Positions 1-64,000 of a stretch of DNA of 64,000 nucleotides are shown piece by piece. The notes below the pieces were generated by a model that searched no databases, was not told the origin of the DNA, and saw only the letters and a list, made by a program, of their open reading frames with translations. The DNA is taken from IMG/VR virus record IMGVR_UViG_3300044645_002359, positions 124,001-188,000 of that record; one strand, written 5' to 3'. Position 1 is the first letter of the stretch. Each line of letters starts with the position of its first letter. The translations under genes were made by a program, and so were the position numbers.

Positions 1-31
1 AGAGGTAAGGAAAAGGAGGAATCTAACAAAA

Positions 32-3000
32 ATGGCAACTTTTTCATTCGGCACCGGAGTAGTTCCCGGCGCCCCTGGCACATACATCAACGAACGTGTT
101 GGTAACGTAGCTTCAGCAGGAATCGCCTCTTTCAGCACTACTTACTTGTTGGTAGAAACTGAGGAAGACGTTCCAACCACACGCTTCCCCTTCAATAAGC
201 CTGTTCCGGTATCTTCTCTACCCGACTACAAAGTACTAGTCGGTGGAGTGCCTGAAACTCGCATTCCCCTGCTAAGCTACAACTGCGTAAATTCTTTCTT
301 CTCCAATGCACAAGTCGGCGATCTTCGGGTCGTTAGAGTTGGTACTCCGAATCAAATCGTAGAAATTGAGATTCTTCCTTCAGGATCAAAAATCAGCAAC
401 TCGGGTTTGCCTTCCTCTTTACAAGCTGGAGATATAGTTTACGCTCAGCTTATTCTTAACGGCTTGAAACTTGTTGCCGGTGACGGCTCTACAGGTTACA
501 CCTCCGAAGGAGAGTGGTTGGGTGTACCAACAGTTATCCCTGTCGACTATATTCCTGGAGACGAGGTAAATAATCGTAAAATTTCCGCTGCTATCTCAAG
601 CGCTATCGCAGCAGCTATCGAGAGCAACCCTAGCGTTCGTAGTGCTATTTACGTCCGCGACTCTGGTCTCGTTAACGACTTGCTTCCTTCTTCCAACTCT
701 GAAAACGGTTACATTACGATTGCAGCATCTACCTATGACGGCAACGTATCTGTAGTAACTGAGCAGCTTCCCGTTGGGGCTGAATATGTTCTGATGCAAA
801 ATGCTTACGTAGTTCAGAACATCGTGGGCCTTCAAAATAACTTGGAGAGAGTTCCCCAAGATTATATTCAGTGCATCAATACCGCTTTTGACGGTCAGGT
901 AAACCAAGGTTATCTTGCAACTCCGACCGCTTATGCCCAGTTCGATGCGGAAGGGCGTGCAGCAGTCGGTGCCGCAGCAGCAGCGCATTGTCAAGACAAC
1001 AACTTCAAGTGGATGGCGGTTGCTGATGCGGGTCCTTTTCTTGTTACCGATATTAACAAGTACAAGGAATATACATCCCATCAACCTGCAGATGACCTTG
1101 TAACAGACAATTTGTACCTGGTAGATAATGCCATGTACAAGTGGATTGGAAACGATGTTACTTACGATCGTCTAAAGTATCAAACTCTTGTGCAAGGTTA
1201 CGATCCTAAGGTTGCGATTCAAAGCTCCGTGGAAGGTGTAGCGGATGACGAGAAAGTAGGTCTTCTTGACCTTGCAAAGTTCACAGCAACTTCAACTTCT
1301 CCTTTAGCTCAACTTGGAGTTTTCCTCTTAGACTCAAATACAATTTGGCCCGTAGATTACCAAATTCAACTGGTAACCCTGAGTGACCTTGGCGCCGACT
1401 TCTTGCCTCTTCTCCCAGTTGGAGAAACTTCGGTTGAGGTTTACTTCGTAGCACCGCCTTTCAATAGCGCATTGTACGGACCTTACCCCTCAGACGGTTC
1501 TGATCAGTTTGTCTATATCGCTCAAACGGCTGCTGAAGCTGTTTCTATCCTAACAGAAGTCACTGCTCTTGGCGGTACTGCTTTAGCTTTAGACGCAACT
1601 CTGACCCCTACCGGCGCATTCAACGTTGTAACTCCTACCACGAGTACAGCAGCAGCGACTTACACCACTCCTCAGTGGAATTTGCCTGTAACGATTGAGG
1701 GTCAAACTTCTAACTTGATTCACAATTTAACTGGTGCTTCCACCTACGTGAATACACTTCACCTTCCTGGAAGTTTACAAGAGCCTACAGAAGAGTATCG
1801 TCTTGCCTTTGTGAGCAGAACTCTGTTTGATCCCGACGCTGTTCTTTCTTCAAGTACAGTGTCTGGCTATACCGGTGCTGCTTCTTTCGAGGTCGTTTCA
1901 CACAAACTGGTGAATGGGCAAAAGCTTTACTTCACTCAGCCGATCTTGAACAATTCTTCAACCTTGTTCAAGGCTACTTTGAGAAACAGCCTTCAAGCTT
2001 ACTACGTCAAAGTGATCGACAACGATAACTTTGTATTGTCAACCTCTAGCTCCAACTACTTGGCTGGCTCATACGTTCCTTACCCAACAGGAAGTGTTAG
2101 CATCTCCTCGAATCCAACGATCCTTTACTCTTCTGTAAGAGGTGGTGGATTAGCCTCAATCAACCTGTCCGAACTAAGTGTCGTACCTTTAATTCGAGGA
2201 AGAAAATACGGCTGGTCCTCGGGGACTATTGCAGATGAAGCTGCTAGCAGTTCCTCCTTCACCCCCTCGGTCGATAACCCAACTGTATCCCTGTTCCTTA
2301 ACACTAGCTCTTCAGTGCTAGGTGCCGAGCGCATTTTCCCCTATGGAGAGGATGATCAAGCAGACTGGCTCCCTTCTCTGAATCTGGTTAATCCTGGTTC
2401 AACCTCAACAACCGTTGACAACTTCCTTTGCACTCCAACCGTCGACCAAAGTTTCACATCAGAAGCTTATCTGGTTCCCTCAATTGATTCTATCTTCGGT
2501 GGAAACTATGAGGCTAACACAACTGCCCTGCTGGGTAATTTAGATATAGTAACTGACTACGCGTCAGCCTGTGGACTTGCAGTGTCGGATACCGGCGTCG
2601 ATATTCAAAGTGCTCTTTCCAAGTTGAGTGGAGTTTACTTTACTGTAACTTCGGCACCAACGAACTCTGTTGCTCCTGATGGAACAACTGAGGTTGTTCT
2701 GGGTGACCGTATAGCTGTAGTCTTCAACGGATCTAGTTACGAATGGGTTGTAGTTCCTGCTGCTTCTCTCGGTGGAGACTTGAGCTCTGTCGCATCTGTC
2801 TGTTACGGCTCTCAAGTTGAATTCGCTCTAACACCTGAGCAAACCCCAGCTGCTGCTCTTTGGAGATTTGAAGCTGTCACTTCAACCGAAATTATCGATG
2901 AAGCACTCCGTGGTGTTGGATTCGCTGGTGAGCCCCAAGCTGTGTTTATTGAAGCCGGTGTCGACAACGTGAACCGCCTTTACGAAGACAGCCAGCGCTA

Positions 3001-3688
3001 CTTCAACGCTTTCGGTTTCATCGCATTCTACGGACCCTACGTGGAAAATTCTGCAGGTCAATTCATTCCTCCAACACCGTACGTAACCGGTGTCGCAACT
3101 CGCCGTTACCGATCAGAAGGGTTCCAATTCCCACCTGCTGGAACCAAGTATCAGCTTGCTGATGCAGTTGGTATCCAAATCTCTGTGAACTCTGCTCAGC
3201 AAAATCTGCTGAATCCTGACGGTTGCAACGTGCTTCGTTCCTTACCAGGCTACCCAAATACTGCGGTATTTATCTGGGGTGGACGTACCCGAATCAACAA
3301 GGCTGTCGCTGACCAACGCAAGTTCCAATTTGTGAACACCCGAGTGATTCAGAACGTTGTATACGGTTCTCTTCGCAATGCTTTTGACAACCAGATTTTC
3401 TCGGTTGTGGATGGCTTCGGAATCGTGTTCAACCAGATTGTTTCGATCGGTAATAGCGTTCTTAGCCAGCTATACTTAGCCGGTGCGTTGTTCGGTGCTC
3501 GTCCTTCTGATGCTTTCCAAGTTATCTGCGACGAAAGAATCAATAGCGGTGAAAATCTTGAGAATGGTGTTGTATTTGTCAAAGTCTTTGACACTCCCGT
3601 TCCAACTCTTGAGAGAATCGAGGTTGACTTGATCCGAGTCTCTGTCGGACAAATGAACAAAGAACTCGAATCACAAGGTTTGGGTTGA
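32..3688 (+). CDS. Contractile tail sheath protein, unusually long (1218 aa) with inserted domains
   Basis: N-terminal PGTYINE motif; C-terminal sheath signature (WGGRT...FQFVNTRV...GALFG...FQVICDERIN...PVPTLERIEV); AGGAGGA RBS upstream. Confidence 0.92.
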   Translation: MATFSFGTGVVPGAPGTYINERVGNVASAGIASFSTTYLLVETEEDVPTTRFPFNKPVPVSSLPDYKVLVGGVPETRIPLLSYNCVNSFFSNAQVGDLRVVRVGTPNQIVEIEILPSGSKISNSGLPSSLQAGDIVYAQLILNGLKLVAGDGSTGYTSEGEWLGVPTVIPVDYIPGDEVNNRKISAAISSAIAAAIESNPSVRSAIYVRDSGLVNDLLPSSNSENGYITIAASTYDGNVSVVTEQLPVGAEYVLMQNAYVVQNIVGLQNNLERVPQDYIQCINTAFDGQVNQGYLATPTAYAQFDAEGRAAVGAAAAAHCQDNNFKWMAVADAGPFLVTDINKYKEYTSHQPADDLVTDNLYLVDNAMYKWIGNDVTYDRLKYQTLVQGYDPKVAIQSSVEGVADDEKVGLLDLAKFTATSTSPLAQLGVFLLDSNTIWPVDYQIQLVTLSDLGADFLPLLPVGETSVEVYFVAPPFNSALYGPYPSDGSDQFVYIAQTAAEAVSILTEVTALGGTALALDATLTPTGAFNVVTPTTSTAAATYTTPQWNLPVTIEGQTSNLIHNLTGASTYVNTLHLPGSLQEPTEEYRLAFVSRTLFDPDAVLSSSTVSGYTGAASFEVVSHKLVNGQKLYFTQPILNNSSTLFKATLRNSLQAYYVKVIDNDNFVLSTSSSNYLAGSYVPYPTGSVSISSNPTILYSSVRGGGLASINLSELSVVPLIRGRKYGWSSGTIADEAASSSSFTPSVDNPTVSLFLNTSSSVLGAERIFPYGEDDQADWLPSLNLVNPGSTSTTVDNFLCTPTVDQSFTSEAYLVPSIDSIFGGNYEANTTALLGNLDIVTDYASACGLAVSDTGVDIQSALSKLSGVYFTVTSAPTNSVAPDGTTEVVLGDRIAVVFNGSSYEWVVVPAASLGGDLSSVASVCYGSQVEFALTPEQTPAAALWRFEAVTSTEIIDEALRGVGFAGEPQAVFIEAGVDNVNRLYEDSQRYFNAFGFIAFYGPYVENSAGQFIPPTPYVTGVATRRYRSEGFQFPPAGTKYQLADAVGIQISVNSAQQNLLNPDGCNVLRSLPGYPNTAVFIWGGRTRINKAVADQRKFQFVNTRVIQNVVYGSLRNAFDNQIFSVVDGFGIVFNQIVSIGNSVLSQLYLAGALFGARPSDAFQVICDERINSGENLENGVVFVKVFDTPVPTLERIEVDLIRVSVGQMNKELESQGLG

Positions 3689-3703
3689 TAAAAGAGTGGG
3701 TTA

Positions 3704-3973
3704 ATGAACAAGGACCTGAAGCTACAAATTCCTGACTCACTTTTCTCTTCTTTATCTCAAAAAGCAAACCAGCGGGGCGTCTCACTTGAGGCGCTCTGCA
3801 TTTCCTTGCTGGGGGAAGAACAGATCTTAATTGAGCCTTCGTTATACAATTCTCTTGGAAACGGGGAAATTCGTATAGAAATGCAAAAACTTATGCAAAG
3901 TAAACTTCCGAAAGAGGAAGTTAACAAGCGGGTCAGGAAGTTAGAAACCCAAATTTTAAGGCTTATTCGATGA
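3704..3973 (+). CDS. Small ribbon-helix-helix (CopG/HicB-C-like) DNA-binding protein
   Basis: LKLQIPDSLFSSLSQKANQRGVSLEALCISLL fits the RHH strand-helix-helix pattern. Confidence 0.55.
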   Translation: MNKDLKLQIPDSLFSSLSQKANQRGVSLEALCISLLGEEQILIEPSLYNSLGNGEIRIEMQKLMQSKLPKEEVNKRVRKLETQILRLIR

Positions 3974-4347
3974 CGGTACCCCAAACATTGTCTCCGGCTA
4001 TTCGAGGGTTGTCATACCCTCTAAGGATCGTAAATGGGAATTTATCCACGAGTACTGATTACGAGCTTAAGACTCAAGAAATCAGAAGCATAGTTGAAAC
4101 TCGGTTTTTTGAAAGAGTTATGAGAGCGGATTACGGTGTTGGAGATCATACTCTCGACGTGATTGATCCTGGCCAAATAAACTCTGAATTCCAAAACTCC
4201 ATACAAGCTTACGTCTCCGGACTAACTTCTCTCGTGGTGAAAGGAGATTGGATAACGAGCGGTGAAGACGGAATTTACAAAGTTTACATTATTTACCAGT
4301 TAAATGGTGTGCCCCAACCCCCACTTGAATTCTCCCTTAGTAACTAA
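3970..4347 (+). CDS. Baseplate wedge protein, gp25/GpW-like
   Basis: GLSYPLRI...IRSIVETRFFERVMRADYG motif typical of the gp25 family; ATGA overlap with upstream gene. Confidence 0.85.
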   Translation: MTVPQTLSPAIRGLSYPLRIVNGNLSTSTDYELKTQEIRSIVETRFFERVMRADYGVGDHTLDVIDPGQINSEFQNSIQAYVSGLTSLVVKGDWITSGEDGIYKVYIIYQLNGVPQPPLEFSLSN

Positions 4348-4418
4348 TCGGGTAAAGTTCCTTAGAAGTGACGCATTAATGAGTACCGAAAACAAAACAA
4401 GTATGGAAAGAGGGAACT

Positions 4419-5960
4419 TTGTCAAACAGATTTAAAACGGCTCCTGTGCCGACTGGGGAGATCTCAAGTTATACGAGCGACCCTTATAATTTATCCAGTA
4501 TTTACATGTTCGGGAGTTCTTCTCCCTTTACAGGATCTGGAAATAGCATAGTTCGGCCTAGCGACGACCTTTTAATCCAAAAGGGTGGAAATCGAGCACT
4601 TTCGGTTTACCAGAGACTCTTCTTTGACGAGCACGTACAAAGTTCTTTTTCTAAGCTGGTTCAAGAAGTTGTATCAAGACCCTGGTATGTTGAAGAGTAT
4701 AGCTCAAAACCGGGTGACATTGCAGTAAGAGACTTCGTAGCAGAGATTCTAGAAGAGCTGGCCTTGGATGAAATTTACAAAGGTTTGGCAGAAGCTCTGA
4801 TTGTAGGGTACAGTGTTGGAGAAGTAATGTGGAAAAAGACCAAGAGGGGGGTTATACCTTTCGACATTAGAATGAGAGACCAGCGCCGCTTCGTTTTCCA
4901 AGAATCGGAGGATTCTCAAAATGGCTTCACGATGCGCTGCTTAACCTTCAACCGGATGTTTGAGGGTGTCGAATTGCCCGCCAGAAAATTTGTGGTAAAT
5001 AGATACTGGTCTCAGCACAATGGTGACCCTTACGGTTCTTCTCTAGGCAGGGTGCTTTACCCGTTGGTTAAGTTTAGACGACGCGCTATAGAATCCTATG
5101 TCCTTTACGGTGACCGTTACGCCACTCCTACCGTTGTTGCTACGGCACCCTTAAGCGCATCTTCCGCAGAAATTGATACAATCTACAACCACATCTCTAA
5201 CTTATCACAAGAAACAGCTCTTGTTTTACCAGAGGGGTACAAGTTAGACTTTATAAATCCGAGCGGAAGCCCGGACGTTTTTAAAAGCTTGATTGACTAC
5301 ATTGATAAGGAAATCAGTTTGATACTTTGCGGAGAAAATGAAGCCGGACAAGCCGAGGCAGGTTCAAGAGCTTCTTCCCAAGTTGCCAATGTTGTAAGAG
5401 TAGTGAAAGCGGCCGAGATTTCTGAAGCTGTCTCCCATACTTTGACAAGAACCTTGGTAAGGTGGATCGTAGACCTTAACTTCGGAATCGACGTTGCGGC
5501 TCCAAGTCTCACAAGAGAGTTCAGAATTGAAGAATCTCCCGTCACAGCTAGTGACCTCTCAGTTCTCATACAATCGGGCTTCAAACCCCGAAGAGAGTGG
5601 GTGGAAAGGCACTTCAGAATTGAGCTTGAGTCTGAAGCTCCAAACTTTGAAACTAAAGGGGAAGAAGACAACACTACTTACAATCCCGACGAAGACACTG
5701 ATCTTTACAATTCAATTTTCGGTGGGGATTACGAATCAGAAGAGTCCGAGTCTACTGGTTCAACCACTAAACAAACTTCTGAGGAACCGCTACCGGAAGC
5801 CGAACCAGAAGAAACTTCCGGGGAATTAGTAGCAGAGGAAGCTCCTGAGGGTTACGATTCAATTTTTGAAGGGGGAGACGAATCAGAAGAGTCTTCCGCA
5901 GATCAACTTGTGGAAGAATTTATTAAGACCAAAACAAGGAAGAAAAGCAAAAAAGGGTAA
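4419..5960 (+). CDS. Portal protein (Mu gp29/DUF935-like) with acidic C-terminal tail
   Basis: ALIVGYSVGEVMW, DPYGSSL, YIDKEISLILCGE, LVRWIVDLNFG motifs; position upstream of protease gene. Confidence 0.88.
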   Translation: MSNRFKTAPVPTGEISSYTSDPYNLSSIYMFGSSSPFTGSGNSIVRPSDDLLIQKGGNRALSVYQRLFFDEHVQSSFSKLVQEVVSRPWYVEEYSSKPGDIAVRDFVAEILEELALDEIYKGLAEALIVGYSVGEVMWKKTKRGVIPFDIRMRDQRRFVFQESEDSQNGFTMRCLTFNRMFEGVELPARKFVVNRYWSQHNGDPYGSSLGRVLYPLVKFRRRAIESYVLYGDRYATPTVVATAPLSASSAEIDTIYNHISNLSQETALVLPEGYKLDFINPSGSPDVFKSLIDYIDKEISLILCGENEAGQAEAGSRASSQVANVVRVVKAAEISEAVSHTLTRTLVRWIVDLNFGIDVAAPSLTREFRIEESPVTASDLSVLIQSGFKPRREWVERHFRIELESEAPNFETKGEEDNTTYNPDEDTDLYNSIFGGDYESEESESTGSTTKQTSEEPLPEAEPEETSGELVAEEAPEGYDSIFEGGDESEESSADQLVEEFIKTKTRKKSKKG

Positions 5961-5969
5961 AAAACGTAT

Positions 5970-8546
5970 ATGAGTACAACAAGTAGTAAAGTGTTTACAA
6001 AACGTGTTCATGTTTTCACGGCGGGGCCTCAGATTTCCGCTCAGGGGGTAGAAAGAGATTTCACCCCCGATGACCTTCAACAAGTTGTTGAATCTTACGA
6101 TCCTCAAACTCATGAGGCTCCCTTAGTAATAGGGCACTCTGGAGACAATGACAGCGTACCTTCTTTCGGGTGGGTTAAAAAATTGGTTCGGAGCGGAGAG
6201 AAATTATACGCCGATGTCGATTTTACAGACACTGCTAAAGATTTGGTGAAGGACGGTCATTATCGCAAAGTTTCGATCTCTTTCTATTCCCCGAACTCCC
6301 CAATCAACCCACATGAAGGGAAGTGGAGTGTTAGACACTTAGCGCTTCTAGGTGCCTCTCCCCCCGCTGTTAAGGGTTTAGAACCTTTTTCATTCTCCGA
6401 AGACAAGGACGGAGTTTTCAACTTCGCTTCCGTTCTTTCACCCAGCGAGATCTTCGATGAAGAACTCGGCCCAACCCTTCTTGTTGAGCGAAGCCCTTTA
6501 GAAATTCTGAAGGAAAAGCTCGAAGAAGTTCGGGGGGACATGAAGTCTTCTTTGAATGATCTTCAAGAAAACCAGGAGCAACAAACAGAAACAGACGTCG
6601 ATGAGACGCGAAACAACACCTCGGCGGATGAAAGCACCGCCCCCGAAAACCCTAACCAGCAATTTTCCGAAATGAAAAAGAAAATGGGGCGTGAAGGAGC
6701 CGAAGTCTCCGAGTCCGCTCAAAAACTCGCAAACATGGAAGATCAGTTTCCAGAAGAAAAATTTGATGAAGGTGTTTCCCGTAAAGTTACAAAGGGAGCA
6801 CATGGCCAAGAAGTCCAAGTTGTGGAAGAAGTCTTTGAAGAAGACGACGAACTTTCCGACGAACATGGTGAACTTCCGGCTGCCTTCAAGAAAAACATGG
6901 CTAAAATGAAAGCCAAGGCTAAGCATAAGGCCCATGAAAATATGGATGATGAGGAAGAGGATGTTTCCGAAGACCACCGAGAACTCCCTGCTGCTTTAAG
7001 AGCAAATGCATCCAAAATGAAGGCTAAAGCTAAGCATAAGGCCCATGATGAAGACATGGACGAAGATGAAGAAGAAGGCGATTTCGCTGAAGTCAGTGAC
7101 AAAACTGCTTCTGGTGGTAAAGCCAGTTTCGGTAAGCACGCTCAGAAAGACTCTGAAGACCCTGCGGGAAGAGCAAAGACCGCTCGCTCCTCTGACGACA
7201 GCTACGGCGACCGTCAGTCGGTTGGTCACGGCGATGAAGAAGATCGTGAAGGCGTCACTTCTGATGACGAGCAAGACCTTGACAGAGTGAACACTGCTAA
7301 GAACGGTGATCAGGATGAAGATCGCAAGAAACTTGCCAAAGTTGCTGAAGGTGAAGGTGACGAAGACTCTCGTTGGGCAGACCAACCAGAAGGTCGCCGC
7401 CGTGCGATGGAAGACGATCAGTACAACGACGGCGAATACGGTCTTCCTCGCCCCAACAAGCCCGGAATTTCTGACGGTACTGACCCACACGGTCGTGACG
7501 GTGGTCCTACTCCCGTTTCTGAAAAGTCTGAGGAAGAACCCGATTCCGAAGATATCGTAGTTCCTCTTCAAAGCACCAAAGGAAACAAGGTTTCCCGTGT
7601 ACTTCATCAAACCTCCGGACAAAAAAGAGCTCCTTTGAAAGGTGGAGAGATCGCAGACCACAGCGAAGAATCTGATGGTGTTACCCGAACTGCTAAAAAG
7701 GCAGGTGTTTCCGCAGGCAATGACCCCCACGGTCGTGATGATGGCCCAACGAACTTCCCATCTCGTTCTGAAGAAGAGCCCGATGATCTGGAAATGGCTG
7801 TGGATCTGGAGAATGCTACTCAGAGCAATAAAGTTCGTATACTTCGTCAAAAGTCCGGAGACCAGCCTTCTCTTGACCACGCCGAAGACGACGACCTTGA
7901 TGTAGAAGAGTGCGAAGCTACTGGCAAAATGACACGCAAGTACGCTGAGCGTGACACTATGACCCGCACAGGAAAGGGTTCTACCTACGGGCAAAAGCGT
8001 TCGTTTATGGACGAGGAGGATGCTGAAGACGAGGATGACGATTATTCAGAAACCGATGACTTCTGCGGAATGGGCTCAATGGGGCAGGCCAAACCCATGG
8101 GTTACCCTGTTCAAATGTTCGAAGAGTTCCAGCGTGAACTAGAGAACCTTAAGAACGAAAATTCTCGTCTCAAGAAAGAGTACCAAGAGCAACAAACTCG
8201 CTCACGCAAACAACGCATCGCCGAGTTCGTAGATAACCTCTACACCGAAGGAAAGTTGACTGATGGGATTATTCCTCAGAGAGATCTTCAAAATTACTGC
8301 GAAGGTCTTGAGTTCGGGACCCTTGAGTTCGCTGAAGGCGAATCTCCAACAACCAAGTTGTTTGGACTTCTTGATCGCTTACCTAACCTGGTCTACTTCG
8401 GAGAAGTTGTCGCTGATGGTCGCTTCGAAGCTCCCGAAGATGAGGACCTTGACCCCCACGCCCGTGCCATGAAAATGGTTGAGTCCGGAGAGTGTGATTA
8501 CGTTGAAGCCATTAAGCGTTGCATTCCTTGGGGTGGAAGAGGCTGA
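5970..8546 (+). CDS. Mu gpI-like prohead protease fused to a long acidic scaffold region
   Basis: HEAPLVIGH, FGWVKKL, YRKVSISFY, RHLALLGASPPAVKGL protease motifs; C-terminal coiled coil; internal repeats. Confidence 0.88.
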   Translation: MSTTSSKVFTKRVHVFTAGPQISAQGVERDFTPDDLQQVVESYDPQTHEAPLVIGHSGDNDSVPSFGWVKKLVRSGEKLYADVDFTDTAKDLVKDGHYRKVSISFYSPNSPINPHEGKWSVRHLALLGASPPAVKGLEPFSFSEDKDGVFNFASVLSPSEIFDEELGPTLLVERSPLEILKEKLEEVRGDMKSSLNDLQENQEQQTETDVDETRNNTSADESTAPENPNQQFSEMKKKMGREGAEVSESAQKLANMEDQFPEEKFDEGVSRKVTKGAHGQEVQVVEEVFEEDDELSDEHGELPAAFKKNMAKMKAKAKHKAHENMDDEEEDVSEDHRELPAALRANASKMKAKAKHKAHDEDMDEDEEEGDFAEVSDKTASGGKASFGKHAQKDSEDPAGRAKTARSSDDSYGDRQSVGHGDEEDREGVTSDDEQDLDRVNTAKNGDQDEDRKKLAKVAEGEGDEDSRWADQPEGRRRAMEDDQYNDGEYGLPRPNKPGISDGTDPHGRDGGPTPVSEKSEEEPDSEDIVVPLQSTKGNKVSRVLHQTSGQKRAPLKGGEIADHSEESDGVTRTAKKAGVSAGNDPHGRDDGPTNFPSRSEEEPDDLEMAVDLENATQSNKVRILRQKSGDQPSLDHAEDDDLDVEECEATGKMTRKYAERDTMTRTGKGSTYGQKRSFMDEEDAEDEDDDYSETDDFCGMGSMGQAKPMGYPVQMFEEFQRELENLKNENSRLKKEYQEQQTRSRKQRIAEFVDNLYTEGKLTDGIIPQRDLQNYCEGLEFGTLEFAEGESPTTKLFGLLDRLPNLVYFGEVVADGRFEAPEDEDLDPHARAMKMVESGECDYVEAIKRCIPWGGRG

Positions 8547-8575
8547 TTAGCCTCTATACCTTGGAGAGCGACCCT

Positions 8576-9277
8576 ATGGACCTGCTAACTTTGGTAGGAC
8601 AAGTCACGAAGAAACGGGGTGATTACTTCTCCCAAGCCGAAAACTTGGCTAGAAAAGCAAAAACGCAAGCAAAACTGAAGAGTCTTATGACAAACCAGTC
8701 TAAAGTTCTTGTCAAAGCTTTAAGAGACCGAGAAATACGCTGGGAGGAGTACTCTCGAACTTTAATTGACAAAACTCTATCAGCTGCTCTTGCCGCTGTC
8801 TATTTGGGTGCGGGGCGAGCTTCTCCAGGAAAGAAAGTTGAAAAGGCTTGGCCCACAGTTACAGGGCAAATACTTCCACCTTTGGTAGACTTTTTGAACC
8901 AAACAGAGATAGCCCTTAGTAAGGGCTCTCTCATGTTGGGAGACGACCGTTCAAACTTCTCTGAAGTTGATATGGATAGCCTTAACTACGAAGAAAAAGA
9001 AATAGCTGAGCCTGTAATGTCCTGGCTCGGTTTGGCTTCAAGGGTAGTTCGCTACCTGGCAAATCCCTCCTACTCATTTTTCAACTTAGGAGATTACTAT
9101 GTCAGACAAGAGCAGGGCTACAAGGAAATGAGAAGGGTTCCAGTCTTTGACAGAAGAACGTGTCCTGACTGCATTAATTTTGGACGAAGGGGGTGGCAGC
9201 CCTTGGGAAGTTTGCCTATGCCTGGGCAAGAATGCAGATGCTATGATCGCTGCCGCTGCTCCATTGAATACCGCTAA
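8576..9277 (+). CDS. Head morphogenesis / minor head protein (Mu gpF-like C-terminus)
   Basis: DRRTCPDC...LPMPGQECRCYDRCRCSIEY; ATG 8576 preceded by GGAG is a better start than 8519. Confidence 0.6.
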   Translation: MDLLTLVGQVTKKRGDYFSQAENLARKAKTQAKLKSLMTNQSKVLVKALRDREIRWEEYSRTLIDKTLSAALAAVYLGAGRASPGKKVEKAWPTVTGQILPPLVDFLNQTEIALSKGSLMLGDDRSNFSEVDMDSLNYEEKEIAEPVMSWLGLASRVVRYLANPSYSFFNLGDYYVRQEQGYKEMRRVPVFDRRTCPDCINFGRRGWQPLGSLPMPGQECRCYDRCRCSIEYR

Positions 9278-9375
9278 CGTTTGCATGGCAAACGAGGGTA
9301 AAACAATTATAACAAACTAGGTGAAAAACAAGTCCTAGAGCAAACCACAAATGTAGACCTTTATCACATAAAAAC

Positions 9376-9849
9376 ATGTCTTTGAACATTGCACCCGTTT
9401 ACGGCAAACAGTTTATCCGTTATGCCGAGACTTGGGAAGCTGCTACCGACAACCAAGCTGGTGATGTCGGCGTAGTCGAAATTCCTGAGTTTGCTGTCGT
9501 TGCTTATGCAACTTATGCCGGCGCTAACAAAGTTTGCACCCCTGGTAACCTTACTTCCTTTACCGGGCCAATCGCTGGTGTCAACCAGTCCTATATCCCC
9601 ACCGCGCTTGCTCAACCTCATACTGCCCGCCAAGCTTCCGTAGCTACCAGTGGTTCTTTGATCGTTGAAGTTAGCGCTGACGCTGTTGCCGCTTTCACCC
9701 TGAATGGCCGCCTCTCTGTTGGTCCCAATGGTAAGGCACTCCCCACCGCTAACGGTGGCGTGAATGTTACCCTCGACGGCACCACTCCGCTTATCCGTGA
9801 AGTTGTTGAAATCGGTGGTCGCACCATCGTAATTGCTTCCTTCGCTTGA
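9376..9849 (+). CDS. Capsid decoration/cement protein
   Basis: 157 aa, Ala/Gly/Val-rich, between scaffold and MCP; ASVATSGSLIVEV...GRLSVGPNGKA pattern. Confidence 0.6.
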   Translation: MSLNIAPVYGKQFIRYAETWEAATDNQAGDVGVVEIPEFAVVAYATYAGANKVCTPGNLTSFTGPIAGVNQSYIPTALAQPHTARQASVATSGSLIVEVSADAVAAFTLNGRLSVGPNGKALPTANGGVNVTLDGTTPLIREVVEIGGRTIVIASFA

Positions 9850-9857
9850 GAAATGCT

Positions 9858-9915
9858 AACGCATTTCGGTGCGTTTTTACTAAGAGCCTTCAACTTCCGG
9901 GTTGTGGGCTCTTTT
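9858..9915 (+). terminator. Two tandem intrinsic-terminator-like hairpins after the decoration gene
   Basis: AACGCAT-TTCG-GTGCGTT-TTT and AAGAGCC...GGCTCTT-TT. Confidence 0.6.
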
Positions 9916-9976
9916 CACTAAGTTTACTTGAAGTCCCATTTAACTAAAATATAGTTAATAAATCAGTATCAGGGAA

Positions 9977-10795
9977 ATGGGTTACCGAAAGAACCTTTTT
10001 ATGGGGGCCTACATGAGACTTATGCGTAAGGGCAGAGGTAGAGGATTACTTACTAAAGGGGAGCAGGGGGTAATGCACAAACACCACATATTTCCTAAGT
10101 CTATTTTCAAGAACAAAAGGACCGTAAACAAGAAGATCGTAGGGTTAACTCCCAAGGAACACTTCCAGGCCCACCACCTGCTCTACCGTGCTTTTATCGA
10201 TAGGTATGGAACTAACCACTGTAGAACAATAAAAATGGGTCATGCCATATCTAAAATGGCCACCAAGCACGGGAAACAAGGGGTTAGGAACATATTATCG
10301 TTAAAACAGTTTGAAGAAGCGGTGAATATGCAAAGGGTCTCCATGAGAGCCCGTTACTCTGACGAAAAGGAACGGGAGAAAACTTCCTTGAAGGCTAAAG
10401 AAAGAATGGCTAGAGAAGGAGAACGGGAGAAGATATCTGAATCTCTGAAAGAATACTTTAAAGACCCTAAGCAAAGGGAGAAGCAAAAATATAACACTCT
10501 GGGAAAAAAGTGGTATAATAACGGTGAGACCCAAACCTTGTCTTGGTGTTGTCCCGGAGAGGAATGGGTGAAAGGAAGACTATCGAATGGTATAACTGGA
10601 ACATATTGGTGTAACAATGGATTTGAAAACTTAAAAGTGAGGAAAGGTAACGAACCCCCTCAGGGATTTTCATCGGGTAGACTTATGAATCTTGGGAAGT
10701 TCTACAATGACGGTAAGAAACAAATAAGAGTTGCAGAAGGTTGTAAGGTTCCCTTAGGCTTCTCTCCTGGGCGACTCAAGAGAAATAGGGTATAA
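9977..10795 (+). CDS. Free-standing HNH homing endonuclease
   Basis: HKHHIFPKS...LTPKEHFQAHHLL HNH module; three C-terminal KWYNNG/YWCNNG/KFYNDG repeats. Confidence 0.8.
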   Translation: MGYRKNLFMGAYMRLMRKGRGRGLLTKGEQGVMHKHHIFPKSIFKNKRTVNKKIVGLTPKEHFQAHHLLYRAFIDRYGTNHCRTIKMGHAISKMATKHGKQGVRNILSLKQFEEAVNMQRVSMRARYSDEKEREKTSLKAKERMAREGEREKISESLKEYFKDPKQREKQKYNTLGKKWYNNGETQTLSWCCPGEEWVKGRLSNGITGTYWCNNGFENLKVRKGNEPPQGFSSGRLMNLGKFYNDGKKQIRVAEGCKVPLGFSPGRLKRNRV

Positions 10796-10878
10796 CTCTA
10801 TTGGTTGCGACATCACGCTCACAACCAGATTGCTAAGGCAATCTTTGAAGTCAACTTTACACAAAGGAAACATCTATT

Positions 10879-13800
10879 ATGATGAATCTTCAACAGACCT
10901 ACGCCGGGGTCGATCCTATCTTGACCACGTTGGCGCAGGGCTTCATGCTCCCTTTGGTGTAGGGGAAAAGAAATTGGGTGAACTGCGGGAAAGCCTACTT
11001 TTGTTCAACGAAAGGGTCAATCCGCAGCCAAGCTTCCGGTACACCGGGAGAAGGTTCAGAGACTACCTGAGAGATATAGTTCTCTTAATAACAGGCTAGA
11101 GCGCCCAACGTTTTGTAAAGAAACGATAAGATAGTCCGACACTCTGTGTAAACAGAGAGAACATACTGTCCACCAACATCGCGAATCGATAAGGTTCCCT
11201 TCAGAGGCAACTCTGATTGAAAATCGGGTGAATTGCTGGGATACCTGACGGTTTCAGAATCTACTTTTCTGGAACACAAGGCAATCAGCAGCCAAGTTTA
11301 CTTTGGGCATCTATTGGCTACAATAGAGATAAGTAAGAAGGTTCAACGACTAGAAAGTGATCAACCCAGAAATAATCTTTCCACGAGCGCCCGACTCTCC
11401 CTTACATTACCAACGGTATGTAAAGCTTATAAACTCCCGCCCCTCTAGAGGTTTGATAAAAGAGATTGGTTTCCACATCCACCACATAGTGCCTAAGTGC
11501 ATGAAGGGTGGGAACGCTAAAGCCAATTTAGTTAAACTCACCTACAGAGAGCATTATCTATCCCATTGCTTGTTAGCTTTAGCTTTCAGTTCCGTGAAGA
11601 AACTGGGTAAAGCTATAAACTCTTTCAAAAAGTCTTCAAAGAACTCTCGGGTTTACGAAAAGGTGGCTCACCATGAGCACTCCGAAGAAACTAAAGTCAA
11701 AATTAGCAAATCCAACAAAGGAAAAGCTAGACCCCGTAAAGTTCCAATGTCTGACGAAGAGAGAACTGCTCGCGCAGAACGATGTAAAAATAGGGTTTGG
11801 AGTGAAGAGTCAAAACAAAAACTTAGAGACAAAGCCTTAAGTAATCCTACTATCCAGTTTGCAATACAAGCAGCTAATAGCCCAGATAGAGATCGAACGG
11901 GAGTTAATAACCCCCGAGCAGATAAAGAAGTTTGGGCCAACTTAGGGGTCTTGCATAGAGCCTGGACAGAAAACGGAAAGTGTGGTGCCAGAAAGCTCCA
12001 CAGGCTAACAAAATTAGGTAATACTTGGCAATCTCTAAAAACCGTTGTTAAAAAGTTTAAGGAAGATGATGATATAGTCTGAACTTACAGGAAACTGTAA
12101 GAAGTGAGTGATAAACTCTCTCACGGTAACAAGTGTTTATCGCACCTGTTGTTGACACCCCTACCAGAGCTGGGAGAATTCTCAGATTTGGTAAGGAACA
12201 ATTTGCTATAAACGACTTCCGTCGTGCTTATGGTACAAACATTCCCTACGTTCAGAGCCGTTACGACTCTGAGCCCTACGCTCTTGAACAAGAAGTTGTG
12301 GCTTGGGAATTGCCTGAAGAAGTCGAACTGGCTTCCGCCGCTTGAGAGAGCGGTTGAAAAACTGGGTGAATTGCCTGGAACCCTAACTGCGTCAGCGTCG
12401 CACAAGGGAATCAGCAGCCAAGTTTACTACGTCGAGAAATCACTATGATTCCTGTAGTAAAAAGGTTCAACGACTAGACGATGAGTTTCGACAACAATAA
12501 CTCGTCCACGAGTGCCCAGCACCCTAACAAATGGTTGAAATGGTACTACACTCTATGCGCCTCCCGAAAACACAGGGGCGTATCCAAGGAAAAGGGTTAC
12601 CACGTACATCACATTATTCCAGAATGTGACGGTGGTGACAACTCCAAAGAAAACAGAGTGAAATTAACAAACCGAGAACACTTTATCGCTCATGTCCTCC
12701 TTGCAAAAGGAACTAACTCAGTCAAACACTGGTACACAGTTAGAAGGATGTTGGGAGTGAAAGGTGGGAAAGGCGCAGTTACCTACCAACCTCGTCTATC
12801 TATTCTATCTACTTCTCTTCAAAAGACTGCTTTTGAAATTGCCCCTGGAGCTGCGCAAAAGGGAAAACCAAAGTCGGAACAAATGCGTTCAAGACTAAGT
12901 CGGACCAAGAAAGGCAAACCTCTACCTCCTGAAACCGTACGAAAAGCACACGAAGCTGTTCGAGGCAGAGTTCAAACAGAAGAGGAAAAGCAAAGGCGAA
13001 GTGAGTCTGCAAAGGCTTACTGGGCCGAGAAAAGAATGAAAGACAAGGGTGAAGATATAGTCTGACCTCCTCTAAAGAGAGAGAAGTGAGGGATAAAGAG
13101 CCCCCACGATAACACAAGTGCATCGAGAACGCTGGTGAAGGCCCTGCACAAGTAGACCTCCGCGCTTTCGAAACCCGTAACGCAATGTCCAGACTGATGA
13201 ACTCATACGAGTACACAGTTTCTCAGGCCGTTACCGTTACCGGTTCCTACAACCCATATGAACCCTGGGATACAACCCCCGGTTCACAAACTGGCCTTGG
13301 TTTTACAACCTGGACCAACTTCAACACCGCTTATGGCACCGCAACCGGCCCCGCCGCATGGTCCGCTCTCTCTGCTAACCCCATTGAGGACATTCTGACC
13401 CTGAAGCGTGCTGTTGCCAACCAGATCGGCATCCGTCCGAACTCCGCTGTTCTTGGAACCGCTGTTTTCGACCTCTTGCTGACCAACCAAGCGATCCTTG
13501 AGCGTATCAAGTATACCTCACCCGACAGCATCGATACAGATGTCATCGCTCGCTACTTCGGTCTTGAGCGTGGCCTGCGCGTAGCCGAAGGTCGTTATTT
13601 GGCCGCAGACGGTACCTTGCAACCGGTATTCCCAAGCAACGGTATCCTTCTGTTCTACAGCCCCAACGGCCCCTCTGATTCAATCATGCCTGCCGGTGGC
13701 GCTAATGCTGCGACTCCTGCGTTTAGCTACACATACCAGTTGACTGGCACACCCGCTGTCCGTCCTGAGTACTACATTCGCGAACGCCGCGTTGTACGTG

Positions 13801-13895
13801 CTGAAATCTCAATCGAACGTGTGGTTAACCTAGTTGGCCTCGGTGCAACTGGTCTTATTGGTTCTGGCGCTATGATCACCGACATCCTGTCCTGA
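10879..13895 (+). CDS. Major capsid protein, spliced: join(10879..10953,11169..11186,12136..12323,13121..13895), 351 aa
   Basis: Exons join in frame to MMNLQQTYAGVDPILTTLAQGFMLP|STNIAN|FIAPVVDTPTRAGRILRFGKE...ELPEEV|IENAGEGPAQVDLRAFETRNAMSRL...; VDPILT, GIRPN and YTYQL motifs typical of this MCP family; AAGGA RBS. Confidence 0.9.
10954..11168 (+). ncRNA. Group I intron 1 in MCP (215 nt, no ORF)
   Basis: 5' exon ends in U (TCCCT pairs with GGGGA, U.G wobble); core GGTGAACTGCGGGAA / AATCCGCAGCCAAG / GTTCAGAGACTA / AAGATAGTCC; terminal G; P10 TTGGTG pairs with exon 2 CACCAA. Confidence 0.9.
11187..12135 (+). mobile_element. Group I intron 2 in MCP (949 nt) carrying an HNH endonuclease
   Basis: P1 GAAT/GTTC; core GGTGAATTGCTGGGA / AATCAGCAGCCAAG / GTTCAACGACTAG / GATATAGTCTG; ends AACAAGTG; P10 CGATAA pairs with exon 3 TTATCG. 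Confidence 0.9.
11357..12082 (+). CDS. Intron-encoded HNH homing endonuclease with NUMOD3-like motif
   Basis: HIHHIVPKCMKGGNAKANLVKLTYREHYLSH; HSEETKVKISKSNKGK; stop lies in intron S element (GATATAGTCTGA); start uncertain. Confidence 0.85.
   Translation: MINPEIIFPRAPDSPLHYQRYVKLINSRPSRGLIKEIGFHIHHIVPKCMKGGNAKANLVKLTYREHYLSHCLLALAFSSVKKLGKAINSFKKSSKNSRVYEKVAHHEHSEETKVKISKSNKGKARPRKVPMSDEERTARAERCKNRVWSEESKQKLRDKALSNPTIQFAIQAANSPDRDRTGVNNPRADKEVWANLGVLHRAWTENGKCGARKLHRLTKLGNTWQSLKTVVKKFKEDDDIV
12324..13120 (+). mobile_element. Group I intron 3 in MCP (797 nt) carrying an HNH endonuclease
   Basis: P1 GAAGT/GCTTC with U.G; core GGTGAATTGCCTGGAA / AATCAGCAGCCAAG / GTTCAACGACTAG / AAGATATAGTCTG; ends ACAAGTG; splits Val codon GT|C and restores frame. 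Confidence 0.9.
12481..13065 (+). CDS. Intron-encoded HNH homing endonuclease with NUMOD3-like repeats
   Basis: HVHHIIPECDGGDNSKENRVKLTNREHFIAH; KGKPKSEQMRSRLS repeats; ends DIV* in S element. Confidence 0.85.
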   Translation: MSFDNNNSSTSAQHPNKWLKWYYTLCASRKHRGVSKEKGYHVHHIIPECDGGDNSKENRVKLTNREHFIAHVLLAKGTNSVKHWYTVRRMLGVKGGKGAVTYQPRLSILSTSLQKTAFEIAPGAAQKGKPKSEQMRSRLSRTKKGKPLPPETVRKAHEAVRGRVQTEEEKQRRSESAKAYWAEKRMKDKGEDIV

Positions 13896-13922
13896 TTAGG
13901 AAGGAAATAAAGAGGTGACACC

Positions 13923-14366
13923 ATGGCAATTCTCAGACCGATTACAAAGGCCCAGTACGAAGTTTCCTTCGTAGCCCCTGACGGCCCCACCCTAATCGCC
14001 ACGTTTACAAAATTCAGCGGAATCAAAGATTCCTCCGATAGTAGTGATTATGCCAATGGTACAGGTAACCGTATTTATCACGTTGTAGGCCCCAGAAAGG
14101 CAGACAACATCACTCTAACCGCACCGTACGATCCCACGATCTTCAAGCAGTTGGAAATTTACTGGTTGCAGTACAATTGTAGAGAAATCACAGTTACTAT
14201 CACTCCAAAAGATTGTGTTGGAAACGGCTCAGCTGCGGCTGGCGGCCAATACACCTGTTACGGATGTCAATTCATGTCTATCAATACTGCTGACGTTGAC
14301 CGTGAAAGCGGCAACGTTCAAGAGATTGAAGTCCAGTTGACAGTGAACTCTTGGGATAGAACCTGA
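13923..14366 (+). CDS. Tail tube protein
   Basis: FTKFSGI...DNITLT...YTCYGCQFMSINTADVDRESGNVQEIEVQLTV, gp19-like tube pattern; 147 aa; GAGG RBS. Confidence 0.75.
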   Translation: MAILRPITKAQYEVSFVAPDGPTLIATFTKFSGIKDSSDSSDYANGTGNRIYHVVGPRKADNITLTAPYDPTIFKQLEIYWLQYNCREITVTITPKDCVGNGSAAAGGQYTCYGCQFMSINTADVDRESGNVQEIEVQLTVNSWDRT

Positions 14367-14376
14367 GTCACAAGTG

Positions 14377-14404
14377 AAAGCCCCCTAACCGGGGCTTTTT
14401 TTTT
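14377..14404 (+). terminator. Intrinsic terminator after tail tube
   Basis: AAAGCCCC-CTAACC-GGGGCTTT followed by a T run. Confidence 0.8.
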
Positions 14405-14454
14405 CGGATACCATAAGAGGGTAAAACCTTTGTAAGAATAGACCTTTTGTATAG

Positions 14455-14931
14455 ATGGCCAAAACCCTGTTTTCAAGTGGCGTCATAGTAACAAGTGAGT
14501 GGTTAAATGGCGCTAGAAATATAGTATTTGACGGCCAGGACTTAGACTGGCATTACAATCCCCTGGGTCTGAACTCCCTTGTAACCGTAGGACCTGATGG
14601 CTTAGACAGTCGCTACTTGACCTTGAGCACAAGCCAGCCAGGTTTGTCTAGCTCAGGCGAATTTTTGACAGGGCAACCCATCTCGGGAGGGAAAGTTGTA
14701 TCAGGTTCTTGGTCTTTCGGGTTTAATCCCGTAGAAAATCCAACCTTAACACAGAATTACGATAACGCCCCTCAGAGCTACCTTACTAATCTCAAGTACG
14801 AAAATGCGAACGGGATAGACCCGGCATCCATTGCACAAAAGTTTGCAGCTTTGTCCGATTCAGACTTGATAACAAAGAAAGTTTTGGTGGAATACCTCAG
14901 TACTCTTGTAGTGGACAACGGCGAATACTAA
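14455..14931 (+). CDS. Putative virion structural protein
   Basis: FSSGVIVTSEWLNG N-terminus resembling tail-protein N-termini; structural operon context. Confidence 0.45.
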   Translation: MAKTLFSSGVIVTSEWLNGARNIVFDGQDLDWHYNPLGLNSLVTVGPDGLDSRYLTLSTSQPGLSSSGEFLTGQPISGGKVVSGSWSFGFNPVENPTLTQNYDNAPQSYLTNLKYENANGIDPASIAQKFAALSDSDLITKKVLVEYLSTLVVDNGEY

Positions 14932-14943
14932 TCGGAGATCCAA

Positions 14944-17766
14944 ATGCCACGTTATTCACCACTACCGTCCGTTTCGATAGACCCCCGAAGTGAAGCAGAT
15001 TTGGTTCAAGCTGCTGCCCAAACCGTCTACGAAGCCTCTAACAAAACTTTAAATGATTTCAGTGCAGGCAACCCTCTGGCAGTTCTTTTAGAGGGGCAGG
15101 CTTTCGCACAGGGAGAATTTTTGTATTGGGCCAATCAGCTACCAGACAAGATCCTGATTGAGTGGATAGGACCCTTTTTGGGGGCGATGAGAAGGCTGGG
15201 GACCACTTCCACAGCCGAGCTGGTTGTAACAATTCCCCCAACCGGGAGTTCTACAGTAATTCCCTCAGGAACGATTTTTTCCACTAACCCTCAACTTACA
15301 TCTGGAGAAAGTTACGAATTCATATCAAATTTAGACCTGGTTATACCTTCGGGAGAGGCGACTGGAAGAGTTCCAGTGTATTCAAGGTTCGTTGGAAGCA
15401 TATATAATGTTCCTTCAAATTCAATTACAGGGGTTGCTAATACAGGTGCTCTCAATCTTTCGGCAACCAACCCTCAGCCGTCTGTTGGAGGTAGCGACGT
15501 AGAAACTTTCCAAGAAGTACAGGAAAGATTTTTCACCCTTATCCGTAGAAGAAACCCTGTCAGTGAGTCCGATTGGCAAGACTTTTTCATTGATTTGTAC
15601 GGGATTGGAACTTTAACTTCGGTTCAACCGAATCGTTCAAATTTTTACGGCTACAACTACACCCAAGATTACACTCTCCCTAATGGACAAGTCTCTTTCT
15701 TCGTGTTGGGTCCCAACGGTCAAGAATTAACCACGCAACAATTGTCCTTGGGTCAAAATGCGGTGAACTTTTCCGTACCCGTTGAAAACCAAGGACATTT
15801 ATTCCCAATCACCTTGAGTCAAGTACAATACAACTTGACTGTTGAGGTTAACTCAAATGGATCGTTCGGCTCAAACTTCAAAGACAGTTCTCTAAATTTT
15901 CGCGATAAACTTTTCTCAGTATTGACACCGGGTCAGACTTTTCCAGCCGACATCACACCGACAGTAAGTGATATCGACGCCGCTTTTTACTCTACTTTTG
16001 ATGCGAATACTAGATTTAGAGACCCCTCAATAACAGAGTCTTTAGCGTATAATACTCCAAATTCCCTGAGTAAAGAAGCAGCGGTTTATACGAACGTCTA
16101 TGATTTCACACCCTCAAGTAGTATCTTGAAGCAGAATGACCTTATTGTTGTAAACACCCCCAACCCAACTTTTTACCCAGTAGAGGCTGATTTCACACCT
16201 TATTCTTCCAATAAGTACGATCAGACCGTTTATGGTAATCTTTCCTTAAAGCAGATAAAACCCTTGACGTCAGGATCTTACCTCCTTGGCGACATTGTGT
16301 ATTACGACGGTGCTGGGGACCCGGCTGAACAAGGACTTCATGTTGTCTTAGAAAACCTCAACATAGCTTCTTCTTCGGACGTTTTGTCTTCTATAGCAAG
16401 CGGAAAAGTGTCTGGGGTTAAAACTTTTTCACCCTGGGTTGTAGGCAACTCTTATGTTTACTCCTCGGGAGGAACCATAGACCCTGAGATAGTAGAGTAC
16501 AATTACTCTTCGGGAGAATTTGTGCCTCTGACTCCTTCTTCTGTTCCCTTAAACAGTCGCCCAGGAGGGTTCGCCTGGCTGGTTTCACAGAACTTCACTC
16601 TCAACCCTTCCACGAATGATATAACTGGGGCCCAGACCGAGGTTTTAATCGGATCCTATATTACCCCTCAACAACTAGAGCCTAATTCGTCCTACACCTC
16701 TGGCATATGGGTTTGCACTCCCCAAATAGGCGGTGGACCATCACAAGTTGTAGATCCGTACTACAACTATGTAGATCTGACCAAAGGGGCCATAGTGAAA
16801 TATGCTTATGTTGAAGCTAATTTCACCTACACCCCTAACGAATTGACCGTTAGCGAGTACTTCAACCTCCTAGTTGATCAAGGAGTGCTGTCGGAAATTC
16901 TAGTATTTGAAGGGGATGGCGGTTTGCCTATCTACAAGTACAAAGCTCGGTTTAAAGCGGGTCAATACTTGCTGTACAAAGAATCCGCGTCCTCTCTACC
17001 CACTTACTACATATCTTCCTTATTTTTCACACCAGATAGCACGAACATACAGGACTTACTAGGGAATGGCTCAGTCTACAATTTGGCGCCGACCCCTGCT
17101 CTTCAAGCGCAACTGAACTCTGATTTGGCGGGCTCTTCTCTGAAAAATTTCGATCGGATGTTCACTTTTTTCCTTGGAGACCGCACTTTTTTCCGGGAAG
17201 GCTCAAATGTACAGTCTTACACTGCAACTTCTGCAGTTACACCCTTATTTGACTTTAACATTTATTTGAACAATGGAATTTTCGTTGAGTCCGAATCTTT
17301 AGGGCAAGCTCTACCTTTAGCTAATGGCTATATCCCGTTTTTTAATCCCGTTTACCTTAACACCACTGAAGACACAATTTTAAGCGAGGACGGAAGAAAT
17401 TACTACAGAGTCATGAAAGCTTTCACACCTTCTACAACGGTGACAAACTGGACTGGAATGGTGACAAACAACACGTCTAGGTACGAAGAATTCGCGGGCA
17501 ATTTACTACGTTTTGTAGTCTCCTACCGGTGCGAAGAACCTGTTCTTTCCCAGTACGGATTGGAGACTTCTTCAATTAAACTTGGATCTTGTCAGATAAC
17601 CATCATACCCAGAAACACTGGCAGGAACTTTAGTTCCTCACCGAACTTAGTCTACGTCTGGGAGAATGCCTCAACCTTGAGCGAAGTACCCGATCTTTCC
17701 TGGTATACAGGAACCACTTTTGAATATAGCCCACCCAACTACGGTGAAGGAACGTTGGCCCTATGA
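14944..17766 (+). CDS. Baseplate J-like (wedge) protein with long C-terminal extension
   Basis: IDPRSEADLV, NDFSAGNPLAVLLE, TNPQPSVGGSDVET...RRRNPVSESDW baseplate-J motifs. Confidence 0.82.
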   Translation: MPRYSPLPSVSIDPRSEADLVQAAAQTVYEASNKTLNDFSAGNPLAVLLEGQAFAQGEFLYWANQLPDKILIEWIGPFLGAMRRLGTTSTAELVVTIPPTGSSTVIPSGTIFSTNPQLTSGESYEFISNLDLVIPSGEATGRVPVYSRFVGSIYNVPSNSITGVANTGALNLSATNPQPSVGGSDVETFQEVQERFFTLIRRRNPVSESDWQDFFIDLYGIGTLTSVQPNRSNFYGYNYTQDYTLPNGQVSFFVLGPNGQELTTQQLSLGQNAVNFSVPVENQGHLFPITLSQVQYNLTVEVNSNGSFGSNFKDSSLNFRDKLFSVLTPGQTFPADITPTVSDIDAAFYSTFDANTRFRDPSITESLAYNTPNSLSKEAAVYTNVYDFTPSSSILKQNDLIVVNTPNPTFYPVEADFTPYSSNKYDQTVYGNLSLKQIKPLTSGSYLLGDIVYYDGAGDPAEQGLHVVLENLNIASSSDVLSSIASGKVSGVKTFSPWVVGNSYVYSSGGTIDPEIVEYNYSSGEFVPLTPSSVPLNSRPGGFAWLVSQNFTLNPSTNDITGAQTEVLIGSYITPQQLEPNSSYTSGIWVCTPQIGGGPSQVVDPYYNYVDLTKGAIVKYAYVEANFTYTPNELTVSEYFNLLVDQGVLSEILVFEGDGGLPIYKYKARFKAGQYLLYKESASSLPTYYISSLFFTPDSTNIQDLLGNGSVYNLAPTPALQAQLNSDLAGSSLKNFDRMFTFFLGDRTFFREGSNVQSYTATSAVTPLFDFNIYLNNGIFVESESLGQALPLANGYIPFFNPVYLNTTEDTILSEDGRNYYRVMKAFTPSTTVTNWTGMVTNNTSRYEEFAGNLLRFVVSYRCEEPVLSQYGLETSSIKLGSCQITIIPRNTGRNFSSSPNLVYVWENASTLSEVPDLSWYTGTTFEYSPPNYGEGTLAL

Positions 17767-19037
17767 GTCAAAACTTAGTTGCATTAAATGGTGGAAGAAA
17801 CCAAATTGAAACCTCTTCCACTTTTCAACAAGGTGTAAACCTATCACGACAGTATGTTGACACCCTAGGGTTAAACCCTCAGCCCACTGAGTGGGTTCTG
17901 GGGGGCAGACCTATCTATGGACGATTACCTTCTGCCTCACAAGTCTATAAACTAGACTTTGGGCTTGACGATGACTCCGCTTACGCTTACGTTCCCGTGG
18001 GAAGCAGCTCCTTCGGAAAAGGTTCTCTCCAGGTTCAGTCTTCTGGAGACAATAAATTCTTAACCATACAGTCCGGTGAAATTGTTTGGAAGTACGGAAA
18101 TTTAGCAGCAAACCCGGTTATCATATCTCTAGAAGAAATGGGAATGATAAGCACGAAGTACCTTTTAGCTTATCAACTCTACTATGACGATTCCCCCTTT
18201 GTCGCTGAATATTCAGTTGAAAACTTTTCCTTATCCGGGTATGAATTGAGTGTGAGTAGCAGTACAGATGTGGTAGAAGGTTGGAGGTACACCCCTGTCT
18301 TCGCATTCACGGATCTTGAGTCTCAAACTTGGAGAAATTACGACGGTCTCTTCCCTTCTTACTCCAGTGAAGCTTTTCTCTCTTGGCAGAGTCCTTACCC
18401 TGCCGCTTATTCCGACCTCACCTTAAGATGCCCTGCGAATTCTTCTGTAACAGGAACAGCTTCCCTGTACTATATGACTTGTCCCAATCCCGTGGAAGGG
18501 GAGACTTACTGTTCGAGCCCCGAATGGATTCTGCAAGGAACTACGAATGTTGAGTCTGACACCGACGGGCAATACTTTAAGTTTTCTTTCCCCCAGCCTT
18601 CATACCGCTACGGTTGGAAAGTCGTGTGGTCCGACATTAAAGTTACAATAAATAGAGTACTCGTAAGCGGCGTTCTCTCTCTGCTAAGGAAACCTGCAAC
18701 GGCGACAAGTTTTTTCCGCTTAATCGCCTACCCCGAAAATAGCGTCCCTAAGACTGTGAAGAATGCCATAGGAATTGAAGTTCCGACCACGTTATGCAAA
18801 CTCGCTTACGTGGACATAAATGGAGCATATGAAGTTGAGAAGATAACTGACCTTAGAGAAATAGTTCACACAGACTATCAACCTGTAGCTGACTGGTTGA
18901 CTAAGGGATTTGACGAAAATTTGATCAACTTATTTTCACAAGTTAAAGAGTACCCTACCCTTTGGATGAGCCCCACCGAGTGCATGGTACAAGAATACCT
19001 CTCTTTGGAAGAGAAGTTGATTACAGTGGAGAAATGA
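17763..19037 (+). CDS. Putative baseplate/tail structural protein
   Basis: 424 aa, translationally coupled to baseplate J gene; beta-rich composition. Confidence 0.5.
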   Translation: MSQNLVALNGGRNQIETSSTFQQGVNLSRQYVDTLGLNPQPTEWVLGGRPIYGRLPSASQVYKLDFGLDDDSAYAYVPVGSSSFGKGSLQVQSSGDNKFLTIQSGEIVWKYGNLAANPVIISLEEMGMISTKYLLAYQLYYDDSPFVAEYSVENFSLSGYELSVSSSTDVVEGWRYTPVFAFTDLESQTWRNYDGLFPSYSSEAFLSWQSPYPAAYSDLTLRCPANSSVTGTASLYYMTCPNPVEGETYCSSPEWILQGTTNVESDTDGQYFKFSFPQPSYRYGWKVVWSDIKVTINRVLVSGVLSLLRKPATATSFFRLIAYPENSVPKTVKNAIGIEVPTTLCKLAYVDINGAYEVEKITDLREIVHTDYQPVADWLTKGFDENLINLFSQVKEYPTLWMSPTECMVQEYLSLEEKLITVEK

Positions 19038-19038
19038 A

Positions 19039-21876
19039 ATGACAGAGATTAAGCCCACATTCAACGTAGAAGAGTTTGAAAATTACGGAAACACAAACTT
19101 TTTCCTGACCGCCGACCAATTAAACTCAGTAGCCCTAACAGAGAGTAGAGTAAATGAGCAACTTGATTGGCTGGCACAATTGCTCGGGTGGAGCGGTCCT
19201 AACTACTGGAACAATCTTGTTTCGTCTGTTTCTCAGAAGAGGGGTCTACAAACCGGCACTTTCGGTGTGTATGACGGATATCTGTACCCCGAGATAGTTG
19301 AGGTCCGAAACTGGGAAAACAAAGTAATTGTGAAGGCAGACACGAGAATTCAGGTTGGTCAAACTTTCTACTTAGGAGATTACTCATACATCCTGTTGGG
19401 AATGAGCCAAGCTGGGGGGAATTACAGCTTGGACTTTGGAACTTTAACTGAGCAATTTTACACCGATCTTTCCGGAAATGAGCAGCTCAAAGTAATCGCC
19501 CCGAAATCTCTTCCAAGCCCCTTCTACCGCCCAGAGCCAGGAGTATCAGCTAACGCCTCTTTTATTTGCGAGATTCAAGGTTCCAATCTCGTTTTGTTCC
19601 CCGACTATAACACCGAAAGAACACTACCCTACAAGTTTAACACTTTCGTTGCCGGAGGTAGATACTACTTTAACCTGCCTGTAACTCTCAGCAGTGATAC
19701 GGTATCGCTTTCGCCTGCATACGACTTTTCCAGAGAACTATGGTACCTTAACATCCCTCTTAACTTGACAACAGATGAGTTAGGTTTGGAGGGTGCTCTT
19801 TCCTATGAAGGTTCAACTTTATTGGTTAGGGTATCTCCTTGGACGAACCCCTCAGATTGGGGAAATTATGATAAAATAAATAACTTCCGAGGGGTTTGGT
19901 CGAACAAGGGAGGTAAGTTGCCTTTTCACTTCGTCTTCGACGCTCTTAGCATACATGGATTCAACGAAAGAGTTTCTCTTTGGTTGGGCAACGTTGAAAG
20001 ATCAATAAAGTTTGATGAGCTCCTTGACTTCGTATACTATCAGACGGTTCCAATATCACCTGGAGAGCCAGATTTAGGGTACGGTAAAGTATGGTGGAAC
20101 AGCCAATCCGGAAGTTTTTCGGTCTTTCTAGGGGATCCATTAAATTGCGGTCCGTGGGCTGAAGTGAACTACCCAGAGTTCCCTGAATTTGGACCCTTTC
20201 CTGACTTCGTTTTCCCGGATGTTTCAAGCTTTTCAACCTATACCGGAGATATACCAGAAGGGTGTCTTGTTACAATTTTAGACTTGTCAGGTTTGGACCC
20301 TTCCTTGGGAATTGAGGGTTTAACGCAGACTTTACTTGGTCCAGGACAGATAGAGATGTTCAGAAAAGAAAGTTCCGAATATTGGACACCTTATTTCATA
20401 GCATTCAACTTAGAAAGTGACTTTTCAGTGAACGCTGAGCTCTTGCCTTCTAGAACGCCTGTGAAACTCTTAGATTCCACGGGTTTGTCTCCCACAGGTG
20501 TTAATTATTCTGTTTCCAACCTGAGCCTTGCTGTGTCTGAGTCCTACCCTCTTCTCCTTATGAAGGGTACTTCCGAGGGCTCTTGGTACATATCTCCCCC
20601 TTCAGACCTCAAATATATCGGAAATACGAGACTATTCGAAAGTTCTCAAGACTACGAAAAACCGGTCGACGGGGAGATGAACTGGGACTTTTCAAACCCA
20701 GATCCAAAAACAAGACTTGCACGAGTTTTTTACTACAACCGCTGGGAACAAGACCTATTAACGAGCGAATGGACATTAGCAGGGGACTGGGTTGGGGTGA
20801 ATGATGGGACATCTTCTTCGTCGGTTCCAGAGGTTGTAGACTTTGGAGCCATACTAGTTTACTGTAACGGGGAACTTCTCTCAGAAGGGGAATCCCTTAG
20901 ACTACCAAATTTTCAGTTTAGTTTTGAAGTGGACCCCGGTACAGGGATTTTCAATTTCCTGTATGTGCCCTTGAACTACAACGGCTGCGTAAATCTACCG
21001 AAAATAACCGTATCGGACTCACTAACTTCTGCGTTTAAGTTCGATATCTCTAACCTGGTGTTCAGCGGTTTAACTTACTACATGTCACCAAATGTAGTAG
21101 ACAGCGAAACTCTACTTAGGTTGTGGAAAAGTGAGCCACTTCACGTTGTTGATTCAATCAGTGAGCTTGAACTCTTAAGAAACTCTAACCCCTTGAGAGC
21201 AGATGTGAACCAAGGTCCTGGTGACATAAACTGGGAGAGATACTTCGTGCGTCTTCCTCCCGCTTATGGGAGAAATGGAAAAGAATGGCAAAAGGTTAAC
21301 CTTATATGCCAGGACTTCGGTTACTGGGGTTCTTCTATAAGTCCCGAGAAAATGGCTTGTCCCTCTGAGCTAGCAGAGCCTAGAATCTACGAACAGGTAG
21401 TTCTTTACGGAGAAAGAGTAGACTCTCCTTCTTACTTATATTCTGAGCCTTACTTATACTCAGACGTTATGTATGACTTTGGAAATTCAGGCGACTACAA
21501 CAATTCAGATATTGTCCCTGGCTTCGACAGGCCCTATGACGACTTTGACGAAGCAGAGCTTGTGAATTACAACCCTTTGCATAACCGCCAAGCAAATACT
21601 TCCTCCACAGGTACTGGCTACGGGGATTGGGAAGGAATTTACCTGCGCTCTCAAGCTTGCTCAAGTCTGAGTGGTTTCCTCGTTAACGATCTAAGCGACG
21701 GTTCTTTAGAGTCTTTACCGGCACCTGTGTGGGATGCAAGTATTTATAAGTGCCCCCCTCTCTGTATAGACGGGAAGGCATCGTCTACAGTCGACTCAAA
21801 TCATTTCAAGATAGGGTACTCTTTCTTCGCCGCCGATCTTTCAGCCGCAGAAGAAGGGTGTTTTGACTTTGAGTAG
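19039..21876 (+). CDS. Large putative baseplate/tail structural protein
   Basis: 945 aa; LDWLAQLLGW motif resembles P2 gpI-like wedge proteins; operon context. Confidence 0.5.
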   Translation: MTEIKPTFNVEEFENYGNTNFFLTADQLNSVALTESRVNEQLDWLAQLLGWSGPNYWNNLVSSVSQKRGLQTGTFGVYDGYLYPEIVEVRNWENKVIVKADTRIQVGQTFYLGDYSYILLGMSQAGGNYSLDFGTLTEQFYTDLSGNEQLKVIAPKSLPSPFYRPEPGVSANASFICEIQGSNLVLFPDYNTERTLPYKFNTFVAGGRYYFNLPVTLSSDTVSLSPAYDFSRELWYLNIPLNLTTDELGLEGALSYEGSTLLVRVSPWTNPSDWGNYDKINNFRGVWSNKGGKLPFHFVFDALSIHGFNERVSLWLGNVERSIKFDELLDFVYYQTVPISPGEPDLGYGKVWWNSQSGSFSVFLGDPLNCGPWAEVNYPEFPEFGPFPDFVFPDVSSFSTYTGDIPEGCLVTILDLSGLDPSLGIEGLTQTLLGPGQIEMFRKESSEYWTPYFIAFNLESDFSVNAELLPSRTPVKLLDSTGLSPTGVNYSVSNLSLAVSESYPLLLMKGTSEGSWYISPPSDLKYIGNTRLFESSQDYEKPVDGEMNWDFSNPDPKTRLARVFYYNRWEQDLLTSEWTLAGDWVGVNDGTSSSSVPEVVDFGAILVYCNGELLSEGESLRLPNFQFSFEVDPGTGIFNFLYVPLNYNGCVNLPKITVSDSLTSAFKFDISNLVFSGLTYYMSPNVVDSETLLRLWKSEPLHVVDSISELELLRNSNPLRADVNQGPGDINWERYFVRLPPAYGRNGKEWQKVNLICQDFGYWGSSISPEKMACPSELAEPRIYEQVVLYGERVDSPSYLYSEPYLYSDVMYDFGNSGDYNNSDIVPGFDRPYDDFDEAELVNYNPLHNRQANTSSTGTGYGDWEGIYLRSQACSSLSGFLVNDLSDGSLESLPAPVWDASIYKCPPLCIDGKASSTVDSNHFKIGYSFFAADLSAAEEGCFDFE

Positions 21877-21907
21877 GCGGGTAAAATTCTTTAGCTAAGA
21901 AACTAAA

Positions 21908-22210
21908 ATGACAACGAGAAAGAAAAAAGTGTTTTCCGACATTGAGAGTCTAGAACAAGGCTTAACAGAAGAGATTCTTGAAGAAAGTTTTTCATTACCC
22001 TCCTTAGAAGATTTCTCGGAGACCCCTGTAGAAAAGGAAGAGGAGCCAGAACCTATTGAAAAGGTGAAGGAAGTAACCGAAGAAGTGAAAGCTGAGGTTA
22101 TTGAACAAGAACCCGAAGGGCAACCTGTTCAAGTGAGACCGAGACCGGCTGCTCCAGCTAAACGGATCCCTTCCAAAAACACTCCGAAACTTTCTGCTAA
22201 ACTTAGGTAA
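21908..22210 (+). CDS. Small acidic hypothetical protein
   Basis: 100 aa Glu/Pro-rich ORF after a GGGTAAA motif. Confidence 0.6.
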   Translation: MTTRKKKVFSDIESLEQGLTEEILEESFSLPSLEDFSETPVEKEEEPEPIEKVKEVTEEVKAEVIEQEPEGQPVQVRPRPAAPAKRIPSKNTPKLSAKLR

Positions 22211-22213
22211 ACT

Positions 22214-23410
22214 ATGAGCCACAGCCTTAGGAACCAACCCTGGATCCGCCAACAGGCGGAGATGATGAAGGCACACGAAGCGAATGCAAGATATGCTGGT
22301 TCACCACGAGGTACAGTCCGAGGTACGATCGTAAGTGTCGACGATCCAGAGGATCTAGGAAGGGTCAAAGTTTTGTTTGATGCTATGAATCCGAAAGATC
22401 TTCCGCCCGTAGAAGGTGCTGGCGAATTCTCTCTGCCCCGTCCTGGAGAATCAAACAACTTCTCTCATTGGCTAGACGTATCTCCTGCATTCAAGGGAAA
22501 GCAGCCGAAATCCCTTGAGGGGAAAAGGGTTAATATAGCTTTGAGTAACGGTGAATATCATTACGCTGTACTCCAAGACGTTCTTTACGACCCCCAGAAT
22601 CTGACTGAAAGTTCGCAAAGAAACTACGAAATTCCTAGCAACAGTACAATGACACGCTTACCTGTGTATGAGGCAGGATCACTGCCCCTTGCTTGTAAGG
22701 AAAACCATGGGTGTTCAGTCATAGAAGAAGGCGGTCCGATGAACTCAGACTGGGTTTGCGTTTGTCTTAAGAGGGACGGTAAATACATTTGGGTTCGCCA
22801 CGCCGACTTGGCGCATGGGCATGCCGGAGGCAACGATGTAACCTCCCAAGTGGATTCTTCGGGAAATCGGGCAAGTCCTGGGCAAATGGCAGCGACTTAC
22901 GATCACGTTTTCGTAACTAGCCACCAGGAGATGAAAAAAGAAGGAAGAACAGGGTATTCAACTGCTCCGGCAGGCAACCCTTGGGGTGTAGATTGCCGCT
23001 GGACCCCTGCCCCAGGAAGCGAAGCTAAGGCTCTTGACTTCGTGGAAGGCCCACTGTTCAGCCAAGACACTGCTCTGACGTATGCGAGAAATTCAGGGTT
23101 CATAGACAATATAACAGGGTCATTCATAACTACCTACGCGCCGGAAATATCGGCAGTGGTGGAAAGCGTTCCTGGTTCTACTTTCGTTCAAAGGGCGGTA
23201 AAGGAAGCTCAAAAGGTTCTGAAAATAGCAGAGAATTTAAGAAAGATAATAGCAAATCCTACTTCTTTTGTTATCAGCGCGGCGGAAAGTTCTCTCTCTT
23301 CTTACGCCCCTGGTGCAACGAAGTTCGTTCTTTCAACGCTTCAGAACCCTGCTGCGACAATAAAAACTGTTTTCTCGAAACTACCTTCATTACCCAATCC
23401 ATTCAAATGA
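22214..23410 (+). CDS. Baseplate central spike (gp5/GpV OB-fold) protein
   Basis: GTVRGTIVSVDDPEDLGRVKVLF OB-fold signature; HGH motif. Confidence 0.72.
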   Translation: MSHSLRNQPWIRQQAEMMKAHEANARYAGSPRGTVRGTIVSVDDPEDLGRVKVLFDAMNPKDLPPVEGAGEFSLPRPGESNNFSHWLDVSPAFKGKQPKSLEGKRVNIALSNGEYHYAVLQDVLYDPQNLTESSQRNYEIPSNSTMTRLPVYEAGSLPLACKENHGCSVIEEGGPMNSDWVCVCLKRDGKYIWVRHADLAHGHAGGNDVTSQVDSSGNRASPGQMAATYDHVFVTSHQEMKKEGRTGYSTAPAGNPWGVDCRWTPAPGSEAKALDFVEGPLFSQDTALTYARNSGFIDNITGSFITTYAPEISAVVESVPGSTFVQRAVKEAQKVLKIAENLRKIIANPTSFVISAAESSLSSYAPGATKFVLSTLQNPAATIKTVFSKLPSLPNPFK

Positions 23411-23778
23411 CTTTTACAGAAGATTACGACCCTGGTTTCATAAATTCACCTGGTTTTGGTCAAAGTGCTACAAATCCTTTGGCTCCCGTTTTCTACCAAT
23501 CTTTGGGAGTTGTTGAGAGCTTGTCTGTTTATGACTCCATCTACGCAGCAAACTCTATAAAAGCCAACGTTTCCTTTTCCATCGGGAATAGTTTGTTGTC
23601 CCAAAGGGGTTTCACGGTTGCGGTTCCTACAACTTTCCTGGATACCGTGACTTGCGACAAAGATGTAAGAGTTAATGCAATAACCAACACAGACAGGTTA
23701 ATAGTTGATGGGAAGGAGTATAGAGAAGGAGTTATTGTTGGAAGGAACGGAACTTTTCGTGTTTTGGTGCAAATCTAA
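23407..23778 (+). CDS. Hypothetical structural protein
   Basis: 123 aa ORF coupled to spike gene. Confidence 0.5.
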   Translation: MTFTEDYDPGFINSPGFGQSATNPLAPVFYQSLGVVESLSVYDSIYAANSIKANVSFSIGNSLLSQRGFTVAVPTTFLDTVTCDKDVRVNAITNTDRLIVDGKEYREGVIVGRNGTFRVLVQI

Positions 23779-24188
23779 TGGCAATTCGTCGACCTTCAGT
23801 TTATCGTCAGCGAGAATTCGTTTTTCAAGACTTTTTCTTCTTTCAAGACGGGGAGTCTCAACTTCGCTATATTCTCGGTAAGTATGACGGGGAGCCTTAC
23901 GAGGTTGTTCCGCAAACTTTTGACTACCCTACCCCTGAGTTTAAGGGAGGGGATATAGTTTCCCGTATTGACTACACGATAACGGGTAAGTTAATAACAA
24001 TAGACAATTGGGAAGTGAATTGGAGGGATGAATGGCCTCTTCGGCTGGCTCTTCAGTTTTTGCTCAATTGCCTCTATCCTTCAGCTCTAGGGTACTCCGT
24101 AAGAGTTCAAAAAGATACCTACCCCTTCTGGGTGTCGGAAACTTTGTTCCCGTTGACGAACGACCCTAACGACTACCTCTTGCACTAA
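23778..24188 (+). CDS. Hypothetical protein
   Basis: 136 aa ORF, TAATG coupling. Confidence 0.55.
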   Translation: MAIRRPSVYRQREFVFQDFFFFQDGESQLRYILGKYDGEPYEVVPQTFDYPTPEFKGGDIVSRIDYTITGKLITIDNWEVNWRDEWPLRLALQFLLNCLYPSALGYSVRVQKDTYPFWVSETLFPLTNDPNDYLLH

Positions 24189-24194
24189 TTTTTC

Positions 24195-25274
24195 ATGGCC
24201 ATCCCTAAGATAAAAGAAGCCATCTTGTCAACGCCGAAGACAGTAGTTCTGTACTTTGACAGCCCCATTGACACCCGAATTAGTGTTCCAGTGAACAGTT
24301 TCACTGTGAACTATGGTCAGTTCGGGGTTGTAACCATTGTATACTCTTCGGACACGATGGTTTCTCTAGGGTTGGATAGTAGCCTCTCTCCTTGGGACGA
24401 AGTTTTCGTTTCCTATGAACCGCCGTTGGATCTGAACGCCTGTATGAGGGGACCCATACCTCCTTCCGCTAACGATGTTGTTAAGAAAAGAAACGCCGTT
24501 AGAGCTTTTTATCGAGTAGCAGTTAGAAACTCTTTAGCGCCCGACGAGCGAACGGACGGTTCCCGTGAAGGGTCGAACCTTGGGCAAACAATCGGGGGTT
24601 ACGGCTTCCCCTATCAGAATCGGTCTGGGGTTCTAACCGAACATAAATCCGACCCACGGAGTGCCTCTCCGGACGACTTCATAATTGCTTACGGGCTTAA
24701 AGAAGCAATTCAGCTCACAAACATAGACGACGCAAGCGCAAACTCGGTGAATGTCGCTAAAATGAGGATGGCGCTTGAGGATGCAAATTCTCTAATTGAC
24801 TCATACATCGAGCAATCAGGTAAAGCGGGAAGGGTTCTAATAACAAGCAACCGCCGCCGAACTGCTTTAATTATAGCAAGATATTACCTAGACAATGTTC
24901 GAAGAAGAGAAGATGTATACAAAGATTATGTAGAATCTCTAAAACAGCTTGACGCTGAACGCGAAATGACTGCTATTCGAGCAGGGCATGGAGATTCGGC
25001 GATAGACACGAAGAGAGGAATTATGCGTTCCTGGCGCATCCCTCAAAGATATAATGGTGTGTCCGGTAAAGGTCTCAGCGGTTGGACAACGGATACAGCT
25101 GGGGATCAAGCACCAGACTACCGTTTAGGTTACGGTGCGGTAGGGCAAAACAACGATCAAGAAAATTGGATTTCCGCCCGAAACTACGAAGACTTGGGAG
25201 GTACTCCTCAAATCACAGCACCTAGTGATGCGGGTGGTTACTTCATTAACGGCTCCGACCAAACTTTCCCTTAA
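24195..25274 (+). CDS. Head-tail adaptor (Mu gp36/DUF1320-like) with N-terminal Ig-like (SwmB-like) domain
   Basis: FIIAYGLKEAIQLT...ALEDANSLIDSYI...IARYYLD...YKDYVESLKQL; N-terminal VVLYFDSPI...NSFTVN...VFVSYEPP. Confidence 0.7.
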   Translation: MAIPKIKEAILSTPKTVVLYFDSPIDTRISVPVNSFTVNYGQFGVVTIVYSSDTMVSLGLDSSLSPWDEVFVSYEPPLDLNACMRGPIPPSANDVVKKRNAVRAFYRVAVRNSLAPDERTDGSREGSNLGQTIGGYGFPYQNRSGVLTEHKSDPRSASPDDFIIAYGLKEAIQLTNIDDASANSVNVAKMRMALEDANSLIDSYIEQSGKAGRVLITSNRRRTALIIARYYLDNVRRREDVYKDYVESLKQLDAEREMTAIRAGHGDSAIDTKRGIMRSWRIPQRYNGVSGKGLSGWTTDTAGDQAPDYRLGYGAVGQNNDQENWISARNYEDLGGTPQITAPSDAGGYFINGSDQTFP

Positions 25275-25279
25275 ACTAA

Positions 25280-26503
25280 ATGGAACTAAATTCCTTAACG
25301 CGCATCGAGCAATTTCTCTGTGACTCTTTAATAGCTTCTCCTTTAATCCCCCTGGGCGTAAATGTTTTACGTTTGGCAGACGCAGTTGAAAATGAGGGGG
25401 TAGTTACCCAGACAAATAATATTGTTGTTCGCTATGTGAATTCTACGAGCAATGTGAAAAATAGAGTACCGTTCATCTATGAGGACTCTCTGAACTTTGA
25501 GCTAAACTTTTCGTGCCAGAATTACTTGACAAGTTCCGGTCACGACTTTGCAACTCAACTTCTCATGGGTGCAAAAATCACTCTGTCTGGGAGTGCACCC
25601 TCGGGTGCGTATGTACAAGTCCTGCAACCTTTCAGCTGCTCCTCTTCTCAATTCACCGGAATAAGCGAAGAATCCCAGTACACCTACACACAGAACTGGA
25701 CCGTAACAATTGAGGAAACATTGCCTTACATTGCTCTGGATCCCTGTGTTCAACGAGGTGATTGTCGGCAAATATTTCCAAGTCGAAACGTTGCAACAAC
25801 GCTGCCTTTGGCAGGTGTGCTAGATGAGGCGTCGGGTAGCATATACATTCCGTGGTGGCCTGGCACGAATGAGCTTGAAGCTGCCTTCACCGAAGCCCTC
25901 GGAGTTCGTTGGAGTGAAGAACTTACACAGTCCGGAGATTGGGTTTACGTTTGCGCCCCTGATGAAGTTTTTATTGAGGACCCTCTTAATCAACCTATCT
26001 ATTTACTGAGCAATAACAACTATACGGAGGACGGTCGCTTAGTTGTTACAGTTTGGGATGCTATTACGAAAGAGCCAATTAAAGAAGTCTTTTACGTTGA
26101 CTCTGGCAAAAAACTTGCTCGTTATGCTGTTGAACTTTGGAGGAACACGGTTCTAGGGTCTCTTGGAGGTGTAATCGATCCGATGAGTGTGAAGGACGCT
26201 TCATGGACTTCGGGTATTACTATTGGAGAATTTGCGGTGGTAAGAGGTGCAAATCAGACACTTTTCACAGATCCTCTTGACCCGAACGGAAAAATGCAAA
26301 CGTTGATGGGAGGAACCTTAATCGGCGTGAAACCCGACACCTTCATTCAAACCCCGAAAGGCAGATTCTACTTTGTCGGACAGTCTCCACAGGGTAAAGG
26401 TTGGTTGATACAAGACTCCTTTGAGCTTGCTTCGATTAATTCCCTTTGGAAACTCGGCTGCAATCCTTGCGAGGGCGGACCGAATCCCCCTAGCCTTTGT
26501 TAA
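25280..26503 (+). CDS. Putative tail terminator/neck protein (Mu gp37-like N-terminus) with extension
   Basis: LTRIEQFLCDSL N-terminus; follows the gp36-like gene as in Mu. Confidence 0.45.
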   Translation: MELNSLTRIEQFLCDSLIASPLIPLGVNVLRLADAVENEGVVTQTNNIVVRYVNSTSNVKNRVPFIYEDSLNFELNFSCQNYLTSSGHDFATQLLMGAKITLSGSAPSGAYVQVLQPFSCSSSQFTGISEESQYTYTQNWTVTIEETLPYIALDPCVQRGDCRQIFPSRNVATTLPLAGVLDEASGSIYIPWWPGTNELEAAFTEALGVRWSEELTQSGDWVYVCAPDEVFIEDPLNQPIYLLSNNNYTEDGRLVVTVWDAITKEPIKEVFYVDSGKKLARYAVELWRNTVLGSLGGVIDPMSVKDASWTSGITIGEFAVVRGANQTLFTDPLDPNGKMQTLMGGTLIGVKPDTFIQTPKGRFYFVGQSPQGKGWLIQDSFELASINSLWKLGCNPCEGGPNPPSLC

Positions 26504-26505
26504 CC

Positions 26506-26658
26506 ATGGCGACTCCAGCACAATTATGGGCCCAGTACGACGTTGCTGTTAAGTCCAATAACATGCCTCTAGCACAAGCAATCTTGAAACAATTACAAAA
26601 CTTTAAGAGCTACCCTGCTGTAAAAACAGGGTGCTCACGATGCAGAAAAACACTATGA
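26506..26658 (+). CDS. 50 aa hypothetical protein with CxxC (not in ORF track)
   Basis: MATPAQLWAQYDVAVKSNNMPLAQAILKQLQNFKSYPAVKTGCSRCRKTL fills the gap; its TGA overlaps the next ATG. Confidence 0.6.
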   Translation: MATPAQLWAQYDVAVKSNNMPLAQAILKQLQNFKSYPAVKTGCSRCRKTL

Positions 26659-26927
26659 CAAGCCCCAACGAAAAAATTCTAAAACAGAAAGAATCACTTG
26701 CAGCAGCAGCTTTACAGGTTGCAGAAGATGCTCTTGAACTCCTGCAAGGTCAACTGGAGGAGTGCAGCACTCGCGACCTTGTTACCGTTTTTAACTCGGC
26801 TGTGAAAGCCCACCGCGAAATCGTTTCCGACATTGTAAGTCTAACTGATTCTGAAAGCAAGCAGGAAAAGGTCTTAGCTAAAGAGTACAATACGACACTA
26901 GAAAAGTTATTGAAAAATCTAGAGTGA
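26655..26927 (+). CDS. Putative terminase small subunit
   Basis: 90 aa helical protein immediately upstream of TerL; ATGA coupling supports start at 26655. Confidence 0.45.
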   Translation: MTSPNEKILKQKESLAAAALQVAEDALELLQGQLEECSTRDLVTVFNSAVKAHREIVSDIVSLTDSESKQEKVLAKEYNTTLEKLLKNLE

Positions 26928-26947
26928 AACAACGAGTTTTAAATTAA

Positions 26948-28711
26948 ATGACCTTTCAACACCCCTCTATAACACATGCTTCTCAACTTGACGAAAAGTC
27001 ACGGTGGAGAAAGTATAAAAGAGGGATTCGAGAACTTGAGCTTCTTGAGGCCCCTAAATCCGTAATTCAAGAATTTAAGTACAAAGCAGCGAGAGATTGT
27101 TTCCTAGCCTTCTGCGACATCATGAAAAACGGGGACTTAAAAGTTGCCCCATTTCATGAAATCATAGCCAGCGCTTTTGAAGATCTTTTTGAACGAAGGT
27201 ACAGACGTCTCATTATATCGTGCCCTCCGCGTTCGGGGAAATCTATGCTTTCTACGATGTTTTTAGCGTGGCTGTTGGGTAAGGACGAAAGGACTCAGCA
27301 TATCTTGGCTTCTTACGGTGCCACGCTGTCTCAAAAATTCCACAGAGAAGCTGTGGTAATGATGAAAACCCCTTCCTATAAAAAGATCTTTCCTGAATTT
27401 TCTGGATTCAACCGGGATTCTAAATATGACTTAATAGGAGGTGGCTACATACTTGCGACTTCTGTGGGGGGTATTCTCACAGGTTTCACTTCTGGGACAA
27501 TTGATATGGACTCAGTAGGTATTGGAGCGGCTTTGATCGACGATCCACTAAAGTCTTCGGATTCGAAAGCAGCCCTAGACAACTTAGAAAGTTGGTGGGC
27601 AGAGCAAATGTCTACTAGAAGAACAAACCACTACGCTCAAGTTATCATTGCAACTCGCTTCCATGAGAAAGACCTTCACGGGGTGTTACTTGATGGGGAT
27701 GGACTCTATGACCCTGGGGAGAACCCGTTCGGATGGAGATGGATCAACATCGCAGGACTTTGTGAGGACCCTGAAAACGACCCTCTAGGTAGACAACTTG
27801 GAGAGAGCCATTGGCCGGAAAATTCTGCCTTCTCTGTGCCTATGCTTGAGTCCCAGAAAAAGATCATGGGCAGCTTTAAGTTTGCCGCTCTATACCAAGG
27901 AGTCCCTGTAGCTTCCGAAGGGCAGATCGTAAAAAGCAGCTGGGTTGAGATCATTGAAGAGGAAGAATGCCCCGACCTGGATGTTGTATGGTTCGGAGTT
28001 GACTGTGCCTTTTCAGAAAGGGAGATGGCTGACGAAAGTGCGATCTGCGTGGCTGGGATAAGTACTCGGACACCGGACATTGTTTACATTCGAGACATTG
28101 TGAAAGGTAAATGGGGCTTTCCGGACTTAATTGAGTCAGTGAAGCAACAGTACGCCTATTACAAAGCGAAAGTTCTTTGCATTGAAAAAGCAGCGTCGGG
28201 GCACTCTCTCATTCAAATGCTAAAGAGGGAAGCCAGGATCCCAATCGAAGAAATGCGTCCCTTAAAGTCGAAAACCACTCGCCTTCAGGCAGTCTGCCCT
28301 TTACTTGAGAACAGCCGCGTTAAACTAGTAAGGGGTCTATGGACCGATGCGTTCGTAAAAGAGTTGACCTCTTTCCCCTACGTAAGGCACGAAGACAGTC
28401 TCGACGCGATGGTCTGGGCGCTGACCTACTACTCTCTCAAACTTGATACCATCGACAGAGGGATTCAAGAGTCAATCGTTCAAAACCGAAAGTGGAGTGG
28501 CGATCTTCGCAGAGCCGCTTTTAGTGACGGCGCTTCTTACGGAAACCTGTTTGAGGATAAGGGCAGTGCCCTTGGCGGGCGTAGAATGCCTGGCGACGGT
28601 AGTTTAAACGACCCTGACTTTCAGTCTGCTAACACTCCGGATCAAGGTCTCTTCAGGGGCGGCAGGAGCAGAAACCTTCGCAGTGGGTCTGGATACAACC
28701 TTTGGAATTGA
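26948..28711 (+). CDS. Terminase large subunit
   Basis: Walker A PPRSGKS, Walker B LIDDP, ATRFHEKDL, ALYQGVP, nuclease GVDCAF...DESA, IEKAASG, HEDSLDA. Confidence 0.93.
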   Translation: MTFQHPSITHASQLDEKSRWRKYKRGIRELELLEAPKSVIQEFKYKAARDCFLAFCDIMKNGDLKVAPFHEIIASAFEDLFERRYRRLIISCPPRSGKSMLSTMFLAWLLGKDERTQHILASYGATLSQKFHREAVVMMKTPSYKKIFPEFSGFNRDSKYDLIGGGYILATSVGGILTGFTSGTIDMDSVGIGAALIDDPLKSSDSKAALDNLESWWAEQMSTRRTNHYAQVIIATRFHEKDLHGVLLDGDGLYDPGENPFGWRWINIAGLCEDPENDPLGRQLGESHWPENSAFSVPMLESQKKIMGSFKFAALYQGVPVASEGQIVKSSWVEIIEEEECPDLDVVWFGVDCAFSEREMADESAICVAGISTRTPDIVYIRDIVKGKWGFPDLIESVKQQYAYYKAKVLCIEKAASGHSLIQMLKREARIPIEEMRPLKSKTTRLQAVCPLLENSRVKLVRGLWTDAFVKELTSFPYVRHEDSLDAMVWALTYYSLKLDTIDRGIQESIVQNRKWSGDLRRAAFSDGASYGNLFEDKGSALGGRRMPGDGSLNDPDFQSANTPDQGLFRGGRSRNLRSGSGYNLWN

Positions 28712-28729
28712 CAAATTTACTTTACTAAA

Positions 28730-30127
28730 ATGACACCGAAACATCCAAAAATAACACACGTTTCCCAGCTATCGGAGCACTCAAGCTGGAGAAAGTACAA
28801 GAGAGAACTTCTTGAACTTGAAATGAATGGCGGCCACTGGGCAAAAACGACTGACTTAACTAAAGAGTCTGTCAAAAATAGTTTCGCTGCCTATTTATCT
28901 CTCTCCACATCCGCACCCCTTCTAAACTGGGAAACTTATGAAGTCTTGGGGTCCGCCTTTGAAGACATTGCTGAAGGCAGGTACCCAATCCTCTTAGTAT
29001 CAATGCCCCCCCGCACAGGAAAGTCAACATTGGGCTCTCTCTTTCTGTCATGGCTCCTGGGTAAAGACCCTGATACTAACCATTTCGTAACTTCTTACAA
29101 TGAGGGTATCACCGACTTAGCAGTAAGTAGAGTTAAGCAGTTGGTTAGTGCCTTTCCTTTTGAGGAATTGTTTTCAAAACTTGATTTGCGGGCTGATAGC
29201 GTAACATCGGCTAACATCCCCTGGCGTAGGCACGGGTATCGTTCACCTTGGGGTGGACCCAACGGGGTACCAGGGGTTTGGTTAATCGATGACTATCACA
29301 AGTCCTCAAATATAACAGTAAATAAAGACTGGATAGAAGAGGAAATTATGACCCGGCGCCACCAAAACAGTGCCATTGTTGTTCTCGGGTCAAGATGGGG
29401 TGATGAAGACATTTTTGGCTACTTTTTAGAGAAATTCGGTGTCTTTGACCCCGTATCAAACCCGAAAGGAGCCGCCCACATTAATTTGTCAGCAATTATT
29501 GAAAGTAAAGAAGAGGCAGAAAATGATATTCTGGGTAGGAATGTAGGGGAAACCCCGAGTATAATCAATTCCTTCTGGTCCCCCGAAAATCTGAACCATA
29601 TTAGAAGGAATATCGGCGATGAAAAGTTCTCCTGGCTCTATAAGGGATGCTCACCGACACCAGAAATCCCCCCATTAGATAGAGTTATCATTTCTGTTGA
29701 TCCTGCTTTCAGTGCCGACAGCATTGATAAAACAGGTATTTGCATCGCAGGGGTTACAAAGAAAAGGGACTACATGTATGTTCTTGATACTTACGAAGGC
29801 AATTGGGACTTGAAAACTGTCGGAGTAATCCTAAGCCTAGCAGTTAAGGCATACGGAGCGGAAGAAATTGTACTTGAATCCGCCAGGGTAAGTGCAGCTT
29901 GGACTGTGTACCTACAGGACTTAGGGTTAAACGTTTGCGTAGGTAGCAAGTTGAAACAAACCAAATTAAATGCCTTCACTCAAATGTTAAGCTCAGGGAA
30001 AGTAAAATTCTCTAATTCGGATACTCTCAGTGCGTTGGATGCCTGTGATAACTTCCAGATTTCATTATCCGACACCATGTATGCAGTCTTAGTTAGCTAC
30101 AGCCAACTACTGCCTGTCGTTACTTGA
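28730..30127 (+). CDS. Second, diverged terminase large subunit paralogue
   Basis: N-terminus similar to preceding TerL; PPRTGKS, LIDDY, GSRWGDED, ISVDPAF...DKTGI; internal deletions. Confidence 0.8.
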   Translation: MTPKHPKITHVSQLSEHSSWRKYKRELLELEMNGGHWAKTTDLTKESVKNSFAAYLSLSTSAPLLNWETYEVLGSAFEDIAEGRYPILLVSMPPRTGKSTLGSLFLSWLLGKDPDTNHFVTSYNEGITDLAVSRVKQLVSAFPFEELFSKLDLRADSVTSANIPWRRHGYRSPWGGPNGVPGVWLIDDYHKSSNITVNKDWIEEEIMTRRHQNSAIVVLGSRWGDEDIFGYFLEKFGVFDPVSNPKGAAHINLSAIIESKEEAENDILGRNVGETPSIINSFWSPENLNHIRRNIGDEKFSWLYKGCSPTPEIPPLDRVIISVDPAFSADSIDKTGICIAGVTKKRDYMYVLDTYEGNWDLKTVGVILSLAVKAYGAEEIVLESARVSAAWTVYLQDLGLNVCVGSKLKQTKLNAFTQMLSSGKVKFSNSDTLSALDACDNFQISLSDTMYAVLVSYSQLLPVVT

Positions 30128-30185
30128 CGGCAAATTGCGATTCGCAACCGCATAAAAAGTTGCTGTTGTTACCAACAGTTTCAAA

Positions 30186-30389
30186 ATGGCTATTTCACCA
30201 ACAGATAAAAACCCTGCTATCATGCAGGAGCTACACGGCACTCGTTGCCTTATCACAGACCCTGCCTCAGATAAGTACCTCAGTCAAGCCAAGAAAAGAC
30301 CCCAATATGTCATTCCCGAAGACTCCTACTCCCGATGGTGTGGAGGAGCTAACGGGTTCGACTTGTTTGTCGAAAGGGTTCATGAATGA
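30186..30389 (+). CDS. Small hypothetical protein
   Basis: 67 aa ATG ORF followed by a terminator; more plausible than overlapping TTG ORF 30124..30435. Confidence 0.5.
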   Translation: MAISPTDKNPAIMQELHGTRCLITDPASDKYLSQAKKRPQYVIPEDSYSRWCGGANGFDLFVERVHE

Positions 30390-30441
30390 GTACATAGAGA
30401 GTTTGCTTAACCGTGAGGAGTGGTGGTCTCTTTAGAACCTT

Positions 30442-30464
30442 GACCCTCTAACGAGGGTCTTTTT
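30442..30464 (+). terminator. Intrinsic terminator
   Basis: GACCCTC-TAAC-GAGGGTC-TTTTT. Confidence 0.75.
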
Positions 30465-30502
30465 GCAGGGTAAAATAAGATCGTAGAGTTTCCCTTTCAC
30501 AA

Positions 30503-31327
30503 ATGACTCTGCCTATTCGTTTCGAAGGGGGTGAGGATCATGTAGTCCTAATTATCAACGAAGCATACACGTTATCCACTGTTGTCACTAACCCTCTTTA
30601 TCAAATGTTGAAAAGTAAAGAAAAGCGCAAAACACGCCGCGCTGAATCCGCTCAAATGGTTGAACGCTCCTACAACCGAGGCATGGATGTTGCCTCTCCG
30701 AAATTCCTCACCTGGCGGCAGGAAGAGTTTTGGAATCTACTTAAGAGAAATACCGTTACTATTGCCGCAGGTTCGGCCGGAACAGGTAAGACTCTTATTG
30801 CTCTGCATTTCGGACTCGTTGGAGTAGCAAACGGGGACTTTGACAAAGTCTACTATGTTCGCAGCGATGTTGGAGTTGAACTGCAAAGGGGGAGAGGAGC
30901 CCTACCGGGCGAGATGTCAGACAAGATTGCCCCACTCGTAGCTCCAATATACGACAACCTTCCCTGCATCATGCGGTCTCAAGGGGCTGCCGAATACCTG
31001 CTATCCAAGAAAATTATTGAGCCGATTCTACTCGAGGACATTCGGGGCCGCTCACTAAATAATGCTTTCATCATTGTAGATGAGGCCCAGAACTTCCTAT
31101 CAGGACACTGCAAAACGGCGCTCTCTCGCGTTGGCAAAGACTCAAAAATTTGCCTCATAGGAGATACAAAACAAACAGACTTGGAAGCTTTCCGCAGAGA
31201 CAACGGCTTGCTTGACGCCATTCATAGATTGAAAAATCTTGAGCAGGTTGGAATCGTGCAGTTTCAGAGAGAGGACATCGTTCGCAACTCTGTAATTGCT
31301 CACATTCTAGACAGATACGAGGATTGA
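30503..31327 (+). CDS. phoH: PhoH-family ATPase
   Basis: GSAGTGKT, GALPG, RGRSLNNAFIIVDEAQN, LSRVGKDSK, GDTKQTD, DIVRNSVI. Confidence 0.95.
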   Translation: MTLPIRFEGGEDHVVLIINEAYTLSTVVTNPLYQMLKSKEKRKTRRAESAQMVERSYNRGMDVASPKFLTWRQEEFWNLLKRNTVTIAAGSAGTGKTLIALHFGLVGVANGDFDKVYYVRSDVGVELQRGRGALPGEMSDKIAPLVAPIYDNLPCIMRSQGAAEYLLSKKIIEPILLEDIRGRSLNNAFIIVDEAQNFLSGHCKTALSRVGKDSKICLIGDTKQTDLEAFRRDNGLLDAIHRLKNLEQVGIVQFQREDIVRNSVIAHILDRYED

Positions 31328-31344
31328 AATTGTCTAGAGTTTCT

Positions 31345-31367
31345 GAGGGGCTTCGGCCCCTCTTTTT
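31345..31367 (+). terminator. Intrinsic terminator (UUCG loop)
   Basis: GAGGGGC-TTCG-GCCCCTC-TTTTT. Confidence 0.85.
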
Positions 31368-31401
31368 GAAGGGTAAAGTCTAATACACCTTTTTTTTAAA
31401 C

Positions 31402-32038
31402 ATGCAAGGTTCATTCTCTGAAGACTCCCTTAAAGTTTTCAACAAGCTTGCTTCAGCAACTCAGGAGTTAAATTACAGCGAATCTGGAACAGATTCGTAT
31501 GACTTCACCCGTTGTGTAAGGCCGAATGGCACTGCCTATGGTACCAAGGGTAAATGTAGAAAAGGTTCGGAGGAAGAAAGACAAACTTCAGAACTGCAAA
31601 AAAAATTCCCCCGAAGTAGAGGCATTGGCTAAAAAACTCATAAAGTTTCAAAAGAAAGAAAATTTCTTTAAAAGGCTGCAGGACCTTAGACCCGGTGTTT
31701 TGAGTGAACATTTTATGACTGCAAAAAATTTAGATTTAGTAATGTATTTTCTTGAAAAAGAGAAAGCTGCTCTAGAAGCTGAGAAAACAAGGATAAGGAA
31801 AGGCGAGATTGAAACTCCAAAACCAAAAGGTACTAAATCCTCTGAAGCAGAAATTGTAGCCAAAAAGTTAAATACAAGGTTGAAACGAGAATCTAGTTAT
31901 ACAGATTTCTTAGCAAAAGGCCGTGGATCTCTTGATAAAGAGCACGGTGACGAAGTAGCCCTATATTGGCTTACGAAGTTTAAGGAGGAAAGAGAAGTCC
32001 TGGAAGCCAGGAAAGCAAAATCAGAGGCTGAAAAATAA
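31402..32038 (+). CDS. Leader-bearing late protein, frameshifted at A8 run (31598-31605); ~211 aa if fused
   Basis: ORF 31402..31632 (MQGSFSEDSL...DFTRCVRPNGTAYGTKGKCRKG) and ORF ending 32038 are joined by a +1 shift in CAAAAAAAATT; C-terminal part has two ~65 aa repeats. Confidence 0.55.
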
Positions 32039-32154
32039 GAATACTTACTTGGACTTTACGCGAGTTTGATGAGAAAATTGGGGTCCAATAACAAAAGACT
32101 ACTCATAGTAACTTTCTCAGTACTAGGCATTCAGAGCCAATCAGCAAATCACCA

Positions 32155-32179
32155 GGGGCTTCGGCCCCCCTTTTTTTTT
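32155..32179 (+). terminator. Intrinsic terminator (UUCG loop)
   Basis: GGGGC-TTCG-GCCCC-CC-T9. Confidence 0.8.
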
Positions 32180-32221
32180 CTCTCAGGGTAAAATACTACA
32201 TAACGTGTCTTATGTTTAAAA

Positions 32222-33847
32222 GTGAGTAGTAAATTCCTGTGGCAAAGTTTCTCCTCAAGACTTGAAAAGGCAGGTGAGGAAGCCCTAAGAGCTCTCCAGG
32301 AAGAAGCAAGAATAGAAAAGCAAACTAAAAGTGCTTCTTCCCCTGAGGGAGACCACACAAGTCTAGAGATACAAAGGGCGAAGGAAAAAGCTTCTCAGTC
32401 TTCAGGGAAAGTTAAAAAATGTTCCACAGGCAAACCTTGTTCTGCGACGTGTATTCACAAAAATGATGATTGTATATCGACTTTGCCTGCTCCCCTTGGA
32501 ATTGCCTTAACAAGGCTTTCTAAAGTCCTCTCCGAGCAAGTGGGCGAAAATAGAATTTCAGAAGAACAGGCAGAAGAGGTTGTATCAAAGATAAAAAGTA
32601 CAGAAGATTCTCAACTAAAGGCGTTTGACCTCTTTAAGAAACTAGTTGATTCTGGTAAAGCGTCCGAGACAGAAATGGACTCGGTCGCCAAGCTCCTTAT
32701 TAGCACCACTTTGACCCCTGGCCAAGACAGAAATGCCCCTCGTGTAATGAGCTTCGACGATATCGAGGCGGTCTTGAAGCCAGGGAAATTAGAACAGCTA
32801 GAACAAGCTTATCAAAATTCTTTCAGCTCGAAAGGGAAATTCGACCCCTCTCAGAAAGGGGGAATGGGGGATCTAATAAGTTCGAAGTACCTGGTAAATA
32901 AGGTCTCAGATGAGGTTGCAACCGCTGCTTACTATATGCTCCCCTCAAAAGTGCGGTCTGCCATAGACAAGGCGGGTGCTGTTAAAGGAGAGTCTGTAAT
33001 GTTCGCCGGCAATGATAAAGACGGTAACCCTACTTTTTCTGACAAACCTTCACGAGAGAGAGGAATTTTCTTGGTTAAACGCTGGATGGAACAAGGGGAA
33101 CTGGACCCTTACACAGGAAAACCCATTGACATAAGAAATGCAGAGCCGGAGCACATGGTTGCATTCGCCCATGCACTCGCAAAGGGTGGTGGTGGTGACC
33201 AACCTCGCAACCTGCTTTGGTCGGCATCTCAACCAAACAACCAAAAAGCTGGGTCAGACGATAATTTCATGGAGTGGAAAAAACGTCTTCAAGAGTTTAA
33301 GAAAATGGGTAGAGAGGCTTACGAACGTGAAGTATATAACCCCGCTGCAAACAAAGCCGAAGAAGCCAGAGGTAAGAAGGGTTCTGCCTCCGCAGATATA
33401 GCCAAAGCTTTATCGTCTCAAACACCAGAAGAAAGAATTGCAGGAGTGAAAGGACTGATACAGGCTTACGGGGATAAAGTTCGATATCTGGTAAGAGCGG
33501 CTGAGGTAGGCTGGCAACATCAGGATAGAGACTTAGATCACAGAATGGGTGGCAAACCCGCGTTCATGAACAACGGGGTTCCAAAACTACCCGGAACCAA
33601 TGTGAAGCCGAGCACAGCGGTTTTGGTAGCATTGGCTGCTGTGGACCCTTCGAAAAAAGAAGCTCTCAAGGAAGGGTTAGAGGATTTAAGAAAAGCTCGT
33701 ATTTTGACCGACGGTGAAGCGCAGTCTGTGAGGGGGGATAATAGCGCACGACTTAAACTTCAGACGCAAAAGAGTTCAGACTACGGCGAAAAATTAGCGG
33801 AATTACTGAACAACTTTGTGCCCAATATAAATGTGATATTAGAGTAA
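32222..33847 (+). CDS. Protein with 4-Cys motif and central HNH-like nuclease domain
   Basis: KKCSTGKPCSATCIHKNDDC; DPYTGKPI...EPEHMVAF...GGGDQPRNLLW...NNQK HNH-like pattern. Confidence 0.65.
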   Translation: MSSKFLWQSFSSRLEKAGEEALRALQEEARIEKQTKSASSPEGDHTSLEIQRAKEKASQSSGKVKKCSTGKPCSATCIHKNDDCISTLPAPLGIALTRLSKVLSEQVGENRISEEQAEEVVSKIKSTEDSQLKAFDLFKKLVDSGKASETEMDSVAKLLISTTLTPGQDRNAPRVMSFDDIEAVLKPGKLEQLEQAYQNSFSSKGKFDPSQKGGMGDLISSKYLVNKVSDEVATAAYYMLPSKVRSAIDKAGAVKGESVMFAGNDKDGNPTFSDKPSRERGIFLVKRWMEQGELDPYTGKPIDIRNAEPEHMVAFAHALAKGGGGDQPRNLLWSASQPNNQKAGSDDNFMEWKKRLQEFKKMGREAYEREVYNPAANKAEEARGKKGSASADIAKALSSQTPEERIAGVKGLIQAYGDKVRYLVRAAEVGWQHQDRDLDHRMGGKPAFMNNGVPKLPGTNVKPSTAVLVALAAVDPSKKEALKEGLEDLRKARILTDGEAQSVRGDNSARLKLQTQKSSDYGEKLAELLNNFVPNINVILE

Positions 33848-33851
33848 AACC

Positions 33852-34187
33852 ATGAGGAGAGACAACCGCTTCCCCCGTCCCGACCGCTTCACCTTGGAGC
33901 AAGGTCTACCACCCGGCACACTGAGCCACCCTCAAGCCTATGGGGTGTGGTCGATTTTCTTGCAGTGCGACGATCCTCACGACGTTGCACACAAGTTCCG
34001 TTCCTACCGTGACAGCAACTTTTGTTCAATACCCCGTGAGCAACTCCGGGCAATGAGAGACACCTTAATTCTTGGTATGAGGGAGTCAAATAAATCCTCG
34101 GCAAAACCGCTTAAGGAAAAGCAAAAAGGTCGGCACTATGCCGACTATGAGAATGAATGGGCGGAAAAGCCCCGCACTGGTGCCTAA
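33852..34187 (+). CDS. Hypothetical protein
   Basis: 111 aa ATG ORF tightly packed in operon. Confidence 0.55.
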   Translation: MRRDNRFPRPDRFTLEQGLPPGTLSHPQAYGVWSIFLQCDDPHDVAHKFRSYRDSNFCSIPREQLRAMRDTLILGMRESNKSSAKPLKEKQKGRHYADYENEWAEKPRTGA

Positions 34188-34189
34188 TT

Positions 34190-34555
34190 ATGACAAGTAC
34201 GAAAGATAAAATTGAGGGGCAATACCGCATACCCTGTGGCCCGATGGACATCGCCGCCGATGCAATTTGCCGCCGCTCATTGCGCGACCGTTTCGACAAG
34301 TTGCTCGATAGGCTGACTCTCGAAGTTAACCCTCACCTTCCCACCCCCGGAAAACTACCAAAAGACCTCGAAGTTTCTGATGACGGAAAAATCGTTGCGA
34401 AAAAAGAAGAGTCAGAGGAGGATCGCAGGAGAAAGCTCATTGACGAAGGAAAGTTTCGCGCAGAGGTTCACGCGGAAATCAAAAAGTACCGTGAGGACCT
34501 CCAAGGAAATGGGAAGATGCTACAGGATATCTCTGGTAAGTATGAGTCGATCTGA
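34190..34555 (+). CDS. Hypothetical protein
   Basis: ATG at 34190 right after upstream stop; 121 aa. Confidence 0.55.
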   Translation: MTSTKDKIEGQYRIPCGPMDIAADAICRRSLRDRFDKLLDRLTLEVNPHLPTPGKLPKDLEVSDDGKIVAKKEESEEDRRRKLIDEGKFRAEVHAEIKKYREDLQGNGKMLQDISGKYESI

Positions 34556-34596
34556 GTCTTTCTAAGGGTAAAGTTACTCAGTCTACAAACTATACA

Positions 34597-35184
34597 ATGT
34601 CCAACAGAATCAACGGTGACTTTGACTCTGACTCGATTGAAGCCTTCAGAGCAGCGTACGCAGCACAAATCCTAGAACCGGAAGACCAAGAGACAGACCA
34701 ATACACTGGTCTACCCACAAACTTGGTCCTAAATACTTCCCCTTGGCTACAACACACAGGACTGTGGAAAGCGAACGACGGCACGAACAAGGACTTCCAA
34801 CCGAACCAAGTTCTGGTACCCGGCTTAGAAAATTCTGAGGAAGAAGGCGAGTACGACGAACTTGACGATCTCTCTGAAGAAGAACTCGAAGAACTTATCG
34901 ACCAGCTTCTAGCCGACGAAGGCGACGACGACGACGACGAGGAGGAAGACCTGACCTATTATGAAGAAGATGGGGATGAGGACGAGCTTTCCGATGAAGA
35001 AGTTGAAAGGTTGATTGAGGAGCTTTTGAGTGAAGATGATGAAGAAATTTTCTTGTCAGATGAAAATGAATACGAGGGAGAAGAAATAGAAGAACAGGAA
35101 ATTACTGACGAAGAGATAGATGCCCTGATTGCAGAGATTGAAGCTGAATCCGAAGAGCTTAATTACGATCCTGAAGAAGATTGA
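34597..35184 (+). CDS. Very acidic protein with G-D-F leader
   Basis: MSNRINGDFDSDSIEAF; three LS/IT-D/E-EE-L/V/I-x-x-LI repeats in Asp/Glu-rich C-half. Confidence 0.65.
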   Translation: MSNRINGDFDSDSIEAFRAAYAAQILEPEDQETDQYTGLPTNLVLNTSPWLQHTGLWKANDGTNKDFQPNQVLVPGLENSEEEGEYDELDDLSEEELEELIDQLLADEGDDDDDEEEDLTYYEEDGDEDELSDEEVERLIEELLSEDDEEIFLSDENEYEGEEIEEQEITDEEIDALIAEIEAESEELNYDPEED

Positions 35185-35191
35185 GGTAACA

Positions 35192-35503
35192 ATGGCAACG
35201 TTCAATGAAAGAGCTTTTCTCATACGTGCATTAGCTGGAATTTTCGTAGTTCAATTTATTACGGTAGGTTACCAAACTTGGTCCTGCCAGTCTTCTGCCA
35301 CCCAGAATAAAGACTCAACTCAGGTCACTCTTATTTGCAACAATGCCACAAATTCTTTTAACGAGACCGGAAAACTTGCTCTAACAACGATTCTTGCTCT
35401 CCTGGTTCCTTCCTCGGGTCAAAACGTTTCTGAAATTCTTGATTCGGTGAGAGGAAACCGCAAACGTAAAGGTGAGGACGAAAATCAAGAGGGTAAAGTT
35501 TAG
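35192..35503 (+). CDS. Small membrane protein (two hydrophobic segments), possibly lysis-related
   Basis: FLIRALAGIFVVQFITVGY and LALTTILALLV; GAGG RBS before ATG 35192; charged C-terminus. Confidence 0.5.
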   Translation: MATFNERAFLIRALAGIFVVQFITVGYQTWSCQSSATQNKDSTQVTLICNNATNSFNETGKLALTTILALLVPSSGQNVSEILDSVRGNRKRKGEDENQEGKV

Positions 35504-35521
35504 GATCACTGTAGTGTCTTT

Positions 35522-36496
35522 ATGTACGGAGCTAATTTAGATTTTTCTTCTGTGTCTTTGCCAGGGGTCGGGGGTTCTCTCAATGCAGCTACCGCCATAT
35601 CCTCCGACAAACTTCAGGAAATGAATCGCACTGGCAAAAAATGGCGCACCGATAAAGACGGTAACATGTCTTTCCATAACGAAGCCATTTTGGACGCCAA
35701 TAAAGCAAGTCGCGAACGAAGGGAAAACTTGGTAAATCGTGACCGAGACGCCCATGCAGACGGTCAAGCGGCGATGAAAGAAATTTTCGGCCGAAAGAAA
35801 GCCCGGATGGAAGCCTTTCGAGAAATAAAAAGAAACGAATACAACTTTGCCGACGACACGGAACTAATGTCAATGCCACAACCTTTCGGTGAGGGTTGTT
35901 CTACAAGTTGCAAAAGCCCTGGAAAGTGTTCTTGCTCTTCCTGTAAAGCAAAAGCGAAAGCTGACTCAGAATTTCGTGAATGGACCACAGAAAAGCGCAA
36001 GAAACTTCAAACCGGTGAGGCGAAAGGGGAATTCGCCGGCCCGGGAATGTCGTTCCCGATCGCAAGTCCAGAGGACGTTTCAGCCGCTTGGTCCTCTGTA
36101 GGACGGGCAGCGAACCCCCGTAAAATCATGGCAGAAATCATTCGCATTGCTAAGAAGTATGGCTGGGAATCTGGCCTACCTCAGACGGTTAAAGATCGCA
36201 TGGAAGAGGGTGAGTCCGGTCTACCGTCCCCTGACTTTCGTGAATGGCCTTCAACAAAGAGGGAAGCTATGAAAAAAGGCGACATTGTCGGACAATTCGC
36301 TGGCCCAGGAATGTCCTTTCCCATCGCAAGTCCACAAGATGTTTCGGCAGCTTGGTCTTCCGTTGGCCGAGCTTCAAATCCTCGCGAAACAATGGCTAAA
36401 ATTATTGCAATCGCTAAGAAAAACGGCTGGGAGTCTGGACTCCCTCAGACAGTTAAAGACCGCCTGAACGCAGGTCAGTCAGGATTACCGAGGTAA
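35522..36496 (+). CDS. Hypothetical protein with tandem 88 aa domain duplication
   Basis: FREW...FAGPGMSFPIASPxDVSAAWSSVGRA...GWESGLPQTVKDR repeated with 264 nt period (35969, 36233). Confidence 0.75.
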   Translation: MYGANLDFSSVSLPGVGGSLNAATAISSDKLQEMNRTGKKWRTDKDGNMSFHNEAILDANKASRERRENLVNRDRDAHADGQAAMKEIFGRKKARMEAFREIKRNEYNFADDTELMSMPQPFGEGCSTSCKSPGKCSCSSCKAKAKADSEFREWTTEKRKKLQTGEAKGEFAGPGMSFPIASPEDVSAAWSSVGRAANPRKIMAEIIRIAKKYGWESGLPQTVKDRMEEGESGLPSPDFREWPSTKREAMKKGDIVGQFAGPGMSFPIASPQDVSAAWSSVGRASNPRETMAKIIAIAKKNGWESGLPQTVKDRLNAGQSGLPR

Positions 36497-36500
36497 GAAA

Positions 36501-36872
36501 ATGGGTTTAGTTGAAATTCCTCTAATCATTGCCGGTTGGTTTCTCACAGCAGGAATAGCAGGAGTAGGCGGAACTTTTGCCATTCAGGGTCGGAACAATA
36601 AGAGATTAGACACACTAAGGAGTAACTCTGATAAGAAAATTGAAAGACTTATCGAGGAAAATGACAAGAGAATTAACACTTTGATTGCTGCCAATACCCT
36701 CCAAAATGAGAACGTATTAAATCATATTAAGAACGTAGAAAAGGCTCTTAATGACATGAGAGCCGAATTACCGGAAAAGTACACTCTCAAGTCCGACCAC
36801 TTAAGATTGGTAGACAAAGTAGAAGAGTTGTCGATACAGTTCTACAGACATAGAGAGAAAGAAGGTGAGTGA
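36501..36872 (+). CDS. Membrane-anchored coiled-coil protein
   Basis: N-terminal hydrophobic segment followed by heptad-rich region. Confidence 0.55.
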   Translation: MGLVEIPLIIAGWFLTAGIAGVGGTFAIQGRNNKRLDTLRSNSDKKIERLIEENDKRINTLIAANTLQNENVLNHIKNVEKALNDMRAELPEKYTLKSDHLRLVDKVEELSIQFYRHREKEGE

Positions 36873-37377
36873 GAGCTACGACTGGCACCGGCTGGAAGGT
36901 TTGGGTTTTGACCTGAACTACATTGAAAAGGCACTTCCTGCCTCATACAAAAAAGGTCTAACTGCACGAGAGCAAGGTGTCGCTAAGCGTGAAGCGAAAG
37001 ATACTATGGAGAAGGCCAGCAGCAAGAAAACCTCGGCGAAAGAATTGTATAAAGACTGGGAGTCGGATAAGAGTTTCCGGAATAGGGAAAAAGAGATACC
37101 GAAGTCCCCAGCCACAGAAGCATTTGAGCGCGACTTTGCTGAGTCTTCCCCTTCCGACACAGCCCTTAAGAACAAGTCAAAAAAGTCCGGCATCCCTATG
37201 CCTATACTGAGACAAGTGTTTAAGAGAGGAATGGCAGCTTGGAGGTCTGGTCACCGTCCTGGTGTTGCACCGCAGCAATGGGCTCAGGCAAGAGTGTCAA
37301 GTTTCATCACGGGAGTGGGAGGAGCACGGAAGGCTGATGCCGACCTTTGGAAAAAAGCTAAGGGTAAAAAACATTAG
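36865..37377 (+). CDS. Conserved viral protein (DUF5824-like C-terminal domain)
   Basis: LKNKSKKSGIPMPILRQVFKRGMAAWRSGHRPGVAPQQWAQARVSSF, recognised from algal viruses and cyanophages. Confidence 0.6.
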   Translation: MSESYDWHRLEGLGFDLNYIEKALPASYKKGLTAREQGVAKREAKDTMEKASSKKTSAKELYKDWESDKSFRNREKEIPKSPATEAFERDFAESSPSDTALKNKSKKSGIPMPILRQVFKRGMAAWRSGHRPGVAPQQWAQARVSSFITGVGGARKADADLWKKAKGKKH

Positions 37378-37393
37378 TTTAGAACTTAGAGAA

Positions 37394-37762
37394 ATGAGTA
37401 ACTTGGGATCTTTTTCTCCGGAAGCTTACAGAGCTTACAAATATGGGGTTGAAAACCCGAGTAATTTCATGGGAATTGCTCCTGCATTCGAGGCAGAACC
37501 AGGGAGAAACCCTGATTCTTTTTCCATGGGCGAAGATGACGAGACTGACGAAGACGATTACGATCCAGATTACGGGAACGAGGACTTTGAGCCGAACGGG
37601 GGCATGGCTATGACCCAACTTCGCTCTATGCAAGATAACATCGAGACTATTCTTGAAATGATCGGTCCCTACTCAAACTTAGACCCCTGGATGGCTGCAA
37701 AGTTGGCCGAGGCTGAGCATGGTATGACAGCGATCGCCGACGCTTTACAATACAGAGATTGA
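37394..37762 (+). CDS. Hypothetical protein with G-S-F leader
   Basis: MSNLGSFSPEAYRAY; ATG 37394 lies just downstream of a GGGTAAA motif. Confidence 0.6.
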   Translation: MSNLGSFSPEAYRAYKYGVENPSNFMGIAPAFEAEPGRNPDSFSMGEDDETDEDDYDPDYGNEDFEPNGGMAMTQLRSMQDNIETILEMIGPYSNLDPWMAAKLAEAEHGMTAIADALQYRD

Positions 37763-37767
37763 TCAAA

Positions 37768-38127
37768 ATGTGGGGATCTTTCTTACAATCTGCTTATGAT
37801 TCTTTCCTGGAAGCGGCTATAGAAAAGTACGTTGAGAAAGTTGACAAAAATTCACTAGATTGCAATGACCCCCACGCCACTCCGAGTCACCCTACGAAAT
37901 CTCACATAGTTAAAGCGTGCTATCCTGGAGCCCCGAAAGGTGGCAAGCTGATTCGATTCGGTCAACAAGGTGTGAAAGGGTCGCCAAAGAAAGAAGGGGA
38001 ATCGGAGGCTTATAAAGCCAGACGAGAGGCTTTCAAGGCAAGACATGCTGCTAATATTGCGAAGGGTAAGTCTTCAGCTGCCTACTGGAGTAATCTGGAA
38101 GAATGGGCGGAAGACATTAAGTGGTAG
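37768..38127 (+). CDS. Conserved phage protein with G-S-F leader
   Basis: MWGSFLQSAYDSF; KSHIVKAC...KLIRFGQQG...RREAFKARH...SAAYWS domain seen in many aquatic phages. Confidence 0.6.
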   Translation: MWGSFLQSAYDSFLEAAIEKYVEKVDKNSLDCNDPHATPSHPTKSHIVKACYPGAPKGGKLIRFGQQGVKGSPKKEGESEAYKARREAFKARHAANIAKGKSSAAYWSNLEEWAEDIKW

Positions 38128-38159
38128 GGTATAATTCAGGTTGTAATCAACCTTAAACA

Positions 38160-38858
38160 ATGAAACACAACCACAGAATACTGCCCGGCCACATGGGAGG
38201 CGAGTACGTAGAAGGCAATGTTATACCTGTACAAGTAACTCAGTGTGACACTAACACTGCCAACCATGTAATGTGGCACTTTGCCAACTGGTGCCTTTAT
38301 GGTAAAGAAGAAGATCGAGCAGCCTATAAAGGTTTATCAGGTTGTTATAGTAAAGAAAAAATTATCGAGGAGAGGTTGAGACTAGCTGGTCAAATGCATG
38401 TCGATTCCGGCCACATTCAAGAAATAGGCAGGATTAACGGTAAGAGAGCCATGTCTCCGGGTGGATGGTTATACATGAACAGAATAGAATATGGGCGTTT
38501 AGGCTACAAATCAGGGATAGGAAAGTCGGAAAACAGGTTAACAGGGGAACAACTATCTGAGTTGGCTAAAAAGACTTGGAGAGAAGGGAAAGGTTTGGCA
38601 GCTTTAACTCCTGAGCAAAGAAGCGAAATAGGAAAAAGAGCTGGCAAAATTAGTGGACAAGTGAACAGAGAAAATAAAACAGGGGTTTGCGGAATTCCTC
38701 CAGAAGAACACTCCAAAAGAATGTCCGAAACGAACCGTCAAAAATGGCAATGTCCCGTGTGTGGTTTAATTGGTAATGCCAAGCAAATAAACGCGCATAT
38801 GGCAGCTGAACATAATCTCGATAAAAAAGCCAAAATTAAGTGTAACTCTAACCACTAG
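38160..38858 (+). CDS. Free-standing HNH-like endonuclease with C-terminal C2H2 zinc finger
   Basis: HNHRILPGHMGGEYVEGNVI...NHVMWH; EQRSEIGKRAG-type repeats; CPVCG...HMAAEH. Confidence 0.65.
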   Translation: MKHNHRILPGHMGGEYVEGNVIPVQVTQCDTNTANHVMWHFANWCLYGKEEDRAAYKGLSGCYSKEKIIEERLRLAGQMHVDSGHIQEIGRINGKRAMSPGGWLYMNRIEYGRLGYKSGIGKSENRLTGEQLSELAKKTWREGKGLAALTPEQRSEIGKRAGKISGQVNRENKTGVCGIPPEEHSKRMSETNRQKWQCPVCGLIGNAKQINAHMAAEHNLDKKAKIKCNSNH

Positions 38859-38891
38859 GAGGGTAAAGTTCACTGACAGCAATCTCTAAAC

Positions 38892-39515
38892 ATGCAAGGA
38901 AATTTCGGTATCCCAAATATAGACCACCTGGTAGAAGGAGTTCACTACCACATTGTAGATTGGGACTTTGCAGACCCTGCTCCTGCAGCCCCGACACCTA
39001 CCCCTCCTCACAATCCGGGTGAATCGTGCCCACCAAATCAAAAAATGGTCTTCGGGGTATGCCGCCGCGTGAATGCTAGCGGAGAACAACAAGTAGGAGA
39101 CGACACTGACCAGGAAAGATCCCTAAAAGACCAAGCTAAGAAAGAAGGCTCGGCTTTTGAGAATAACAAGGCAATGAGTGCCGGTGGTAAGAAGTACGGT
39201 TGGGCTATGAAAGGTGGAAAACCGGTAATGGTGGCTTGGGGATCTGTAGCAGGTGAGAAAAAAGTTGGGCTCAAGAAGCCTGCTTCTGCGGCTCCACCTA
39301 CCGCGCTCACCGGTTCCCCCGCTCCACGCGCTGGAGCATCCCCTGCACCCGCTAGAGCTGGTTCCCCAGCTCCAACTACAGCTCCAACAGCCCCAATATC
39401 AGCTACTGATAGAGCTGCTTATAACGCAGGAGGGGGCAATGCCGCAGCGCAAAGAGGCACGGGGCGAACTACTGAGCAAGTTATAGCTCAAGGTAAGAAA
39501 ATTTGGATAGACTAG
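38892..39515 (+). CDS. Pro/Ala-rich hypothetical protein with G-N-F leader
   Basis: MQGNFG; CPPNQKMVFGVCR motif; AGASPAP repeats. Confidence 0.6.
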   Translation: MQGNFGIPNIDHLVEGVHYHIVDWDFADPAPAAPTPTPPHNPGESCPPNQKMVFGVCRRVNASGEQQVGDDTDQERSLKDQAKKEGSAFENNKAMSAGGKKYGWAMKGGKPVMVAWGSVAGEKKVGLKKPASAAPPTALTGSPAPRAGASPAPARAGSPAPTTAPTAPISATDRAAYNAGGGNAAAQRGTGRTTEQVIAQGKKIWID

Positions 39516-39590
39516 ATCAGGGTAAGGGTAGGCGCTGATACGAATAAAGGGTAAGTTACAATTAACAGACATACTCTCCCCACTTGGCAA

Positions 39591-40112
39591 ATGTATAACC
39601 CAAGACCCTTAGACTTAGATACATTCTCAGAACAAGAGTTGCAAATCGAAGGGTACACTCATATGCCCACGGATTATTACAGGAACACCGTCATGGAGCC
39701 TGAAACCGTCTCCACATTAAGACCGAGTTTCGGAGAGTATGAAGCCATGGGAGAGAGGCACGAGGAAATCTCTTCTAAGATTGACTTACTCAATCAAGCA
39801 ATGAAACTTTCCCGTCAGAGGGGGGCTTTTCAAGAGTTGCAGAATCAAATGGCTGCCGTCAAGAAACTTGTAAAAGAGCGTGAAGAAATTGATGCAAAAA
39901 TGGCCACTGTTGACCTTGCCCGAAAGAAAACAGATGACCACAACATTGCTGCCGGTATGGAAACTTCTTACACAGAGCAACTGGATTCGGTAAACTCTCG
40001 CATCAACCGTTTACAAAAGCTTCTTCAGGACTTCAGTGAGTCCATGGGAGAAGGTGAGTTTGACTTTACTCGTAACGGTCGTAAAGGCAAAGCCTGTGAG
40101 GAGACACAATGA
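39591..40112 (+). CDS. Coiled-coil hypothetical protein
   Basis: 173 aa; several F/Y-x-E motifs; ends in degenerate KGKAC motif. Confidence 0.6.
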   Translation: MYNPRPLDLDTFSEQELQIEGYTHMPTDYYRNTVMEPETVSTLRPSFGEYEAMGERHEEISSKIDLLNQAMKLSRQRGAFQELQNQMAAVKKLVKEREEIDAKMATVDLARKKTDDHNIAAGMETSYTEQLDSVNSRINRLQKLLQDFSESMGEGEFDFTRNGRKGKACEETQ

Positions 40113-41389
40113 GGCGCTGCTCGAAAGGAAAAAGCTGCGGAGGAACTTGCATCAACCGCAACGTTAAATGCAGAGCCACTTTGTCTCCGAAAGTATCAAA
40201 GCAGGTTGAGGAAGCGGGCGACATCTTCCTCCGTTTGGTTAACGAGGATAAAAAACCGAGTTTGATTGTACAAAGGCTGATTGACGCCTTAGGGTTGGGC
40301 CCACTAACTCAAAGAGAAGTTGGCAATGACTTTCCCGTCTTAAAGAGGGAGGCAGAACGCCAACTCGCTGAGTTGCGCAGCCAACCCTCTATGACAGATG
40401 AGGAGATTGATCGGGCCAAACGACTTGAAATGGCTCTTATGGATGCTTGGGAAAAGCATACTAAGGCCGACCGCATGGTACTCTACGATCGACAGGACGC
40501 TCGAGAGTTTGACCATGATTTCATTCCTACCGACAAATTCGGCAAAGATTATGACTGGTCTCAGTCTTACGAATCTGGTGCCAAAGGTTTGGGCTCAGGA
40601 AGCTACGGAAACGTTATGCTCTCTAAACCACCACCGGCTCTTGTAGTGAAGAGAGGAGAAGTGAGTGAAAGTGAGGTTAAAATTCTAGAAAAGTTAAACG
40701 GTAAAGACATTTCTCCGAAGTTCGTTTCAGCGGAGGTCAACAAATACACCGTTATGGCGCGAGAAGGGGATATAGAATTCTACGAAGGAAGAATTGCAAT
40801 GACACGGGTTCCGGGTAAAGCCGTAGAAGATTTTGATGACAATGATCCCGCATACGGGACGAAGGTCGGAAGTACAACTCTTGGAGACGCTTATTTTCTT
40901 CTTCGTAGGAGACTTCACGAAAGCGGAGTTGCCCATAATGACTCTCACATAGAAAATGTCATTGTAGATAATAAGGGGAAAGCACGCTTCATTGATTTCG
41001 GGCTTTCTCAGGACGACCCTAGAGCAGCTCTATCAGAGGCCATTGGCATACTTGCAGATCGAAAATTGCTTCCTCAAGGTGTTGTACTAAAACGAGTTTT
41101 AGATGATTTTTCCGGGGACCGAAAAGGAAGGAAATATAAAGCTTACACCCAACCCATAAAAGACCTTCTTAAGGGTGGCACCAATACCAACCTCGAAAAG
41201 GTTGTTCGTAATCGCACTAAAGTATACGCAGAGCTTGCAAAGCTAGGTTTATCCAAGGATGAGATAGCTGAGCTTGTGGTTCATGAGTTAAACCAGCCCA
41301 TCAGCTCCTACAACAAAGGTGCCTGGTCCAAAGTAAGCAAAAAAGATGCAATGCGGATTATCCCCCTACTCTACGAAGGCGTAAATTAA
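40109..41389 (+). CDS. Ser/Thr protein-kinase-like protein with N-terminal 4-Cys motif
   Basis: RRCSKGKSCGGTCINRNVKC; Gly-loop LGSGSYGNV, VVK lysine, catalytic HNDSHIEN, DFG. Confidence 0.8.
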   Translation: MRRCSKGKSCGGTCINRNVKCRATLSPKVSKQVEEAGDIFLRLVNEDKKPSLIVQRLIDALGLGPLTQREVGNDFPVLKREAERQLAELRSQPSMTDEEIDRAKRLEMALMDAWEKHTKADRMVLYDRQDAREFDHDFIPTDKFGKDYDWSQSYESGAKGLGSGSYGNVMLSKPPPALVVKRGEVSESEVKILEKLNGKDISPKFVSAEVNKYTVMAREGDIEFYEGRIAMTRVPGKAVEDFDDNDPAYGTKVGSTTLGDAYFLLRRRLHESGVAHNDSHIENVIVDNKGKARFIDFGLSQDDPRAALSEAIGILADRKLLPQGVVLKRVLDDFSGDRKGRKYKAYTQPIKDLLKGGTNTNLEKVVRNRTKVYAELAKLGLSKDEIAELVVHELNQPISSYNKGAWSKVSKKDAMRIIPLLYEGVN

Positions 41390-41550
41390 TGAAAAATGAT
41401 CAAAAGTATTTGGAGCTAATGGCTCTCTACAAAAAAGTTCGAGGTAACCCGGATAAAATTAAACAAGCAGACAAAGTGTTGGATGCGGCTCTGAAACTTG
41501 GTAAGAGTGGTGTGAGTCCAGACGCAAAAGAAGCAGCGAGATACCTCTGA
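41389..41550 (+). CDS. 53 aa helical protein coupled to kinase gene (not in ORF track)
   Basis: TAATG overlap; MKNDQKYLELMALYKKVRGNPDKIKQADKVLDAALKLGKSGVSPDAKEAARYL. Confidence 0.6.
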   Translation: MKNDQKYLELMALYKKVRGNPDKIKQADKVLDAALKLGKSGVSPDAKEAARYL

Positions 41551-41602
41551 GTCGGGGTAAAGATTAGGGTGCCCTTGCACACAGTCTTAAGCTCTTTAGC
41601 AA

Positions 41603-44600
41603 ATGTCAGCAAAACGAATAATCCTGAAGCGTTCTTCAATCGCAGGAAAGCGTCCAACTTCAGAAAACCTCTCTCCCGGCGAACTCGGACTAAATACGAA
41701 TAGCGTAGAACCGGGCATTTTCTTCGAAGCAACCGACGGTCAGATAGTCAAAGCGGGTCCTCCTGCTGTACTGCCTTACTCTCCAACCAACTTTCCTGAA
41801 AAGGGGGAATTGTGGTACGACCTGGAAGACGGAACCCTAAATGTAGGCGACGCTGAGAAACACTGGCGCACCGTAGCCGCTCCTTTCTTAGGGGGCGGAG
41901 GAAGCGTAGTATTTGTCGCGCCCGAGTTTGAGTACTCAACGGACTCTCTAAGGAATGACGGGCAAGCTCTGCCCTTCCAAACTCTAACCCGTGCAATACT
42001 TGAATTATCCAAAATATATATAAGCCGCGTTTTAACTGGCTTTTCAACTTCGGATGAGAGCAACCGCTACACAATTTTCCTATCGTCCTCAGTAATTACA
42101 GCGAACAACGGCCCAGGAGTCAGCCTTAACGACTTCACCGTAAATTTTTCCTCTTCAACAGAAACAGCGGTCACAATTCCACAACTCCAGCAGTTTAACC
42201 CTGTTGAAGGGGGTATTATGGTACCTTTCGGTATTTCCATCCGGGGCTTGGATCTGAAAAAGTGTATAATTTCTCCCTCTTACGTTCCAACTTACTTAAA
42301 CCCTTCCTTCCCTCCAGCTTCTCAGGGTGTAGACCAACCCCTGAGTTCAATCCTTAAGTGTGGAGGAAATGTTCTAGCCAACGACTTTTCTGTTATTGAT
42401 AAGTTGAGATCGAGAGTAGTAATTTCAGTATCGGATAAAAATGGCCTAGCCGTCTTTGACTCAGAAAGACCCCATTGCCTCGGCTTCAACGATCTTGTAT
42501 CCGTTAATTTTGAGCCCACCGTAGATCAGAGCACTGGAACTTTCACTGCTGGAAATTACTACGCGATACCACTAAACACTTATAGTTTCTACCTTTCCTA
42601 CGGCTCTCAAACTGAAAATCCTGCAGCGGAATACGTTCCATTCGCAGCTTTGCCACTTTCAGGTTCTGGTAAAACTCCTAAACTTTTAGTGACAAACACA
42701 CTCAAGTCGTCTCACAGGTTGAAAGTTTTTGAAAATGCTACTCTGGCAGACATTGGCGATTACTTCACAAAAGTACAAAGAGCTTTTCCAGACTTCTTTG
42801 GTGGCAGAGTTACAGAGGGTTCTAGTATAGTAAACAGCGGAGACTACGTAATTGTGGGTCCGGTTGATACTTATCCAAATAACGAAGGGTCCAACACAAC
42901 TAAAAACTCGTCTTTCTACGCAAATCAAGTTAACTTGAGATCTGAATACGGAATGAATTGGGGAGACTTTGATGGCTCCATAGTTTCCGGATTCAAGTCA
43001 GTGATCGCGAATGCTTGCACAGCGATTTCTCTTCAAAATGATCCTTGTGTGTACGAAATTTACACAACGTTGGTGAACCCTGCTACCGGACTCCCTGAGC
43101 AAAAGTGGTGGAATTTAACCGAAGCAAAGTTCTTGTCCACTCCTGTCGAACTTCGCCCCTCTTCAATAGCCGATGTTCCTGTTCCTGAACAGCTCTCTCT
43201 ACTCAACTCAACACCCATAAACAACATACGCTACTATTACAAGAACCTGACTGAACCTGGAGGGGCAAGCATAGGAATTGTTGACATTGAAAGAGATTTC
43301 CGGCACTTCGGGTTCAGAGTAAGGAACGGTGCCTACGGCCAATTCCAATCGGTTTACAGCATTGGACCCGCAATCGGTGTTTGGGCCTTGAATGGTGGTA
43401 TTTGTAGCTTAACAAATAGTACGACAAACTTCGGATCAGTTGCCTTTAAGACCGAAGGTTTCCTTGGAATTAACACCATTGGAGGGGCAAAGCCCAACGG
43501 AAAGGGTTTCGTTTTAGAGGGTGTTCAAAGACCTTTGGCGCTTCTGAAGTCACAAGTAGAGAGCCAAGATAATAAGAAAATTCTTTCTCTCGGTGGCAAA
43601 ATCTCCTCTATCTACATCGACCCTGAGGACCCGAACATACAAATTTTAGGGTTAAACTCGGACTTCTTACCTTGCTATTTGTTGCCTTATTCATTGGCAC
43701 CTGGCACTGCACTATGGGTAGAAACTGAGTCTTGTACCTACAGGGGTTTTCTAGCCACAGATGGCGGTCCCACAATTATAACAGGTTTGGGAGACCCCAT
43801 CAATTTCGCTAAGATTAGACTCAGATCTTCAGACAGCACTATTCCGAATGACGAAGGTCTTCTTCCAGTCTTGGGGGTTCCTTACATTAGAAGATTTATA
43901 GACCCGCGACTTGACTTTGAGAGGTCTTACAGTCTTTTTATTCGTAACACCCTTCCAAACGCAATCGCGCCCCAAGTCGGTTCAGTTCTGCGCCTAAACC
44001 AAACTAGCCAGCAACTGGGGTCTGTTTCATTGAGGCCCAACGTACAATTTGACCCTGGAATCTTGGGGGGATGGGGAAGAATTTTTACAGTCGACGCAAC
44101 CGAGACCGGTGGGCAAGGCTCTTCCCCCCAATTCAACTACGTTATAGGAGACAGCAACCAAGACCTTACCTATTACGTTGCTATTACGACCACGGATTAC
44201 AGTCGTCCCTGGGGGCAAGGTCCGAACTTTGATCTTCCCGCCGGTTCTTACACAACGTACAGGAATAGAAATTGGTACTCAGCCGAAAACAACCTATGGG
44301 GTTGTGTTTATTACGGAGATGCTTCTAGTTTCACTGATAGCTTCGGACCTTTCTCAGTCGCTCCTGTCGAATCTTGCTCACCCTTCGTAGATACGAGTGT
44401 TTTAGAGAGGCAAGACAGAGTCTCAGAGACTTTTCAAGGTTCTTATGCTGCGGATTCCTACCTAGCCTTGGAAGGTTATCTGGAACAAACATATTTTAGG
44501 GGGGCAACAGAGCCTTACCCAACTTACTCCTCTCAGAATGTATACGATGGAGACGATAGCACCGAAGGGTTAGGATTATGTTTGAAAGACTTGGCGGACG

Positions 44601-46372
44601 GCGAAGTAACTTACACCGTTTCAGAATTGGTAGAGATACAGTCAGAGCAACAGGCGACTTTGACTCCAGTTCCGCAAAGATACCGTCCCGCAATAGTAGA
44701 GTTCTCCGTTCTATCCTCGGTAAACATTGAAAACCCTCGTCAAACAGCTTCCGTCCTGAGACTCAGCTCTGTGTCAGGAGTTGAATACATTCGAGTGATA
44801 AATCTGAATGGAACCGTTGTTCGAGGTATTCGTTTAACCTATGAAAATGGCTACTACCCCACAACTTTACCAGGGAACGATTGGCCTCAACAAACCACAG
44901 TAACAGTTTGCAGTACAAATCCAATCCCTCAGACCGAACTTTACGATCCTGACTGGATAAACACGAAGAGGGCCGTATACCGATTCTTCGAAGTTATGGG
45001 ATACTCTCAAAGCGTCATGAAGCCTTATCTTACCCCGAAGTACTGGGGTGAACGTTTACTATCGGTACTCTCTTTAACCGGAAATCTTCCGATTAACGGG
45101 TATGCATTGACGACAGATAAGTGGCCCCTTGAGTTTAACCAGCCCTCGATTGTAATTGCAAACACTCACACTTGGGCTTACGCAGGGTACTACAATTATT
45201 CTCGTGGTCTCCCTGAGTTCCAGAGTAACGATTTCACGAGAAAGTTAGCCACGGACTACCAAGCTACAACTACATGGAGCGGAAGACTTACGGTAACAGG
45301 GGTGAACGACAAGGGAGAAATTGTACAGTTTGGTCCTCAGCGTCAGGCTCTCACTGCGAACTATTACGAATCTACTGCTCCAATTGTAAACCCGAGCAAT
45401 CAGCAAATCTATGAAGAACAACCTTATGTTGAATTCCCCTCACAAGTTGTTGTTTACTCTGCCGACGACTTCTCGTCAAGTTTCGATGGCTCTCAATCAA
45501 CTTTCGATTTAACTCGCAGTGGTTTAGCAATTCCTCCGGATCAGCTGCTTGCAGAGTCAATGTTAGTGACACTCGGTGCTTCCGTTCAAAAACCTTACCA
45601 AGACTACATACTTATTGGGAACAGAATTCAATTCACAACTCCCCCCGTAGCCGGTTTGTCGAGCAACGTTCGAATCATAACTAGCGTTGACTCAAGCCGA
45701 ACTCTAACGGTCGCTACATTAGCTTTCGTTGAAACCTTCGATGGGGCAAGAACTACTTTCACTGCTAATATTCCGTCTGATCCGGCTTCTCTGATCCCTT
45801 TGGAGATCACTGCTAACAACACTTTCGTTTTCTTGGGTGGCGTTGAGCAAATTCCTCTCTCAAATGTGAACCCTTCTCTACCGTTCTCGTACTCGGTAGA
45901 AAGAACTTCTCCAACGACAGTTCAATTCTCTTTCACAGGTGTACCTCCTACGGGCACTACTCTCGACGTGAGAGCTATTTGTTCTGGCTCCTACTGGTCT
46001 CTACGTTCAACTTTCCCTGTGGAAGTTTATTCCCTCGATGACATCAGCAGTGAATTTAATGGGGCTCAGACCTCTTTCACTCTGAAGTATGGGGGGAAAG
46101 TTGTAAACGCAGCGACTGTAACTGCTGATAACCTTCTGCTAAGCTTAGGGGGCGCCGTTCAGATTCCGGGAGTTTCTTACACAGTTGAAAACTCAGTTCT
46201 AACCTTCTTGGATTCCACGGATGCCCCTCAGCCCGATACTCTTGTGAACTTGAGGGTAATTACAAACGCCGAATTCATTTTCTGCCCAAACCAGGGTAAG
46301 TATGGAAGCAGCTTTTTGCGTTGGGGTCCTGGCATAGTCCTGACGTTGGCTAACGAAGCAGGCCTGCTGTGA
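41603..46372 (+). CDS. Large tail fibre/baseplate-associated protein (1589 aa)
   Basis: ILKRSSIAGKRP...PGELGLN N-terminus, beta-helix-like core, C-terminal FDGSQSTFDL/FNGAQTSFTL repeats typical of cyanophage virion proteins. Confidence 0.7.
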   Translation: MSAKRIILKRSSIAGKRPTSENLSPGELGLNTNSVEPGIFFEATDGQIVKAGPPAVLPYSPTNFPEKGELWYDLEDGTLNVGDAEKHWRTVAAPFLGGGGSVVFVAPEFEYSTDSLRNDGQALPFQTLTRAILELSKIYISRVLTGFSTSDESNRYTIFLSSSVITANNGPGVSLNDFTVNFSSSTETAVTIPQLQQFNPVEGGIMVPFGISIRGLDLKKCIISPSYVPTYLNPSFPPASQGVDQPLSSILKCGGNVLANDFSVIDKLRSRVVISVSDKNGLAVFDSERPHCLGFNDLVSVNFEPTVDQSTGTFTAGNYYAIPLNTYSFYLSYGSQTENPAAEYVPFAALPLSGSGKTPKLLVTNTLKSSHRLKVFENATLADIGDYFTKVQRAFPDFFGGRVTEGSSIVNSGDYVIVGPVDTYPNNEGSNTTKNSSFYANQVNLRSEYGMNWGDFDGSIVSGFKSVIANACTAISLQNDPCVYEIYTTLVNPATGLPEQKWWNLTEAKFLSTPVELRPSSIADVPVPEQLSLLNSTPINNIRYYYKNLTEPGGASIGIVDIERDFRHFGFRVRNGAYGQFQSVYSIGPAIGVWALNGGICSLTNSTTNFGSVAFKTEGFLGINTIGGAKPNGKGFVLEGVQRPLALLKSQVESQDNKKILSLGGKISSIYIDPEDPNIQILGLNSDFLPCYLLPYSLAPGTALWVETESCTYRGFLATDGGPTIITGLGDPINFAKIRLRSSDSTIPNDEGLLPVLGVPYIRRFIDPRLDFERSYSLFIRNTLPNAIAPQVGSVLRLNQTSQQLGSVSLRPNVQFDPGILGGWGRIFTVDATETGGQGSSPQFNYVIGDSNQDLTYYVAITTTDYSRPWGQGPNFDLPAGSYTTYRNRNWYSAENNLWGCVYYGDASSFTDSFGPFSVAPVESCSPFVDTSVLERQDRVSETFQGSYAADSYLALEGYLEQTYFRGATEPYPTYSSQNVYDGDDSTEGLGLCLKDLADGEVTYTVSELVEIQSEQQATLTPVPQRYRPAIVEFSVLSSVNIENPRQTASVLRLSSVSGVEYIRVINLNGTVVRGIRLTYENGYYPTTLPGNDWPQQTTVTVCSTNPIPQTELYDPDWINTKRAVYRFFEVMGYSQSVMKPYLTPKYWGERLLSVLSLTGNLPINGYALTTDKWPLEFNQPSIVIANTHTWAYAGYYNYSRGLPEFQSNDFTRKLATDYQATTTWSGRLTVTGVNDKGEIVQFGPQRQALTANYYESTAPIVNPSNQQIYEEQPYVEFPSQVVVYSADDFSSSFDGSQSTFDLTRSGLAIPPDQLLAESMLVTLGASVQKPYQDYILIGNRIQFTTPPVAGLSSNVRIITSVDSSRTLTVATLAFVETFDGARTTFTANIPSDPASLIPLEITANNTFVFLGGVEQIPLSNVNPSLPFSYSVERTSPTTVQFSFTGVPPTGTTLDVRAICSGSYWSLRSTFPVEVYSLDDISSEFNGAQTSFTLKYGGKVVNAATVTADNLLLSLGGAVQIPGVSYTVENSVLTFLDSTDAPQPDTLVNLRVITNAEFIFCPNQGKYGSSFLRWGPGIVLTLANEAGLL

Positions 46373-46413
46373 TTAAAGGGTAAAGTTCACTATATACGTT
46401 AGTTCTGAAAACA

Positions 46414-49400
46414 GTGTCATTAACTAGAGCTCAACTACTAATGGGAGACAGCGGCCAAGGCCCTGTTTTACCCGGACAAGTCCAAGGGGTTAAAGCAGGA
46501 GCCGGTGTCAATATTGCCTTAGACGGCACCATCACCTTCAACTCCTCTTCGGCGACCGGAGTTGTAAGGACAAATAACCCTGCTGCATATAACTCCTACG
46601 TTTGGCCTGCTGCACCTATAAATGGTGGTCAGCTCTTCGTTAATTCCACCGGAATTCTATCTTGGGGCAGGGTTCCCGGCTTCGGCTTGATGGAGGAAGG
46701 CATAGGCGCAGTTCACTTGAAGGCTGCCCTACCCGTTTCTGCGACTCCACCTACAATCGGGGCAGGGCTAGAGGATGCACCGGAAGGGGGTCTTTATTGG
46801 AATAGCGAGAGCAATCTCTTATTCATAAATTACGGGGGAATTTGGACTCAGGCGAGTTACGGCCCTGCGGATTTAAATAAGGACCTTTTAACAGGAACGT
46901 ACACTCTATACGTGAATCCCCAGATTGGAAGTGATATTTATGTGACCGGGATTTATGACCCTCTTGCAAATCCAGTAGTCACCAACCAAATGGCTACAGC
47001 GGGCTATACTGCTCAAAAACCTTTCAAAACCATTCAAAGGGCCGCACTAGAAGTAGCCAGGATTCAAAGTGGCTTAGGTCAGGATGCTCAGTCATTCGAC
47101 CGTTTTGTGATTAAGTGTGCCGCAGGAGGGTTCGCAGTAGATAACGCTCTCGGTAGTTCGTCTGTTTCGGCCTGGGCGAACGACACCGTTCCTTCTGATG
47201 CCCAATTAAGGGCCATGAATAGCACTGGTTACCCTGGTATCATTCTGCCCAGAGGTGTATCGGTAATTGGAGAGGATCTAAGGAAGACCATTATTAGGCC
47301 CTTGTATGTTCCCCCAAAAACGGGTAATATCGACACAGACCGTGGTTCCATCCTAAGGATCACTGGTGGAGGGTTCTTCTTCAACTTCACTTTCAAGGAC
47401 AAAGAAGGTTTGTCATCTAGTCACCACCTTCTTGATTGTTTTTCGTTCGTCTCTGAAGCAGACTTGGACGATTACTATGCAAAAGTTCAAACAATTTTTT
47501 CTCAGTCTTACCCGGACGTTCCTGTTAACCCTGGCGAAACAGAGATTGTTGCCCCTCAACCACCAGGCACCCCTGAACAAGATACAGACGGAATCTTAGG
47601 AGCTTCCCCGTACATCTTCAACTGTTCTGTGCGTTCGGTTTACGGCCTTTGCGGAATAAACGCAGATGGTGACGATGTAACTGGATTCAAATCCATGGTG
47701 ACAGCCCAGTTTACTGGGGTTAGCTTGCAGAAAGACTTAAGCTGTTGGCAGAAATATAATTCGGGTCCGAAAACTTGGACCAATACCATCGCCAATTATG
47801 ATACATACATTGCGTTGGATCCGAATAATGTTAGGATGGATCCTACGAAAAGAAACTTTCACATTAGGTCCATCAATGGAGCGTTCATACAGGAAGTTTC
47901 TGTATTTGCCATCGGACAAGGAATTCACCACTGGGTGAAATCTGGTGGTGAAGTTTCTATCACAAACTCTAACAGTTCTTTCGGAGGCTGTGCTGCTTTA
48001 GCTGAGGGTTACAAAACAGAAGCATTTCCACAAGACTCGAACTGGAACGTTGCCACGATAAACTTGGCAACAAACATGACGGATCAAACTGCCGTCGTAA
48101 ATAATATTTCTTTAGGTGTTGTAGATGCCGGAGTAGCAGATAATGCTATCACTATCACTCTGACCCAACCGCTAATAGACTCAGAGGTGTACCCCGGTGT
48201 TCCCCAAGTTCTTGCGTCAAAAAATTACACTTTCACTGATGGAAGCTACCTGTGGATTGAAAACCCGAACGGACCGGATTGGAGGGCGCCTTTATCCTCA
48301 GCAGCTTGGAGTTCCTCCAGCCCAACGGACATTGAAATTACTGTCCAAATGGAAAACCAAGATGGTGATTTCCCGGGAGTTGGAGGCAACCCTAGTTTAG
48401 AAGGTAGTAAGGTTTACATCCGCCGCCTTGTAGACAACCGCTCTTTGACTCAAAGACGATATAGCATTAATGTCACCAACACCGATAGCAACACTCGCAC
48501 TCCTTTAAGGGACTATGTAATTCAAACTACCCTGGGCACTGGTGGTGGAGTCGTAGACTTGCTTCCTGAGTCGGACATGGTAATTGTAAACAAGTCGGGT
48601 CCCATCCCAATTGGAACAGACCCGGTTGTTAGGAAGGCTCAAATTATTCTGGAAAGAGCTAATCCTTCTAATGTTTGGACCGCAGGAAATTACTACAGAT
48701 CAGGTGAAACGGTTAAGTATCAAAATAAACACTTCACCTGCGTAGTTAAGAACTCAGATGTTGTTTTTGACCTCGAAAAGTGGAGCCAATCGTATGTCCA
48801 TATGCAATCGGACTACAACGCTTACGACTTTTTCGTCAATGTTGCTCCTGTAATTTATTTCGACAATGATACGGATGGTGACCAACCAACGACAAATTGC
48901 GGCTATGACTTGACTACATGTTGGTTCACTGACCCGAAGATTATTTCTCAGTACACAACAGCAACGGACTATAGAGGTGTTTATCAATTCCTGATTGGTA
49001 TCGGTTTCACTGGCCCTGAAGCTACAGACCTTCTGCTACCCGTAGCAACTGCTGATAGGGAATTAAATCCTGCTTCTAATGTAGACATGAAGGGATATAT
49101 CCCCGATGGAGCAGCAGACTTACTGTCAAACTGGCCCATTGAGTTCAGGCGCCCATCTGTTATACGAATGTTCGGTCATGCTTGGGAATGGGCGGGCTTC
49201 CTCAACTATACGAAAGCACTTCCCCGTTACCAAGGCGACTTGTCCCCGCAGAACCAGTTTACTTATTACTTCACCAACGAACTTGGTGGTAGAGTTTACG
49301 CTACTGGCTTCAACCAAGAGGGGTACTTTGTAACTGCCGCTGGTTTGACTGATTTGAGTACCAATGCGACACTAGGTGTGCAGGATCTTGGTAACCCATT

Positions 49401-50064
49401 CGCCGGGATTGATATTCCTACCTATTTCCCAGAACTTTCCGTAGGAAATTTGACAGTAAATTCTGAGATATCTGGATCTCCGCTATTCTCACCAGGGTGG
49501 TATACGAACTTCCGTGTTGCTAGCCAGACTCAAACTGGAATAACCCGTTATGCTACCAATGCTGAGACAGCCGCAGGTACTGCCACTGACTTAGCCATTT
49601 CTCCGGCAACATTGGCATCAGCTTCGCTATTAGAACCGGGCTTAGTCGTACAAGCAGCATTCTCGTCCGCCCCGACTGGGAGGTTCCTGTATTGCAATGG
49701 GGCTCCAGCATCCAGAACAACTTATTCGGCCCTTTTCGCCAAAATCGGAACAACTTATGGCATTGGGGATGGGTCAACAACCTTTAATTTGCCTGACGGG
49801 AGGGGTTTGACTATTCGTGGTTGGGATGACGGCAGGGGGTTCGACCCTGGGAGGGTGTTCGGTTCCTATCAGGCAGACGGCATTCAGGCCCATACCCATT
49901 CTATATACAATAGTGATACTTCAACATTCCCTTATACTCCAGGGTACATATCCGCACTTTTAGGTACTCAAACGGGTTCTTTTGGAGAGGTAATCTCTTC
50001 ATCATTCGGTGGAACTGAAACCAGAGTTAAGAGTATTGCATGGAAGTTTTTCATCTCCTATTAA
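46414..50064 (+). CDS. Tail fibre protein with C-terminal tail-collar domain
   Basis: LYVNPQIGSD...PFKTIQRA; collar motif FLYCNGAPASRTTYSALFAKIGTTYGIGDGSTTFNLPDGRG; HTH motif. Confidence 0.82.
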   Translation: MSLTRAQLLMGDSGQGPVLPGQVQGVKAGAGVNIALDGTITFNSSSATGVVRTNNPAAYNSYVWPAAPINGGQLFVNSTGILSWGRVPGFGLMEEGIGAVHLKAALPVSATPPTIGAGLEDAPEGGLYWNSESNLLFINYGGIWTQASYGPADLNKDLLTGTYTLYVNPQIGSDIYVTGIYDPLANPVVTNQMATAGYTAQKPFKTIQRAALEVARIQSGLGQDAQSFDRFVIKCAAGGFAVDNALGSSSVSAWANDTVPSDAQLRAMNSTGYPGIILPRGVSVIGEDLRKTIIRPLYVPPKTGNIDTDRGSILRITGGGFFFNFTFKDKEGLSSSHHLLDCFSFVSEADLDDYYAKVQTIFSQSYPDVPVNPGETEIVAPQPPGTPEQDTDGILGASPYIFNCSVRSVYGLCGINADGDDVTGFKSMVTAQFTGVSLQKDLSCWQKYNSGPKTWTNTIANYDTYIALDPNNVRMDPTKRNFHIRSINGAFIQEVSVFAIGQGIHHWVKSGGEVSITNSNSSFGGCAALAEGYKTEAFPQDSNWNVATINLATNMTDQTAVVNNISLGVVDAGVADNAITITLTQPLIDSEVYPGVPQVLASKNYTFTDGSYLWIENPNGPDWRAPLSSAAWSSSSPTDIEITVQMENQDGDFPGVGGNPSLEGSKVYIRRLVDNRSLTQRRYSINVTNTDSNTRTPLRDYVIQTTLGTGGGVVDLLPESDMVIVNKSGPIPIGTDPVVRKAQIILERANPSNVWTAGNYYRSGETVKYQNKHFTCVVKNSDVVFDLEKWSQSYVHMQSDYNAYDFFVNVAPVIYFDNDTDGDQPTTNCGYDLTTCWFTDPKIISQYTTATDYRGVYQFLIGIGFTGPEATDLLLPVATADRELNPASNVDMKGYIPDGAADLLSNWPIEFRRPSVIRMFGHAWEWAGFLNYTKALPRYQGDLSPQNQFTYYFTNELGGRVYATGFNQEGYFVTAAGLTDLSTNATLGVQDLGNPFAGIDIPTYFPELSVGNLTVNSEISGSPLFSPGWYTNFRVASQTQTGITRYATNAETAAGTATDLAISPATLASASLLEPGLVVQAAFSSAPTGRFLYCNGAPASRTTYSALFAKIGTTYGIGDGSTTFNLPDGRGLTIRGWDDGRGFDPGRVFGSYQADGIQAHTHSIYNSDTSTFPYTPGYISALLGTQTGSFGEVISSSFGGTETRVKSIAWKFFISY

Positions 50065-50068
50065 ACAA

Positions 50069-50416
50069 ATGCTCGTATACAACTACCACCCAACCCACGG
50101 GTATTATATCGATTCAGAAGACGCACCCCCATCCCCTGAGGAACCGGGTATTTGGCTTATACCACCGAATTCCACGACTGAGGAACCCCCTGAAACTAAA
50201 GACAATGAGGTAGCTTTTTGGTTGGGAAATGGATGGGTAATCAAGGAGGTGCCACCACAAAAAATTGAAAAAATTTGCCCCCTCCTACGACAACCTTGCA
50301 TAAAAGAACTTTGCGAATGGTTTGTGCCGACTTATGACGAGCCAACTGTTAAATCGACTGCTAAATCAAGTGAAAGTACTGGGAAGTGTTCCGTTCTACT
50401 TTTATTGCCAACTTAA
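50069..50416 (+). CDS. Tail fibre assembly chaperone-like protein
   Basis: MLVYNYHPTHGYYI...WLIPPNSTTEEPP...FWLGNGW Tfa-like N-terminus; follows collar-domain fibre. Confidence 0.65.
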   Translation: MLVYNYHPTHGYYIDSEDAPPSPEEPGIWLIPPNSTTEEPPETKDNEVAFWLGNGWVIKEVPPQKIEKICPLLRQPCIKELCEWFVPTYDEPTVKSTAKSSESTGKCSVLLLLPT

Positions 50417-50513
50417 GCCCCTCTTTCTAATTATACTTAAGGCGTTATCGAAGGCCATTAAACTGGGGCGGGTATAACTCACTATAAGGACTGAAAACGA
50501 ACTCTAAGTCACC

Positions 50514-53500
50514 ATGCCCCAAACAATCCAAATCCTAAGGAGTCTAGAGGCAAAGAAGCGCCCTAACCCCGCAACTCTTTTACCGGGGCAACTGGCTGCT
50601 AACATTGATCCAACAGAACCTGGCTTATACTTCTCTGACACAAGCGGCAACCTCAGGAAAGTTGGCCCTTGTCACATTGGCAGTGAACCACCCAACTCCG
50701 ACGTAGTACCACCTGCATTCGCAGGAAATTGCATTGGAGAGATGTGGTATGATACTGTTGGGGAGGTCCTGAAAATTTGGGATGGAACTATTTGGGTATC
50801 TACCCAAAGTGGGGGTGGTGGTGGAACCGGCGATTTAGGAGACCTTGCTCTTACCAATACTGCTAGCAACCCGTTCCTTATTTTCACAGATTCCAGCGGA
50901 AATCCTCAAAAATTTAATCTTAACGCATCTCTTACTCAAAAGGGACAAGTACAACTTTCCTCCTCTTTGACAGATGTTTCCGAGACGTTAGCAGCCACAC
51001 CGAGGGCAATCAGTCTCTTAAATACCAACATTGGAACCGTAAGTTCAGGTTTAACTACTGCGAACGCAAACATTGCCACCCTACAACAGCAACTTTTAAA
51101 GTTCAGAGATGGCAATAGGATATATGTTTCTAAAAGCATCTATGCCAGTGATAGCAACAACGGGACTTCTCCTGGCGAACCTTTATTAACACTTGGCGCA
51201 GCGGCAGCGGCTGCCCAACCGGGCGATCTAGTTGAAGTTGGTCCTGGCCTTTATACCGAGCCAAGCCTTCCCATTCGTTGGAAGCGTGATGTTGGCATTT
51301 TGGGTAAGGGTCTTCGTAACGCACGGGTACAACCTGCAGCCGGTCAAGAATACAATGACATTTTTAAAGTAGATAGTGGATTCTGGTGCTGGGGACTAGA
51401 ATTCGCTGGCCACCAAGCTGATAGTTCTACCGGACAGCAAGCCTGGGCTATTAGTTTTAATGAGACTGCCGATAATACTTCTTTAGGGGCTGTTGGCCTT
51501 GGGGCGTATATTTTCAAATCACCATACATCCAGAACTGTACCTCCCTAACAGCAGAGGACGATAACGGCAATGCCGGATCCCAGTCAACGGGTGATACTG
51601 GGGGTGGAATCATTGTTGATGGTGCATCTTGTGCTAAAAATAGCCCCATCCGATCAATGGTAGTGGATAGCTTTACACAGGTTAACCTTGGTGGTCCAGG
51701 GTGCCTTGTGAAGAATGATGGTTATGCTCAGTTGGTTTCCTTCTTCGGAACTTTTTGTAACTACCATGTCCGCACTGAGAGTGGGGGTCAAGTAAACCTC
51801 TCGGGTGGTGGTACCAGTGACTTTGGTACATACGGATTAATGGCCGACGGTTACTCTCCATCCCCTTTATATACTGCGAAAGCACGTGTTTCTGCATTCG
51901 GAGCCACAAGAATTGAAAAGGGAGTTACATTTGACATTCCCTCTAACCTGATAACTTGCACTGACTTGTTGGGCCATGGTCTCTCAATTGACGACCAAGT
52001 AATTTTCAATTGTTCACAGGGTACGTTCCCGGACAACATAGTAACAGGGACGGAATACTATGTGATTTCCAGCGGATTTACAACAGTAGATTTCAAAGTT
52101 TCCCTAACTCAGGGGGGATCCCCTGTTGACATTTCCGGAACTGCCACAGGGGCTTACACAGTTATTCGCCAGGGTAATACCGAAGTAGATGTTATAGACT
52201 TGGGTGCCAATAGATTAGGCAGGCAACTCAAATACCCGACTGCAGGGAGCGCAGGAAGTCCCGGAAATGCCGTTACGATCACGGCAAGAGGTGGTTCGAC
52301 CGCAGGATCTAGCTTCACCGTAACCTTAGACACCAGCACTATCAGGCACGAGTACATTGGTGGCGGAACCGTCACCATCGGGGCTAACTCTTACCCCGTC
52401 TCAAGTTGCACCTATGACAACCTAACCGGCTCCACGGTTTTAGCGGCCACAGGTTATGCTCCCACCTTGGGCGCACAAGTGACGATGCAGGATCTGTTCT
52501 TCACTTGTAGTTCCTCCAGCCGCCCTAGCTCTGGTATTTTACTATTCCCCCAACTTCCTTTCCCAAGTGGCGGTGCTACACCATTCACCTACACTAAGAC
52601 AGGCGCCAATACATTCACTTATTTAACCACTGCAACTCCTTCTGGTCCAGAACACGAATATGTTTCAGGAGGTACTGCCGTCATTGGATCGACTAACTAC
52701 GGTGTTGCAGATTGCTCCTACGTTAAAAATACTGGCCTCGTAACGATCACAACGGTTACCCCATTGCCTGGGGCTTCATCCGGAACCGTAACCGTTGAAG
52801 GTCTAAATTTCATTTGCCCAACTTCGGGTTATATTGTTACTGGTAGTGTTCCAATTGACATTAACGGAAACCCTGTGGCATTTGGCGCACCCACTCAAGC
52901 TGGTTACCGAATTAACTTCTATTCAGGTGTTAATGGGGGTCTGAAAAATACGATTGATGCCGACCAAGTCATTGACTTCCGTAATAGAAGCCAGGTTAGT
53001 GCCCCTAGCCACACTTTTGAATATGTAGGGTCCGGTACAAATTACGATGCTTTGCCCTATAATGGAGGGGTTCCCGTACCTGCTAACAAGATAGTTGAAA
53101 CCAACAATGGTAGAGTTTTTAGTAGCAATACCGATGAATTGGGGAACTTTGCTGTTGGGACTCAATTTTATGTCGATGGGACCAACGGGTCAGTAACTAT
53201 TAATACTGATCAGTTTAACCTGAGTGGCCTCAACTTTATCGGTCCATTCAGCCGAAACGGAGGTATAAGCACCGTTGGTGAGCAGCTTCGTGAGATTAGC
53301 AACAACACTAGTTTAATCGCGAGTACTGGAGTTGCAGATGGAAATACTGCACCAACTCAGTTTGCTGTTAAAGAGTACACAGGTAGCCGTTACGTTACGA
53401 ATGTAGCTACCGAACTTGGTGGGCCTTTAAGTGTTACCGGAAATGCCGGTGCCAGCGGTGAGGGTATTTGGAGTTATGTGAAGACTTTATCTATTGCAGC

Positions 53501-55055
53501 AGCAACGACTTCCGCTCGTGGAACCATGAGTGCAGCCGATAAGTTGAAACTTAACAGCATTGCCGATGGGGCAACTGCAAACCAGACTGATGCGTTTTTG
53601 CTGAGTCGTACCAATCATACTGGGACGCAGACGGCGTCAACTATTACCGGGCTAGCTGCAGTGGCCATCAGCGGCAGCGCCACTGACTTGGGCACCGGCA
53701 CGCTCCCGGCTGCCAGGCTTCCAGACACAACAGTAACCGTCGGCAGCTACGGCACAGCCTCTGCAGTGCCTCAGTTCACGGTTGACGCAGCGGGGCGGCT
53801 TACGGCAGCGGCATCCATCGACATTGCCATCGCCTCCACTGCGGTATCTGGCCTTGGCAGCCTAGCCACGCAGTCAGGCACATTTTCTGGCACTAGCAGC
53901 GGTACAAATACAGGCGATAATGCTGTAAATACCCTTTACTCTGGCCTGGTTTCTAATGCTAATCATAGCGGAGACGCTAGTGGCTCCACTGTTTTAACCC
54001 TTGCAACCGTCAACTCAAACGTCGGATCGTTTGGCTCTGCAACTGTTACCCCAATTTTCACCGTTAACGGTAAGGGGCTGATCACTGCTGCTAGCACTTC
54101 CACTATTACACCTGCCGTCGGCAGTATCACCGGCCTAGGAACCGGAATTGCACAAGCCCTAGCCGTCAACACTGGCGCTGAAGGAGCCCCGGTGATCCTA
54201 GGCGGAGCGGGAGGAATTCCTTCAAGCCTCACGCTCACCAACGCCACCGGGTTGCCGTTTGGAACAGGCATAAGTGATAAACCTACAACCCTATCAGGCT
54301 ACGGTATAACAGACGGCTTCACCGAAGCCAACGTCCGATCAACGACTCTCACAGGGTATACCAGTGGCGCCGGGACGATCACGGCTGCAGACACTGTGCT
54401 CACAGCAATCCAAAAGCTTAACGGTAATGCAGCGACGTTCGGTACTGGTAGCGTTACTAGCGTCGGTCTTAGCCTCCCAAATTTGTTCAACGTTACTACT
54501 ACGACGGTCACCACCAGCGGCACCCTGACGGCCAGTCTGAACACGCAGGACGCCAATCTTGTCTGGGCTGGTCCGACCAGCGGTAGTGCAGCGGCCCCGA
54601 CCTTCCGAACCCTGGTGGCGGCCGATTTGCCTTCGACCCCGCAATTCACGAACTTAGGTTTGGGAACCGCCGCTGTGAGCGGCTGGGAGTTGACCGTCGT
54701 AGGCGGAATGGTACAGAGGCGAGAATTGATAAGCCCAGTCAGTGGCGTTTATACGATCGATGTCACATCGGGCAATGAATTTTATCTTGACAACCCTATC
54801 AACGGGGCCACCACAATTAACCTGAGCAACCTAAGCAACATTCCAAATAGTTATCGCTGGACGGGTGTGTTAGAATTTACCTACACTAGCGGCGCGATCT
54901 CGTGGTTTACCGGCAATTCTGGGTGGACCGTGAGTTGGAAAACGCCTACAAAAACAGCAAAAGTTCCAACCTCTGGAAACGTTGAAGAATTCGTAATCCG
55001 TGTGATTGGTTCCTCATTTCGGATTGTTGTGGCACCAACTACGGAGACTAACTGA
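50514..55055 (+). CDS. Long tail fibre/tailspike (1513 aa)
   Basis: ILRSLEAKKRP N-terminus, KGQVQLSS fibre repeat, beta-helix region (SMVVDSFTQVN...YAQLVSFF), Gly/Thr-rich shaft. Confidence 0.8.
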   Translation: MPQTIQILRSLEAKKRPNPATLLPGQLAANIDPTEPGLYFSDTSGNLRKVGPCHIGSEPPNSDVVPPAFAGNCIGEMWYDTVGEVLKIWDGTIWVSTQSGGGGGTGDLGDLALTNTASNPFLIFTDSSGNPQKFNLNASLTQKGQVQLSSSLTDVSETLAATPRAISLLNTNIGTVSSGLTTANANIATLQQQLLKFRDGNRIYVSKSIYASDSNNGTSPGEPLLTLGAAAAAAQPGDLVEVGPGLYTEPSLPIRWKRDVGILGKGLRNARVQPAAGQEYNDIFKVDSGFWCWGLEFAGHQADSSTGQQAWAISFNETADNTSLGAVGLGAYIFKSPYIQNCTSLTAEDDNGNAGSQSTGDTGGGIIVDGASCAKNSPIRSMVVDSFTQVNLGGPGCLVKNDGYAQLVSFFGTFCNYHVRTESGGQVNLSGGGTSDFGTYGLMADGYSPSPLYTAKARVSAFGATRIEKGVTFDIPSNLITCTDLLGHGLSIDDQVIFNCSQGTFPDNIVTGTEYYVISSGFTTVDFKVSLTQGGSPVDISGTATGAYTVIRQGNTEVDVIDLGANRLGRQLKYPTAGSAGSPGNAVTITARGGSTAGSSFTVTLDTSTIRHEYIGGGTVTIGANSYPVSSCTYDNLTGSTVLAATGYAPTLGAQVTMQDLFFTCSSSSRPSSGILLFPQLPFPSGGATPFTYTKTGANTFTYLTTATPSGPEHEYVSGGTAVIGSTNYGVADCSYVKNTGLVTITTVTPLPGASSGTVTVEGLNFICPTSGYIVTGSVPIDINGNPVAFGAPTQAGYRINFYSGVNGGLKNTIDADQVIDFRNRSQVSAPSHTFEYVGSGTNYDALPYNGGVPVPANKIVETNNGRVFSSNTDELGNFAVGTQFYVDGTNGSVTINTDQFNLSGLNFIGPFSRNGGISTVGEQLREISNNTSLIASTGVADGNTAPTQFAVKEYTGSRYVTNVATELGGPLSVTGNAGASGEGIWSYVKTLSIAAATTSARGTMSAADKLKLNSIADGATANQTDAFLLSRTNHTGTQTASTITGLAAVAISGSATDLGTGTLPAARLPDTTVTVGSYGTASAVPQFTVDAAGRLTAAASIDIAIASTAVSGLGSLATQSGTFSGTSSGTNTGDNAVNTLYSGLVSNANHSGDASGSTVLTLATVNSNVGSFGSATVTPIFTVNGKGLITAASTSTITPAVGSITGLGTGIAQALAVNTGAEGAPVILGGAGGIPSSLTLTNATGLPFGTGISDKPTTLSGYGITDGFTEANVRSTTLTGYTSGAGTITAADTVLTAIQKLNGNAATFGTGSVTSVGLSLPNLFNVTTTTVTTSGTLTASLNTQDANLVWAGPTSGSAAAPTFRTLVAADLPSTPQFTNLGLGTAAVSGWELTVVGGMVQRRELISPVSGVYTIDVTSGNEFYLDNPINGATTINLSNLSNIPNSYRWTGVLEFTYTSGAISWFTGNSGWTVSWKTPTKTAKVPTSGNVEEFVIRVIGSSFRIVVAPTTETN

Positions 55056-55057
55056 TC

Positions 55058-56098
55058 ATGCTAGGGCGTAACGCATTACTAATGGCAAACGGTGGGACGG
55101 GTACGCCAGGCTTTGGGGTCAGGTTTAGCAACCCAGCAACTTTGCCGCCCGGAACAGGTTACGGAGTTGCTTTTAGTCCTGATGGGTCCGCTATTGCGGT
55201 TGCTTCTAGTGCTACCGCATACCCTTGGTCGTCATCAGGATTCGGCACTAAATATGCCAACCCTGCAACGCTTCCCGCAAGTTTTGCGTATTGCGTTGCC
55301 TTTAGTCCTTCCGGTGGATCCATCGCTTTTGGCCATTTTTCAAACCCTTTTATCACTGCATACCCCTGGTCATCATCAGGATTTGGCACTAAATATGCGA
55401 ACCCTGCGACGCTGCCAGGAGGCTATGTCCTGGGCGTAGCATTTAGCCCTTCTGGTGATTCTATTGCAGTAGCCGGAAACGGCTCTCCATGGCTTATTGT
55501 TTATGCCTGGTCATCATCAGGATTTGGCACTAAATATGCTAATCCTGCAACATTGCCTACAGGGGTTGGCAATGCGGCTGCCTTTAGCCCTGACGGTGCT
55601 GCAATTGCGGTCTCCCACGTATCGTCTCCCCGTATTACCGCATACCCCTGGTCATCATCAGGATTTGGCACTAAATATGCGAACCCTGCGACGCTGCCCA
55701 CAGGCGACGGCAAAGGTGTTGCTTTTAGTCCTGATGGTAGTGCCTTGGCGACTATCCATTTTTCAAGCCCTTTTATCACCGCATACCCTTGGTCATCATC
55801 AGGGTTTGGGGTTAAATATAATAATCCGGCAACATTGCCGGTTATGTCAATAGCCACCACGCCCGCCATGGGGGTTGCGTTCAGTCCGGACGGGAGAGCC
55901 CTTGCGGTTGCGCACAATAACTCCCCACATATCACCGCATACCCTTGGTCGTCATCAGGCTTTGGTGCTAAATACAACGACCCGATCACTTTGCCGCCGA
56001 ATGATGGCCTTGGCGTTGCCTTTAGTCCTGATAATAGCGCTTTGGCGGTTGCTCACGCAGACAGCCCGTTCCTCTCTGTTTACACTTTCACCACATGA
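55058..56098 (+). CDS. Seven-bladed beta-propeller (WD40-like) protein, likely receptor-binding/fibre tip
   Basis: Seven ~47 aa repeats VAFSPDG..IAV.H...P.ITAYPWSSSGFGTKYANPATLP. Confidence 0.75.
   Translation: MLGRNALLMANGGTGTPGFGVRFSNPATLPPGTGYGVAFSPDGSAIAVASSATAYPWSSSGFGTKYANPATLPASFAYCVAFSPSGGSIAFGHFSNPFITAYPWSSSGFGTKYANPATLPGGYVLGVAFSPSGDSIAVAGNGSPWLIVYAWSSSGFGTKYANPATLPTGVGNAAAFSPDGAAIAVSHVSSPRITAYPWSSSGFGTKYANPATLPTGDGKGVAFSPDGSALATIHFSSPFITAYPWSSSGFGVKYNNPATLPVMSIATTPAMGVAFSPDGRALAVAHNNSPHITAYPWSSSGFGAKYNDPITLPPNDGLGVAFSPDNSALAVAHADSPFLSVYTFTT
55120..56090 (+). repeat. Coding tandem repeat, 141 bp period
   Basis: Anchor TAC/TAT-(C/G)CN-TGGTC at 55220, 55361, 55502, 55643, 55784, 55940. 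Confidence 0.85.
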
Positions 56099-56355
56099 AC
56101 AGCAAGCTCCCCATCCTCGCCCCCGCCCTTGAAGGCCGCGATGCCGAACTTCTCGGCTACCAGGTCAATATCGATAACTATGTCTTAGCGATTGCTAAGA
56201 TTGAACAAGACTACGCTGACAATGACGATCTCATTGCATTCCGTGACGACCTCCAAACCCGACTAGACGAGGAGCGCCGCCAGCAACTGCGCTGCCAGGT
56301 CATCCGCGATGTAATCGCCGAGCAGGTCGCTCAACTCACCATTGAAGCCGAATGA
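56095..56355 (+). CDS. Small helical protein of fibre-tip module
   Basis: 86 aa, ATGA-coupled on both sides. Confidence 0.6.
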   Translation: MNSKLPILAPALEGRDAELLGYQVNIDNYVLAIAKIEQDYADNDDLIAFRDDLQTRLDEERRQQLRCQVIRDVIAEQVAQLTIEAE

Positions 56356-57266
56356 ACCTAATCAACCTCCTCACCAACGCCTACCCCGTCAGCCTCTACG
56401 AGGTGCGCCAGGCCAACCCCAACGTTTCCTTTCCCGTCAACCCCACCGACGAGGATCTAGCACCGTTCGGCTATGCCAATGTCTATCCTACCTTACAACC
56501 CACTGAGTACGATCCACGCACACAGCGCATCGAAGAGGCAACTCCAGAGCCCGATCCCGAGGGTATCTATCAGCAGCAGTGGACAATCCGCGAAGCTACC
56601 GAACAAGAAATTGCGGCCTATGATGAAGCTAACCGCCCTGCCCCTAATTACTCAGGATTCTATAACGACCTGATCGCCAATCCGATCTACACAGCAATCA
56701 GCATGAGGGCAGCATTATTTCAACCCCTACTTGCTGCATCGACAGAATTTATTGCGGCATTTGCCGATGCCAAGGCTGGCAACCCGAATCCTGACGCCAT
56801 CCGTATGACAGTCTGGAGGTTGTTTTATTGGTTAAAACCATCTGTCGATGAAGTGGCGGCAATTCAGACAATGCTTGAAGACAATAACCTAGCCGATTTA
56901 TATTCATTGGAAATACCAGTCCCGGTCTTAGAGGCATTCAATTCACTACCTAATCCATTCCTTTTCTATCAAGGTGTGTTGGGTAGTAACTTATATCAGA
57001 GGAAGTTGGTTCAGCTTATTCTTTCCGGTGCAAGTTCAGTTCCCGGCGATGCGACAACGATAATGGGGTTTGCCATTAAGGACGCCCAGGCTGGATTAGT
57101 TCCTCCGCCAGTTGTTGGCGCCCCCCCAAATAGTCTCCAATCCGCAATCTGGCTATTTATGGCTGCTGTGGGGTCATTGATTGATGAGGATGATGTGGCT
57201 GAACTTCAGACTTTACTGGATGCTGCTAATCTATCGGGGATGTATTCGCTGTTGCCACCAACATGA
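56352..57266 (+). CDS. Putative tail fibre assembly/accessory protein
   Basis: YPVSLYEVRQANPNVSFP...YQQQWTIREAT N-terminal domain; duplicated C-terminal PN...FY helical unit. Confidence 0.55.
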   Translation: MNLINLLTNAYPVSLYEVRQANPNVSFPVNPTDEDLAPFGYANVYPTLQPTEYDPRTQRIEEATPEPDPEGIYQQQWTIREATEQEIAAYDEANRPAPNYSGFYNDLIANPIYTAISMRAALFQPLLAASTEFIAAFADAKAGNPNPDAIRMTVWRLFYWLKPSVDEVAAIQTMLEDNNLADLYSLEIPVPVLEAFNSLPNPFLFYQGVLGSNLYQRKLVQLILSGASSVPGDATTIMGFAIKDAQAGLVPPPVVGAPPNSLQSAIWLFMAAVGSLIDEDDVAELQTLLDAANLSGMYSLLPPT

Positions 57267-57337
57267 TTATGTAGGGAAGGTGTTAAACTCTCGGCAAAGC
57301 TTCTCCTTTCACCCACCGTACCCTTAGTCAAAGATAT

Positions 57338-58096
57338 TTAAAAGTCTAGAGCTAGATCTTCTGGACCCTGCTTTGAGAAAGAACCAAAAAGTTCAGAAGG
57401 TGTTTCATAACCTTCGCTCCCTTTTGACCTATTAGCTGAAGCACAGACGAGGGAAAATCTGGCTTTAGCCTCGTGATACAACTTCCAATCTTTCCACAGA
57501 ATCTCATCTTTGAATTTCTTGGCAGTAGGTGGCCCAGTTAGAGAAACATCCGTATAGGTTAAAGAATTTAACTTTATAAAAGAATCGGCAATTTCCGCGA
57601 AAGAAAGCCCTACATGGTCAACGTCGGTTCTCATGCCTCTTCGAATGCTCTTTCCTGTCAAGTAACAAGTTATTGGAAGGTTCAAAGACTCTCTAAAGTC
57701 CTTCAACTGAGATGAAACTCCATTCCTCATGGCAGCTTTCACGGCATTGTAATGCTTTTCTTCTAAACTCGCGCTTGTTGCTATCTTCTTAGCGGGGTAC
57801 AAAAAGTCTATCAACTTAGCCTTTGGGACGGGTTGCTTCGAGCCCCCTCGCTCAAGGCTTATCATTTTAACTTTTCTACCCCCTGCAATTTCTACATTCC
57901 TCAAGTAAACATTAACGTCTAGGTCGTTCGACAGTTTCGCCCACGTTGGAGAAAGACGGCAAGATCTCAGAACGAAGTCTCTGGGCTCACCGACCAACCT
58001 TGAATTTGCTCGATGGTTTTCAATTATTCTACTTAGTTTTTCCGTGTAGTCCTTCTTAGTTAGCCCAAGGGTGTCTTTTCCTATCGTGTTGCTCAT
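57338..58096 (-). CDS. Putative HNH-fold nuclease
   Basis: CYLTGK...DVDHVG...SLVCASANRSK; the only convincing minus-strand gene, preceded by a minus-strand GGGTAAA. Confidence 0.55.
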   Translation of the reverse strand: MSNTIGKDTLGLTKKDYTEKLSRIIENHRANSRLVGEPRDFVLRSCRLSPTWAKLSNDLDVNVYLRNVEIAGGRKVKMISLERGGSKQPVPKAKLIDFLYPAKKIATSASLEEKHYNAVKAAMRNGVSSQLKDFRESLNLPITCYLTGKSIRRGMRTDVDHVGLSFAEIADSFIKLNSLTYTDVSLTGPPTAKKFKDEILWKDWKLYHEAKARFSLVCASANRSKGSEGYETPSELFGSFSKQGPEDLALDF

Positions 58097-58171
58097 TTCA
58101 GTGGGTTGAATCTAATAAACTTTACCCGACTACAAGGAAGCTAGGATAAGGTCAACGGTAATTGACTCAAT

Positions 58172-58546
58172 GTGCTAGAAAAAACTTCGGTTATTCGTCA
58201 ACGGGGTGACCTGAAATACCTCCTTGGAACTGAAGTTGAGTGCTCGGGGAGGGTAAAAGAGCTTCGCCCCCACGAAAAGAGAAAAGATCTAGACTCAATT
58301 TGTTTAGTGAATGTCATTGTAACACCTTTACCATTCGGTGAATCCATATACGTAGACCACTTATGGATTTTGAGGCGCCAATTCAAAAAAGTCGGCAAAG
58401 TGCCTGAACAAAATGAAAGAGTGTATTTCACTGGCAAAGTTTACTCCTACAAAAGACTAGGAGGGAAATCAATCGACCGTGGATTATACGGAATAGAAGA
58501 TTACGGAGTTCTTCCTTTAATGTTGGGGAAAGTTCATGAAAATTGA
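58172..58546 (+). CDS. Hypothetical protein (possible OB-fold)
   Basis: 124 aa; VDHLW...VYFTGKVYSY. Confidence 0.5.
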   Translation: MLEKTSVIRQRGDLKYLLGTEVECSGRVKELRPHEKRKDLDSICLVNVIVTPLPFGESIYVDHLWILRRQFKKVGKVPEQNERVYFTGKVYSYKRLGGKSIDRGLYGIEDYGVLPLMLGKVHEN

Positions 58547-58772
58547 GATCAAGAGTCAAATTTTCGAGGGAAGAGAATACCTTGAGTTTCTCTTGCACGA
58601 TGGGCCAAATGAAAGAGAGAAGATAAGGGGTTACGCCACTGACCTTATCGTAGCGTTCACGAAAATCATTGAGTGGCACGAAAGGATAGAGTCGGAGTAC
58701 GGTAGTGGTGAGGGTATACCCTCTATGCCCGAGGGCTATAGTAAGATCGAAGCGGAACCACCGCCTTTGTAA
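58536..58772 (+). CDS. Hypothetical protein
   Basis: 78 aa overlapping upstream stop. Confidence 0.5.
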   Translation: MKIEIKSQIFEGREYLEFLLHDGPNEREKIRGYATDLIVAFTKIIEWHERIESEYGSGEGIPSMPEGYSKIEAEPPPL

Positions 58773-58785
58773 TCTTCATTAAACA

Positions 58786-59406
58786 GTGAAACCAACAGAG
58801 TTAGAGTTTAAAGAACTCAAGCAAAAGTCCTCAGAGTGGGCTGAACAACGACTGTCTGACCCTAAAACAGTAGTTATTGACTGTGAAACTACTGGGATCT
58901 TAAGAAACGATCCAAATACCGAAATCGTTCAACTTACAGTTACGAACGTTGCAGCCAGGCCTCTATTTTCAATGTTGATTAAGCCCGCTCAGCCAATGAG
59001 AGACGAGCTGGTAAATATCCATGGCATTTCCAACGAGATGGTGATGGATAGTCCCATTTTCCCTCAGGTAGCGAAGCTAATCTCGTTCATTCTCGAAGGT
59101 AAGCACGTTGTCGCATATAACGCTGACTTCGACGTTGCCCTCTTGGTTCATCTATATAAAAAGTACGACATACCCGCTCCGAAGTTCTCCGGGGCCAGTT
59201 GCTGCATGGACAGGTATTCCGAGTGGAAGGGTGAATGGAACGAAGGTAAGGAAGGAATCCGTTGGCAAAAACTTCCAAACTTGTCAGGTATGCCTGCTCA
59301 CGACGCACTGTCTGACTGCGTTTCCACTATTCGCGTAATGGAATTAATGGCCAGGGGAATTGACTTGGCTACCCTTGATTCTGAAGAAATTTCTCTAAAC
59401 TTTTGA
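58786..59406 (+). CDS. DEDDh 3'-5' exonuclease (DnaQ-like)
   Basis: ExoI VIDCETTG, ExoII YNADFD, ExoIII HDALSD. Confidence 0.92.
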   Translation: MKPTELEFKELKQKSSEWAEQRLSDPKTVVIDCETTGILRNDPNTEIVQLTVTNVAARPLFSMLIKPAQPMRDELVNIHGISNEMVMDSPIFPQVAKLISFILEGKHVVAYNADFDVALLVHLYKKYDIPAPKFSGASCCMDRYSEWKGEWNEGKEGIRWQKLPNLSGMPAHDALSDCVSTIRVMELMARGIDLATLDSEEISLNF

Positions 59407-59411
59407 TAACC

Positions 59412-59711
59412 ATGTTCGGTAAAATTACGATCACCTACGAGCCCCCCAACAATGACCCAGATGAGAGTAGGGTCTCTATGCAATTTTCTTCAGAGGCAGA
59501 CCTGAACGAAATTGTAAGGAACTTCGAGCGTTTCCTTCGAGTAATGGAGTACCCTCTAGATCAAGGTGATTCTCTCGAGGTTGTTTACGCAAAAGACTGC
59601 CCTGACACACCTGCGCACTTCACGGCTTTCCCTAGTCTCGGAAAAAACTGTTACCTCACTTTGACCGATGGTAGTCTGTATAACCTAACATCAAGAGATT
59701 CGGAGAGCTGA
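59412..59711 (+). CDS. Hypothetical protein
   Basis: LNEIVRNFERFLRVMEY helix motif common in small phage proteins. Confidence 0.55.
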   Translation: MFGKITITYEPPNNDPDESRVSMQFSSEADLNEIVRNFERFLRVMEYPLDQGDSLEVVYAKDCPDTPAHFTAFPSLGKNCYLTLTDGSLYNLTSRDSES

Positions 59712-59712
59712 G

Positions 59713-60555
59713 GTGGAAAACAATAATCCCTGGTTCATTGAAGGATCAAGTAAATCTCGTCTAGTTACCGTTACACCTCACGCAGAAGAGCATATTGCTT
59801 ATATCGCCAGAGTAACAAGCAAGAACCAAAGCAACCCTAAAATCTCAGGTTTGCTAAAGTACTGTGCAAAAGACGGACATTGGAGCGTTTTCGAGCAAGC
59901 TACCATGTCAGTAGAAGTTGTCACACCTTTGGCAATCTCAATTCAGGCACTGAGGCACCGGTCCTTTTGCTTTCAGCAATTTTCAGGAAGGTATGAAGAT
60001 CAGGGTTTCATGAGAAACTATACAGAAGATCTTTCCACCTACCAAGATCTGTTCTACATGCCCGAAGAAGCAAGGCTCCAAGACACCAAGAACCGTCAGA
60101 ATAGCTTCGTGGCAGATGACGCAAGTCTCACAGACTTTATGTGGTCTGAATTCGAGTTCGCCTACAAAGCTTCTATCACTGCCTACAATAATCTCCTTGG
60201 GCGCGGTATCGCTAAGGAACTAGCACGTTTTGTTCTTCCCGAGGGTGTGTATACTCGTCTCTACATTACCGGAAATGTGAGATCGTTCATTCACTACATT
60301 AACGTGAGAGACGATCATGGGGTGGCTCAGTGGGAACACGTAGAACTTGCAAGGGCTGTGCGTTCCGTGTTTGCAACCCAATTCCCCACTATTTACAGCT
60401 CTTTGTTCGACCCGCAAACGGGTAGTCTTTTATACAAAGACAAAGAGCACGAAGAGCAGATTGCCCAACTTCAAGGAGAAATTTCGGTCCTCCAAGACGA
60501 GATCACAGGCTTGAAAACTACTATTACCCTTCTTCAAAATCGACTGTCTAACTGA
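59713..60555 (+). CDS. thyX: Flavin-dependent thymidylate synthase
   Basis: GHWSVFEQ, RHRSFCFQQFSGRY (RHRx7S), KELARFVLP, QWEH. Confidence 0.95.
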   Translation: MENNNPWFIEGSSKSRLVTVTPHAEEHIAYIARVTSKNQSNPKISGLLKYCAKDGHWSVFEQATMSVEVVTPLAISIQALRHRSFCFQQFSGRYEDQGFMRNYTEDLSTYQDLFYMPEEARLQDTKNRQNSFVADDASLTDFMWSEFEFAYKASITAYNNLLGRGIAKELARFVLPEGVYTRLYITGNVRSFIHYINVRDDHGVAQWEHVELARAVRSVFATQFPTIYSSLFDPQTGSLLYKDKEHEEQIAQLQGEISVLQDEITGLKTTITLLQNRLSN

Positions 60556-60788
60556 TGAACAACCAAATTGCAAAAGGATTCTGGAAAATCGTTGAGGATT
60601 CTCCCCCTGTAGATAAAGAGTATTTGGTTGCGTTCCCTGATAGAGCAGGGAGCTACAATCTCATAGACTGCGACATTTGGCAGTTTAAATCTGGAGAATG
60701 GCGTAGCTTGTCAGACTCTAGGTTTCTAGAGGAAGAAGTTGGCCTACCGGCTTACTACATTGACATTCCTATGCCGAAAGCTGAGTAG
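60555..60788 (+). CDS. Small hypothetical protein
   Basis: 77 aa; W..VEDSPPVDKEYLV pattern. Confidence 0.5.
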   Translation: MNNQIAKGFWKIVEDSPPVDKEYLVAFPDRAGSYNLIDCDIWQFKSGEWRSLSDSRFLEEEVGLPAYYIDIPMPKAE

Positions 60789-60839
60789 TTTACGAAAGAC
60801 GGTAACTCCAATAATAAAAGGGTTACCGTTACAACCCTC

Positions 60840-61823
60840 ATGAGTGAAAGTCAACCCGCCCGCCCCAAACTCGAGTCTTACTTCAAACTTGACAGTGATC
60901 CTGCTCCTTTGGTGGTAGTTGACTTTCACGTATACTTACACGATGTGAAAAAGTGGTTCGAAGAAAAAGTTGAGGGGTCCGTCAGTAAAGAAGTAGAAGA
61001 CAAATTGATAAAAGGATGTTGGGCCTTGAAGATAAATCGAGGGCCGGATATGCTGCCTAGGCACGATTACCGTATTGTTGTTGTTGCAGATAGCAGATTT
61101 TCGGATACAGGTAATTACTGGCGCGACACTTTCATGAAACGATCTGCAGACGTGCAGTCGGCTTGGTTAGCTTTTGCGGAAAAAGAGGGGAAAGATCTAT
61201 CGGAAATCCCAACCCATTACAAGGGCACTCGTGGAGAGAAAACCGAGACGTTTTGGCGCATATTCAACATAGGTTGGGACTACGTCAACAAATACTATCC
61301 GGTTTTTTCTCAAGAAGGGTTTGAAGCGGACGATGTAGCAGGGGCTATATATCGCCTGTCTCGCAATAGCCCCCCAGGTTCTGTGGTACGAGAGAGGCAG
61401 ATTTTGCTTTCAACTTTAGACCGAGATTGGTCTCAATTGGTTGATGAAGACATGAATGTTTATTTCGCAAACACCCGTGTTCCCTTCCCTAACGAAAAGA
61501 TTCAGGAAAGATTAGTAGGCAATATAGGGGTTATTGAACATACGAAACATAGGATGGGTTACGACCTTGACCACCCGAAGAATTTGGCCGACTGGAAAGT
61601 TAAACATGGTGATTCATCTGACAATTTGCCACCAGGCTCTCCAAAATGTCTTTTCGACCTATGCGAACCCCATACAGAATACACTATAGAAAGAACTGCT
61701 TCCTGGTACCCTCAGCTTGAGGAGTGTTTGAATGACCCCTCTGCCAATATAAAAACTTTTCACTTTGATCAGGCTTACAAAGAATTCGCTAAAATTAGTA
61801 TTGACATACCGGTGAGGTTGTAA
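60840..61823 (+). CDS. 5'-3' exonuclease / flap endonuclease (T4 RNase H, T5 D15-like)
   Basis: VVVDF, VVADS, YKGTR, EGFEADDV, STLDRDWSQL, GDSSDNLP. Confidence 0.88.
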   Translation: MSESQPARPKLESYFKLDSDPAPLVVVDFHVYLHDVKKWFEEKVEGSVSKEVEDKLIKGCWALKINRGPDMLPRHDYRIVVVADSRFSDTGNYWRDTFMKRSADVQSAWLAFAEKEGKDLSEIPTHYKGTRGEKTETFWRIFNIGWDYVNKYYPVFSQEGFEADDVAGAIYRLSRNSPPGSVVRERQILLSTLDRDWSQLVDEDMNVYFANTRVPFPNEKIQERLVGNIGVIEHTKHRMGYDLDHPKNLADWKVKHGDSSDNLPPGSPKCLFDLCEPHTEYTIERTASWYPQLEECLNDPSANIKTFHFDQAYKEFAKISIDIPVRL

Positions 61824-61857
61824 AGCGGGTAAAACTAGGTAGAATGAATATGTACGG

Positions 61858-62529
61858 ATGCAATCCGACTCTGCCTACTTTGCTCAATGTAATCCGATGG
61901 CTCACCTTCTTATTGAAGTGTGTGGCGGAAATGCTGCGGCTATTCCTCAGCATTACCTTGATAATTTCCACCATGACTTTGCTGACGGGGATATCTCTCT
62001 GGTTCCAGCACTCTCTAAGCTTGATGACGAGGTAGACTTGAGCCCAGAAGAGCTTGATGAGACCCTGGAAGCATTGCAAAAAGTCAACCCGAACCACTGG
62101 CCCGCCGTTGACGTTATAGAAAACATAGACCCACACAGGCTTCTAAATTTATCTGGGGAATTTGAAAATCTCTCTGAAAACTTTGTTGAAGACAACCTCG
62201 GCACTGCGGAAAAAGTTGAAAGAGTTTTGAAGGGAGTGATTGAAAGTGTTTTCGGAGGTACTGTAAACAGTATTCGAGATCCCAAGGGCGAATATCCGTC
62301 AAGTTCAAACGACTTTTTACAGGAGGATGACGGTACCTTTTCAGGAACCTTTCAACATGAAGGCCATCACTTTCGCTTTGAGATAGCTCCCACCGAGCAA
62401 GGGTGGATCTGCACTTATCGCATGGAAGAATCCTCTCTCGACAAGATTCCTCAGATTGTGAAAGATGCGAAGAGGGACAATAAAGAATCTACGAAAGTTA
62501 AAAGTGTTCGCAGTCAGGGGTGGAAGTAA
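61858..62529 (+). CDS. Acidic hypothetical protein
   Basis: 223 aa after a GGGTAAA motif. Confidence 0.6.
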   Translation: MQSDSAYFAQCNPMAHLLIEVCGGNAAAIPQHYLDNFHHDFADGDISLVPALSKLDDEVDLSPEELDETLEALQKVNPNHWPAVDVIENIDPHRLLNLSGEFENLSENFVEDNLGTAEKVERVLKGVIESVFGGTVNSIRDPKGEYPSSSNDFLQEDDGTFSGTFQHEGHHFRFEIAPTEQGWICTYRMEESSLDKIPQIVKDAKRDNKESTKVKSVRSQGWK

Positions 62530-64000
62530 TGGCTTTTTCAGGTTCAATACCTCTTGTTTCCCTGGGGTCTGGCTCTTTAAGTGGCATAGCCGGGGGGCTA
62601 ATCAACAACCTAACTTCCTCGGCAATCAGTGTAGCTTTAAGCCCCAGGTTATCTGACCAGTGGGCGAATTCCTTAGGGCTAAACCCTCAGGCTCTAACAA
62701 ACTTTGTAGGAACCATTGCGACTCCGGGGCTAATCTCAGCAGGTGGTCAGGCCATCTCTCAGGCGCTGACCTCTTCGATTGTAAACTCGAAAGCTCTTGG
62801 GCCTGCAGGACCCTTGGTCCAAAACTTTGTGACCGGAGCGGCTAACAATTTAACCCAGGGTTTGCTCGGAAACATTTTTCCGCCAACAACGAGTAGCCCT
62901 ACGAAATTCTTCCCTGGCGCGGGGAATGAGCCTGAAGCTGATTACCAGGGGTTCACTTATAACCTCGGAACCAACGGCCCTGACGTTGTTTTCTCTCTTA
63001 AACCCGCTACGACTGGTGCTCAAGCCGAAGTGAAAGACCAAGTCTCTGGAAACGGTCCCGGCGGTGTTTCAACGTCTATACCAGCTGGTCAGAGTGTTCC
63101 GTCATCTAGTGGCGCTCCTGCCTCTTCTATCGGGGACTATTCAAAAGCCTTTCAAAACACTTCCAACACATTCCTGACTGACTTAAATCTTCAAGCTATC
63201 TCGGCAGGGTCAAGTAGCGGTATTCCGTTCGGTAGTCCGGACGCATTTAAGACTTTGTCTGCAGTCCCCTTGAACTTAACTTTTTCTGCAGTGGGACAAC
63301 CTTTCTCTTTAGACACATCTCAAAGTTCAGTTTGGAATTTTATCTGTGCCCCAGAAGAAATTTCGTGGTCCACTGCTGCTCAGGTTGATCGGGTTCCAAT
63401 TTTCGGTACCAACTACCCACCTGTAGTGTCTGGTAGCAGGGGAATGAGAGAGCTGAGCATGTCAAATGCCCTGGTTGAGGGGTTCACAAGAGGCAAGACC
63501 ATCGAAGGGAAAATATCCGACTTAGAAAATCTACTGAACTTCTCTCTTGATACGAAAAACGGGTATGTGAAAGTACCCGTGTACTGGATTTACGCGAACA
63601 ACAAGAGATACGGGGATGTTGACGGCGGTTGTTTCATTATCAAGGAGATGAAAGTTAAAGAGGAAATGAGAGACTTGACTGGTTTGTCGACTCGTGCCAA
63701 AGTAGATATATCTTTTTCTCAGGTTCCTCCATACCAAGTCGACGACGGTAGAGACATAGCGAGCAAGACAGTGTCGGGAACGACTTCGAGTCTGGGTGCA
63801 GTTGCTAACGTTCAGAGAGAAAGACCCATAAACATAGCCCCAACCACTGGAGCTAGTGGCAGAAGGGGGAGGCAAGGTAGCAGTGTGACGGGTAGTGCTA
63901 ATCAAGGTGTTTCTCCAACTGTGAAAATACTGGGGGTTCCCACAGGAGCGACTAATGTGAAAATTGATACGAATAAAAAGGGTGAATCTACGGTTAGATA
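62529..64000 (+). CDS. Tail tube initiator / P2 GpU-like baseplate protein, truncated by window end (not in ORF track)
   Basis: Open frame from ATG 62529 (MAFSGSIPLV...) with no stop seen; contains WNFICAPEEISWS...VPIFGTNYPPVVSGSRGMRELSM...IKEMKVKEEMRDLTGLSTRAKVDISFSQ. Confidence 0.6.
   Translation, partial: MAFSGSIPLVSLGSGSLSGIAGGLINNLTSSAISVALSPRLSDQWANSLGLNPQALTNFVGTIATPGLISAGGQAISQALTSSIVNSKALGPAGPLVQNFVTGAANNLTQGLLGNIFPPTTSSPTKFFPGAGNEPEADYQGFTYNLGTNGPDVVFSLKPATTGAQAEVKDQVSGNGPGGVSTSIPAGQSVPSSSGAPASSIGDYSKAFQNTSNTFLTDLNLQAISAGSSSGIPFGSPDAFKTLSAVPLNLTFSAVGQPFSLDTSQSSVWNFICAPEEISWSTAAQVDRVPIFGTNYPPVVSGSRGMRELSMSNALVEGFTRGKTIEGKISDLENLLNFSLDTKNGYVKVPVYWIYANNKRYGDVDGGCFIIKEMKVKEEMRDLTGLSTRAKVDISFSQVPPYQVDDGRDIASKTVSGTTSSLGAVANVQRERPINIAPTTGASGRRGRQGSSVTGSANQGVSPTVKILGVPTGATNVKIDTNKKGESTVR

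What the first reader, a model, noticed from the sequence alone, without database searches (positions are those of the whole stretch)
4350..61833. SigF/SigB-type GGGTAAA motif as the late promoter
Seen: about 20 GGGTA(A/T)A sites upstream of structural and late-cluster genes. The single minus-strand gene (start 58096) has the motif on the minus strand (TTTACCC 58121-58127). I saw none before the DnaQ/ThyX/exonuclease block, and no consistent -35 element. Some upstream proteins end in KG*, GKV*, KGKKH* or RV* because the motif overlaps their ends. Established: Bacillus SigB uses GGGWAW and Synechocystis SigF uses a GGTAA -12 element. Inference: late transcription uses a phage-encoded SigF-like sigma factor or the host SigF, not a T4-type TATAAATA promoter.
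Basis: partly seen in the sequence, partly recalled or inferred. Interest (0 to 1): 0.68.

Follow-up and report, generated by a model that had tools for sequence, protein, structure and literature searches.

The report
GGGTAAA late promoter of a cyanophage
A short DNA word, GGGTAAA(A/G), sits just upstream of about 19 structural genes of a large freshwater cyanophage and its relatives, and is most likely a late-gene promoter with no -35 box that is read by a sigma factor the phage itself encodes.

Summary
GGGTAWA occurs 31 times in the window against 14.4 expected, and 26 hits are on the + strand. Nineteen sites lie in or at the edge of the 3.5% of sequence that is intergenic. Most end 22-29 nt before a start codon, and four directly follow strong terminators.

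No -35 element exists, and the T4 word TATAAATA is absent. The window is part of a 201-kb contig of a roughly 280-kb freshwater relative of Synechococcus phage S-CBWM1. S-CBWM1 has no alignable DNA with the window but uses the same word in the same geometry, often before the same genes. About 1.45 Mb of related contigs show it 477 times on the coding strand against 51 on the other strand.

The lineage encodes two sigma factors. One lies on this contig outside the window and has an early, host-type promoter. The other lies about 4.5 kb past the contig end in a relative that is 92-95% identical. It resembles SigB/F/G and FliA most closely, and no region 4 could be detected in it.

Synechocystis SigF reads GGGTAAG at -12. 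I rate it a new variant of a known kind, of moderate interest.

The parts
4350..4357 (+). GGGTAAAG, 62 nt before the TTG start of the portal gene (4419-5960)
   Evidence: The motif is conserved before the portal gene in about 55 of 78 relatives and in S-CBWM1.
5955..5962 (+). GGGTAAAA overlapping the portal stop (..KKG*). It lies 8 nt before ATG 5970 and 29 nt before the in-frame GTG 5991 of the prohead protease.
   Evidence: S-CBWM1 has the motif 28 nt before its protease start.
9296..9303 (+). GGGTAAAA, 73 nt before gene 9376-9849 (homologue of S-CBWM1 gp172)
10788..10795 (+). GGGTATAA overlapping the stop of the HNH gene (..NRV*), 84 nt before ATG 10879 of major capsid protein exon 1
   Evidence: The S-CBWM1 capsid gene has the motif 63 nt upstream.
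14372..14409 (+). Intrinsic terminator (GC hairpin plus T9) ending about 10 nt before the next motif
   Evidence: hairpin -15.8 kcal/mol, T-run
14419..14426 (+). GGGTAAAA, 29 nt before gene 14455-14931, which is followed by baseplate J-like 14944-17766
21879..21886 (+). GGGTAAAA, 22 nt before gene 21908-22210
30442..30464 (+). Intrinsic terminator directly upstream of the PhoH promoter site
30468..30475 (+). GGGTAAAA, 28 nt before phoH (30503-31327)
31345..31367 (+). Intrinsic terminator (GAGGGGC-TTCG-GCCCCTC plus T5), 4 nt before the motif
31371..31378 (+). GGGTAAAG, 24 nt before gene 31402-31632 (gp165-like N-terminus MQGSFSE)
32155..32179 (+). Intrinsic terminator (GGGGC-TTCG-GCCCC plus T-run) before the motif
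32186..32193 (+). GGGTAAAA, 29 nt before virion structural protein gene 32222-33847
34566..34573 (+). GGGTAAAG, 24 nt before gene 34597-35184
35491..35498 (+). GGGTAAAG overlapping the end of 35129-35503 (..EGKV*), 24 nt before gene 35522-36496
37362..37369 (+). GGGTAAAA overlapping the end of 36865-37377 (..KGKKH*), 25 nt before ATG 37394
38127..38134 (+). GGGTATAA, 26 nt before gene 38160-38858
38861..38868 (+). GGGTAAAG, 24 nt before gene 38892-39515
41555..41562 (+). GGGTAAAG, 41 nt before the 1589-aa baseplate wedge-like gene 41603-46372
46378..46385 (+). GGGTAAAG, 29 nt before the 1216-aa gene 46414-50064 (BNR-repeat protein homologue)
50470..50477 (+). GGGTATAA, 37 nt before the 1513-aa gene 50514-55055
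58120..58127 (-). GGGTAAAG on the minus strand, 24 nt before the ATG (58096) of the only minus-strand gene, 57338-58096
61827..61834 (+). GGGTAAAA, 24 nt before gene 61858-62529 (homologue of S-CBWM1 gp2, which also carries the motif)

Best explanation
GGGTAAA(A/G) is the core of the promoters that drive the structural and late genes of this phage. The phage is a freshwater relative of S-CBWM1 with a genome of about 280 kb.

The element works alone, with no -35 box, like an extended -10. The TAAA(A/G) part would be melted by sigma region 2, and the GGG just upstream would be read as double-stranded DNA by regions 2.4 and 3.0. Transcription should then start about 8-10 nt after the motif, giving short leaders of 14-21 nt with mostly no Shine-Dalgarno sequence.

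The phage has no RNA polymerase of its own, so the host core enzyme is redirected by a phage-encoded sigma factor of the group-3-like kind. The likeliest reader is 'sigma-2', the homologue of S-CBWM1 gp045. It has regions 2 and 3 but no detectable region 4. Its gene lies about 4.5 kb beyond the end of this contig in a relative that is 92-95% identical.

Shown: the motif, its placement, its conservation across the lineage, the absence of a -35 box, and the presence of the sigma genes. Inferred: promoter function, the start-site position, and which sigma reads the motif.
For: Enrichment and placement:
- The motif is enriched and strand-biased. Intergenic enrichment has P = 2e-15.
- Among all 7-mers in the -60..-1 regions of ORFs, it ranks second by enrichment ratio and first by count in this contig (23 against 2.5 expected). 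It is among the top three in S-CBWM1 (23 against 1.7).
- The distance to the start codon peaks at 22-29 nt but ranges from 22 to 84 nt. SD-like sequences sit next to the more distant starts, so this is not a translation signal.
- Four sites sit 4-12 nt after the strongest intrinsic terminators of the region. The downstream genes therefore need new initiation.
- Sigma-70-type promoter matches in the late region are at chance level: 18 against 19.2 +/- 4.1.

Conservation:
- S-CBWM1 shares 58% amino-acid identity in the large terminase and no megablast DNA match. It has 48 + strand against 8 - strand hits with the same geometry.
- Of 53 reciprocal-best orthologue pairs, 10 carry the motif in both genomes (odds ratio 5, P = 0.013).
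- The motif stands as an island of conservation before the portal gene in about 55 of 78 relatives.
- In 1.45 Mb of relatives' loci it occurs 477 times on the coding strand against 51 on the other, and the eighth base is A in 83%.

Who could read it:
- No multisubunit RNA polymerase domains were found in the contig, and no RNA polymerase is annotated in the complete S-CBWM1 genome.
- Sigma-1 lies at G000 199336-199953.
- Sigma-2 follows the RNR genes in all 18 relatives whose fetched locus reaches that far. One of them is L093, which aligns to the contig end at 92-95% identity and runs 5.6 kb further.
- Sigma-2's best matches are SigB/F/G (3.6e-11), cyanobacterial SigF (4.8e-11) and FliA. In the PDB they are FliA, S. 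aureus SigB and SigF.
- Sigma-2 has Pfam region 2 above cut-off and a weak region 3. The region 4 models do not match its C-terminus.
- Synechocystis SigF promoters have GGTAA or GGGTAAG at -12.
- S-TIM5 has only a sigma-2-type sigma (hhalign 95.5%). Its structural genes carry a single 8-mer, GTTTAAAG, 24-30 nt before the start codons.

Other promoter classes:
- Separate host-type promoter classes serve the early genes, the tRNAs and the replication genes.
Against: - No start site is mapped. The one RNA run holds only four short assembled contigs.
- Canonical SigB and SigF promoters have a -35/-32 element, and this one has none.
- Both phage sigmas are far below the family cut-offs, so calling them 'SigF-like' rests on weak similarity.
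- The sigma-2 gene is not on this contig.
- In S-CBWM1 the RNR-sigma-2 operon is itself preceded by GGGTAAAG. That fits reading by sigma-1, or autoregulation.
- The more distant S-CBS2 has a sigma annotated as SigF but uses an unrelated upstream word.
- The absence of region 4 in sigma-2 rests on HMMs and a model of medium confidence (pLDDT 67.5).
- Some motif copies precede non-late genes.
Confidence: 0.6

Rival explanations
1. The motif is a late or middle promoter, but it is read by phage sigma-1 (the gp055 homologue on this contig, G000 199336-199953). Sigma-1 is made early from a host-type promoter. Sigma-2 would then serve another, unidentified promoter class.
For: - The sigma-1 gene has a host sigma-70-type promoter with an upstream hairpin, both here and in S-CBWM1, so it is available first.
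- In S-CBWM1 the RNR-sigma-2 operon has GGGTAAAG 61 nt upstream, as expected if sigma-1 switches on sigma-2.
- Sigma-1 also gives weak SigF/G and SigB/F/G matches.
Against: - Sigma-1 has a region 4 match: S-CBWM1 gp055 matches Sigma70_r4 and the full-length TIGR02937 model. It would therefore be expected to use a -35 box. The AGTTTAC-N17-TAnnnT class fits that better.
- S-TIM5 has 8-mer-only late promoters and no sigma-1 homologue.
Confidence: 0.17
2. The motif is a promoter read by the host's own group 3 sigma factor, SigF. The phage sigmas do something else.
For: - GGGTAAG/GGTAA at -12 is the core of Synechocystis SigF promoters, and the -12 region matters most for activity.
- SigF is widespread in cyanobacteria, including Synechococcus elongatus (paper list).
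Against: - SigF promoters also need the -32 TAGGC and an AG-rich stretch from -39 to -7. Neither is conserved here.
- The lineage keeps two sigma genes of its own in every relative examined.
- Some picocyanobacteria have only group 1/2 sigmas (PMC11119718). A phage that depended on host SigF would be restricted in such hosts.
- The host of this phage is unknown.
Confidence: 0.12
3. The motif is not a promoter. It acts at the RNA level, as an RNase processing site, a 5'-leader stability element or a translation enhancer within long polycistronic transcripts.
For: - The spacing to the start codon is fairly fixed at many sites (22-29 nt).
- The leaders lack Shine-Dalgarno sequences.
- No start-site data exist.
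Against: - Four sites lie just downstream of strong terminators, so little read-through RNA would carry them.
- The distance to the start codon varies from 22 to 84 nt here and from 35 to 62 nt before the portal genes of relatives, with SD-like sequences at the distant starts.
- The late region has no other candidate promoter.
- The sequence matches a known -10/-12 class.
Confidence: 0.08
4. The motif is a chance or compositional artefact, for example a by-product of stop codons and codon usage at gene ends.
For: The motif contains TAA and overlaps several stop codons.
Against: - No shuffle of 100 reaches the observed count.
- Thirteen copies are wholly intergenic.
- The motif is conserved across non-alignable genomes.
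- Control words show no strand bias of that size.
Confidence: 0.01

Closest known systems
Synechocystis sp. PCC 6803 SigF (group 3) promoters, e.g. pilA1 (Asayama & Imamura 2008, PMC2532724)
   Same: The core GGTAA, or GGGTAAG, at -12 is almost identical to GGGTAAA(A/G). The -12 region is the most important part. The host clade is cyanobacterial.
   Different: SigF promoters also need the -32 TAGGC and an AG-rich stretch from -39 to -7. No upstream element is conserved here. The likely reader is a divergent phage sigma, not the cellular SigF.
Bacillus subtilis SigB (GTTTAA-N12-14-GGGWAW) and actinobacterial SigF/SigB promoters (GGGTAT -10)
   Same: They share a -10 element of the form GGGTA(T/A). 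The phage sigma-2's best PDB and fold matches include S. aureus and B. subtilis SigB and SigF. The consensus as quoted in PMC2532724 is given.
   Different: These promoters have a conserved -35 box, and the phage element has none. The phage motif ends in AAA(A/G) rather than AT.
T4-type late promoters (TATAAATA, read by gp55 with gp33 and the sliding clamp), including T4-like cyanophages
   Same: A single 8-bp -10-like element with no -35 box lies a few tens of nt upstream of late genes. The sigma appears to lack a working region 4. (T4 facts are from my own knowledge and the review PMC2988020 listed.)
   Different: The sequence is different, and TATAAATA is not used. The sigma is a recognisable sigma-70 family protein with regions 2 and 3, not gp55. 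The lineage has a gamma-like family A DNA polymerase rather than a T4 replisome (PMC7156551). No clamp coupling is known.
Phage sigma cascades such as Bacillus phage SPO1 (gp28, then gp33/34)
   Same: Host-sigma early promoters drive a phage sigma gene. Two phage sigmas coexist with several promoter classes in one genome. SPO1 facts are from my own knowledge.
   Different: The assignment of sigmas to classes is untested here, and the promoter sequences are unrelated.
Cyanophage S-TIM5 structural-gene upstream word GTTTAAAG
   Same: An 8-mer lies 24-30 nt before start codons, and it shares the 3' half TAAAG. The sole sigma of S-TIM5 is related to sigma-2.
   Different: Positions 2-3 are TT instead of GG. 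Only a 41-kb piece of S-TIM5 was examined.

Membership tests
SigB/SigF-type (group 3 sigma) promoter | -10/-12 element GGGTA(T/A) or GGTAA | tested here: met
   All 19 positioned sites are GGGTA(A/T)A. The literature cores are GGTAA/GGGTAAG and GGGTAT.
SigB/SigF-type (group 3 sigma) promoter | Conserved -35/-32 element (GTTTAA, GGTTT or TAGGC) at fixed spacing | tested here: not met
   No column from -50 to -2 exceeds 0.26 bit in 38 sites of the contig or 33 sites of S-CBWM1.
SigB/SigF-type (group 3 sigma) promoter | Transcription starts about 7-12 nt downstream and depends on a group 3 sigma | not testable with these tools
   Only assembled contigs of one metatranscriptome were available, and they give no 5' ends.
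T4-type late promoter | Consensus TATAAATA | tested here: not met
   One hit against 1.5 expected, antisense and inside a gene.
T4-type late promoter | Single -10-like element with no -35 box | tested here: met
T4-type late promoter | Read by gp55 with gp33 and the sliding clamp | not tested
   No gp55 profile was run. The complete S-CBWM1 annotation lists two sigma-70-family sigmas and no gp55, gp33 or gp45.
SigB/SigF/SigG sigma family (NCBIfam TIGR02980; cyanobacterial SigF NF005644), tested on sigma-2 | Score above the curated cut-off | tested here: not met
   43.2 and 42.8 bits against cut-offs of 234 and 261. S-CBWM1 gp045 scores 53.4 and 46.6. These are the best matches, but sigma-2 is not a member.
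SigB/SigF/SigG sigma family, tested on sigma-2 | r2-r3-r4 domain architecture (PMC11119718) | tested here: inconclusive
   r2 scores 29.5 bits, above cut-off. r3 scores 15.9 bits, which is weak. The r4 models match only the region 3 helix-turn-helix, not the C-terminus. The AF2 model shows three helices at residues 190-235 with no clear helix-turn-helix, at mean pLDDT 67.5.
Sigma-70 family, tested on sigma-1 and sigma-2 | Sigma-70 region 2 domain | tested here: met
   Sigma-2 scores 29.5 bits on PF04542 (cut-off 24). Sigma-1 of this contig scores 21.6 bits, just under, but is 46.5% identical to S-CBWM1 gp055, which scores 37.9 bits and 55.6 bits on TIGR02937 (cut-off 42.9). All three are in phrog_351, RNA polymerase sigma factor.

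The most novel reading that the evidence does not exclude
A widespread lineage of cyanomyoviruses runs a three-tier programme with two phage sigmas. The lineage includes S-CBWM1, the roughly 280-kb freshwater phages and, more distantly, S-TIM5.

The proposed tiers are:
1. Host SigA reads leaderless early promoters and the sigma-1 gene.
2. Sigma-1, which has regions r2 and r4, reads the AGTTTAC-N17-TAnnnT middle promoters. These include the one before the RNR-sigma-2 operon.
3. Sigma-2 descends from group 3 sigmas and has lost a working region 4. It reads -10-only late promoters whose GGG (TT in S-TIM5) acts as an extended -10.

This would be an independent, SigF-derived counterpart of T4 gp55.
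Probability: 0.25. Interest if true: 0.7.

Novelty: new variant of a known kind. Interest (0 to 1): 0.5.

Why it matters
Transcription signals are known for T4-like and T7-like cyanophages but not for the S-CBWM1/S-TIM5 lineages. Those lineages are abundant in lakes and estuaries: 129 related portal loci were confirmed in IMG/VR, and there are holders in 14 studies.

A defined 8-mer late promoter, together with two host-type classes, gives three things:
- An operon map and a temporal map for hundreds of uncultured genomes.
- A testable pairing of promoters with phage sigma factors.
- A possible second example, unrelated to T4 gp55, of late transcription from -10-only promoters by a sigma with no detectable region 4.

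S-CBWM1 and its host are in culture, so the model can be tested directly.

Tried and rejected
- Megablast of 12 kb against isolate phages found nothing. A protein search was needed to find relatives.
- The genome search with Pfam Sigma70_r2 and r4 on the contig found nothing. That was a false negative: tblastn with the S-CBWM1 sigma found sigma-1.
- TSS mapping was not possible. The only RNA run is kept as assembled contigs. Four short pieces (35124-37891) show that a related strain is present in a metatranscriptome, but they give no 5' ends.
- I tested whether distant SigF-like phage sigmas go with the same motif. They do not: S-CBS2 uses GGCATCCTA-like words.
- GGGTATA is not enriched across relatives (63 against 45). 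The 'W' at position 6 is therefore supported only by three well-placed sites in this window.
- A scan of prokaryote genomes with the sigma-2 profile gave two MAG contigs labelled Opitutales and Microbacteriaceae. These are probably mis-binned phage DNA, so no cellular relative was found.
- The T7-like RNA polymerase search is uninformative because its control did not ring. Multisubunit RNA polymerase domains were not found.
- Literature searches for the motif as a phage promoter, and for the original S-CBWM1 paper, found nothing usable. I cannot rule out that the subscription paper mentions it.
- The large protein searches were not run.
Full report
**What the window is.**
The window is bases 124001-188000 of a 201,260-bp IMG/VR viral contig that CheckV estimates to be 71% complete. 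Its genes include the following:
- tail sheath, portal, prohead protease and major capsid protein
- baseplate and fibre-like giants
- two large-terminase paralogues
- PhoH, and a DnaQ/ThyX/exonuclease block

The closest isolate is Synechococcus phage S-CBWM1 (Aokuangvirus), with 58% amino-acid identity in the large terminase. The S-TIM5 group follows at 34%. There is no megablast DNA match to any isolate, but gene order follows S-CBWM1 closely. Related IMG/VR contigs reach 277 and 279 kb. Runs holding the sequence come from lake and freshwater metagenomes. A high-light-inducible-protein-like ORF (my reading of its sequence) lies near the contig end and in L093. The window therefore belongs to a large freshwater cyanomyovirus.

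**The observation.**
- GGGTAWA occurs 31 times against 14.4 +/- 3.4 expected, and no shuffle of 100 reaches 31. Twenty-six hits are on the + strand. GGGTAAAR occurs 24 times against 6.2.
- On a simple ORF map, 96.5% of the window is coding. Even so, 13 hits are wholly intergenic and in the sense orientation, where 0.44 would be expected (P = 2e-15).
- Five more hits overlap the last codons of the upstream gene, which explains the protein ends KKG*, NRV*, EGKV* and KGKKH*. One lies in a spurious antisense ORF. That makes 19 well-placed sites.
- The remaining 12 hits are internal or antisense, close to the chance level.
- The motif ends 22-29 nt before the start codon at 14 of the 19 sites. The others have leaders of 37-84 nt (portal, capsid, the gp172 homologue, and the 41603 and 50514 genes).
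- The one minus-strand gene has the motif on its own strand, 24 nt upstream.
- A further site lies 98 nt before the sheath gene, just outside the window at G000 123927. S-CBWM1 has one 91 nt before its sheath gene.

**An unbiased test.**
I counted every 7-mer in the -60..-1 regions of all ORFs. GGGTAAA ranks second by enrichment ratio and first by count in the contig (23 against 2.5 expected). It is among the top three in S-CBWM1 (23 against 1.7). Aligning the sites shows information only in the 8-mer GGGTAAA(A/G), with a weak A at -1 and a weak T two or three bases downstream. Nothing is conserved between -50 and -2 in either genome.

**Conservation.**
- S-CBWM1 has 48 hits on its coding strand against 8 on the other, and most are 23-32 nt before start codons.
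- Of 53 reciprocal-best gene pairs, 10 carry the motif in both genomes (odds ratio 5, P = 0.013). The true overlap is higher, because my ORF calls misplace the protease and capsid starts.
- Before the portal gene of 78 IMG/VR relatives (74-99% amino-acid identity), GGGTAAAA stands conserved in otherwise diverged spacers in about 55. Most of the rest have an extra ORF inserted upstream.
- Over 1.45 Mb of relatives' loci, some of them redundant, the word occurs 477 times on the coding strand against 51 on the other. Control words give 50-290 without such a bias. The eighth base is A in 83%.

**Why a promoter.**
- Four sites lie 4-12 nt after the strongest intrinsic terminators in the region: 14372-14409, 30442-30464, 31345-31367 and 32155-32179. 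The genes downstream therefore need new initiation.
- The distance to the start codon varies, and the distant starts have their own SD-like sequences. This argues against a translation signal.
- Sigma-70-type promoter matches in 28-47 kb are at chance level (18 against 19.2 +/- 4.1), and none sits before a structural gene.
- TATAAATA is absent.
- No multisubunit RNA polymerase domain is found in the contig. The complete S-CBWM1 annotation has none either. The host core enzyme must therefore be used.

**Other promoter classes (outside the finding).**
Two host-type classes serve the rest of the genome.
- *Class E.* About 20 copies of a long element lie between 2.6 and 111 kb, with one more before the sigma-1 gene. 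It consists of a GC hairpin, then CCCTTGTTTC, about 17 nt, (A)CGCTAT(G/A)(A/G)T, and an ATG only about 6 nt later. I read this as a -35/-10 promoter for leaderless mRNAs. The strict pattern gives 14 + strand hits and none on the - strand, against 0.25 expected.
- *Class M.* AGTTTAC-N16-18-TAnnnT gives 16 + strand hits and none on the - strand, against 1.25 expected. It lies before tRNAs, the DNA polymerase gene, the homing-endonuclease genes inside the capsid introns and, in L093, the RNR-sigma-2 operon. A spacing variant lies before the exonuclease gene.

GGGTAAA sites are sparse in the first 121 kb and dense from 122 to 201 kb. This spatial split supports a temporal reading. In S-CBWM1, however, the motif also precedes RNR, NMN adenylyltransferase, endolysin and some tRNAs.

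**The sigma factors.**
S-CBWM1 is annotated with two sigma factors.
- *Sigma-1.* The gp055 homologue is on this contig at G000 199336-199953, at 46.5% identity. It was missed by the quick Pfam look. It has region 2, and its orthologue has region 4. Its gene follows a class-E-like host promoter both here and in S-CBWM1, so it is probably an early gene.
- *Sigma-2.* The gp045 homologue is not on the contig. L093 aligns to the contig's last 10 kb at 92-95% identity up to the final base. It then continues through the RNR beta and alpha genes to a 243-aa sigma-2. All 18 relatives whose fetched locus reaches that far have it.
  - Its best NCBIfam matches are SigB/F/G (3.6e-11), cyanobacterial SigF (4.8e-11) and FliA (1.6e-10), all far below cut-off.
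  - Its best PDB sequence matches among sigmas are FliA, S. aureus SigB and SigF.
  - The top Foldseek hits of its AF2 model (pLDDT 67.5) are B. subtilis SigB and SigD models and SigA.
  - Pfam finds region 2 above cut-off and a weak region 3. The region 4 models match only the region 3 helix-turn-helix.
  - PHROG alignments of sigma-2 and of S-TIM5 gp108 stop earlier than that of sigma-1.

**Linking the motif to a sigma.**
- The mapped SigF promoters of Synechocystis have GGTAA at -12, and GGGTAAG in pilA1. The -12 region is the most sensitive part. They also need a -32 TAGGC and an AG-rich stretch (PMC2532724).
- The phage motif therefore matches the -10 half of group 3 promoters and lacks the other half. 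A sigma with no detectable region 4 would fit such a promoter, with GGG playing the part of an extended -10. This is inference.
- S-TIM5 gives an independent hint. Its only detectable sigma (gp108) is related to sigma-2 (hhalign 95.5%, E = 1.5e-8) and not to sigma-1. Its structural genes carry a single 8-mer, GTTTAAAG, 24-30 nt before their start codons: 9 copies in 41 kb against 2.4 expected, 7 of them so placed.
- Against sigma-2: in S-CBWM1 the RNR-sigma-2 operon is itself preceded by GGGTAAAG.
- The host SigF cannot be excluded. Some picocyanobacteria lack group 3 sigmas altogether (PMC11119718).

**What could not be done.**
No raw RNA reads exist for this phage. The single metatranscriptome run is stored as contigs and gives four short pieces with no end information. 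I found no paper describing the motif in phages. The original S-CBWM1 paper is not held.

**Verdict.**
It is not a canonical SigB/SigF promoter, and the reader of the motif is unproven. I rate it a new variant of a known kind, namely phage-sigma-dependent late promoters.

My probabilities:
- The motif is a promoter: about 0.9.
- It is read by a phage sigma: about 0.75.
- It is read by sigma-2 specifically: about 0.5-0.6.

Noticed in passing
G000 2.6-111 kb and 199.26-199.33 kb (outside the window); e.g. G000 13107-13145, 24141-24179, 79628-79666: About 20 copies of a long conserved element: a GC hairpin, then CCCTTGTTTC, about 17 nt, CGCTAT(G/A)(A/G)T, about 6 nt, then ATG. It reads as a host sigma-70-type promoter that produces leaderless early mRNAs. 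One copy precedes the phage sigma-1 gene. S-CBWM1 has an equivalent (GGGCGGTAAACCGCCC hairpin, then CTTTAC-N17-TAAAAT).
   Followed up: partly
window 9921, 11295, 12421 (and 1772, inside the sheath gene); G000 118496, 193471, 200841; L093:12213: A second host-like promoter class, AGTTTAC-N16-18-TAnnnT: 16 on the + strand, none on the - strand, 1.25 expected. It lies before tRNAs, the DNA polymerase gene, the homing-endonuclease ORFs and the RNR-sigma-2 operon of L093. It could instead be the target of phage sigma-1.
   Followed up: partly
window 10862-13083: The major capsid gene is split by three group I introns (Rfam RF00028 at 10862-11158, 11177-12101 and 12320-13083). Two of them carry homing-endonuclease ORFs (11357-12082 and 12481-13065). 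The exons match S-CBWM1 capsid residues 1-25, 32-94 and 92-341, and an 18-nt mini-exon is implied at about 11159-11176.
   Followed up: partly
window 26948-28711 and 28730-30127: Two adjacent large-terminase paralogues. The second is only about 29% identical to S-CBWM1 TerL, which has a single copy.
   Followed up: no
window 5970-8546: The prohead protease ORF is 858 aa, against 480 aa in S-CBWM1. Homology breaks between 6689 and 8193, so about 1.5 kb has been inserted, either an extra domain or an intein-like element.
   Followed up: no
L115 (S-TIM5, NC_019516.2 91672-133012): S-TIM5 structural genes are preceded by GTTTAAAG 24-30 nt before the ATG (9 copies against 2.4 expected). The phage's only detectable sigma (gp108, next to TerL) is related to sigma-2.
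   Followed up: partly
L113+L114 (S-CBS2): The siphovirus S-CBS2 has two sigma genes, one annotated SigF. Its enriched upstream words are GGCATCCTA and GCATACTA, not GGGTAAA.
   Followed up: no
G000 3.4-6.3 kb (L001, L002): A tRNA cluster of at least 14 genes lies near the contig start, and further tRNA-like sequences occur elsewhere in the contig. Some are preceded by GGGTAAA or AGTTTAC-type sites.
   Followed up: no
window 37338-37401 and 35476: A related strain (run X3) replaces 62 nt that include the motif site at 37362 with 728 other letters. It also has an 18-nt insertion 15 nt upstream of the motif at 35491. The spacers around the sites therefore change readily between strains.
   Followed up: no
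window 34914-34950: A short GAC/GAA (acidic) repeat inside gene 34597-35184 attracts very high contig depth from unrelated organisms. It is a low-complexity artefact in the read laying.
   Followed up: no
L116, L117 (MAG contigs labelled Opitutales and Microbacteriaceae): Sigma-2 homologues (49% identity) occur on contigs binned into non-cyanobacterial MAGs. These are probably phage contigs placed in the wrong bins.
   Followed up: no

What the first reader, a model, noticed from the sequence alone, without database searches (positions are those of the whole stretch)
5970..40112. Putative prohead-protease cleavage code [FYH]-x-E marking domain boundaries
Seen: the protease/scaffold is studded with aromatic/His-small-Glu motifs (FSE twice, HGE, HRE, FAE twice, HSE, HAE, YAE, YSE, FGE). 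The same motif occurs in 8576 (NFSE), 21908 (DFSE), 31402 (NYSE), 35522 (FRE twice), 36865 (NYIE, DFAE), 37768 (KYVE) and 39591 (TFSE, SFGE, SYTE, DFSE). Duplicated units start exactly at this motif: the scaffold 37 aa repeats follow HGE/HRE, both 88 aa repeats of 35522 follow FRE, and the DUF5824-like domain follows DFAE. Established: T4 and phiKZ prohead proteases cut after Glu in short consensus sites. Inference: these proteins are polyproteins processed inside the prohead.
Basis: inference. Interest (0 to 1): 0.72.

Follow-up and report, generated by a model that had tools for sequence, protein, structure and literature searches.

The report
Aromatic-x-Glu motif in phage scaffold
The head-assembly protease/scaffold protein of this 201-kb cyanophage, and its whole BcepMu-type protein family, is packed with a conserved Phe/Tyr/His-x-Glu motif that most likely marks where the protease cuts the scaffold, but the motif is no more frequent than chance in the phage's other proteins.

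Summary
In the 858-aa Mu gpI-like protease/scaffold (5970-8546), [FYH]-x-E occurs 21 times against 8 expected. This is the strongest excess among the genome's 297 ORFs. The refined form [DENQS][FYH][ASGC]E occurs 9 times against 0.7 expected.

The excess is a family trait. It is seen in all 120 close homologues, in S-CBWM1, S-TIM5, Nodularia phage and BcepMu gp32, and in 130 of 134 cluster representatives. It is specific for Glu (not Asp), for spacing +2 and for aromatic P3 (not aliphatic or Trp). It also holds in lineage-specific inserts. E. coli Mu gpI lacks it.

As a positive control, the same statistic recovers the known [LI]-x-E code in T4 gp22, at 2.8-fold.

Outside the scaffold there is no proteome-wide excess (98 observed, 97.6 expected). 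Only 39591 and 35522 are nominally enriched. The major capsid protein has no sites, and the DUF5824 claim is wrong.

Best reading: these are cleavage sites after Glu for scaffold degradation and self-processing by an assemblin-fold Ser protease. This would be a new specificity variant of a known mechanism. It is inferred, not shown. The wider idea of processed polyproteins is not supported.

The parts
5970..8546 (+). Gene for the 858-aa prohead protease fused to a long acidic scaffold (Mu gpI / BcepMu gp32 type).
   Evidence: Pfam PF10123 Mu-like_Pro at 26.9 bits (cut-off 25.2); PHROG 976 'head maturation protease' at E 4e-64. Lies between Portal_Mu and the capsid gene. 120 homologues at 44-92% identity.
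5970..6359 (+). Protease core, aa 1-130. Candidate catalytic residues are His56 (6135-6137), Ser102 (6273-6275) and His123 (6336-6338).
   Evidence: H56, S102 and H123 are invariant in 80 diverse family members. AF2 model has pLDDT 83.5. Top Foldseek hits are herpesvirus assemblin proteases (prob 0.99, E 1.7e-3); T4 gp21 (5JBL) also hits, at rank 28.
6360..6404 (+). Flexible linker after the protease core (aa 131-145), ending in the invariant Phe-Ser-Glu 142-144 (6393-6401). Candidate self-cleavage site.
   Evidence: pLDDT is below 50 for residues 131-145 in an otherwise confident model. F142 and E144 are present in 121 of 121 sequences. The family consensus at this position is 'F x E'.
6393..8507 (+). 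The 21 [FYH]-x-E sites. First bases: 6393, 6453, 6663, 6747, 6762, 6834, 6864, 6975, 7044, 7083, 7659, 7878, 7941, 8043, 8118, 8181, 8241, 8295, 8328, 8397, 8499.
   Evidence: Coordinates. 21 observed against 8.05 expected. Most site columns are conserved, with F/Y/H interchange while Glu is kept; for example one column reads Y70/F42/H9 and another H55/F38/Y24.
6852..7076 (+). Tandem 37-aa repeat (aa 295-331 / 332-369). Each unit is an acidic stretch, then [DE]-H-x-E, then a basic helix beginning LPAA.
   Evidence: Self-alignment score 127. Helices predicted at 304-319 and 341-358.
7458..7895 (+). Second repeat pair (aa 497-569 / 577-642). Each unit ends in Asp-His-[Ser/Ala]-Glu.
   Evidence: Self-alignment score 154.
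8109..8546 (+). Conserved helical C-terminal domain (aa 714-858), presumed capsid-binding end of the scaffold. It carries 7 conserved sites.
   Evidence: This is the only confidently modelled part of the full-length AF2 model. [FY]-x-E is 4.4-fold enriched in the last 110 residues of 126 family representatives.
4419..5960 (+). Portal protein (Portal_Mu) with a variable acidic C-terminal tail. No conserved motif site.
   Evidence: PF06074 at E 5e-70. Alignment of tails from 8 orthologues.
8519..9277 (+). Minor head protein resembling Mu F / SPP1 gp7 in its Cys-rich C-terminus. NFSE (8957-8965) and NYEE (8987-8995) lie in the variable linker between its two conserved parts.
   Evidence: phrog_24776. 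At the NFSE column, 5 of 8 orthologues have [FY]-x-E, 2 have F-x-D and 1 has nothing. The likeness to Mu F rests on my own knowledge of that family.
10879..13895 (+). Major capsid protein gene (Phage_cap_E type), split by three group I introns. The spliced product of about 352 aa has no [FYH]-x-E.
   Evidence: Rfam RF00028 matched three times. Exons located by tblastn with the S-CBWM1 capsid protein. Junction reading. 0 sites against 1.76 expected.
35522..36496 (+). 324-aa protein with two 86-aa DUF6582-like units, each starting with [ED]FREW. Five sites in all.
   Evidence: In 121 sequences, [FY]REW and HNE are kept in all 121, but the whole protein is conserved.
39591..40112 (+). 173-aa coiled-coil protein with 6 sites.
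   Evidence: 6 observed against 1.8 expected. In 37 sequences, SF[GSK]E is kept in 36 and SY[STA]E in 37, and the C-terminal [FY]SE in 19. Relatives carry a different N-terminal FSE/YSE inside an insertion. No orthologue in S-CBWM1.
36865..37377 (+). DUF5824 protein. The DFAE site lies inside the domain, not before it.
   Evidence: PF19141 matches residues 68-156. DFAE is residues 90-93; its Phe-Ala-Glu is at nt 37135-37143.
21908..22210 (+). 100-aa acidic protein with a single DFSE.
   Evidence: 1 observed against 0.62 expected, which is chance level.
31402..31632 (+). 76-aa ORF carrying an N-terminal module: MQGSFSE, then NYSE, then YDFTRC...GKC. It is out of frame with the overlapping 31526-32038 ORF.
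   Evidence: Paralogous modules elsewhere in the genome and in S-CBWM1.
37759..38127 (+). 122-aa protein (phrog_7595) with SFLE and KYVE.
   Evidence: 2 observed against 1.03 expected, which is chance level.

Best explanation
The window belongs to a 201-kb cyanophage related to S-CBWM1 and S-TIM5. Gene 5970-8546 encodes a Mu gpI / BcepMu gp32-type protein. It has an N-terminal assemblin-fold serine protease (His56/Ser102/His123), a long and mostly disordered acidic scaffold, and a helical C-terminal domain.

The motif is best written [D/N/S/Q/E]-[F/Y/H]-[A/S/G/C]-E, often followed by Gly. I take it to be the recognition site of this protease. The peptide would bind as an extended strand, with the P3 aromatic and the P1 Glu side chains pointing the same way into the S3 and S1 pockets, and would be cut after Glu.

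Once the prohead shell has formed, the protease would free itself at the invariant FSE144 in the flexible linker. It would then cut the scaffold at about 20 sites (median spacing 27 residues across the family) into peptides small enough to leave the capsid.

What is shown: the motif is real, strongly enriched, conserved, specific for Glu and for the +2 spacing, and regained in newly inserted scaffold sequence. It is a hallmark of the BcepMu-type branch of the family but not of E. coli Mu gpI.

What is inferred: that it is a cleavage site.

What is not supported: that it forms a general code marking other head or late proteins. At most a few single sites (Mu F-like 8519, 39591, 35522) may also be used.
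For: - Enrichment in the window protein: 21 against 8.05. Refined motif 9 against 0.71.
- Replication in relatives: all 120 homologues have a ratio of at least 1.97, median 2.8. S-CBWM1 13/6.6, S-TIM5 17/7.6, Nodularia phage 10/5.3, and BcepMu gp32 8/2.8 with all eight P2 residues being A, S or G.
- 134 representatives of 50%-identity clusters, region after the protease domain: [FY].E 852 against 263. Asp 0.90, Gln 0.74. Spacing +1 gives 0.65, +3 gives 0.69, +4 gives 0.87. LIVM 0.99, Trp 0.37. 130 of 134 proteins have observed above expected.
- The variable middle region alone gives 2.73-fold. P2 prefers A/S/C, P4 prefers N/D/S/Q, P1' prefers G.
- [FY][ASGC]E is 488 against 60. Shuffling within 10-residue windows gives 271 +/- 15 against 832 observed.
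- Lineage-specific inserts absent from the window protein: 68 against 24.8, Asp 1.0.
- F/Y/H interchange at fixed columns while Glu is kept.
- Positive control: T4 [LI].E gives gp22 16/5.7, gp21 7/2.6, gp68 5/2.0 and gp23 8/4.0, with no excess in gp17-20.
- Protease identity.
- Glu at P1 is documented for T4 gp21 (10.64898/2026.03.04.709575), SPN3US gp245 AXE (PMC10052503) and the phage P1 capsid protein, cut between E120 and S121 (PMC9024508).
Against: - No cleavage product has been observed for any member of this protease family in anything I could find.
- Complex prediction of the protease domain with a motif peptide gave no answer.
- The site at the end of the protease domain is F-S-D, not F-x-E, in BcepMu.
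- A 192-residue stretch of the window scaffold (aa 375-566) has no site.
- Seven sites lie in the folded C-terminal helical domain, where a structural or binding role is equally possible.
- E. coli Mu gpI, the namesake of the family, shows no enrichment: 1 against 1.5.
- The capsid protein carries no site, unlike in T4 and phiKZ.
Confidence: 0.6

Rival explanations
1. The motif is a short linear binding motif, not a cleavage site. Repeated aromatic-x-Glu 'stickers' would bind the inner face of the capsid protein, the portal or other scaffold copies by strand addition, giving multivalent scaffold-shell contacts. The protease would cut elsewhere, or not at defined sites.
For: The strongest enrichment (4.4-fold) is in the conserved helical C-terminal domain, which in other phages is the capsid-binding end of scaffolds. 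The statistics show selection on the motif but not what recognises it. The GenBank record JQ245707.2 labels the S-TIM5 homologue a virion structural protein, so part of the protein may stay bound.
Against: The i/i+2 spacing, strict Glu over Asp, small P2 and small P1' are typical of protease subsites. The motif has the same architecture as three documented prohead protease codes. An invariant copy sits in the disordered linker right after the protease core. A density of one site per roughly 27 residues through disordered acidic sequence, kept even in new inserts, fits fragmentation better than binding.
Confidence: 0.25
2. The excess has no function. It would be a by-product of acidic, aromatic-poor composition, of internal repeats and of shared ancestry among homologues.
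For: Some sites are duplicated with their repeats (HGE/HRE in the scaffold; DH[AS]E runs in S-TIM5). Homologues are not independent samples. In a single protein, the individual F(+2)E pair (P 0.004) would not survive an unbiased scan of about 1,400 residue-pair classes.
Against: Local shuffling within 10- to 25-residue windows leaves the excess intact. The excess is absent for Asp, Gln, Lys and Arg, for other spacings and for aliphatic or Trp P3. It recurs in unalignable middle regions of proteins below 50% identity and in lineage-specific inserts. 130 of 134 representatives show it.
Confidence: 0.05
3. One reading: the motif is a general cleavage code, and many late-cluster proteins (8519, 21908, 31402, 35522, 36865, 37759, 39591) are polyproteins packaged in the prohead and cut at domain boundaries.
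For: - 39591 and 35522 rank 2nd and 3rd in the genome, and their sites are conserved.
- The cluster 30503-39591 gives 12 against 5.1 for [FYH][SAGR]E, P 0.007.
- The NFSE linker site of 8519 is kept in 5 of 8 orthologues.
- 32222 is the orthologue of a protein annotated as an S-CBWM1 virion structural protein.
- A shared N-terminal leader, MQGSFSE followed by [FY]SE, recalls the T4 capsid-targeting sequence.
Against: - There is no proteome-wide excess: 98 against 97.6, and 25 against 23.7.
- The cluster signal disappears without 35522 and 39591: 5 against 4.2.
- The proteins were picked because they carry the motif.
- DFAE lies inside the DUF5824 domain.
- The gp023 sites are not conserved in 32222.
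- The cluster holds PhoH and a kinase.
- The leader Glu is replaced by Ala or Val in paralogues, and the same module sits on a nucleotidyltransferase-like enzyme.
- The capsid protein and portal lack conserved sites.
Confidence: 0.1

Closest known systems
T4 prohead protease gp21 with scaffold core gp22 (cleavage after [L/I]-x-E)
   Same: Assemblin-superfamily serine protease. Short site with hydrophobic P3, any or small P2, and Glu at P1. The scaffold carries many sites and is cut to small peptides, and the protease cuts itself. The same enrichment statistic gives 2.8-fold in gp22 and 2.6-fold here.
   Different: P3 here is aromatic or His rather than Leu/Ile; [LIVM]-x-E is not enriched (0.99). 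Protease and scaffold form one polypeptide. The sequence family is PF10123, not the gp21 family. The capsid protein has no site, whereas gp23 is cut. Cleavage here is not demonstrated.
phiKZ gp175 and SPN3US gp245 prohead proteases (cleavage after [S/A/G]-x-E or A-x-E)
   Same: Glu at P1 within a three-residue motif, with multiple motif copies in propeptides (PMC10052503).
   Different: In those phages many head and ejection proteins are cut (the phiKZ details rest on my own knowledge). Here only the scaffold shows an excess. The P3 class differs.
Mu gpI/gpZ and BcepMu gp32/gp33 (protease with a nested scaffold)
   Same: Same Pfam family, same gene position between portal and capsid protein, and the same N-terminal protease with C-terminal scaffold layout. 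BcepMu gp32 shares the motif at 8 against 2.8.
   Different: The window protein is 2.3 times longer, with a repeat-rich acidic middle part. His is frequent at P3 in the cyanophage clade. E. coli Mu gpI itself lacks the motif. I found no published cleavage specificity for this family.
Herpesvirus assemblin (KSHV, HSV, EBV and PRV proteases)
   Same: Best structural matches to the protease-domain model. The conserved residues follow the same His...Ser...His order; the triad comparison rests on my own knowledge.
   Different: Assemblin cuts Ala/Ser bonds (my own knowledge), not after Glu. Foldseek TM-score is only about 0.42.
Phage P1 Pro protease and capsid protein gp23 (cut between E120 and S121)
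   Same: Another prohead maturation cut after Glu (PMC9024508).
   Different: HK97 gp4-like protease, a single mapped site in a capsid propeptide, and no motif defined.

Membership tests
Mu gpI-like prohead protease/scaffold (Pfam PF10123; PHROG 976) | Profile match above the curated threshold | tested here: met
   PF10123 at 26.9 bits against a cut-off of 25.2; phrog_976 at E 4.4e-64.
Mu gpI-like prohead protease/scaffold (Pfam PF10123; PHROG 976) | Gene lies between a Mu-type portal and the major capsid protein | tested here: met
   Portal_Mu at 4419-5960 and the capsid gene at 10879-13895. The order is the same in S-CBWM1, BcepMu and Mu.
Mu gpI-like prohead protease/scaffold (Pfam PF10123; PHROG 976) | Conserved catalytic-type residues and assemblin-like fold | tested here: met
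   H56, S102 and H123 are invariant in 80 members. Foldseek top 21 hits are herpesvirus proteases, and T4 gp21 is also hit. TM-score is about 0.4, so support for the fold is moderate.
Mu gpI-like prohead protease/scaffold (Pfam PF10123; PHROG 976) | Proteolytic activity and scaffold function | not testable with these tools
   Needs biochemistry or genetics.
Glu-specific prohead protease cleavage code (T4 [LI]xE; phiKZ/SPN3US [SAG]xE) | Three-residue motif ending in Glu, enriched in scaffold or core proteins and in the protease itself | tested here: met
   21 against 8 here; 852 against 263 across the family; specific for Glu and for the +2 spacing. The T4 control behaves the same way.
Glu-specific prohead protease cleavage code (T4 [LI]xE; phiKZ/SPN3US [SAG]xE) | Mature protein ends mapped after the motif Glu | not testable with these tools
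   No proteomic or N-terminal data for this family were found. The S-TIM5 paper is not held.
Glu-specific prohead protease cleavage code (T4 [LI]xE; phiKZ/SPN3US [SAG]xE) | Major capsid protein carries an N-terminal propeptide ending in the motif | tested here: not met
   The spliced capsid protein has no [FYH]-x-E, and the S-TIM5 capsid protein has none. The start of Mu T was confirmed by amino-acid sequencing, according to the GenBank note.
Glu-specific prohead protease cleavage code (T4 [LI]xE; phiKZ/SPN3US [SAG]xE) | Motif marks several other head proteins | tested here: inconclusive
   No proteome-wide excess. Partial conservation in 8519. Conserved sites in 39591 and 35522, whose location in the particle is unknown.
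Packaged internal proteins with a cleavable targeting leader (T4 IP/CTS type) | Shared short N-terminal leader ending in the cleavage motif on otherwise unrelated proteins | tested here: inconclusive
   The MQGSFSE leader occurs on 3 paralogues and MESGTFSE in S-CBWM1. Other copies read SFSA, SFSV or SISE. The shared region extends about 55 aa and also sits on a nucleotidyltransferase-like enzyme.
Packaged internal proteins with a cleavable targeting leader (T4 IP/CTS type) | Presence of the proteins in virions | not testable with these tools
   Only indirect: 32222 is the orthologue of a protein annotated as a virion structural protein in S-CBWM1.

The most novel reading that the evidence does not exclude
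The BcepMu-type branch of the Mu gpI family (thousands of proteins in Mu-like prophages and large cyanophages) would be a previously uncharacterised class of Glu-P1 / aromatic-P3 prohead proteases. In addition, in this cyanophage clade the code would extend beyond the scaffold to packaged cargo: 39591, 35522, the Mu F-like 8519, and proteins carrying the MQGSFSE...[FY]SE leader. That leader would act like the T4 capsid-targeting sequence.
Probability: 0.12. Interest if true: 0.75.

Novelty: new variant of a known kind. Interest (0 to 1): 0.55.

Why it matters
In the literature I could search, no cleavage specificity is described for Mu gpI / BcepMu gp32-type head proteases. The family is very large: 5,783 cluster representatives at E <= 0.001. 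It spans transposable phages of Pseudomonas and Burkholderia and large cyanophages.

A sequence-derived site, [F/Y/H]-[A/S/G/C]-E followed by the cut, gives a concrete prediction that can be tested with peptides. It would allow:
- prediction of mature protein ends and scaffold fragments;
- design of cleavable cargo fusions for these capsids;
- a search for host sensors that detect this protease, as CBASS does for T4 gp21.

It would also show that Glu at P1 with a hydrophobic P3 recurs in a third sequence family of assemblin-fold proteases.

The result also limits the original claim. The motif is not a genome-wide domain-boundary code.

Tried and rejected
- Complex prediction of the protease domain with scaffold residues 222-245 gave no answer, score 0.00.
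- The full-length AF2 model was poor (mean pLDDT 50.8). I used it only for order/disorder and helices.
- The search for related loci with 39591 found one 95%-identical relative only.
- The megablast search of the phage collection found nothing.
- Literature searches for Mu-like, BcepMu or JBD30 cleavage sites found no mapped site.
- The S-TIM5 PNAS paper is not held.
- S-CBWM1 gp023 ('virion structural protein') looked enriched (8 against 2.4). Only one of its sites is conserved in the window orthologue 32222, so I treat it as chance.
- Portal C-terminal tails show no conserved [FYH]-x-E.
- E. coli Mu proteins H, F, I and T show no enrichment, so the motif is not universal in PF10123.
- A profile search of PDB sequences with the protease alignment gave only spurious hits.
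- Pfam finds nothing for the MQGSFSE/DFTRC module.
- Amphipathic-helix periodicity as an explanation is rejected, because aliphatic P3 and the +3/+4 spacings are not enriched.

Full report
CONTEXT

The window is bases 124001-188000 of a single 201,260-bp contig. Nearly all genes lie on the + strand.

Profile searches identify these genes:
- tail sheath, 32-3688
- Mu-type portal, 4419-5960
- an 858-aa Mu gpI-like 'head maturation protease', 5970-8546
- a minor head protein, 8519-9277
- a Phage_cap_E-type major capsid protein, with its C-terminal part at 13185-13895
- tail tube and baseplate genes
- two terminase-like genes
- PhoH, then a run of small proteins of unknown function (31.4-40.1 kb), then a kinase-like protein at 40109

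The nearest isolates by tblastn are Synechococcus phage S-CBWM1 (about 50% identity in the protease) and the S-TIM5 group. More distant matches are Nodularia phages and Mu-like phages such as BcepMu.

CHECKING THE OBSERVATION

In the protease/scaffold there are 21 [FYH]-x-E. Whole-protein shuffling expects 8.05 +/- 2.6, and shuffling within 25-residue windows expects 7.95. Of 29 Phe, 10 have Glu at +2, as do 6 of 16 Tyr and 5 of 21 His. The Glu frequency is 12%.

Across my 297 ORF calls for the whole genome:
- The scaffold is the top-ranked protein (Poisson P 1e-4).
- 39591 (6 against 1.8) and 35522 (5 against 1.3) follow at P 0.011 each.
- The genome-wide ratio is 1.04.

A caution applies to the single protein. 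An unbiased scan of all residue pairs at spacings 1-4 puts F(+2)E second, at P 0.004. On its own that would not survive multiple testing. Independent sequences were therefore needed.

REPLICATION IN OTHER SEQUENCES

Close homologues. 120 homologues at 44-92% identity all have an observed/expected ratio of at least 1.97, with a median of 2.8. Summed over the family, Y(+2)E and F(+2)E have by far the largest absolute excess of any residue pair.

Conservation of sites. In the alignment most window sites sit in conserved columns. In those columns Phe, Tyr and His replace one another while Glu stays. Examples are Y70/F42/H9, H55/F38/Y24 and F55/Y47. The site logo is P4 D/E/Q/N, P3 F/Y/H, P2 A/S, P1 E and P1' G.

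Divergent members:
- S-CBWM1: 13 against 6.6
- S-TIM5: 17 against 7.6
- Nodularia phage: 10 against 5.3
- BcepMu gp32: 8 against 2.8, with all eight sites having A, S or G at P2

E. coli Mu gpI does not show the excess: 1 against 1.5.

Cluster representatives. An exhaustive search with the protease domain found 5,783 cluster representatives at E <= 0.001. The best 150 were returned. I analysed the 134 of these that are at least 280 aa long, in the region after the protease domain:

| Measure | Observed/expected or ratio |
|---|---|
| [FY]-x-E | 852 / 263 (3.25) |
| H-x-E | 1.4 |
| [FY]-x-D | 0.90 |
| [FY]-x-Q | 0.74 |
| [FY]-x-K | 0.80 |
| [FYH] to E, spacing +1 | 0.65 |
| [FYH] to E, spacing +3 | 0.69 |
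| [FYH] to E, spacing +4 | 0.87 |
| [LIVM]-x-E | 0.99 |
| W-x-E | 0.37 |

130 of the 134 proteins have observed above expected.

Further checks on these representatives:
- The variable middle part alone gives 2.73-fold and the last 110 residues give 4.4-fold.
- [FY][ASGC]E is 488 against 60. Ordinary-length gpI-like proteins (300-449 aa) give 3.8-fold, with 85 of 87 above expectation. The median distance between sites is 27 residues.
- Shuffling within 10-residue windows gives 271 +/- 15 against 832 observed.
- Lineage-specific inserts that the window protein lacks give 68 against 24.8, with Asp at 1.0.

The motif is therefore a selected and highly specific feature of this branch of the family. 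It is not a composition effect.

CALIBRATION ON T4

I ran the same statistic on T4 with the established [L/I]-x-E code (code documented).

| T4 protein | [LI]-x-E observed / expected |
|---|---|
| gp22 (scaffold) | 16 / 5.7, P 3e-4 |
| gp21 (protease) | 7 / 2.6 |
| gp68 | 5 / 2.0 |
| gp23 (capsid protein) | 8 / 4.0 |
| gp17-gp20 | no excess |

[FYH]-x-E is not enriched in any of these T4 proteins. A known cleavage code thus leaves the same kind and size of footprint in a scaffold as the one seen here.

THE PROTEASE

In an alignment of 80 diverse protease domains, G19, H56, S102, H123 and P132 are invariant.

The AF2 model of residues 1-160 is good (pLDDT 83.5). The exception is residues 131-145, which have pLDDT below 50 and end in the invariant FSE144.

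Foldseek's first 21 PDB matches are herpesvirus assemblin proteases (probability up to 0.99-1.0, best E 1.7e-3, TM about 0.42). T4 gp21 (5JBL) appears further down, at rank 28.

The full-length model is confident only for the C-terminal helical domain, residues 714-855. Residues 205-713 are mostly below pLDDT 50.

OTHER PROTEINS

| Group | Observed / expected |
|---|---|
| Scaffold | 11 / 2.24 |
| All other 296 ORFs | 98 / 97.6 |
| Tail, baseplate, fibres | 7 / 11.4 |
| Left arm (early and DNA-metabolism genes) | 58 / 62.2 |
| Sheath, portal, 8519, 9376, capsid C-terminal part | 3 / 4.0 |
| Cluster 30503-39591 | 12 / 5.1, P 0.007 |
| Same cluster without 35522 and 39591 | 5 / 4.2 |

The refined four-residue motif gives 9 against 0.71 in the scaffold and 25 against 23.7 everywhere else.

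Capsid protein. I assembled it approximately from four exons. It has no site, against 1.76 expected.

Portal. The C-terminal tails of eight orthologues have no conserved site.

8519. The NFSE column, at the start of a variable acidic linker, holds [FY]-x-E in 5 of 8 orthologues, F-x-D in 2 and nothing in 1.

39591. Two sites are nearly invariant (36 and 37 of 37 sequences). A C-terminal [FY]SE is kept in 19. Relatives that lack the window's N-terminal TFSE carry FSE or YSE inside a different N-terminal insertion.

35522. [FY]REW at the start of the DUF6582-like unit and HNE are kept in 121 of 121 sequences. The whole protein is well conserved, so this says little.

S-CBWM1. The two most enriched ORFs in its proteome are the protease and gp023, which is annotated as a virion structural protein and is the orthologue of window 32222. 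Only one of gp023's eight sites is shared with 32222.

36865. DFAE lies inside the DUF5824 match, residues 68-156.

The cluster is syntenic with S-CBWM1, where the order is terminase, PhoH, small ORFs, then kinase. Nothing places these proteins in the head.

REPEATS

These were checked by self-alignment.
- Scaffold aa 295-331 / 332-369: the motif is four residues inside each unit and just before a predicted basic helix.
- Scaffold aa 497-569 / 577-642: each unit ends in DH[SA]E.
- 35522 aa 150-235 / 238-323: each unit starts with [ED]FREW.

Because the motif is part of the repeated unit in each case, the repeat copies are not independent evidence.

INTERPRETATION

The i/i+2 geometry, strict Glu, small P2 and P1', and an invariant copy in the flexible linker behind the protease core all fit a peptide bound as an extended strand in a protease cleft.

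The architecture equals that of the T4, phiKZ/SPN3US and P1 examples of cutting after Glu.

I therefore favour cleavage sites for scaffold fragmentation and self-release, at confidence 0.6. The main rival is a non-proteolytic binding motif (0.25).

A few single sites remain open.

I found no report of a cleavage specificity for this protease family. If the inference is correct, this is a new specificity variant of a known mechanism.

Noticed in passing
window 10862-13083 (capsid gene 10879-13895): The major capsid protein gene is interrupted by three group I introns (Rfam RF00028: 10862-11158, 11177-12101, 12320-13083). Between the first two lies an apparent 18-nt micro-exon (about 11169-11186, encoding STNIAN). 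Two introns carry homing-endonuclease-like ORFs (11357-12082 with NUMOD3; 12481-13065 with HNH). A similar free-standing ORF (9977-10795) lies just upstream. Exon borders are approximate.
   Followed up: partly
window 31402-31632; genome C1 27053, 52127, 45736, 10424, about 11348; L001 12432 (S-CBWM1 gp165); L007 26678: An N-terminal module of about 55 aa recurs on at least six genes of this phage and on S-CBWM1 gp165 and its NMN adenylyltransferase. It reads: leader MQGSFSE, a second [FY]SE, then [YF]DFTRC-x-R-x-[DN]G-x-x-[YF]G-x-x-G-x-C-[RT]KG. Pfam finds nothing. The copy at 31402-31632 is out of frame with the overlapping ORF 31526-32038, which suggests a frameshift, a pseudogene or a mis-called start.
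   Followed up: partly
window 26948-28711 and 28730-30127: Two tandem terminase-large-subunit-like genes share a very similar N-terminus. The second is shorter and matches Terminase_6C only weakly (E 9e-4, below the cut-off).
   Followed up: no
window 32222-33847 (aa ~65-180) and 40109-41389 (aa 2-88): A Cys-rich N-terminal region (C-x-x-GK-x-C-x-x-x-C-I-x-x-N-x-x-C) is shared by 32222 and the kinase-like 40109. 32222 is the orthologue of a protein annotated as an S-CBWM1 virion structural protein. BLAST also links both proteins to the N-termini of S-CBWM1 kinases.
   Followed up: no
window 5700-5960 (portal C-terminus): The portal tails of eight relatives share a short D-L-[YF]-x-S-[IV]-F-G motif, followed by an acidic extension of very variable length.
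   Followed up: no
window 55058-56098: A 346-aa protein is built of about seven copies of a roughly 45-aa repeat containing ITAYPWSSSGFGTKYANPATLP. It lies among the tail-fibre genes.
   Followed up: no
window 34597-35184: A 195-aa protein is extremely rich in Asp and Glu (runs of DDDDEEED) and has no family match.
   Followed up: no
window 40109-40112: The stop codon of 39591-40112 overlaps the start of the kinase-like gene 40109-41389 (ATGA), which suggests coupled translation. The C-terminus of 39591 (EFDFTRNGRKGKAC) resembles the DFTRC module.
   Followed up: no
L003 7938-9764 (S-TIM5 homologue): The S-TIM5 homologue of the protease/scaffold is labelled 'virion structural protein and packaging' in GenBank JQ245707.2. 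Part of it may therefore remain in virions. The source paper could not be read.
   Followed up: partly

Follow-up and report, generated by a model that had tools for sequence, protein, structure and literature searches.

Background

Group I introns in phage genomes have been found mostly in genes of nucleotide and DNA metabolism (PMC11878797), but interrupted virion genes are also known. [quoted passage not shown] The introns bordering that exon are near-identical subgroup IA2 copies that skip it. Major capsid genes can also be invaded, as seen in mycobacteriophage LittleE and, as cited there, in lactococcal phage Tuc2009, where a single group I-type intron with a homing endonuclease was found by comparison with intronless relatives, with U before the splice site and G at the intron end. 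The LittleE enzyme is listed as a LAGLIDADG type (supplement of PMC11878797). In cyanophages, group I introns are known from psbA (S-PM2, S-RSM88, S-SRM01, S-CBWM1), and the S-CBWM1 psbA intron is reported to carry an endonuclease (PMC8557907). Group I introns and HNH genes have heavily colonised the Bastillevirinae and the gut 'Jug' jumbo phages, where the targets are replication and packaging genes spread over the genome. Finally, tandem group I introns separated by exons too short to offer normal P1 and P10 partners have been described in organellar cox1 genes of eukaryotes, such as the placozoan gene with a 1-nt exon (PMC5436844).

Here we analyze a 64-kb window (positions 124,001 to 188,000 of IMG/VR record IMGVR_UViG_3300044645_002359), in which the major capsid gene of a large tailed phage, probably a cyanophage related to S-CBWM1, is interrupted by three group I introns whose splicing is inferred from sequence. 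As opposed to Twort orf142, the short exon measures 18 nt and lies between introns of two divergent families, and two of the three introns carry HNH genes. LittleE and Tuc2009 have one capsid intron each, whereas this locus has three and belongs to a clade-wide hotspot of 15 insertion sites. In contrast to the Bastillevirinae and the 'Jug' phages, all three introns found in the window sit in one structural gene. In the literature searched, we found no report of comparable intron density, or of 5-18-nt exons, in a phage or bacterial protein-coding gene.

Organization of the interrupted capsid gene

The features of the locus are listed in Table 1. The original prediction of a 351-aa capsid protein encoded by four exons, one of them an 18-nt microexon, is confirmed at every coordinate. 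The Rfam group I intron model (RF00028) yields three hits with full model coverage (1-253) against a gathering score of 50, and these are the only matches in the window even at E<=0.01. The four exons sum to 1056 nt and give a protein with a terminal stop and no internal stop, which aligns without gaps at the junctions to the uninterrupted capsid proteins of Synechococcus phages S-CBWM1 (234/341 identical, 69%) and S-TIM5 and to 59 intronless metagenomic alleles; about 65 uninterrupted metagenomic alleles match it at about 90% identity. The gene follows the portal and protease genes. A spliced aligner supplied only with the intronless coding sequence of one relative (locus L005; L numbers designate loci of related metagenomic alleles) and the rule that exons end in U and introns in G returned exactly the predicted exons. 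Global spliced alignments on four truncated loci gave spurious low-identity exons and were ignored. A megablast search of 10800-13950 against isolated phage genomes gave no match, a search of eight neighbouring proteins against NCBIfam returned nothing and no tRNA was found.

Table 1. Features of the interrupted capsid gene (coordinates refer to the 64-kb window)
Feature	Coordinates	Strand	Length	Characteristics	Support
Capsid exon 1	10879-10953	+	75 nt	aa 1-25, MMNLQQTYAGVDPILTTLAQGFMLP; ends in U (T10953)	Aligns to aa 1-25 of the S-CBWM1 and S-TIM5 capsid proteins
Intron 1	10954-11168	+	215 nt	No ORF; ribozyme family A; P1: exon UCCCU with guide GGGGA (10962-10966), 5 bp, U10953.G10962; P10: 10954-10959 with exon-2 nt 3-8, 6 bp; in-frame stop 3 codons in; terminal G11168	RF00028 at 10862-11158, 65.8 bits, E 1.8e-14; 94% identical copy at the same site in L009/L082/L169
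Capsid exon 2	11169-11186	+	18 nt	Microexon STNIAN; ends in U (T11186); nt 1 and 3-8 pair with intron 1 (P10), nt 13/15-18 with intron 2 (P1)	Same exon between the same two introns in L082 and L169
Intron 2	11187-12135	+	949 nt	Ribozyme family B; P1: exon GAAU with guide GUUC (11194-11197), 4 contiguous bp, or 6 of 7 in the Rfam alignment, U11186.G11194; P10: 11187-11193 with 12136-12142, 7 bp including one G.U; P4 strands near 11226-11241 and 11283-11293; P7 strands 11340-11353 and 12071-12079; terminal G12135	RF00028 at 11177-12101, 56.2 bits, E 1.4e-11; same-site copies in L007 (89%) and L082 (85%)
HNH/NUMOD3 homing-endonuclease ORF	11357-12082	+	241 aa	In the P8 loop of intron 2; starts (GTG) just after the P7 5' strand, stop codon just after the P7 3' strand	phrog_655 E 5e-31; Pfam NUMOD3 25.7 bits (cutoff 20.4); 81% and 64% identical at the same site in L082 and L007
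Capsid exon 3	12136-12323	+	188 nt	aa 32 to the first two bases of codon 94; ends in U (T12323)	phrog_1005 (major head protein) positions 33-93, E 6e-7
Intron 3	12324-13120	+	797 nt	Ribozyme family B; phase 2; P1: exon GAAGU with guide GCUUC (12331-12335), 5 bp, U12323.G12331; weak P10 (3 bp); terminal G13120	RF00028 at 12320-13083, 70.0 bits, E 1e-15; same-site copy in L008 (86-90%)
HNH homing-endonuclease ORF	12481-13065	+	194 aa	In the P8 loop of intron 3; starts (ATG) just after the P7 5' strand, ends ...GEDIV-stop over the P7 3' strand	phrog_655 E 5e-27; Pfam HNH 18.5 bits (below the 21.4 cutoff); 84% identical to the L008 copy, 32% to the intron-2 enzyme
Capsid exon 4	13121-13895	+	775 nt including stop	Last base of codon 94 to aa 351	Pfam Phage_cap_E (PF03864) 32.7 bits (cutoff 22.9); phrog_1005 positions 100-304, E 1e-29; 63% identical to the S-CBWM1 capsid protein over 257 aa

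Each intron possesses a guide sequence complementary to its own 5' exon, with the U.G pair at the splice site, and these guide sequences are specific to their sites. In all 17 site variants examined, the own exon pairs over at least 4 bp (mean 5.4), whereas exons of other sites tested at the same position pair over a mean of 1.8 bp. At the insertion site of intron 3 (site 3), exon and guide sequence change together, with GAAGU/GCUUC here versus GAGGU/GCCUC in L082/L148. The U preceding the splice site appears to be linked to the intron, since it is T in every intron-bearing allele but, among 59 intronless alleles, in only 3 at site 1 and 1 at site 2. Nevertheless, five intronless alleles of a more distant lineage also have CCT|TCC at site 1, and this flank is thus not exclusive to intron carriers. 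For introns 2 and 3, analyzed with 32 relatives, 14 of 26 predicted pairs in P3, P4, P6 and a P7.1-like helix show compensatory double changes, and almost none are broken. A hairpin between P7 and P3' would suggest an IA-like subgroup, although this assignment rests only on our own reading of the sequence.

The Pfam HNH score of the intron-3 enzyme falls below the curated cutoff. Residues H42, N57 and H66 are invariant in seven homologues. A search of the intron-2 enzyme against PDB found nothing, and a seven-sequence profile detected only the HNH motifs of IscB, Cas8f-HNH and McrA at E 0.03-0.1; neither enzyme matches a solved structure beyond the HNH motif. Intron 1, on the other hand, resembles cyanophage psbA introns. 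It is 84% identical over 81 nt to the psbA intron of S-PM2 and S-RSM88, and 78% identical over 137 nt to a region beside the split psbA of S-SRM01. The capsid gene of S-CBWM1, the closest isolate by capsid protein, is itself uninterrupted.

The public JGI gene calls on the source contig list a 70-aa ORF and a 236-aa capsid fragment and miss exons 1 and 2. The original prediction that automated annotation would miss the N-terminal part of the protein is therefore also correct, and capsid-based phage surveys and phylogenies would mis-measure this clade.

Distribution and mobility of the introns

Every intron is present in some alleles and absent in others, precisely at the junctions defined here. 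L007 has only intron 2 and L008 only intron 3, while L009 has intron 1 but neither intron 2 nor intron 3. L009 and L169 differ at 4 of 1056 exon bases and yet by three whole introns. Such a presence/absence series among near-identical strains provides population-level material on how mobile introns spread, hitch-hike and jump, and bears on whether their nucleases act in competition between phages. Exons 1-3 are 100% identical in protein to those of L008 but only 85% in DNA, pointing to selection on the exons. The original prediction regarded three introns in a capsid gene as unusual, and this holds against the literature but not within this phage clade, in which sister alleles carry 6 to 12 introns in the same gene.

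The presence of HNH genes in introns 2 and 3 suggests a route of spread. Cleavage of intronless alleles during co-infection would copy the intron, together with some flanking exon, into them. Intron 1 encodes no enzyme and lies 18 nt from intron 2, and hence it probably travels within the co-conversion tract of intron 2. Indirect support for homing comes from the enzymes, which are 64-84% identical at the same site but 23-34% identical between different sites, and from a tract resembling co-conversion: the window and L004 share an identical intron-2 3' end, and the next 67 exon bases differ at 2 positions, against 102 of 896 further on.

Interpretation and alternatives

We interpret the locus, with high confidence, as a single capsid gene transcribed into one pre-mRNA. 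Each intron would fold into the standard group I core, pair its guide sequence with the last 4-6 nt of its own 5' exon and be removed by two guanosine-initiated transesterifications ending at its terminal G, with ligation restoring the 351-aa reading frame. Splicing remains an inference in the absence of RNA or protein evidence, and scans of IMG/VR and the JGI metagenome collection for the doubly spliced exon 1-2-3 junction with the flanks of this allele found nothing; a shorter pattern found only intronless alleles of a 75%-identical lineage. An intein or protein-splicing reading is rejected because each insertion has in-frame stops 2-7 codons in and a ribozyme core, and so is a single composite intron or a twintron, since exons 2 and 3 are conserved coding sequence and each intron occurs alone in some relative. 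The capsid protein is usually among the most highly expressed phage proteins (PMC3706429), and three or more obligatory splicing events in its mRNA imply very efficient ribozymes or a tolerated cost.

The sequence is a metagenome assembly, and an assembler could have stitched together co-occurring strains that each carry one intron. Intron content does vary between near-identical strains, several contigs break inside these introns (L004, L082 and a second sample), and L069 looks like a collapse or recombinant of similar introns that deletes aa 4-31. We nonetheless consider a chimera very unlikely, given that the adjacency of intron 1, the 18-nt exon and intron 2 recurs in L082 and L169 from other samples, that an 18-nt exon is shorter than the usual assembly k-mers, so both flanks must have been read on one molecule, and that the 51-72% identity among the three introns gives little scope for repeat-induced misjoining. 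It seems equally improbable that the gene is a pseudogene, or that some of its introns no longer splice, in a defective or helper-dependent phage. The weak P10 of intron 3, the short P1 of intron 2, the failure to find a spliced junction in public contigs and the lack of a terminal G at the colinear position in the site-2 intron of one heavily invaded relative (L148) could be taken in this sense, and not every copy in the clade need be functional. However, all four exons keep an intact frame, with complete protein conservation over aa 1-94, the ribozyme cores score above the Rfam threshold, the guide sequences still match their exons, and both endonuclease ORFs and the neighbouring structural genes are intact.

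A further possibility, which we deem unlikely, is that the introns are genuine but not autonomous, either because efficient removal needs a phage or host RNA chaperone or maturase, or because the 18-nt exon forces introns 1 and 2 to splice one after the other, with exon skipping as a by-product. Half of the tested Bastillevirinae introns spliced only in infected cells (PMC11878797), short exons between tandem group I introns give exon skipping in Twort orf142 (23 nt) and Coxiella 23S rRNA (34 nt) (PMC10136302), and two folded ribozymes must here dock on helices 4 nt apart. The original prediction proposed that splicing order may be constrained because exon 2 supplies both the P10 partner of intron 1 and the P1 partner of intron 2. 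Exon 2 does supply both, but the two pairings use different nucleotides and can form at once. Base-pair competition therefore forces no order, and any constraint would be steric. Moreover, introns 1 and 2 belong to different ribozyme families (51-60% identity) with different guide sequences, and engineering both the ribozyme core and the splice-site recognition elements has been found to suppress exon skipping (PMC10136302), so this arrangement may favour exon inclusion. How tandem ribozymes share P1 and P10 partners and avoid skipping has so far been studied mainly with engineered constructs (PMC10136302), and the short exons of this locus and its relatives (5-39 nt) could provide a natural test series.

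Intron density in the capsid gene family

The allele in the window is a modest one. In this phage clade the capsid gene has at least 15 group I insertion sites, 13 of them in the first 356 nt. One complete allele has 6 introns, with exons of 9, 27, 39, 18, 225, 577 and 161 nt, and another has 12 insertions, with exons of 5, 8 and 10 nt. We tentatively suggest that this may be the most intron-dense protein-coding gene known in a virus of bacteria, and that its introns multiply inside the gene. They seem to jump to new sites offering the same short exon pairing, as the site after ATGATGAAU and site 2 share exon GAAU and guide sequence GUUC and harbour introns that are 85-90% identical, and they also seem to swap structural modules with one another. 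In this scenario, their HNH nucleases may serve as weapons against intronless co-infecting relatives, as shown for the PhiPA3 intron.

Organization of the interrupted capsid gene

The interrupted gene lies in a phage head-and-tail module, together with genes for a portal protein, a head protease, a baseplate wedge/J-like protein and the large terminase. The Rfam group I intron model (RF00028) matches three places on the + strand, all of them within the capsid gene, with scores above the gathering score of 50 bits and E-values ranging from 1.4e-11 to 1e-15. A permissive rescan of all 64 kb at E<=0.01 recovers only these three matches, and the introns are therefore confined to this one gene. The coordinates of these and other features are compiled in the table below.

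Features of the interrupted capsid gene, its surroundings and related loci (window coordinates unless a locus is named)
Feature	Coordinates	Strand	Remarks
Portal gene	4419-5960
Head protease gene	5970-8546
Free-standing HNH endonuclease gene	9977-10795		272 aa; insertion roughly 9920-10830
Conserved motif, hairpin and leader upstream of the capsid start codon	10786-10878; L069:680-790
Interrupted capsid gene	10879-13895
Capsid exon 1	10879-10953
'Alpha' insertion site, no intron in the window	10885-10888		CDS nt 7-10
Capsid exon 2	11169-11186		18 nt
Capsid exon 3	12136-12323
Capsid exon 4	13121-13895
RF00028 match, intron 1	10862-11158	+	65.8 bits
RF00028 match, intron 2	11177-12101	+	56.2 bits
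RF00028 match, intron 3	12320-13083	+	70.0 bits
Guide sequence, intron 1	10962-10966		GGGGA
Guide sequence, intron 2	11194-11197		GUUC
P10 strand, intron 2	11187-11193		CGAUAAG
Guide sequence, intron 3	12331-12335		GCUUC
Regions in which the intron endonuclease ORFs overlap the ribozyme core	11340-11400 and 12071-12082; 12465-12520 and 13054-13065
Baseplate wedge/J-like gene	14944-17766
Large terminase gene	26948-28711
Capsid gene of relative L148 (IMGVR_UViG_3300044846_005229)	about 70-5450 of L148	-	11 RF00028 hits
Capsid gene of relative L169	L169:286-4263		six introns
Chimeric intron of relative L069	L069:790-1740

The four exons put forward in the original prediction total 1056 nt and translate into 351 aa with a single terminal stop. 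Exon 4 matches Pfam Phage_cap_E (32.7 bits, cutoff 22.9) and PHROG 1005 (major head protein) at positions 100-304, and exon 3 matches the same PHROG at positions 33-93. The closest isolated phage is Synechococcus phage S-CBWM1, whose annotated major capsid gene is uninterrupted. The spliced product aligns to the S-CBWM1 protein at 234/341 identities and to the S-TIM5 capsid protein at 133/326, without a gap at any junction (FMLP/STNIAN/FIAP here, against YMLP SNNISN FIAP in S-CBWM1). The window is part of IMG/VR contig 3300044645_002359 (201 kb) and, of the 80 closest capsid loci in IMG/VR, about 65 carry an uninterrupted gene that is about 90% identical over residues 1-351. To place the boundaries independently, we wrote a spliced aligner that knows only the CDS of an intronless relative (L005) and the rule that exons end in T and introns, of at least 150 nt, end in G. 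This aligner returned exactly the same four exons. In addition, exons 1-3 are 100% identical in protein to those of another relative, L008, but only 85% identical in DNA, and the small exons are therefore under purifying selection.

The original prediction of a capsid gene split by three group I introns is thus confirmed as an observation and supported in its interpretation, with splicing itself and the activity of the endonucleases inferred from sequence. The automated gene calls of JGI on the source contig list a 70-aa ORF and a 236-aa capsid fragment, and omit exons 1-2. A second JGI sample (3300059473) carries an identical 236-aa C-terminal capsid fragment on a 27,771-bp contig that starts about 70 nt upstream of exon 4, inside where intron 3 would be. 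Hence, the same allele probably exists elsewhere, and assemblies tend to break in these introns.

Upstream of the capsid start codon, a conserved GGGTATAAC motif is followed by a conserved hairpin (GATTGCTAAGGCAATC) and leader, which may constitute a late promoter and a structured 5' leader. The free-standing HNH endonuclease gene (phrog_655, E 1e-16; 22-30% identical to the intron enzymes) sits in a ~910-nt insertion between the terminator-like hairpin of the upstream gene and the capsid 5' leader. L069 and L169, two further capsid loci, lack this insertion and have the two flanks about 58 nt apart.

Splice-site pairing and tests for selection on the ribozymes

The three introns end in G and pair a guide sequence with the end of their own 5' exon. 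In intron 1, exon UCCCU pairs with the guide sequence, while intron nt 1-6 (UUGGUG) pair with exon-2 nt 3-8 (CACCAA) and A10961 can pair with U11169. In intron 2, exon GAAU pairs with the guide sequence, an interaction that the Rfam alignment extends to 6 of 7 pairs, and the P10 strand pairs with UUUAUCG at the start of exon 3. In intron 3, exon GAAGU pairs with the guide sequence, but P10 is only 3 bp. Read-through from the exons meets a stop after 3, 2 and 7 codons, and exon GC is 0.53 against 0.42-0.46 in the introns.

Introns were collected from relatives to ask whether the ribozymes are under selection. Across 17 combinations of site and exon variant, the guide sequence of each intron pairs with its own exon over at least 4 bp (mean 5.4), whereas the exons of other sites placed at the same position pair over a mean of 1.8 bp. 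At site 3 the exon and the guide sequence change together, with GAAGU/GCUUC in the window and L008, and GAGGU/GCCUC in the relatives L082 and L148. We aligned 34 5' domains of what we term family B, including window introns 2 and 3. The consensus fold recovers P3, P4, P6 and a hairpin between P7 and P3', and 14 of 26 pairs show compensatory double changes, with hardly any broken. Two 3' hairpins also vary by matched changes. Intron 1 belongs to a different family (family A). It is 215 nt long, 51-60% identical to intron 2 and 94% identical to its same-site copies, and its nearest relatives in isolates are the psbA intron of S-PM2 and S-RSM88 and a region beside the split psbA of S-SRM01, which fits a cyanophage origin.

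Endonuclease genes and signs of mobility

Introns 2 and 3 carry ORFs of 241 and 194 aa, both of which match PHROG 655 (homing endonuclease) with E-values of 5e-31 and 5e-27. The first has a NUMOD3 motif and both keep the HNH residues, with H42, N57 and H66 invariant in seven homologues. Enzymes at the same site are 64-84% identical, while those at different sites are 23-34% identical, as expected for different targets. Each ORF sits in the P8 loop, but its start codon lies directly after the P7 5' strand, its first ~15 codons are encoded by the P7.1-like hairpin and the P3 3' strand, and its stop codon UGA directly follows the P7 3' strand AGUC (...GAUAUAGUC-UGA). The coding sequence and the ribozyme core therefore overlap at both ends, and translation of the enzyme and folding of the ribozyme would be mutually exclusive.

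Relatives show each intron to be present or absent. L007 has only intron 2, L008 only intron 3, and L009 has intron 1 but not 2 or 3. The spliced CDS of L009 (a locus of 2756 nt in all) and that of L169 differ at 4 of 1056 positions, and their shared introns differ at 0-2 positions. Nonetheless, L169 has three more introns (after nt 93, 318 and 895), which are removed in L009 exactly at the predicted junctions. This implies either very recent gain or loss, or that L009, from sample 3300012708, is a partly spliced RNA. The window and L004, another relative, share an identical intron-2 3' end. The next 67 exon bases differ at 2 positions and, further on, 102 of 896 differ, a pattern that looks like a co-conversion tract. 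Among 59 intronless alleles, the base before site 1 is T in 3 (mostly CCG) and that before site 2 is T in 1 (mostly AAC), whereas every carrier has T, the base needed for the U.G pair. It should be noted, however, that five intronless alleles of a 75%-identical lineage do have CCT/TCC at site 1. The window also has AAT/CTT at the alpha insertion site (after CDS nt 9) even though it has no intron there. Of the 59 intronless alleles, 55 have AAC, and the difference could be the footprint of a lost intron or of co-conversion.

Splicing order and comparison with known systems

It had been suggested in the original prediction that the 18-nt exon may constrain the order of splicing. The P10 of intron 1 uses exon-2 nt 1 and 3-8, and the P1 of intron 2 uses nt 13/15-18. 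The two do not compete for bases, and either order yields a normal substrate for the other intron, although a steric limit is possible. Published cases of short exons between tandem group I introns, namely Twort orf142 (23 nt) and Coxiella 23S rRNA (34 nt), show exon skipping, and engineering work found that changing both the ribozyme core and the splice-site recognition elements suppressed it (PMC10136302). Here the 18-nt exon is flanked by introns of two different families with different guide sequences, and we infer that this may favour inclusion.

Group I introns in phage genes are classical and lie mostly in nucleotide and DNA metabolism genes (PMC11878797). Capsid genes with one intron are documented in LittleE, verified by RT-PCR and protein sequencing, and in Tuc2009, cited in the same paper (PMC3706429). 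Three introns in one structural gene are documented for Twort orf142, now considered the tail tube gene (PMC11878797). Intron-rich phage clades are also known, with about 18 introns per genome in Jug phages and up to three in Bastillevirinae polymerase and terminase genes (PMC12880540, PMC11878797), and micro-exons between group I introns are known in mitochondria (PMC5436844). The mechanism is a known one, and what is unusual is the arrangement, a multiply split capsid gene with an 18-nt exon. Within the literature collection searched, we found no report of a phage capsid gene with three or more group I introns, nor of the intron density of this clade, and the relatives make the arrangement more interesting than the window alone suggests.

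Intron density in related capsid genes

A scan of IMG/VR with a core motif of family B found more alleles of the same capsid gene. Spliced alignment gives 15 insertion sites in this gene family, after CDS nt 9, 36, 41, 75, 93, 150, 160, 192, 273, 281, 303, 318, 356, 895 and 927. The N-terminal third, where 13 of the 15 sites lie, is also the most conserved part of the protein. L169 is a complete gene with six introns and exons of 9, 27, 39, 18, 225, 577 and 161 nt, which together give an intact 351-aa frame with U and G at every boundary. Its first exon is just AUGAUGAAU, so that a ribosome starting there would cover the P1 of the first intron. L148, from a 279-kb contig, has 12 insertions by alignment, and its exons include 5 nt (CCCAU), 8 nt (GAAGAGGU) and 10 nt (AAGGAACAGU). 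Its site-2 intron lacks a terminal G at the colinear position and may be decayed. L172, from another sample, shares the 5-nt exon.

The intron after ATGAUGAAU (nt 9) and the site-2 intron share exon GAAU and guide sequence GUUC and are 85-90% identical, suggesting a jump between sites that offer the same pairing. Family B introns are, moreover, mosaics, in which a few alternative versions of P2, P5, P6 and the P7.1-like hairpin occur in different combinations at different sites. The intron after nt 303 in L082, for instance, has the 5' part of intron 3 of the window and the 3' part of the site-3 intron of L082. In L069, a single chimeric intron starts like the intron after ATGATGAAT and ends like the site-2 intron, with an internal module from a third intron. 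Capsid residues 4-31 are thereby deleted, through either recombination between similar introns or an assembly collapse.
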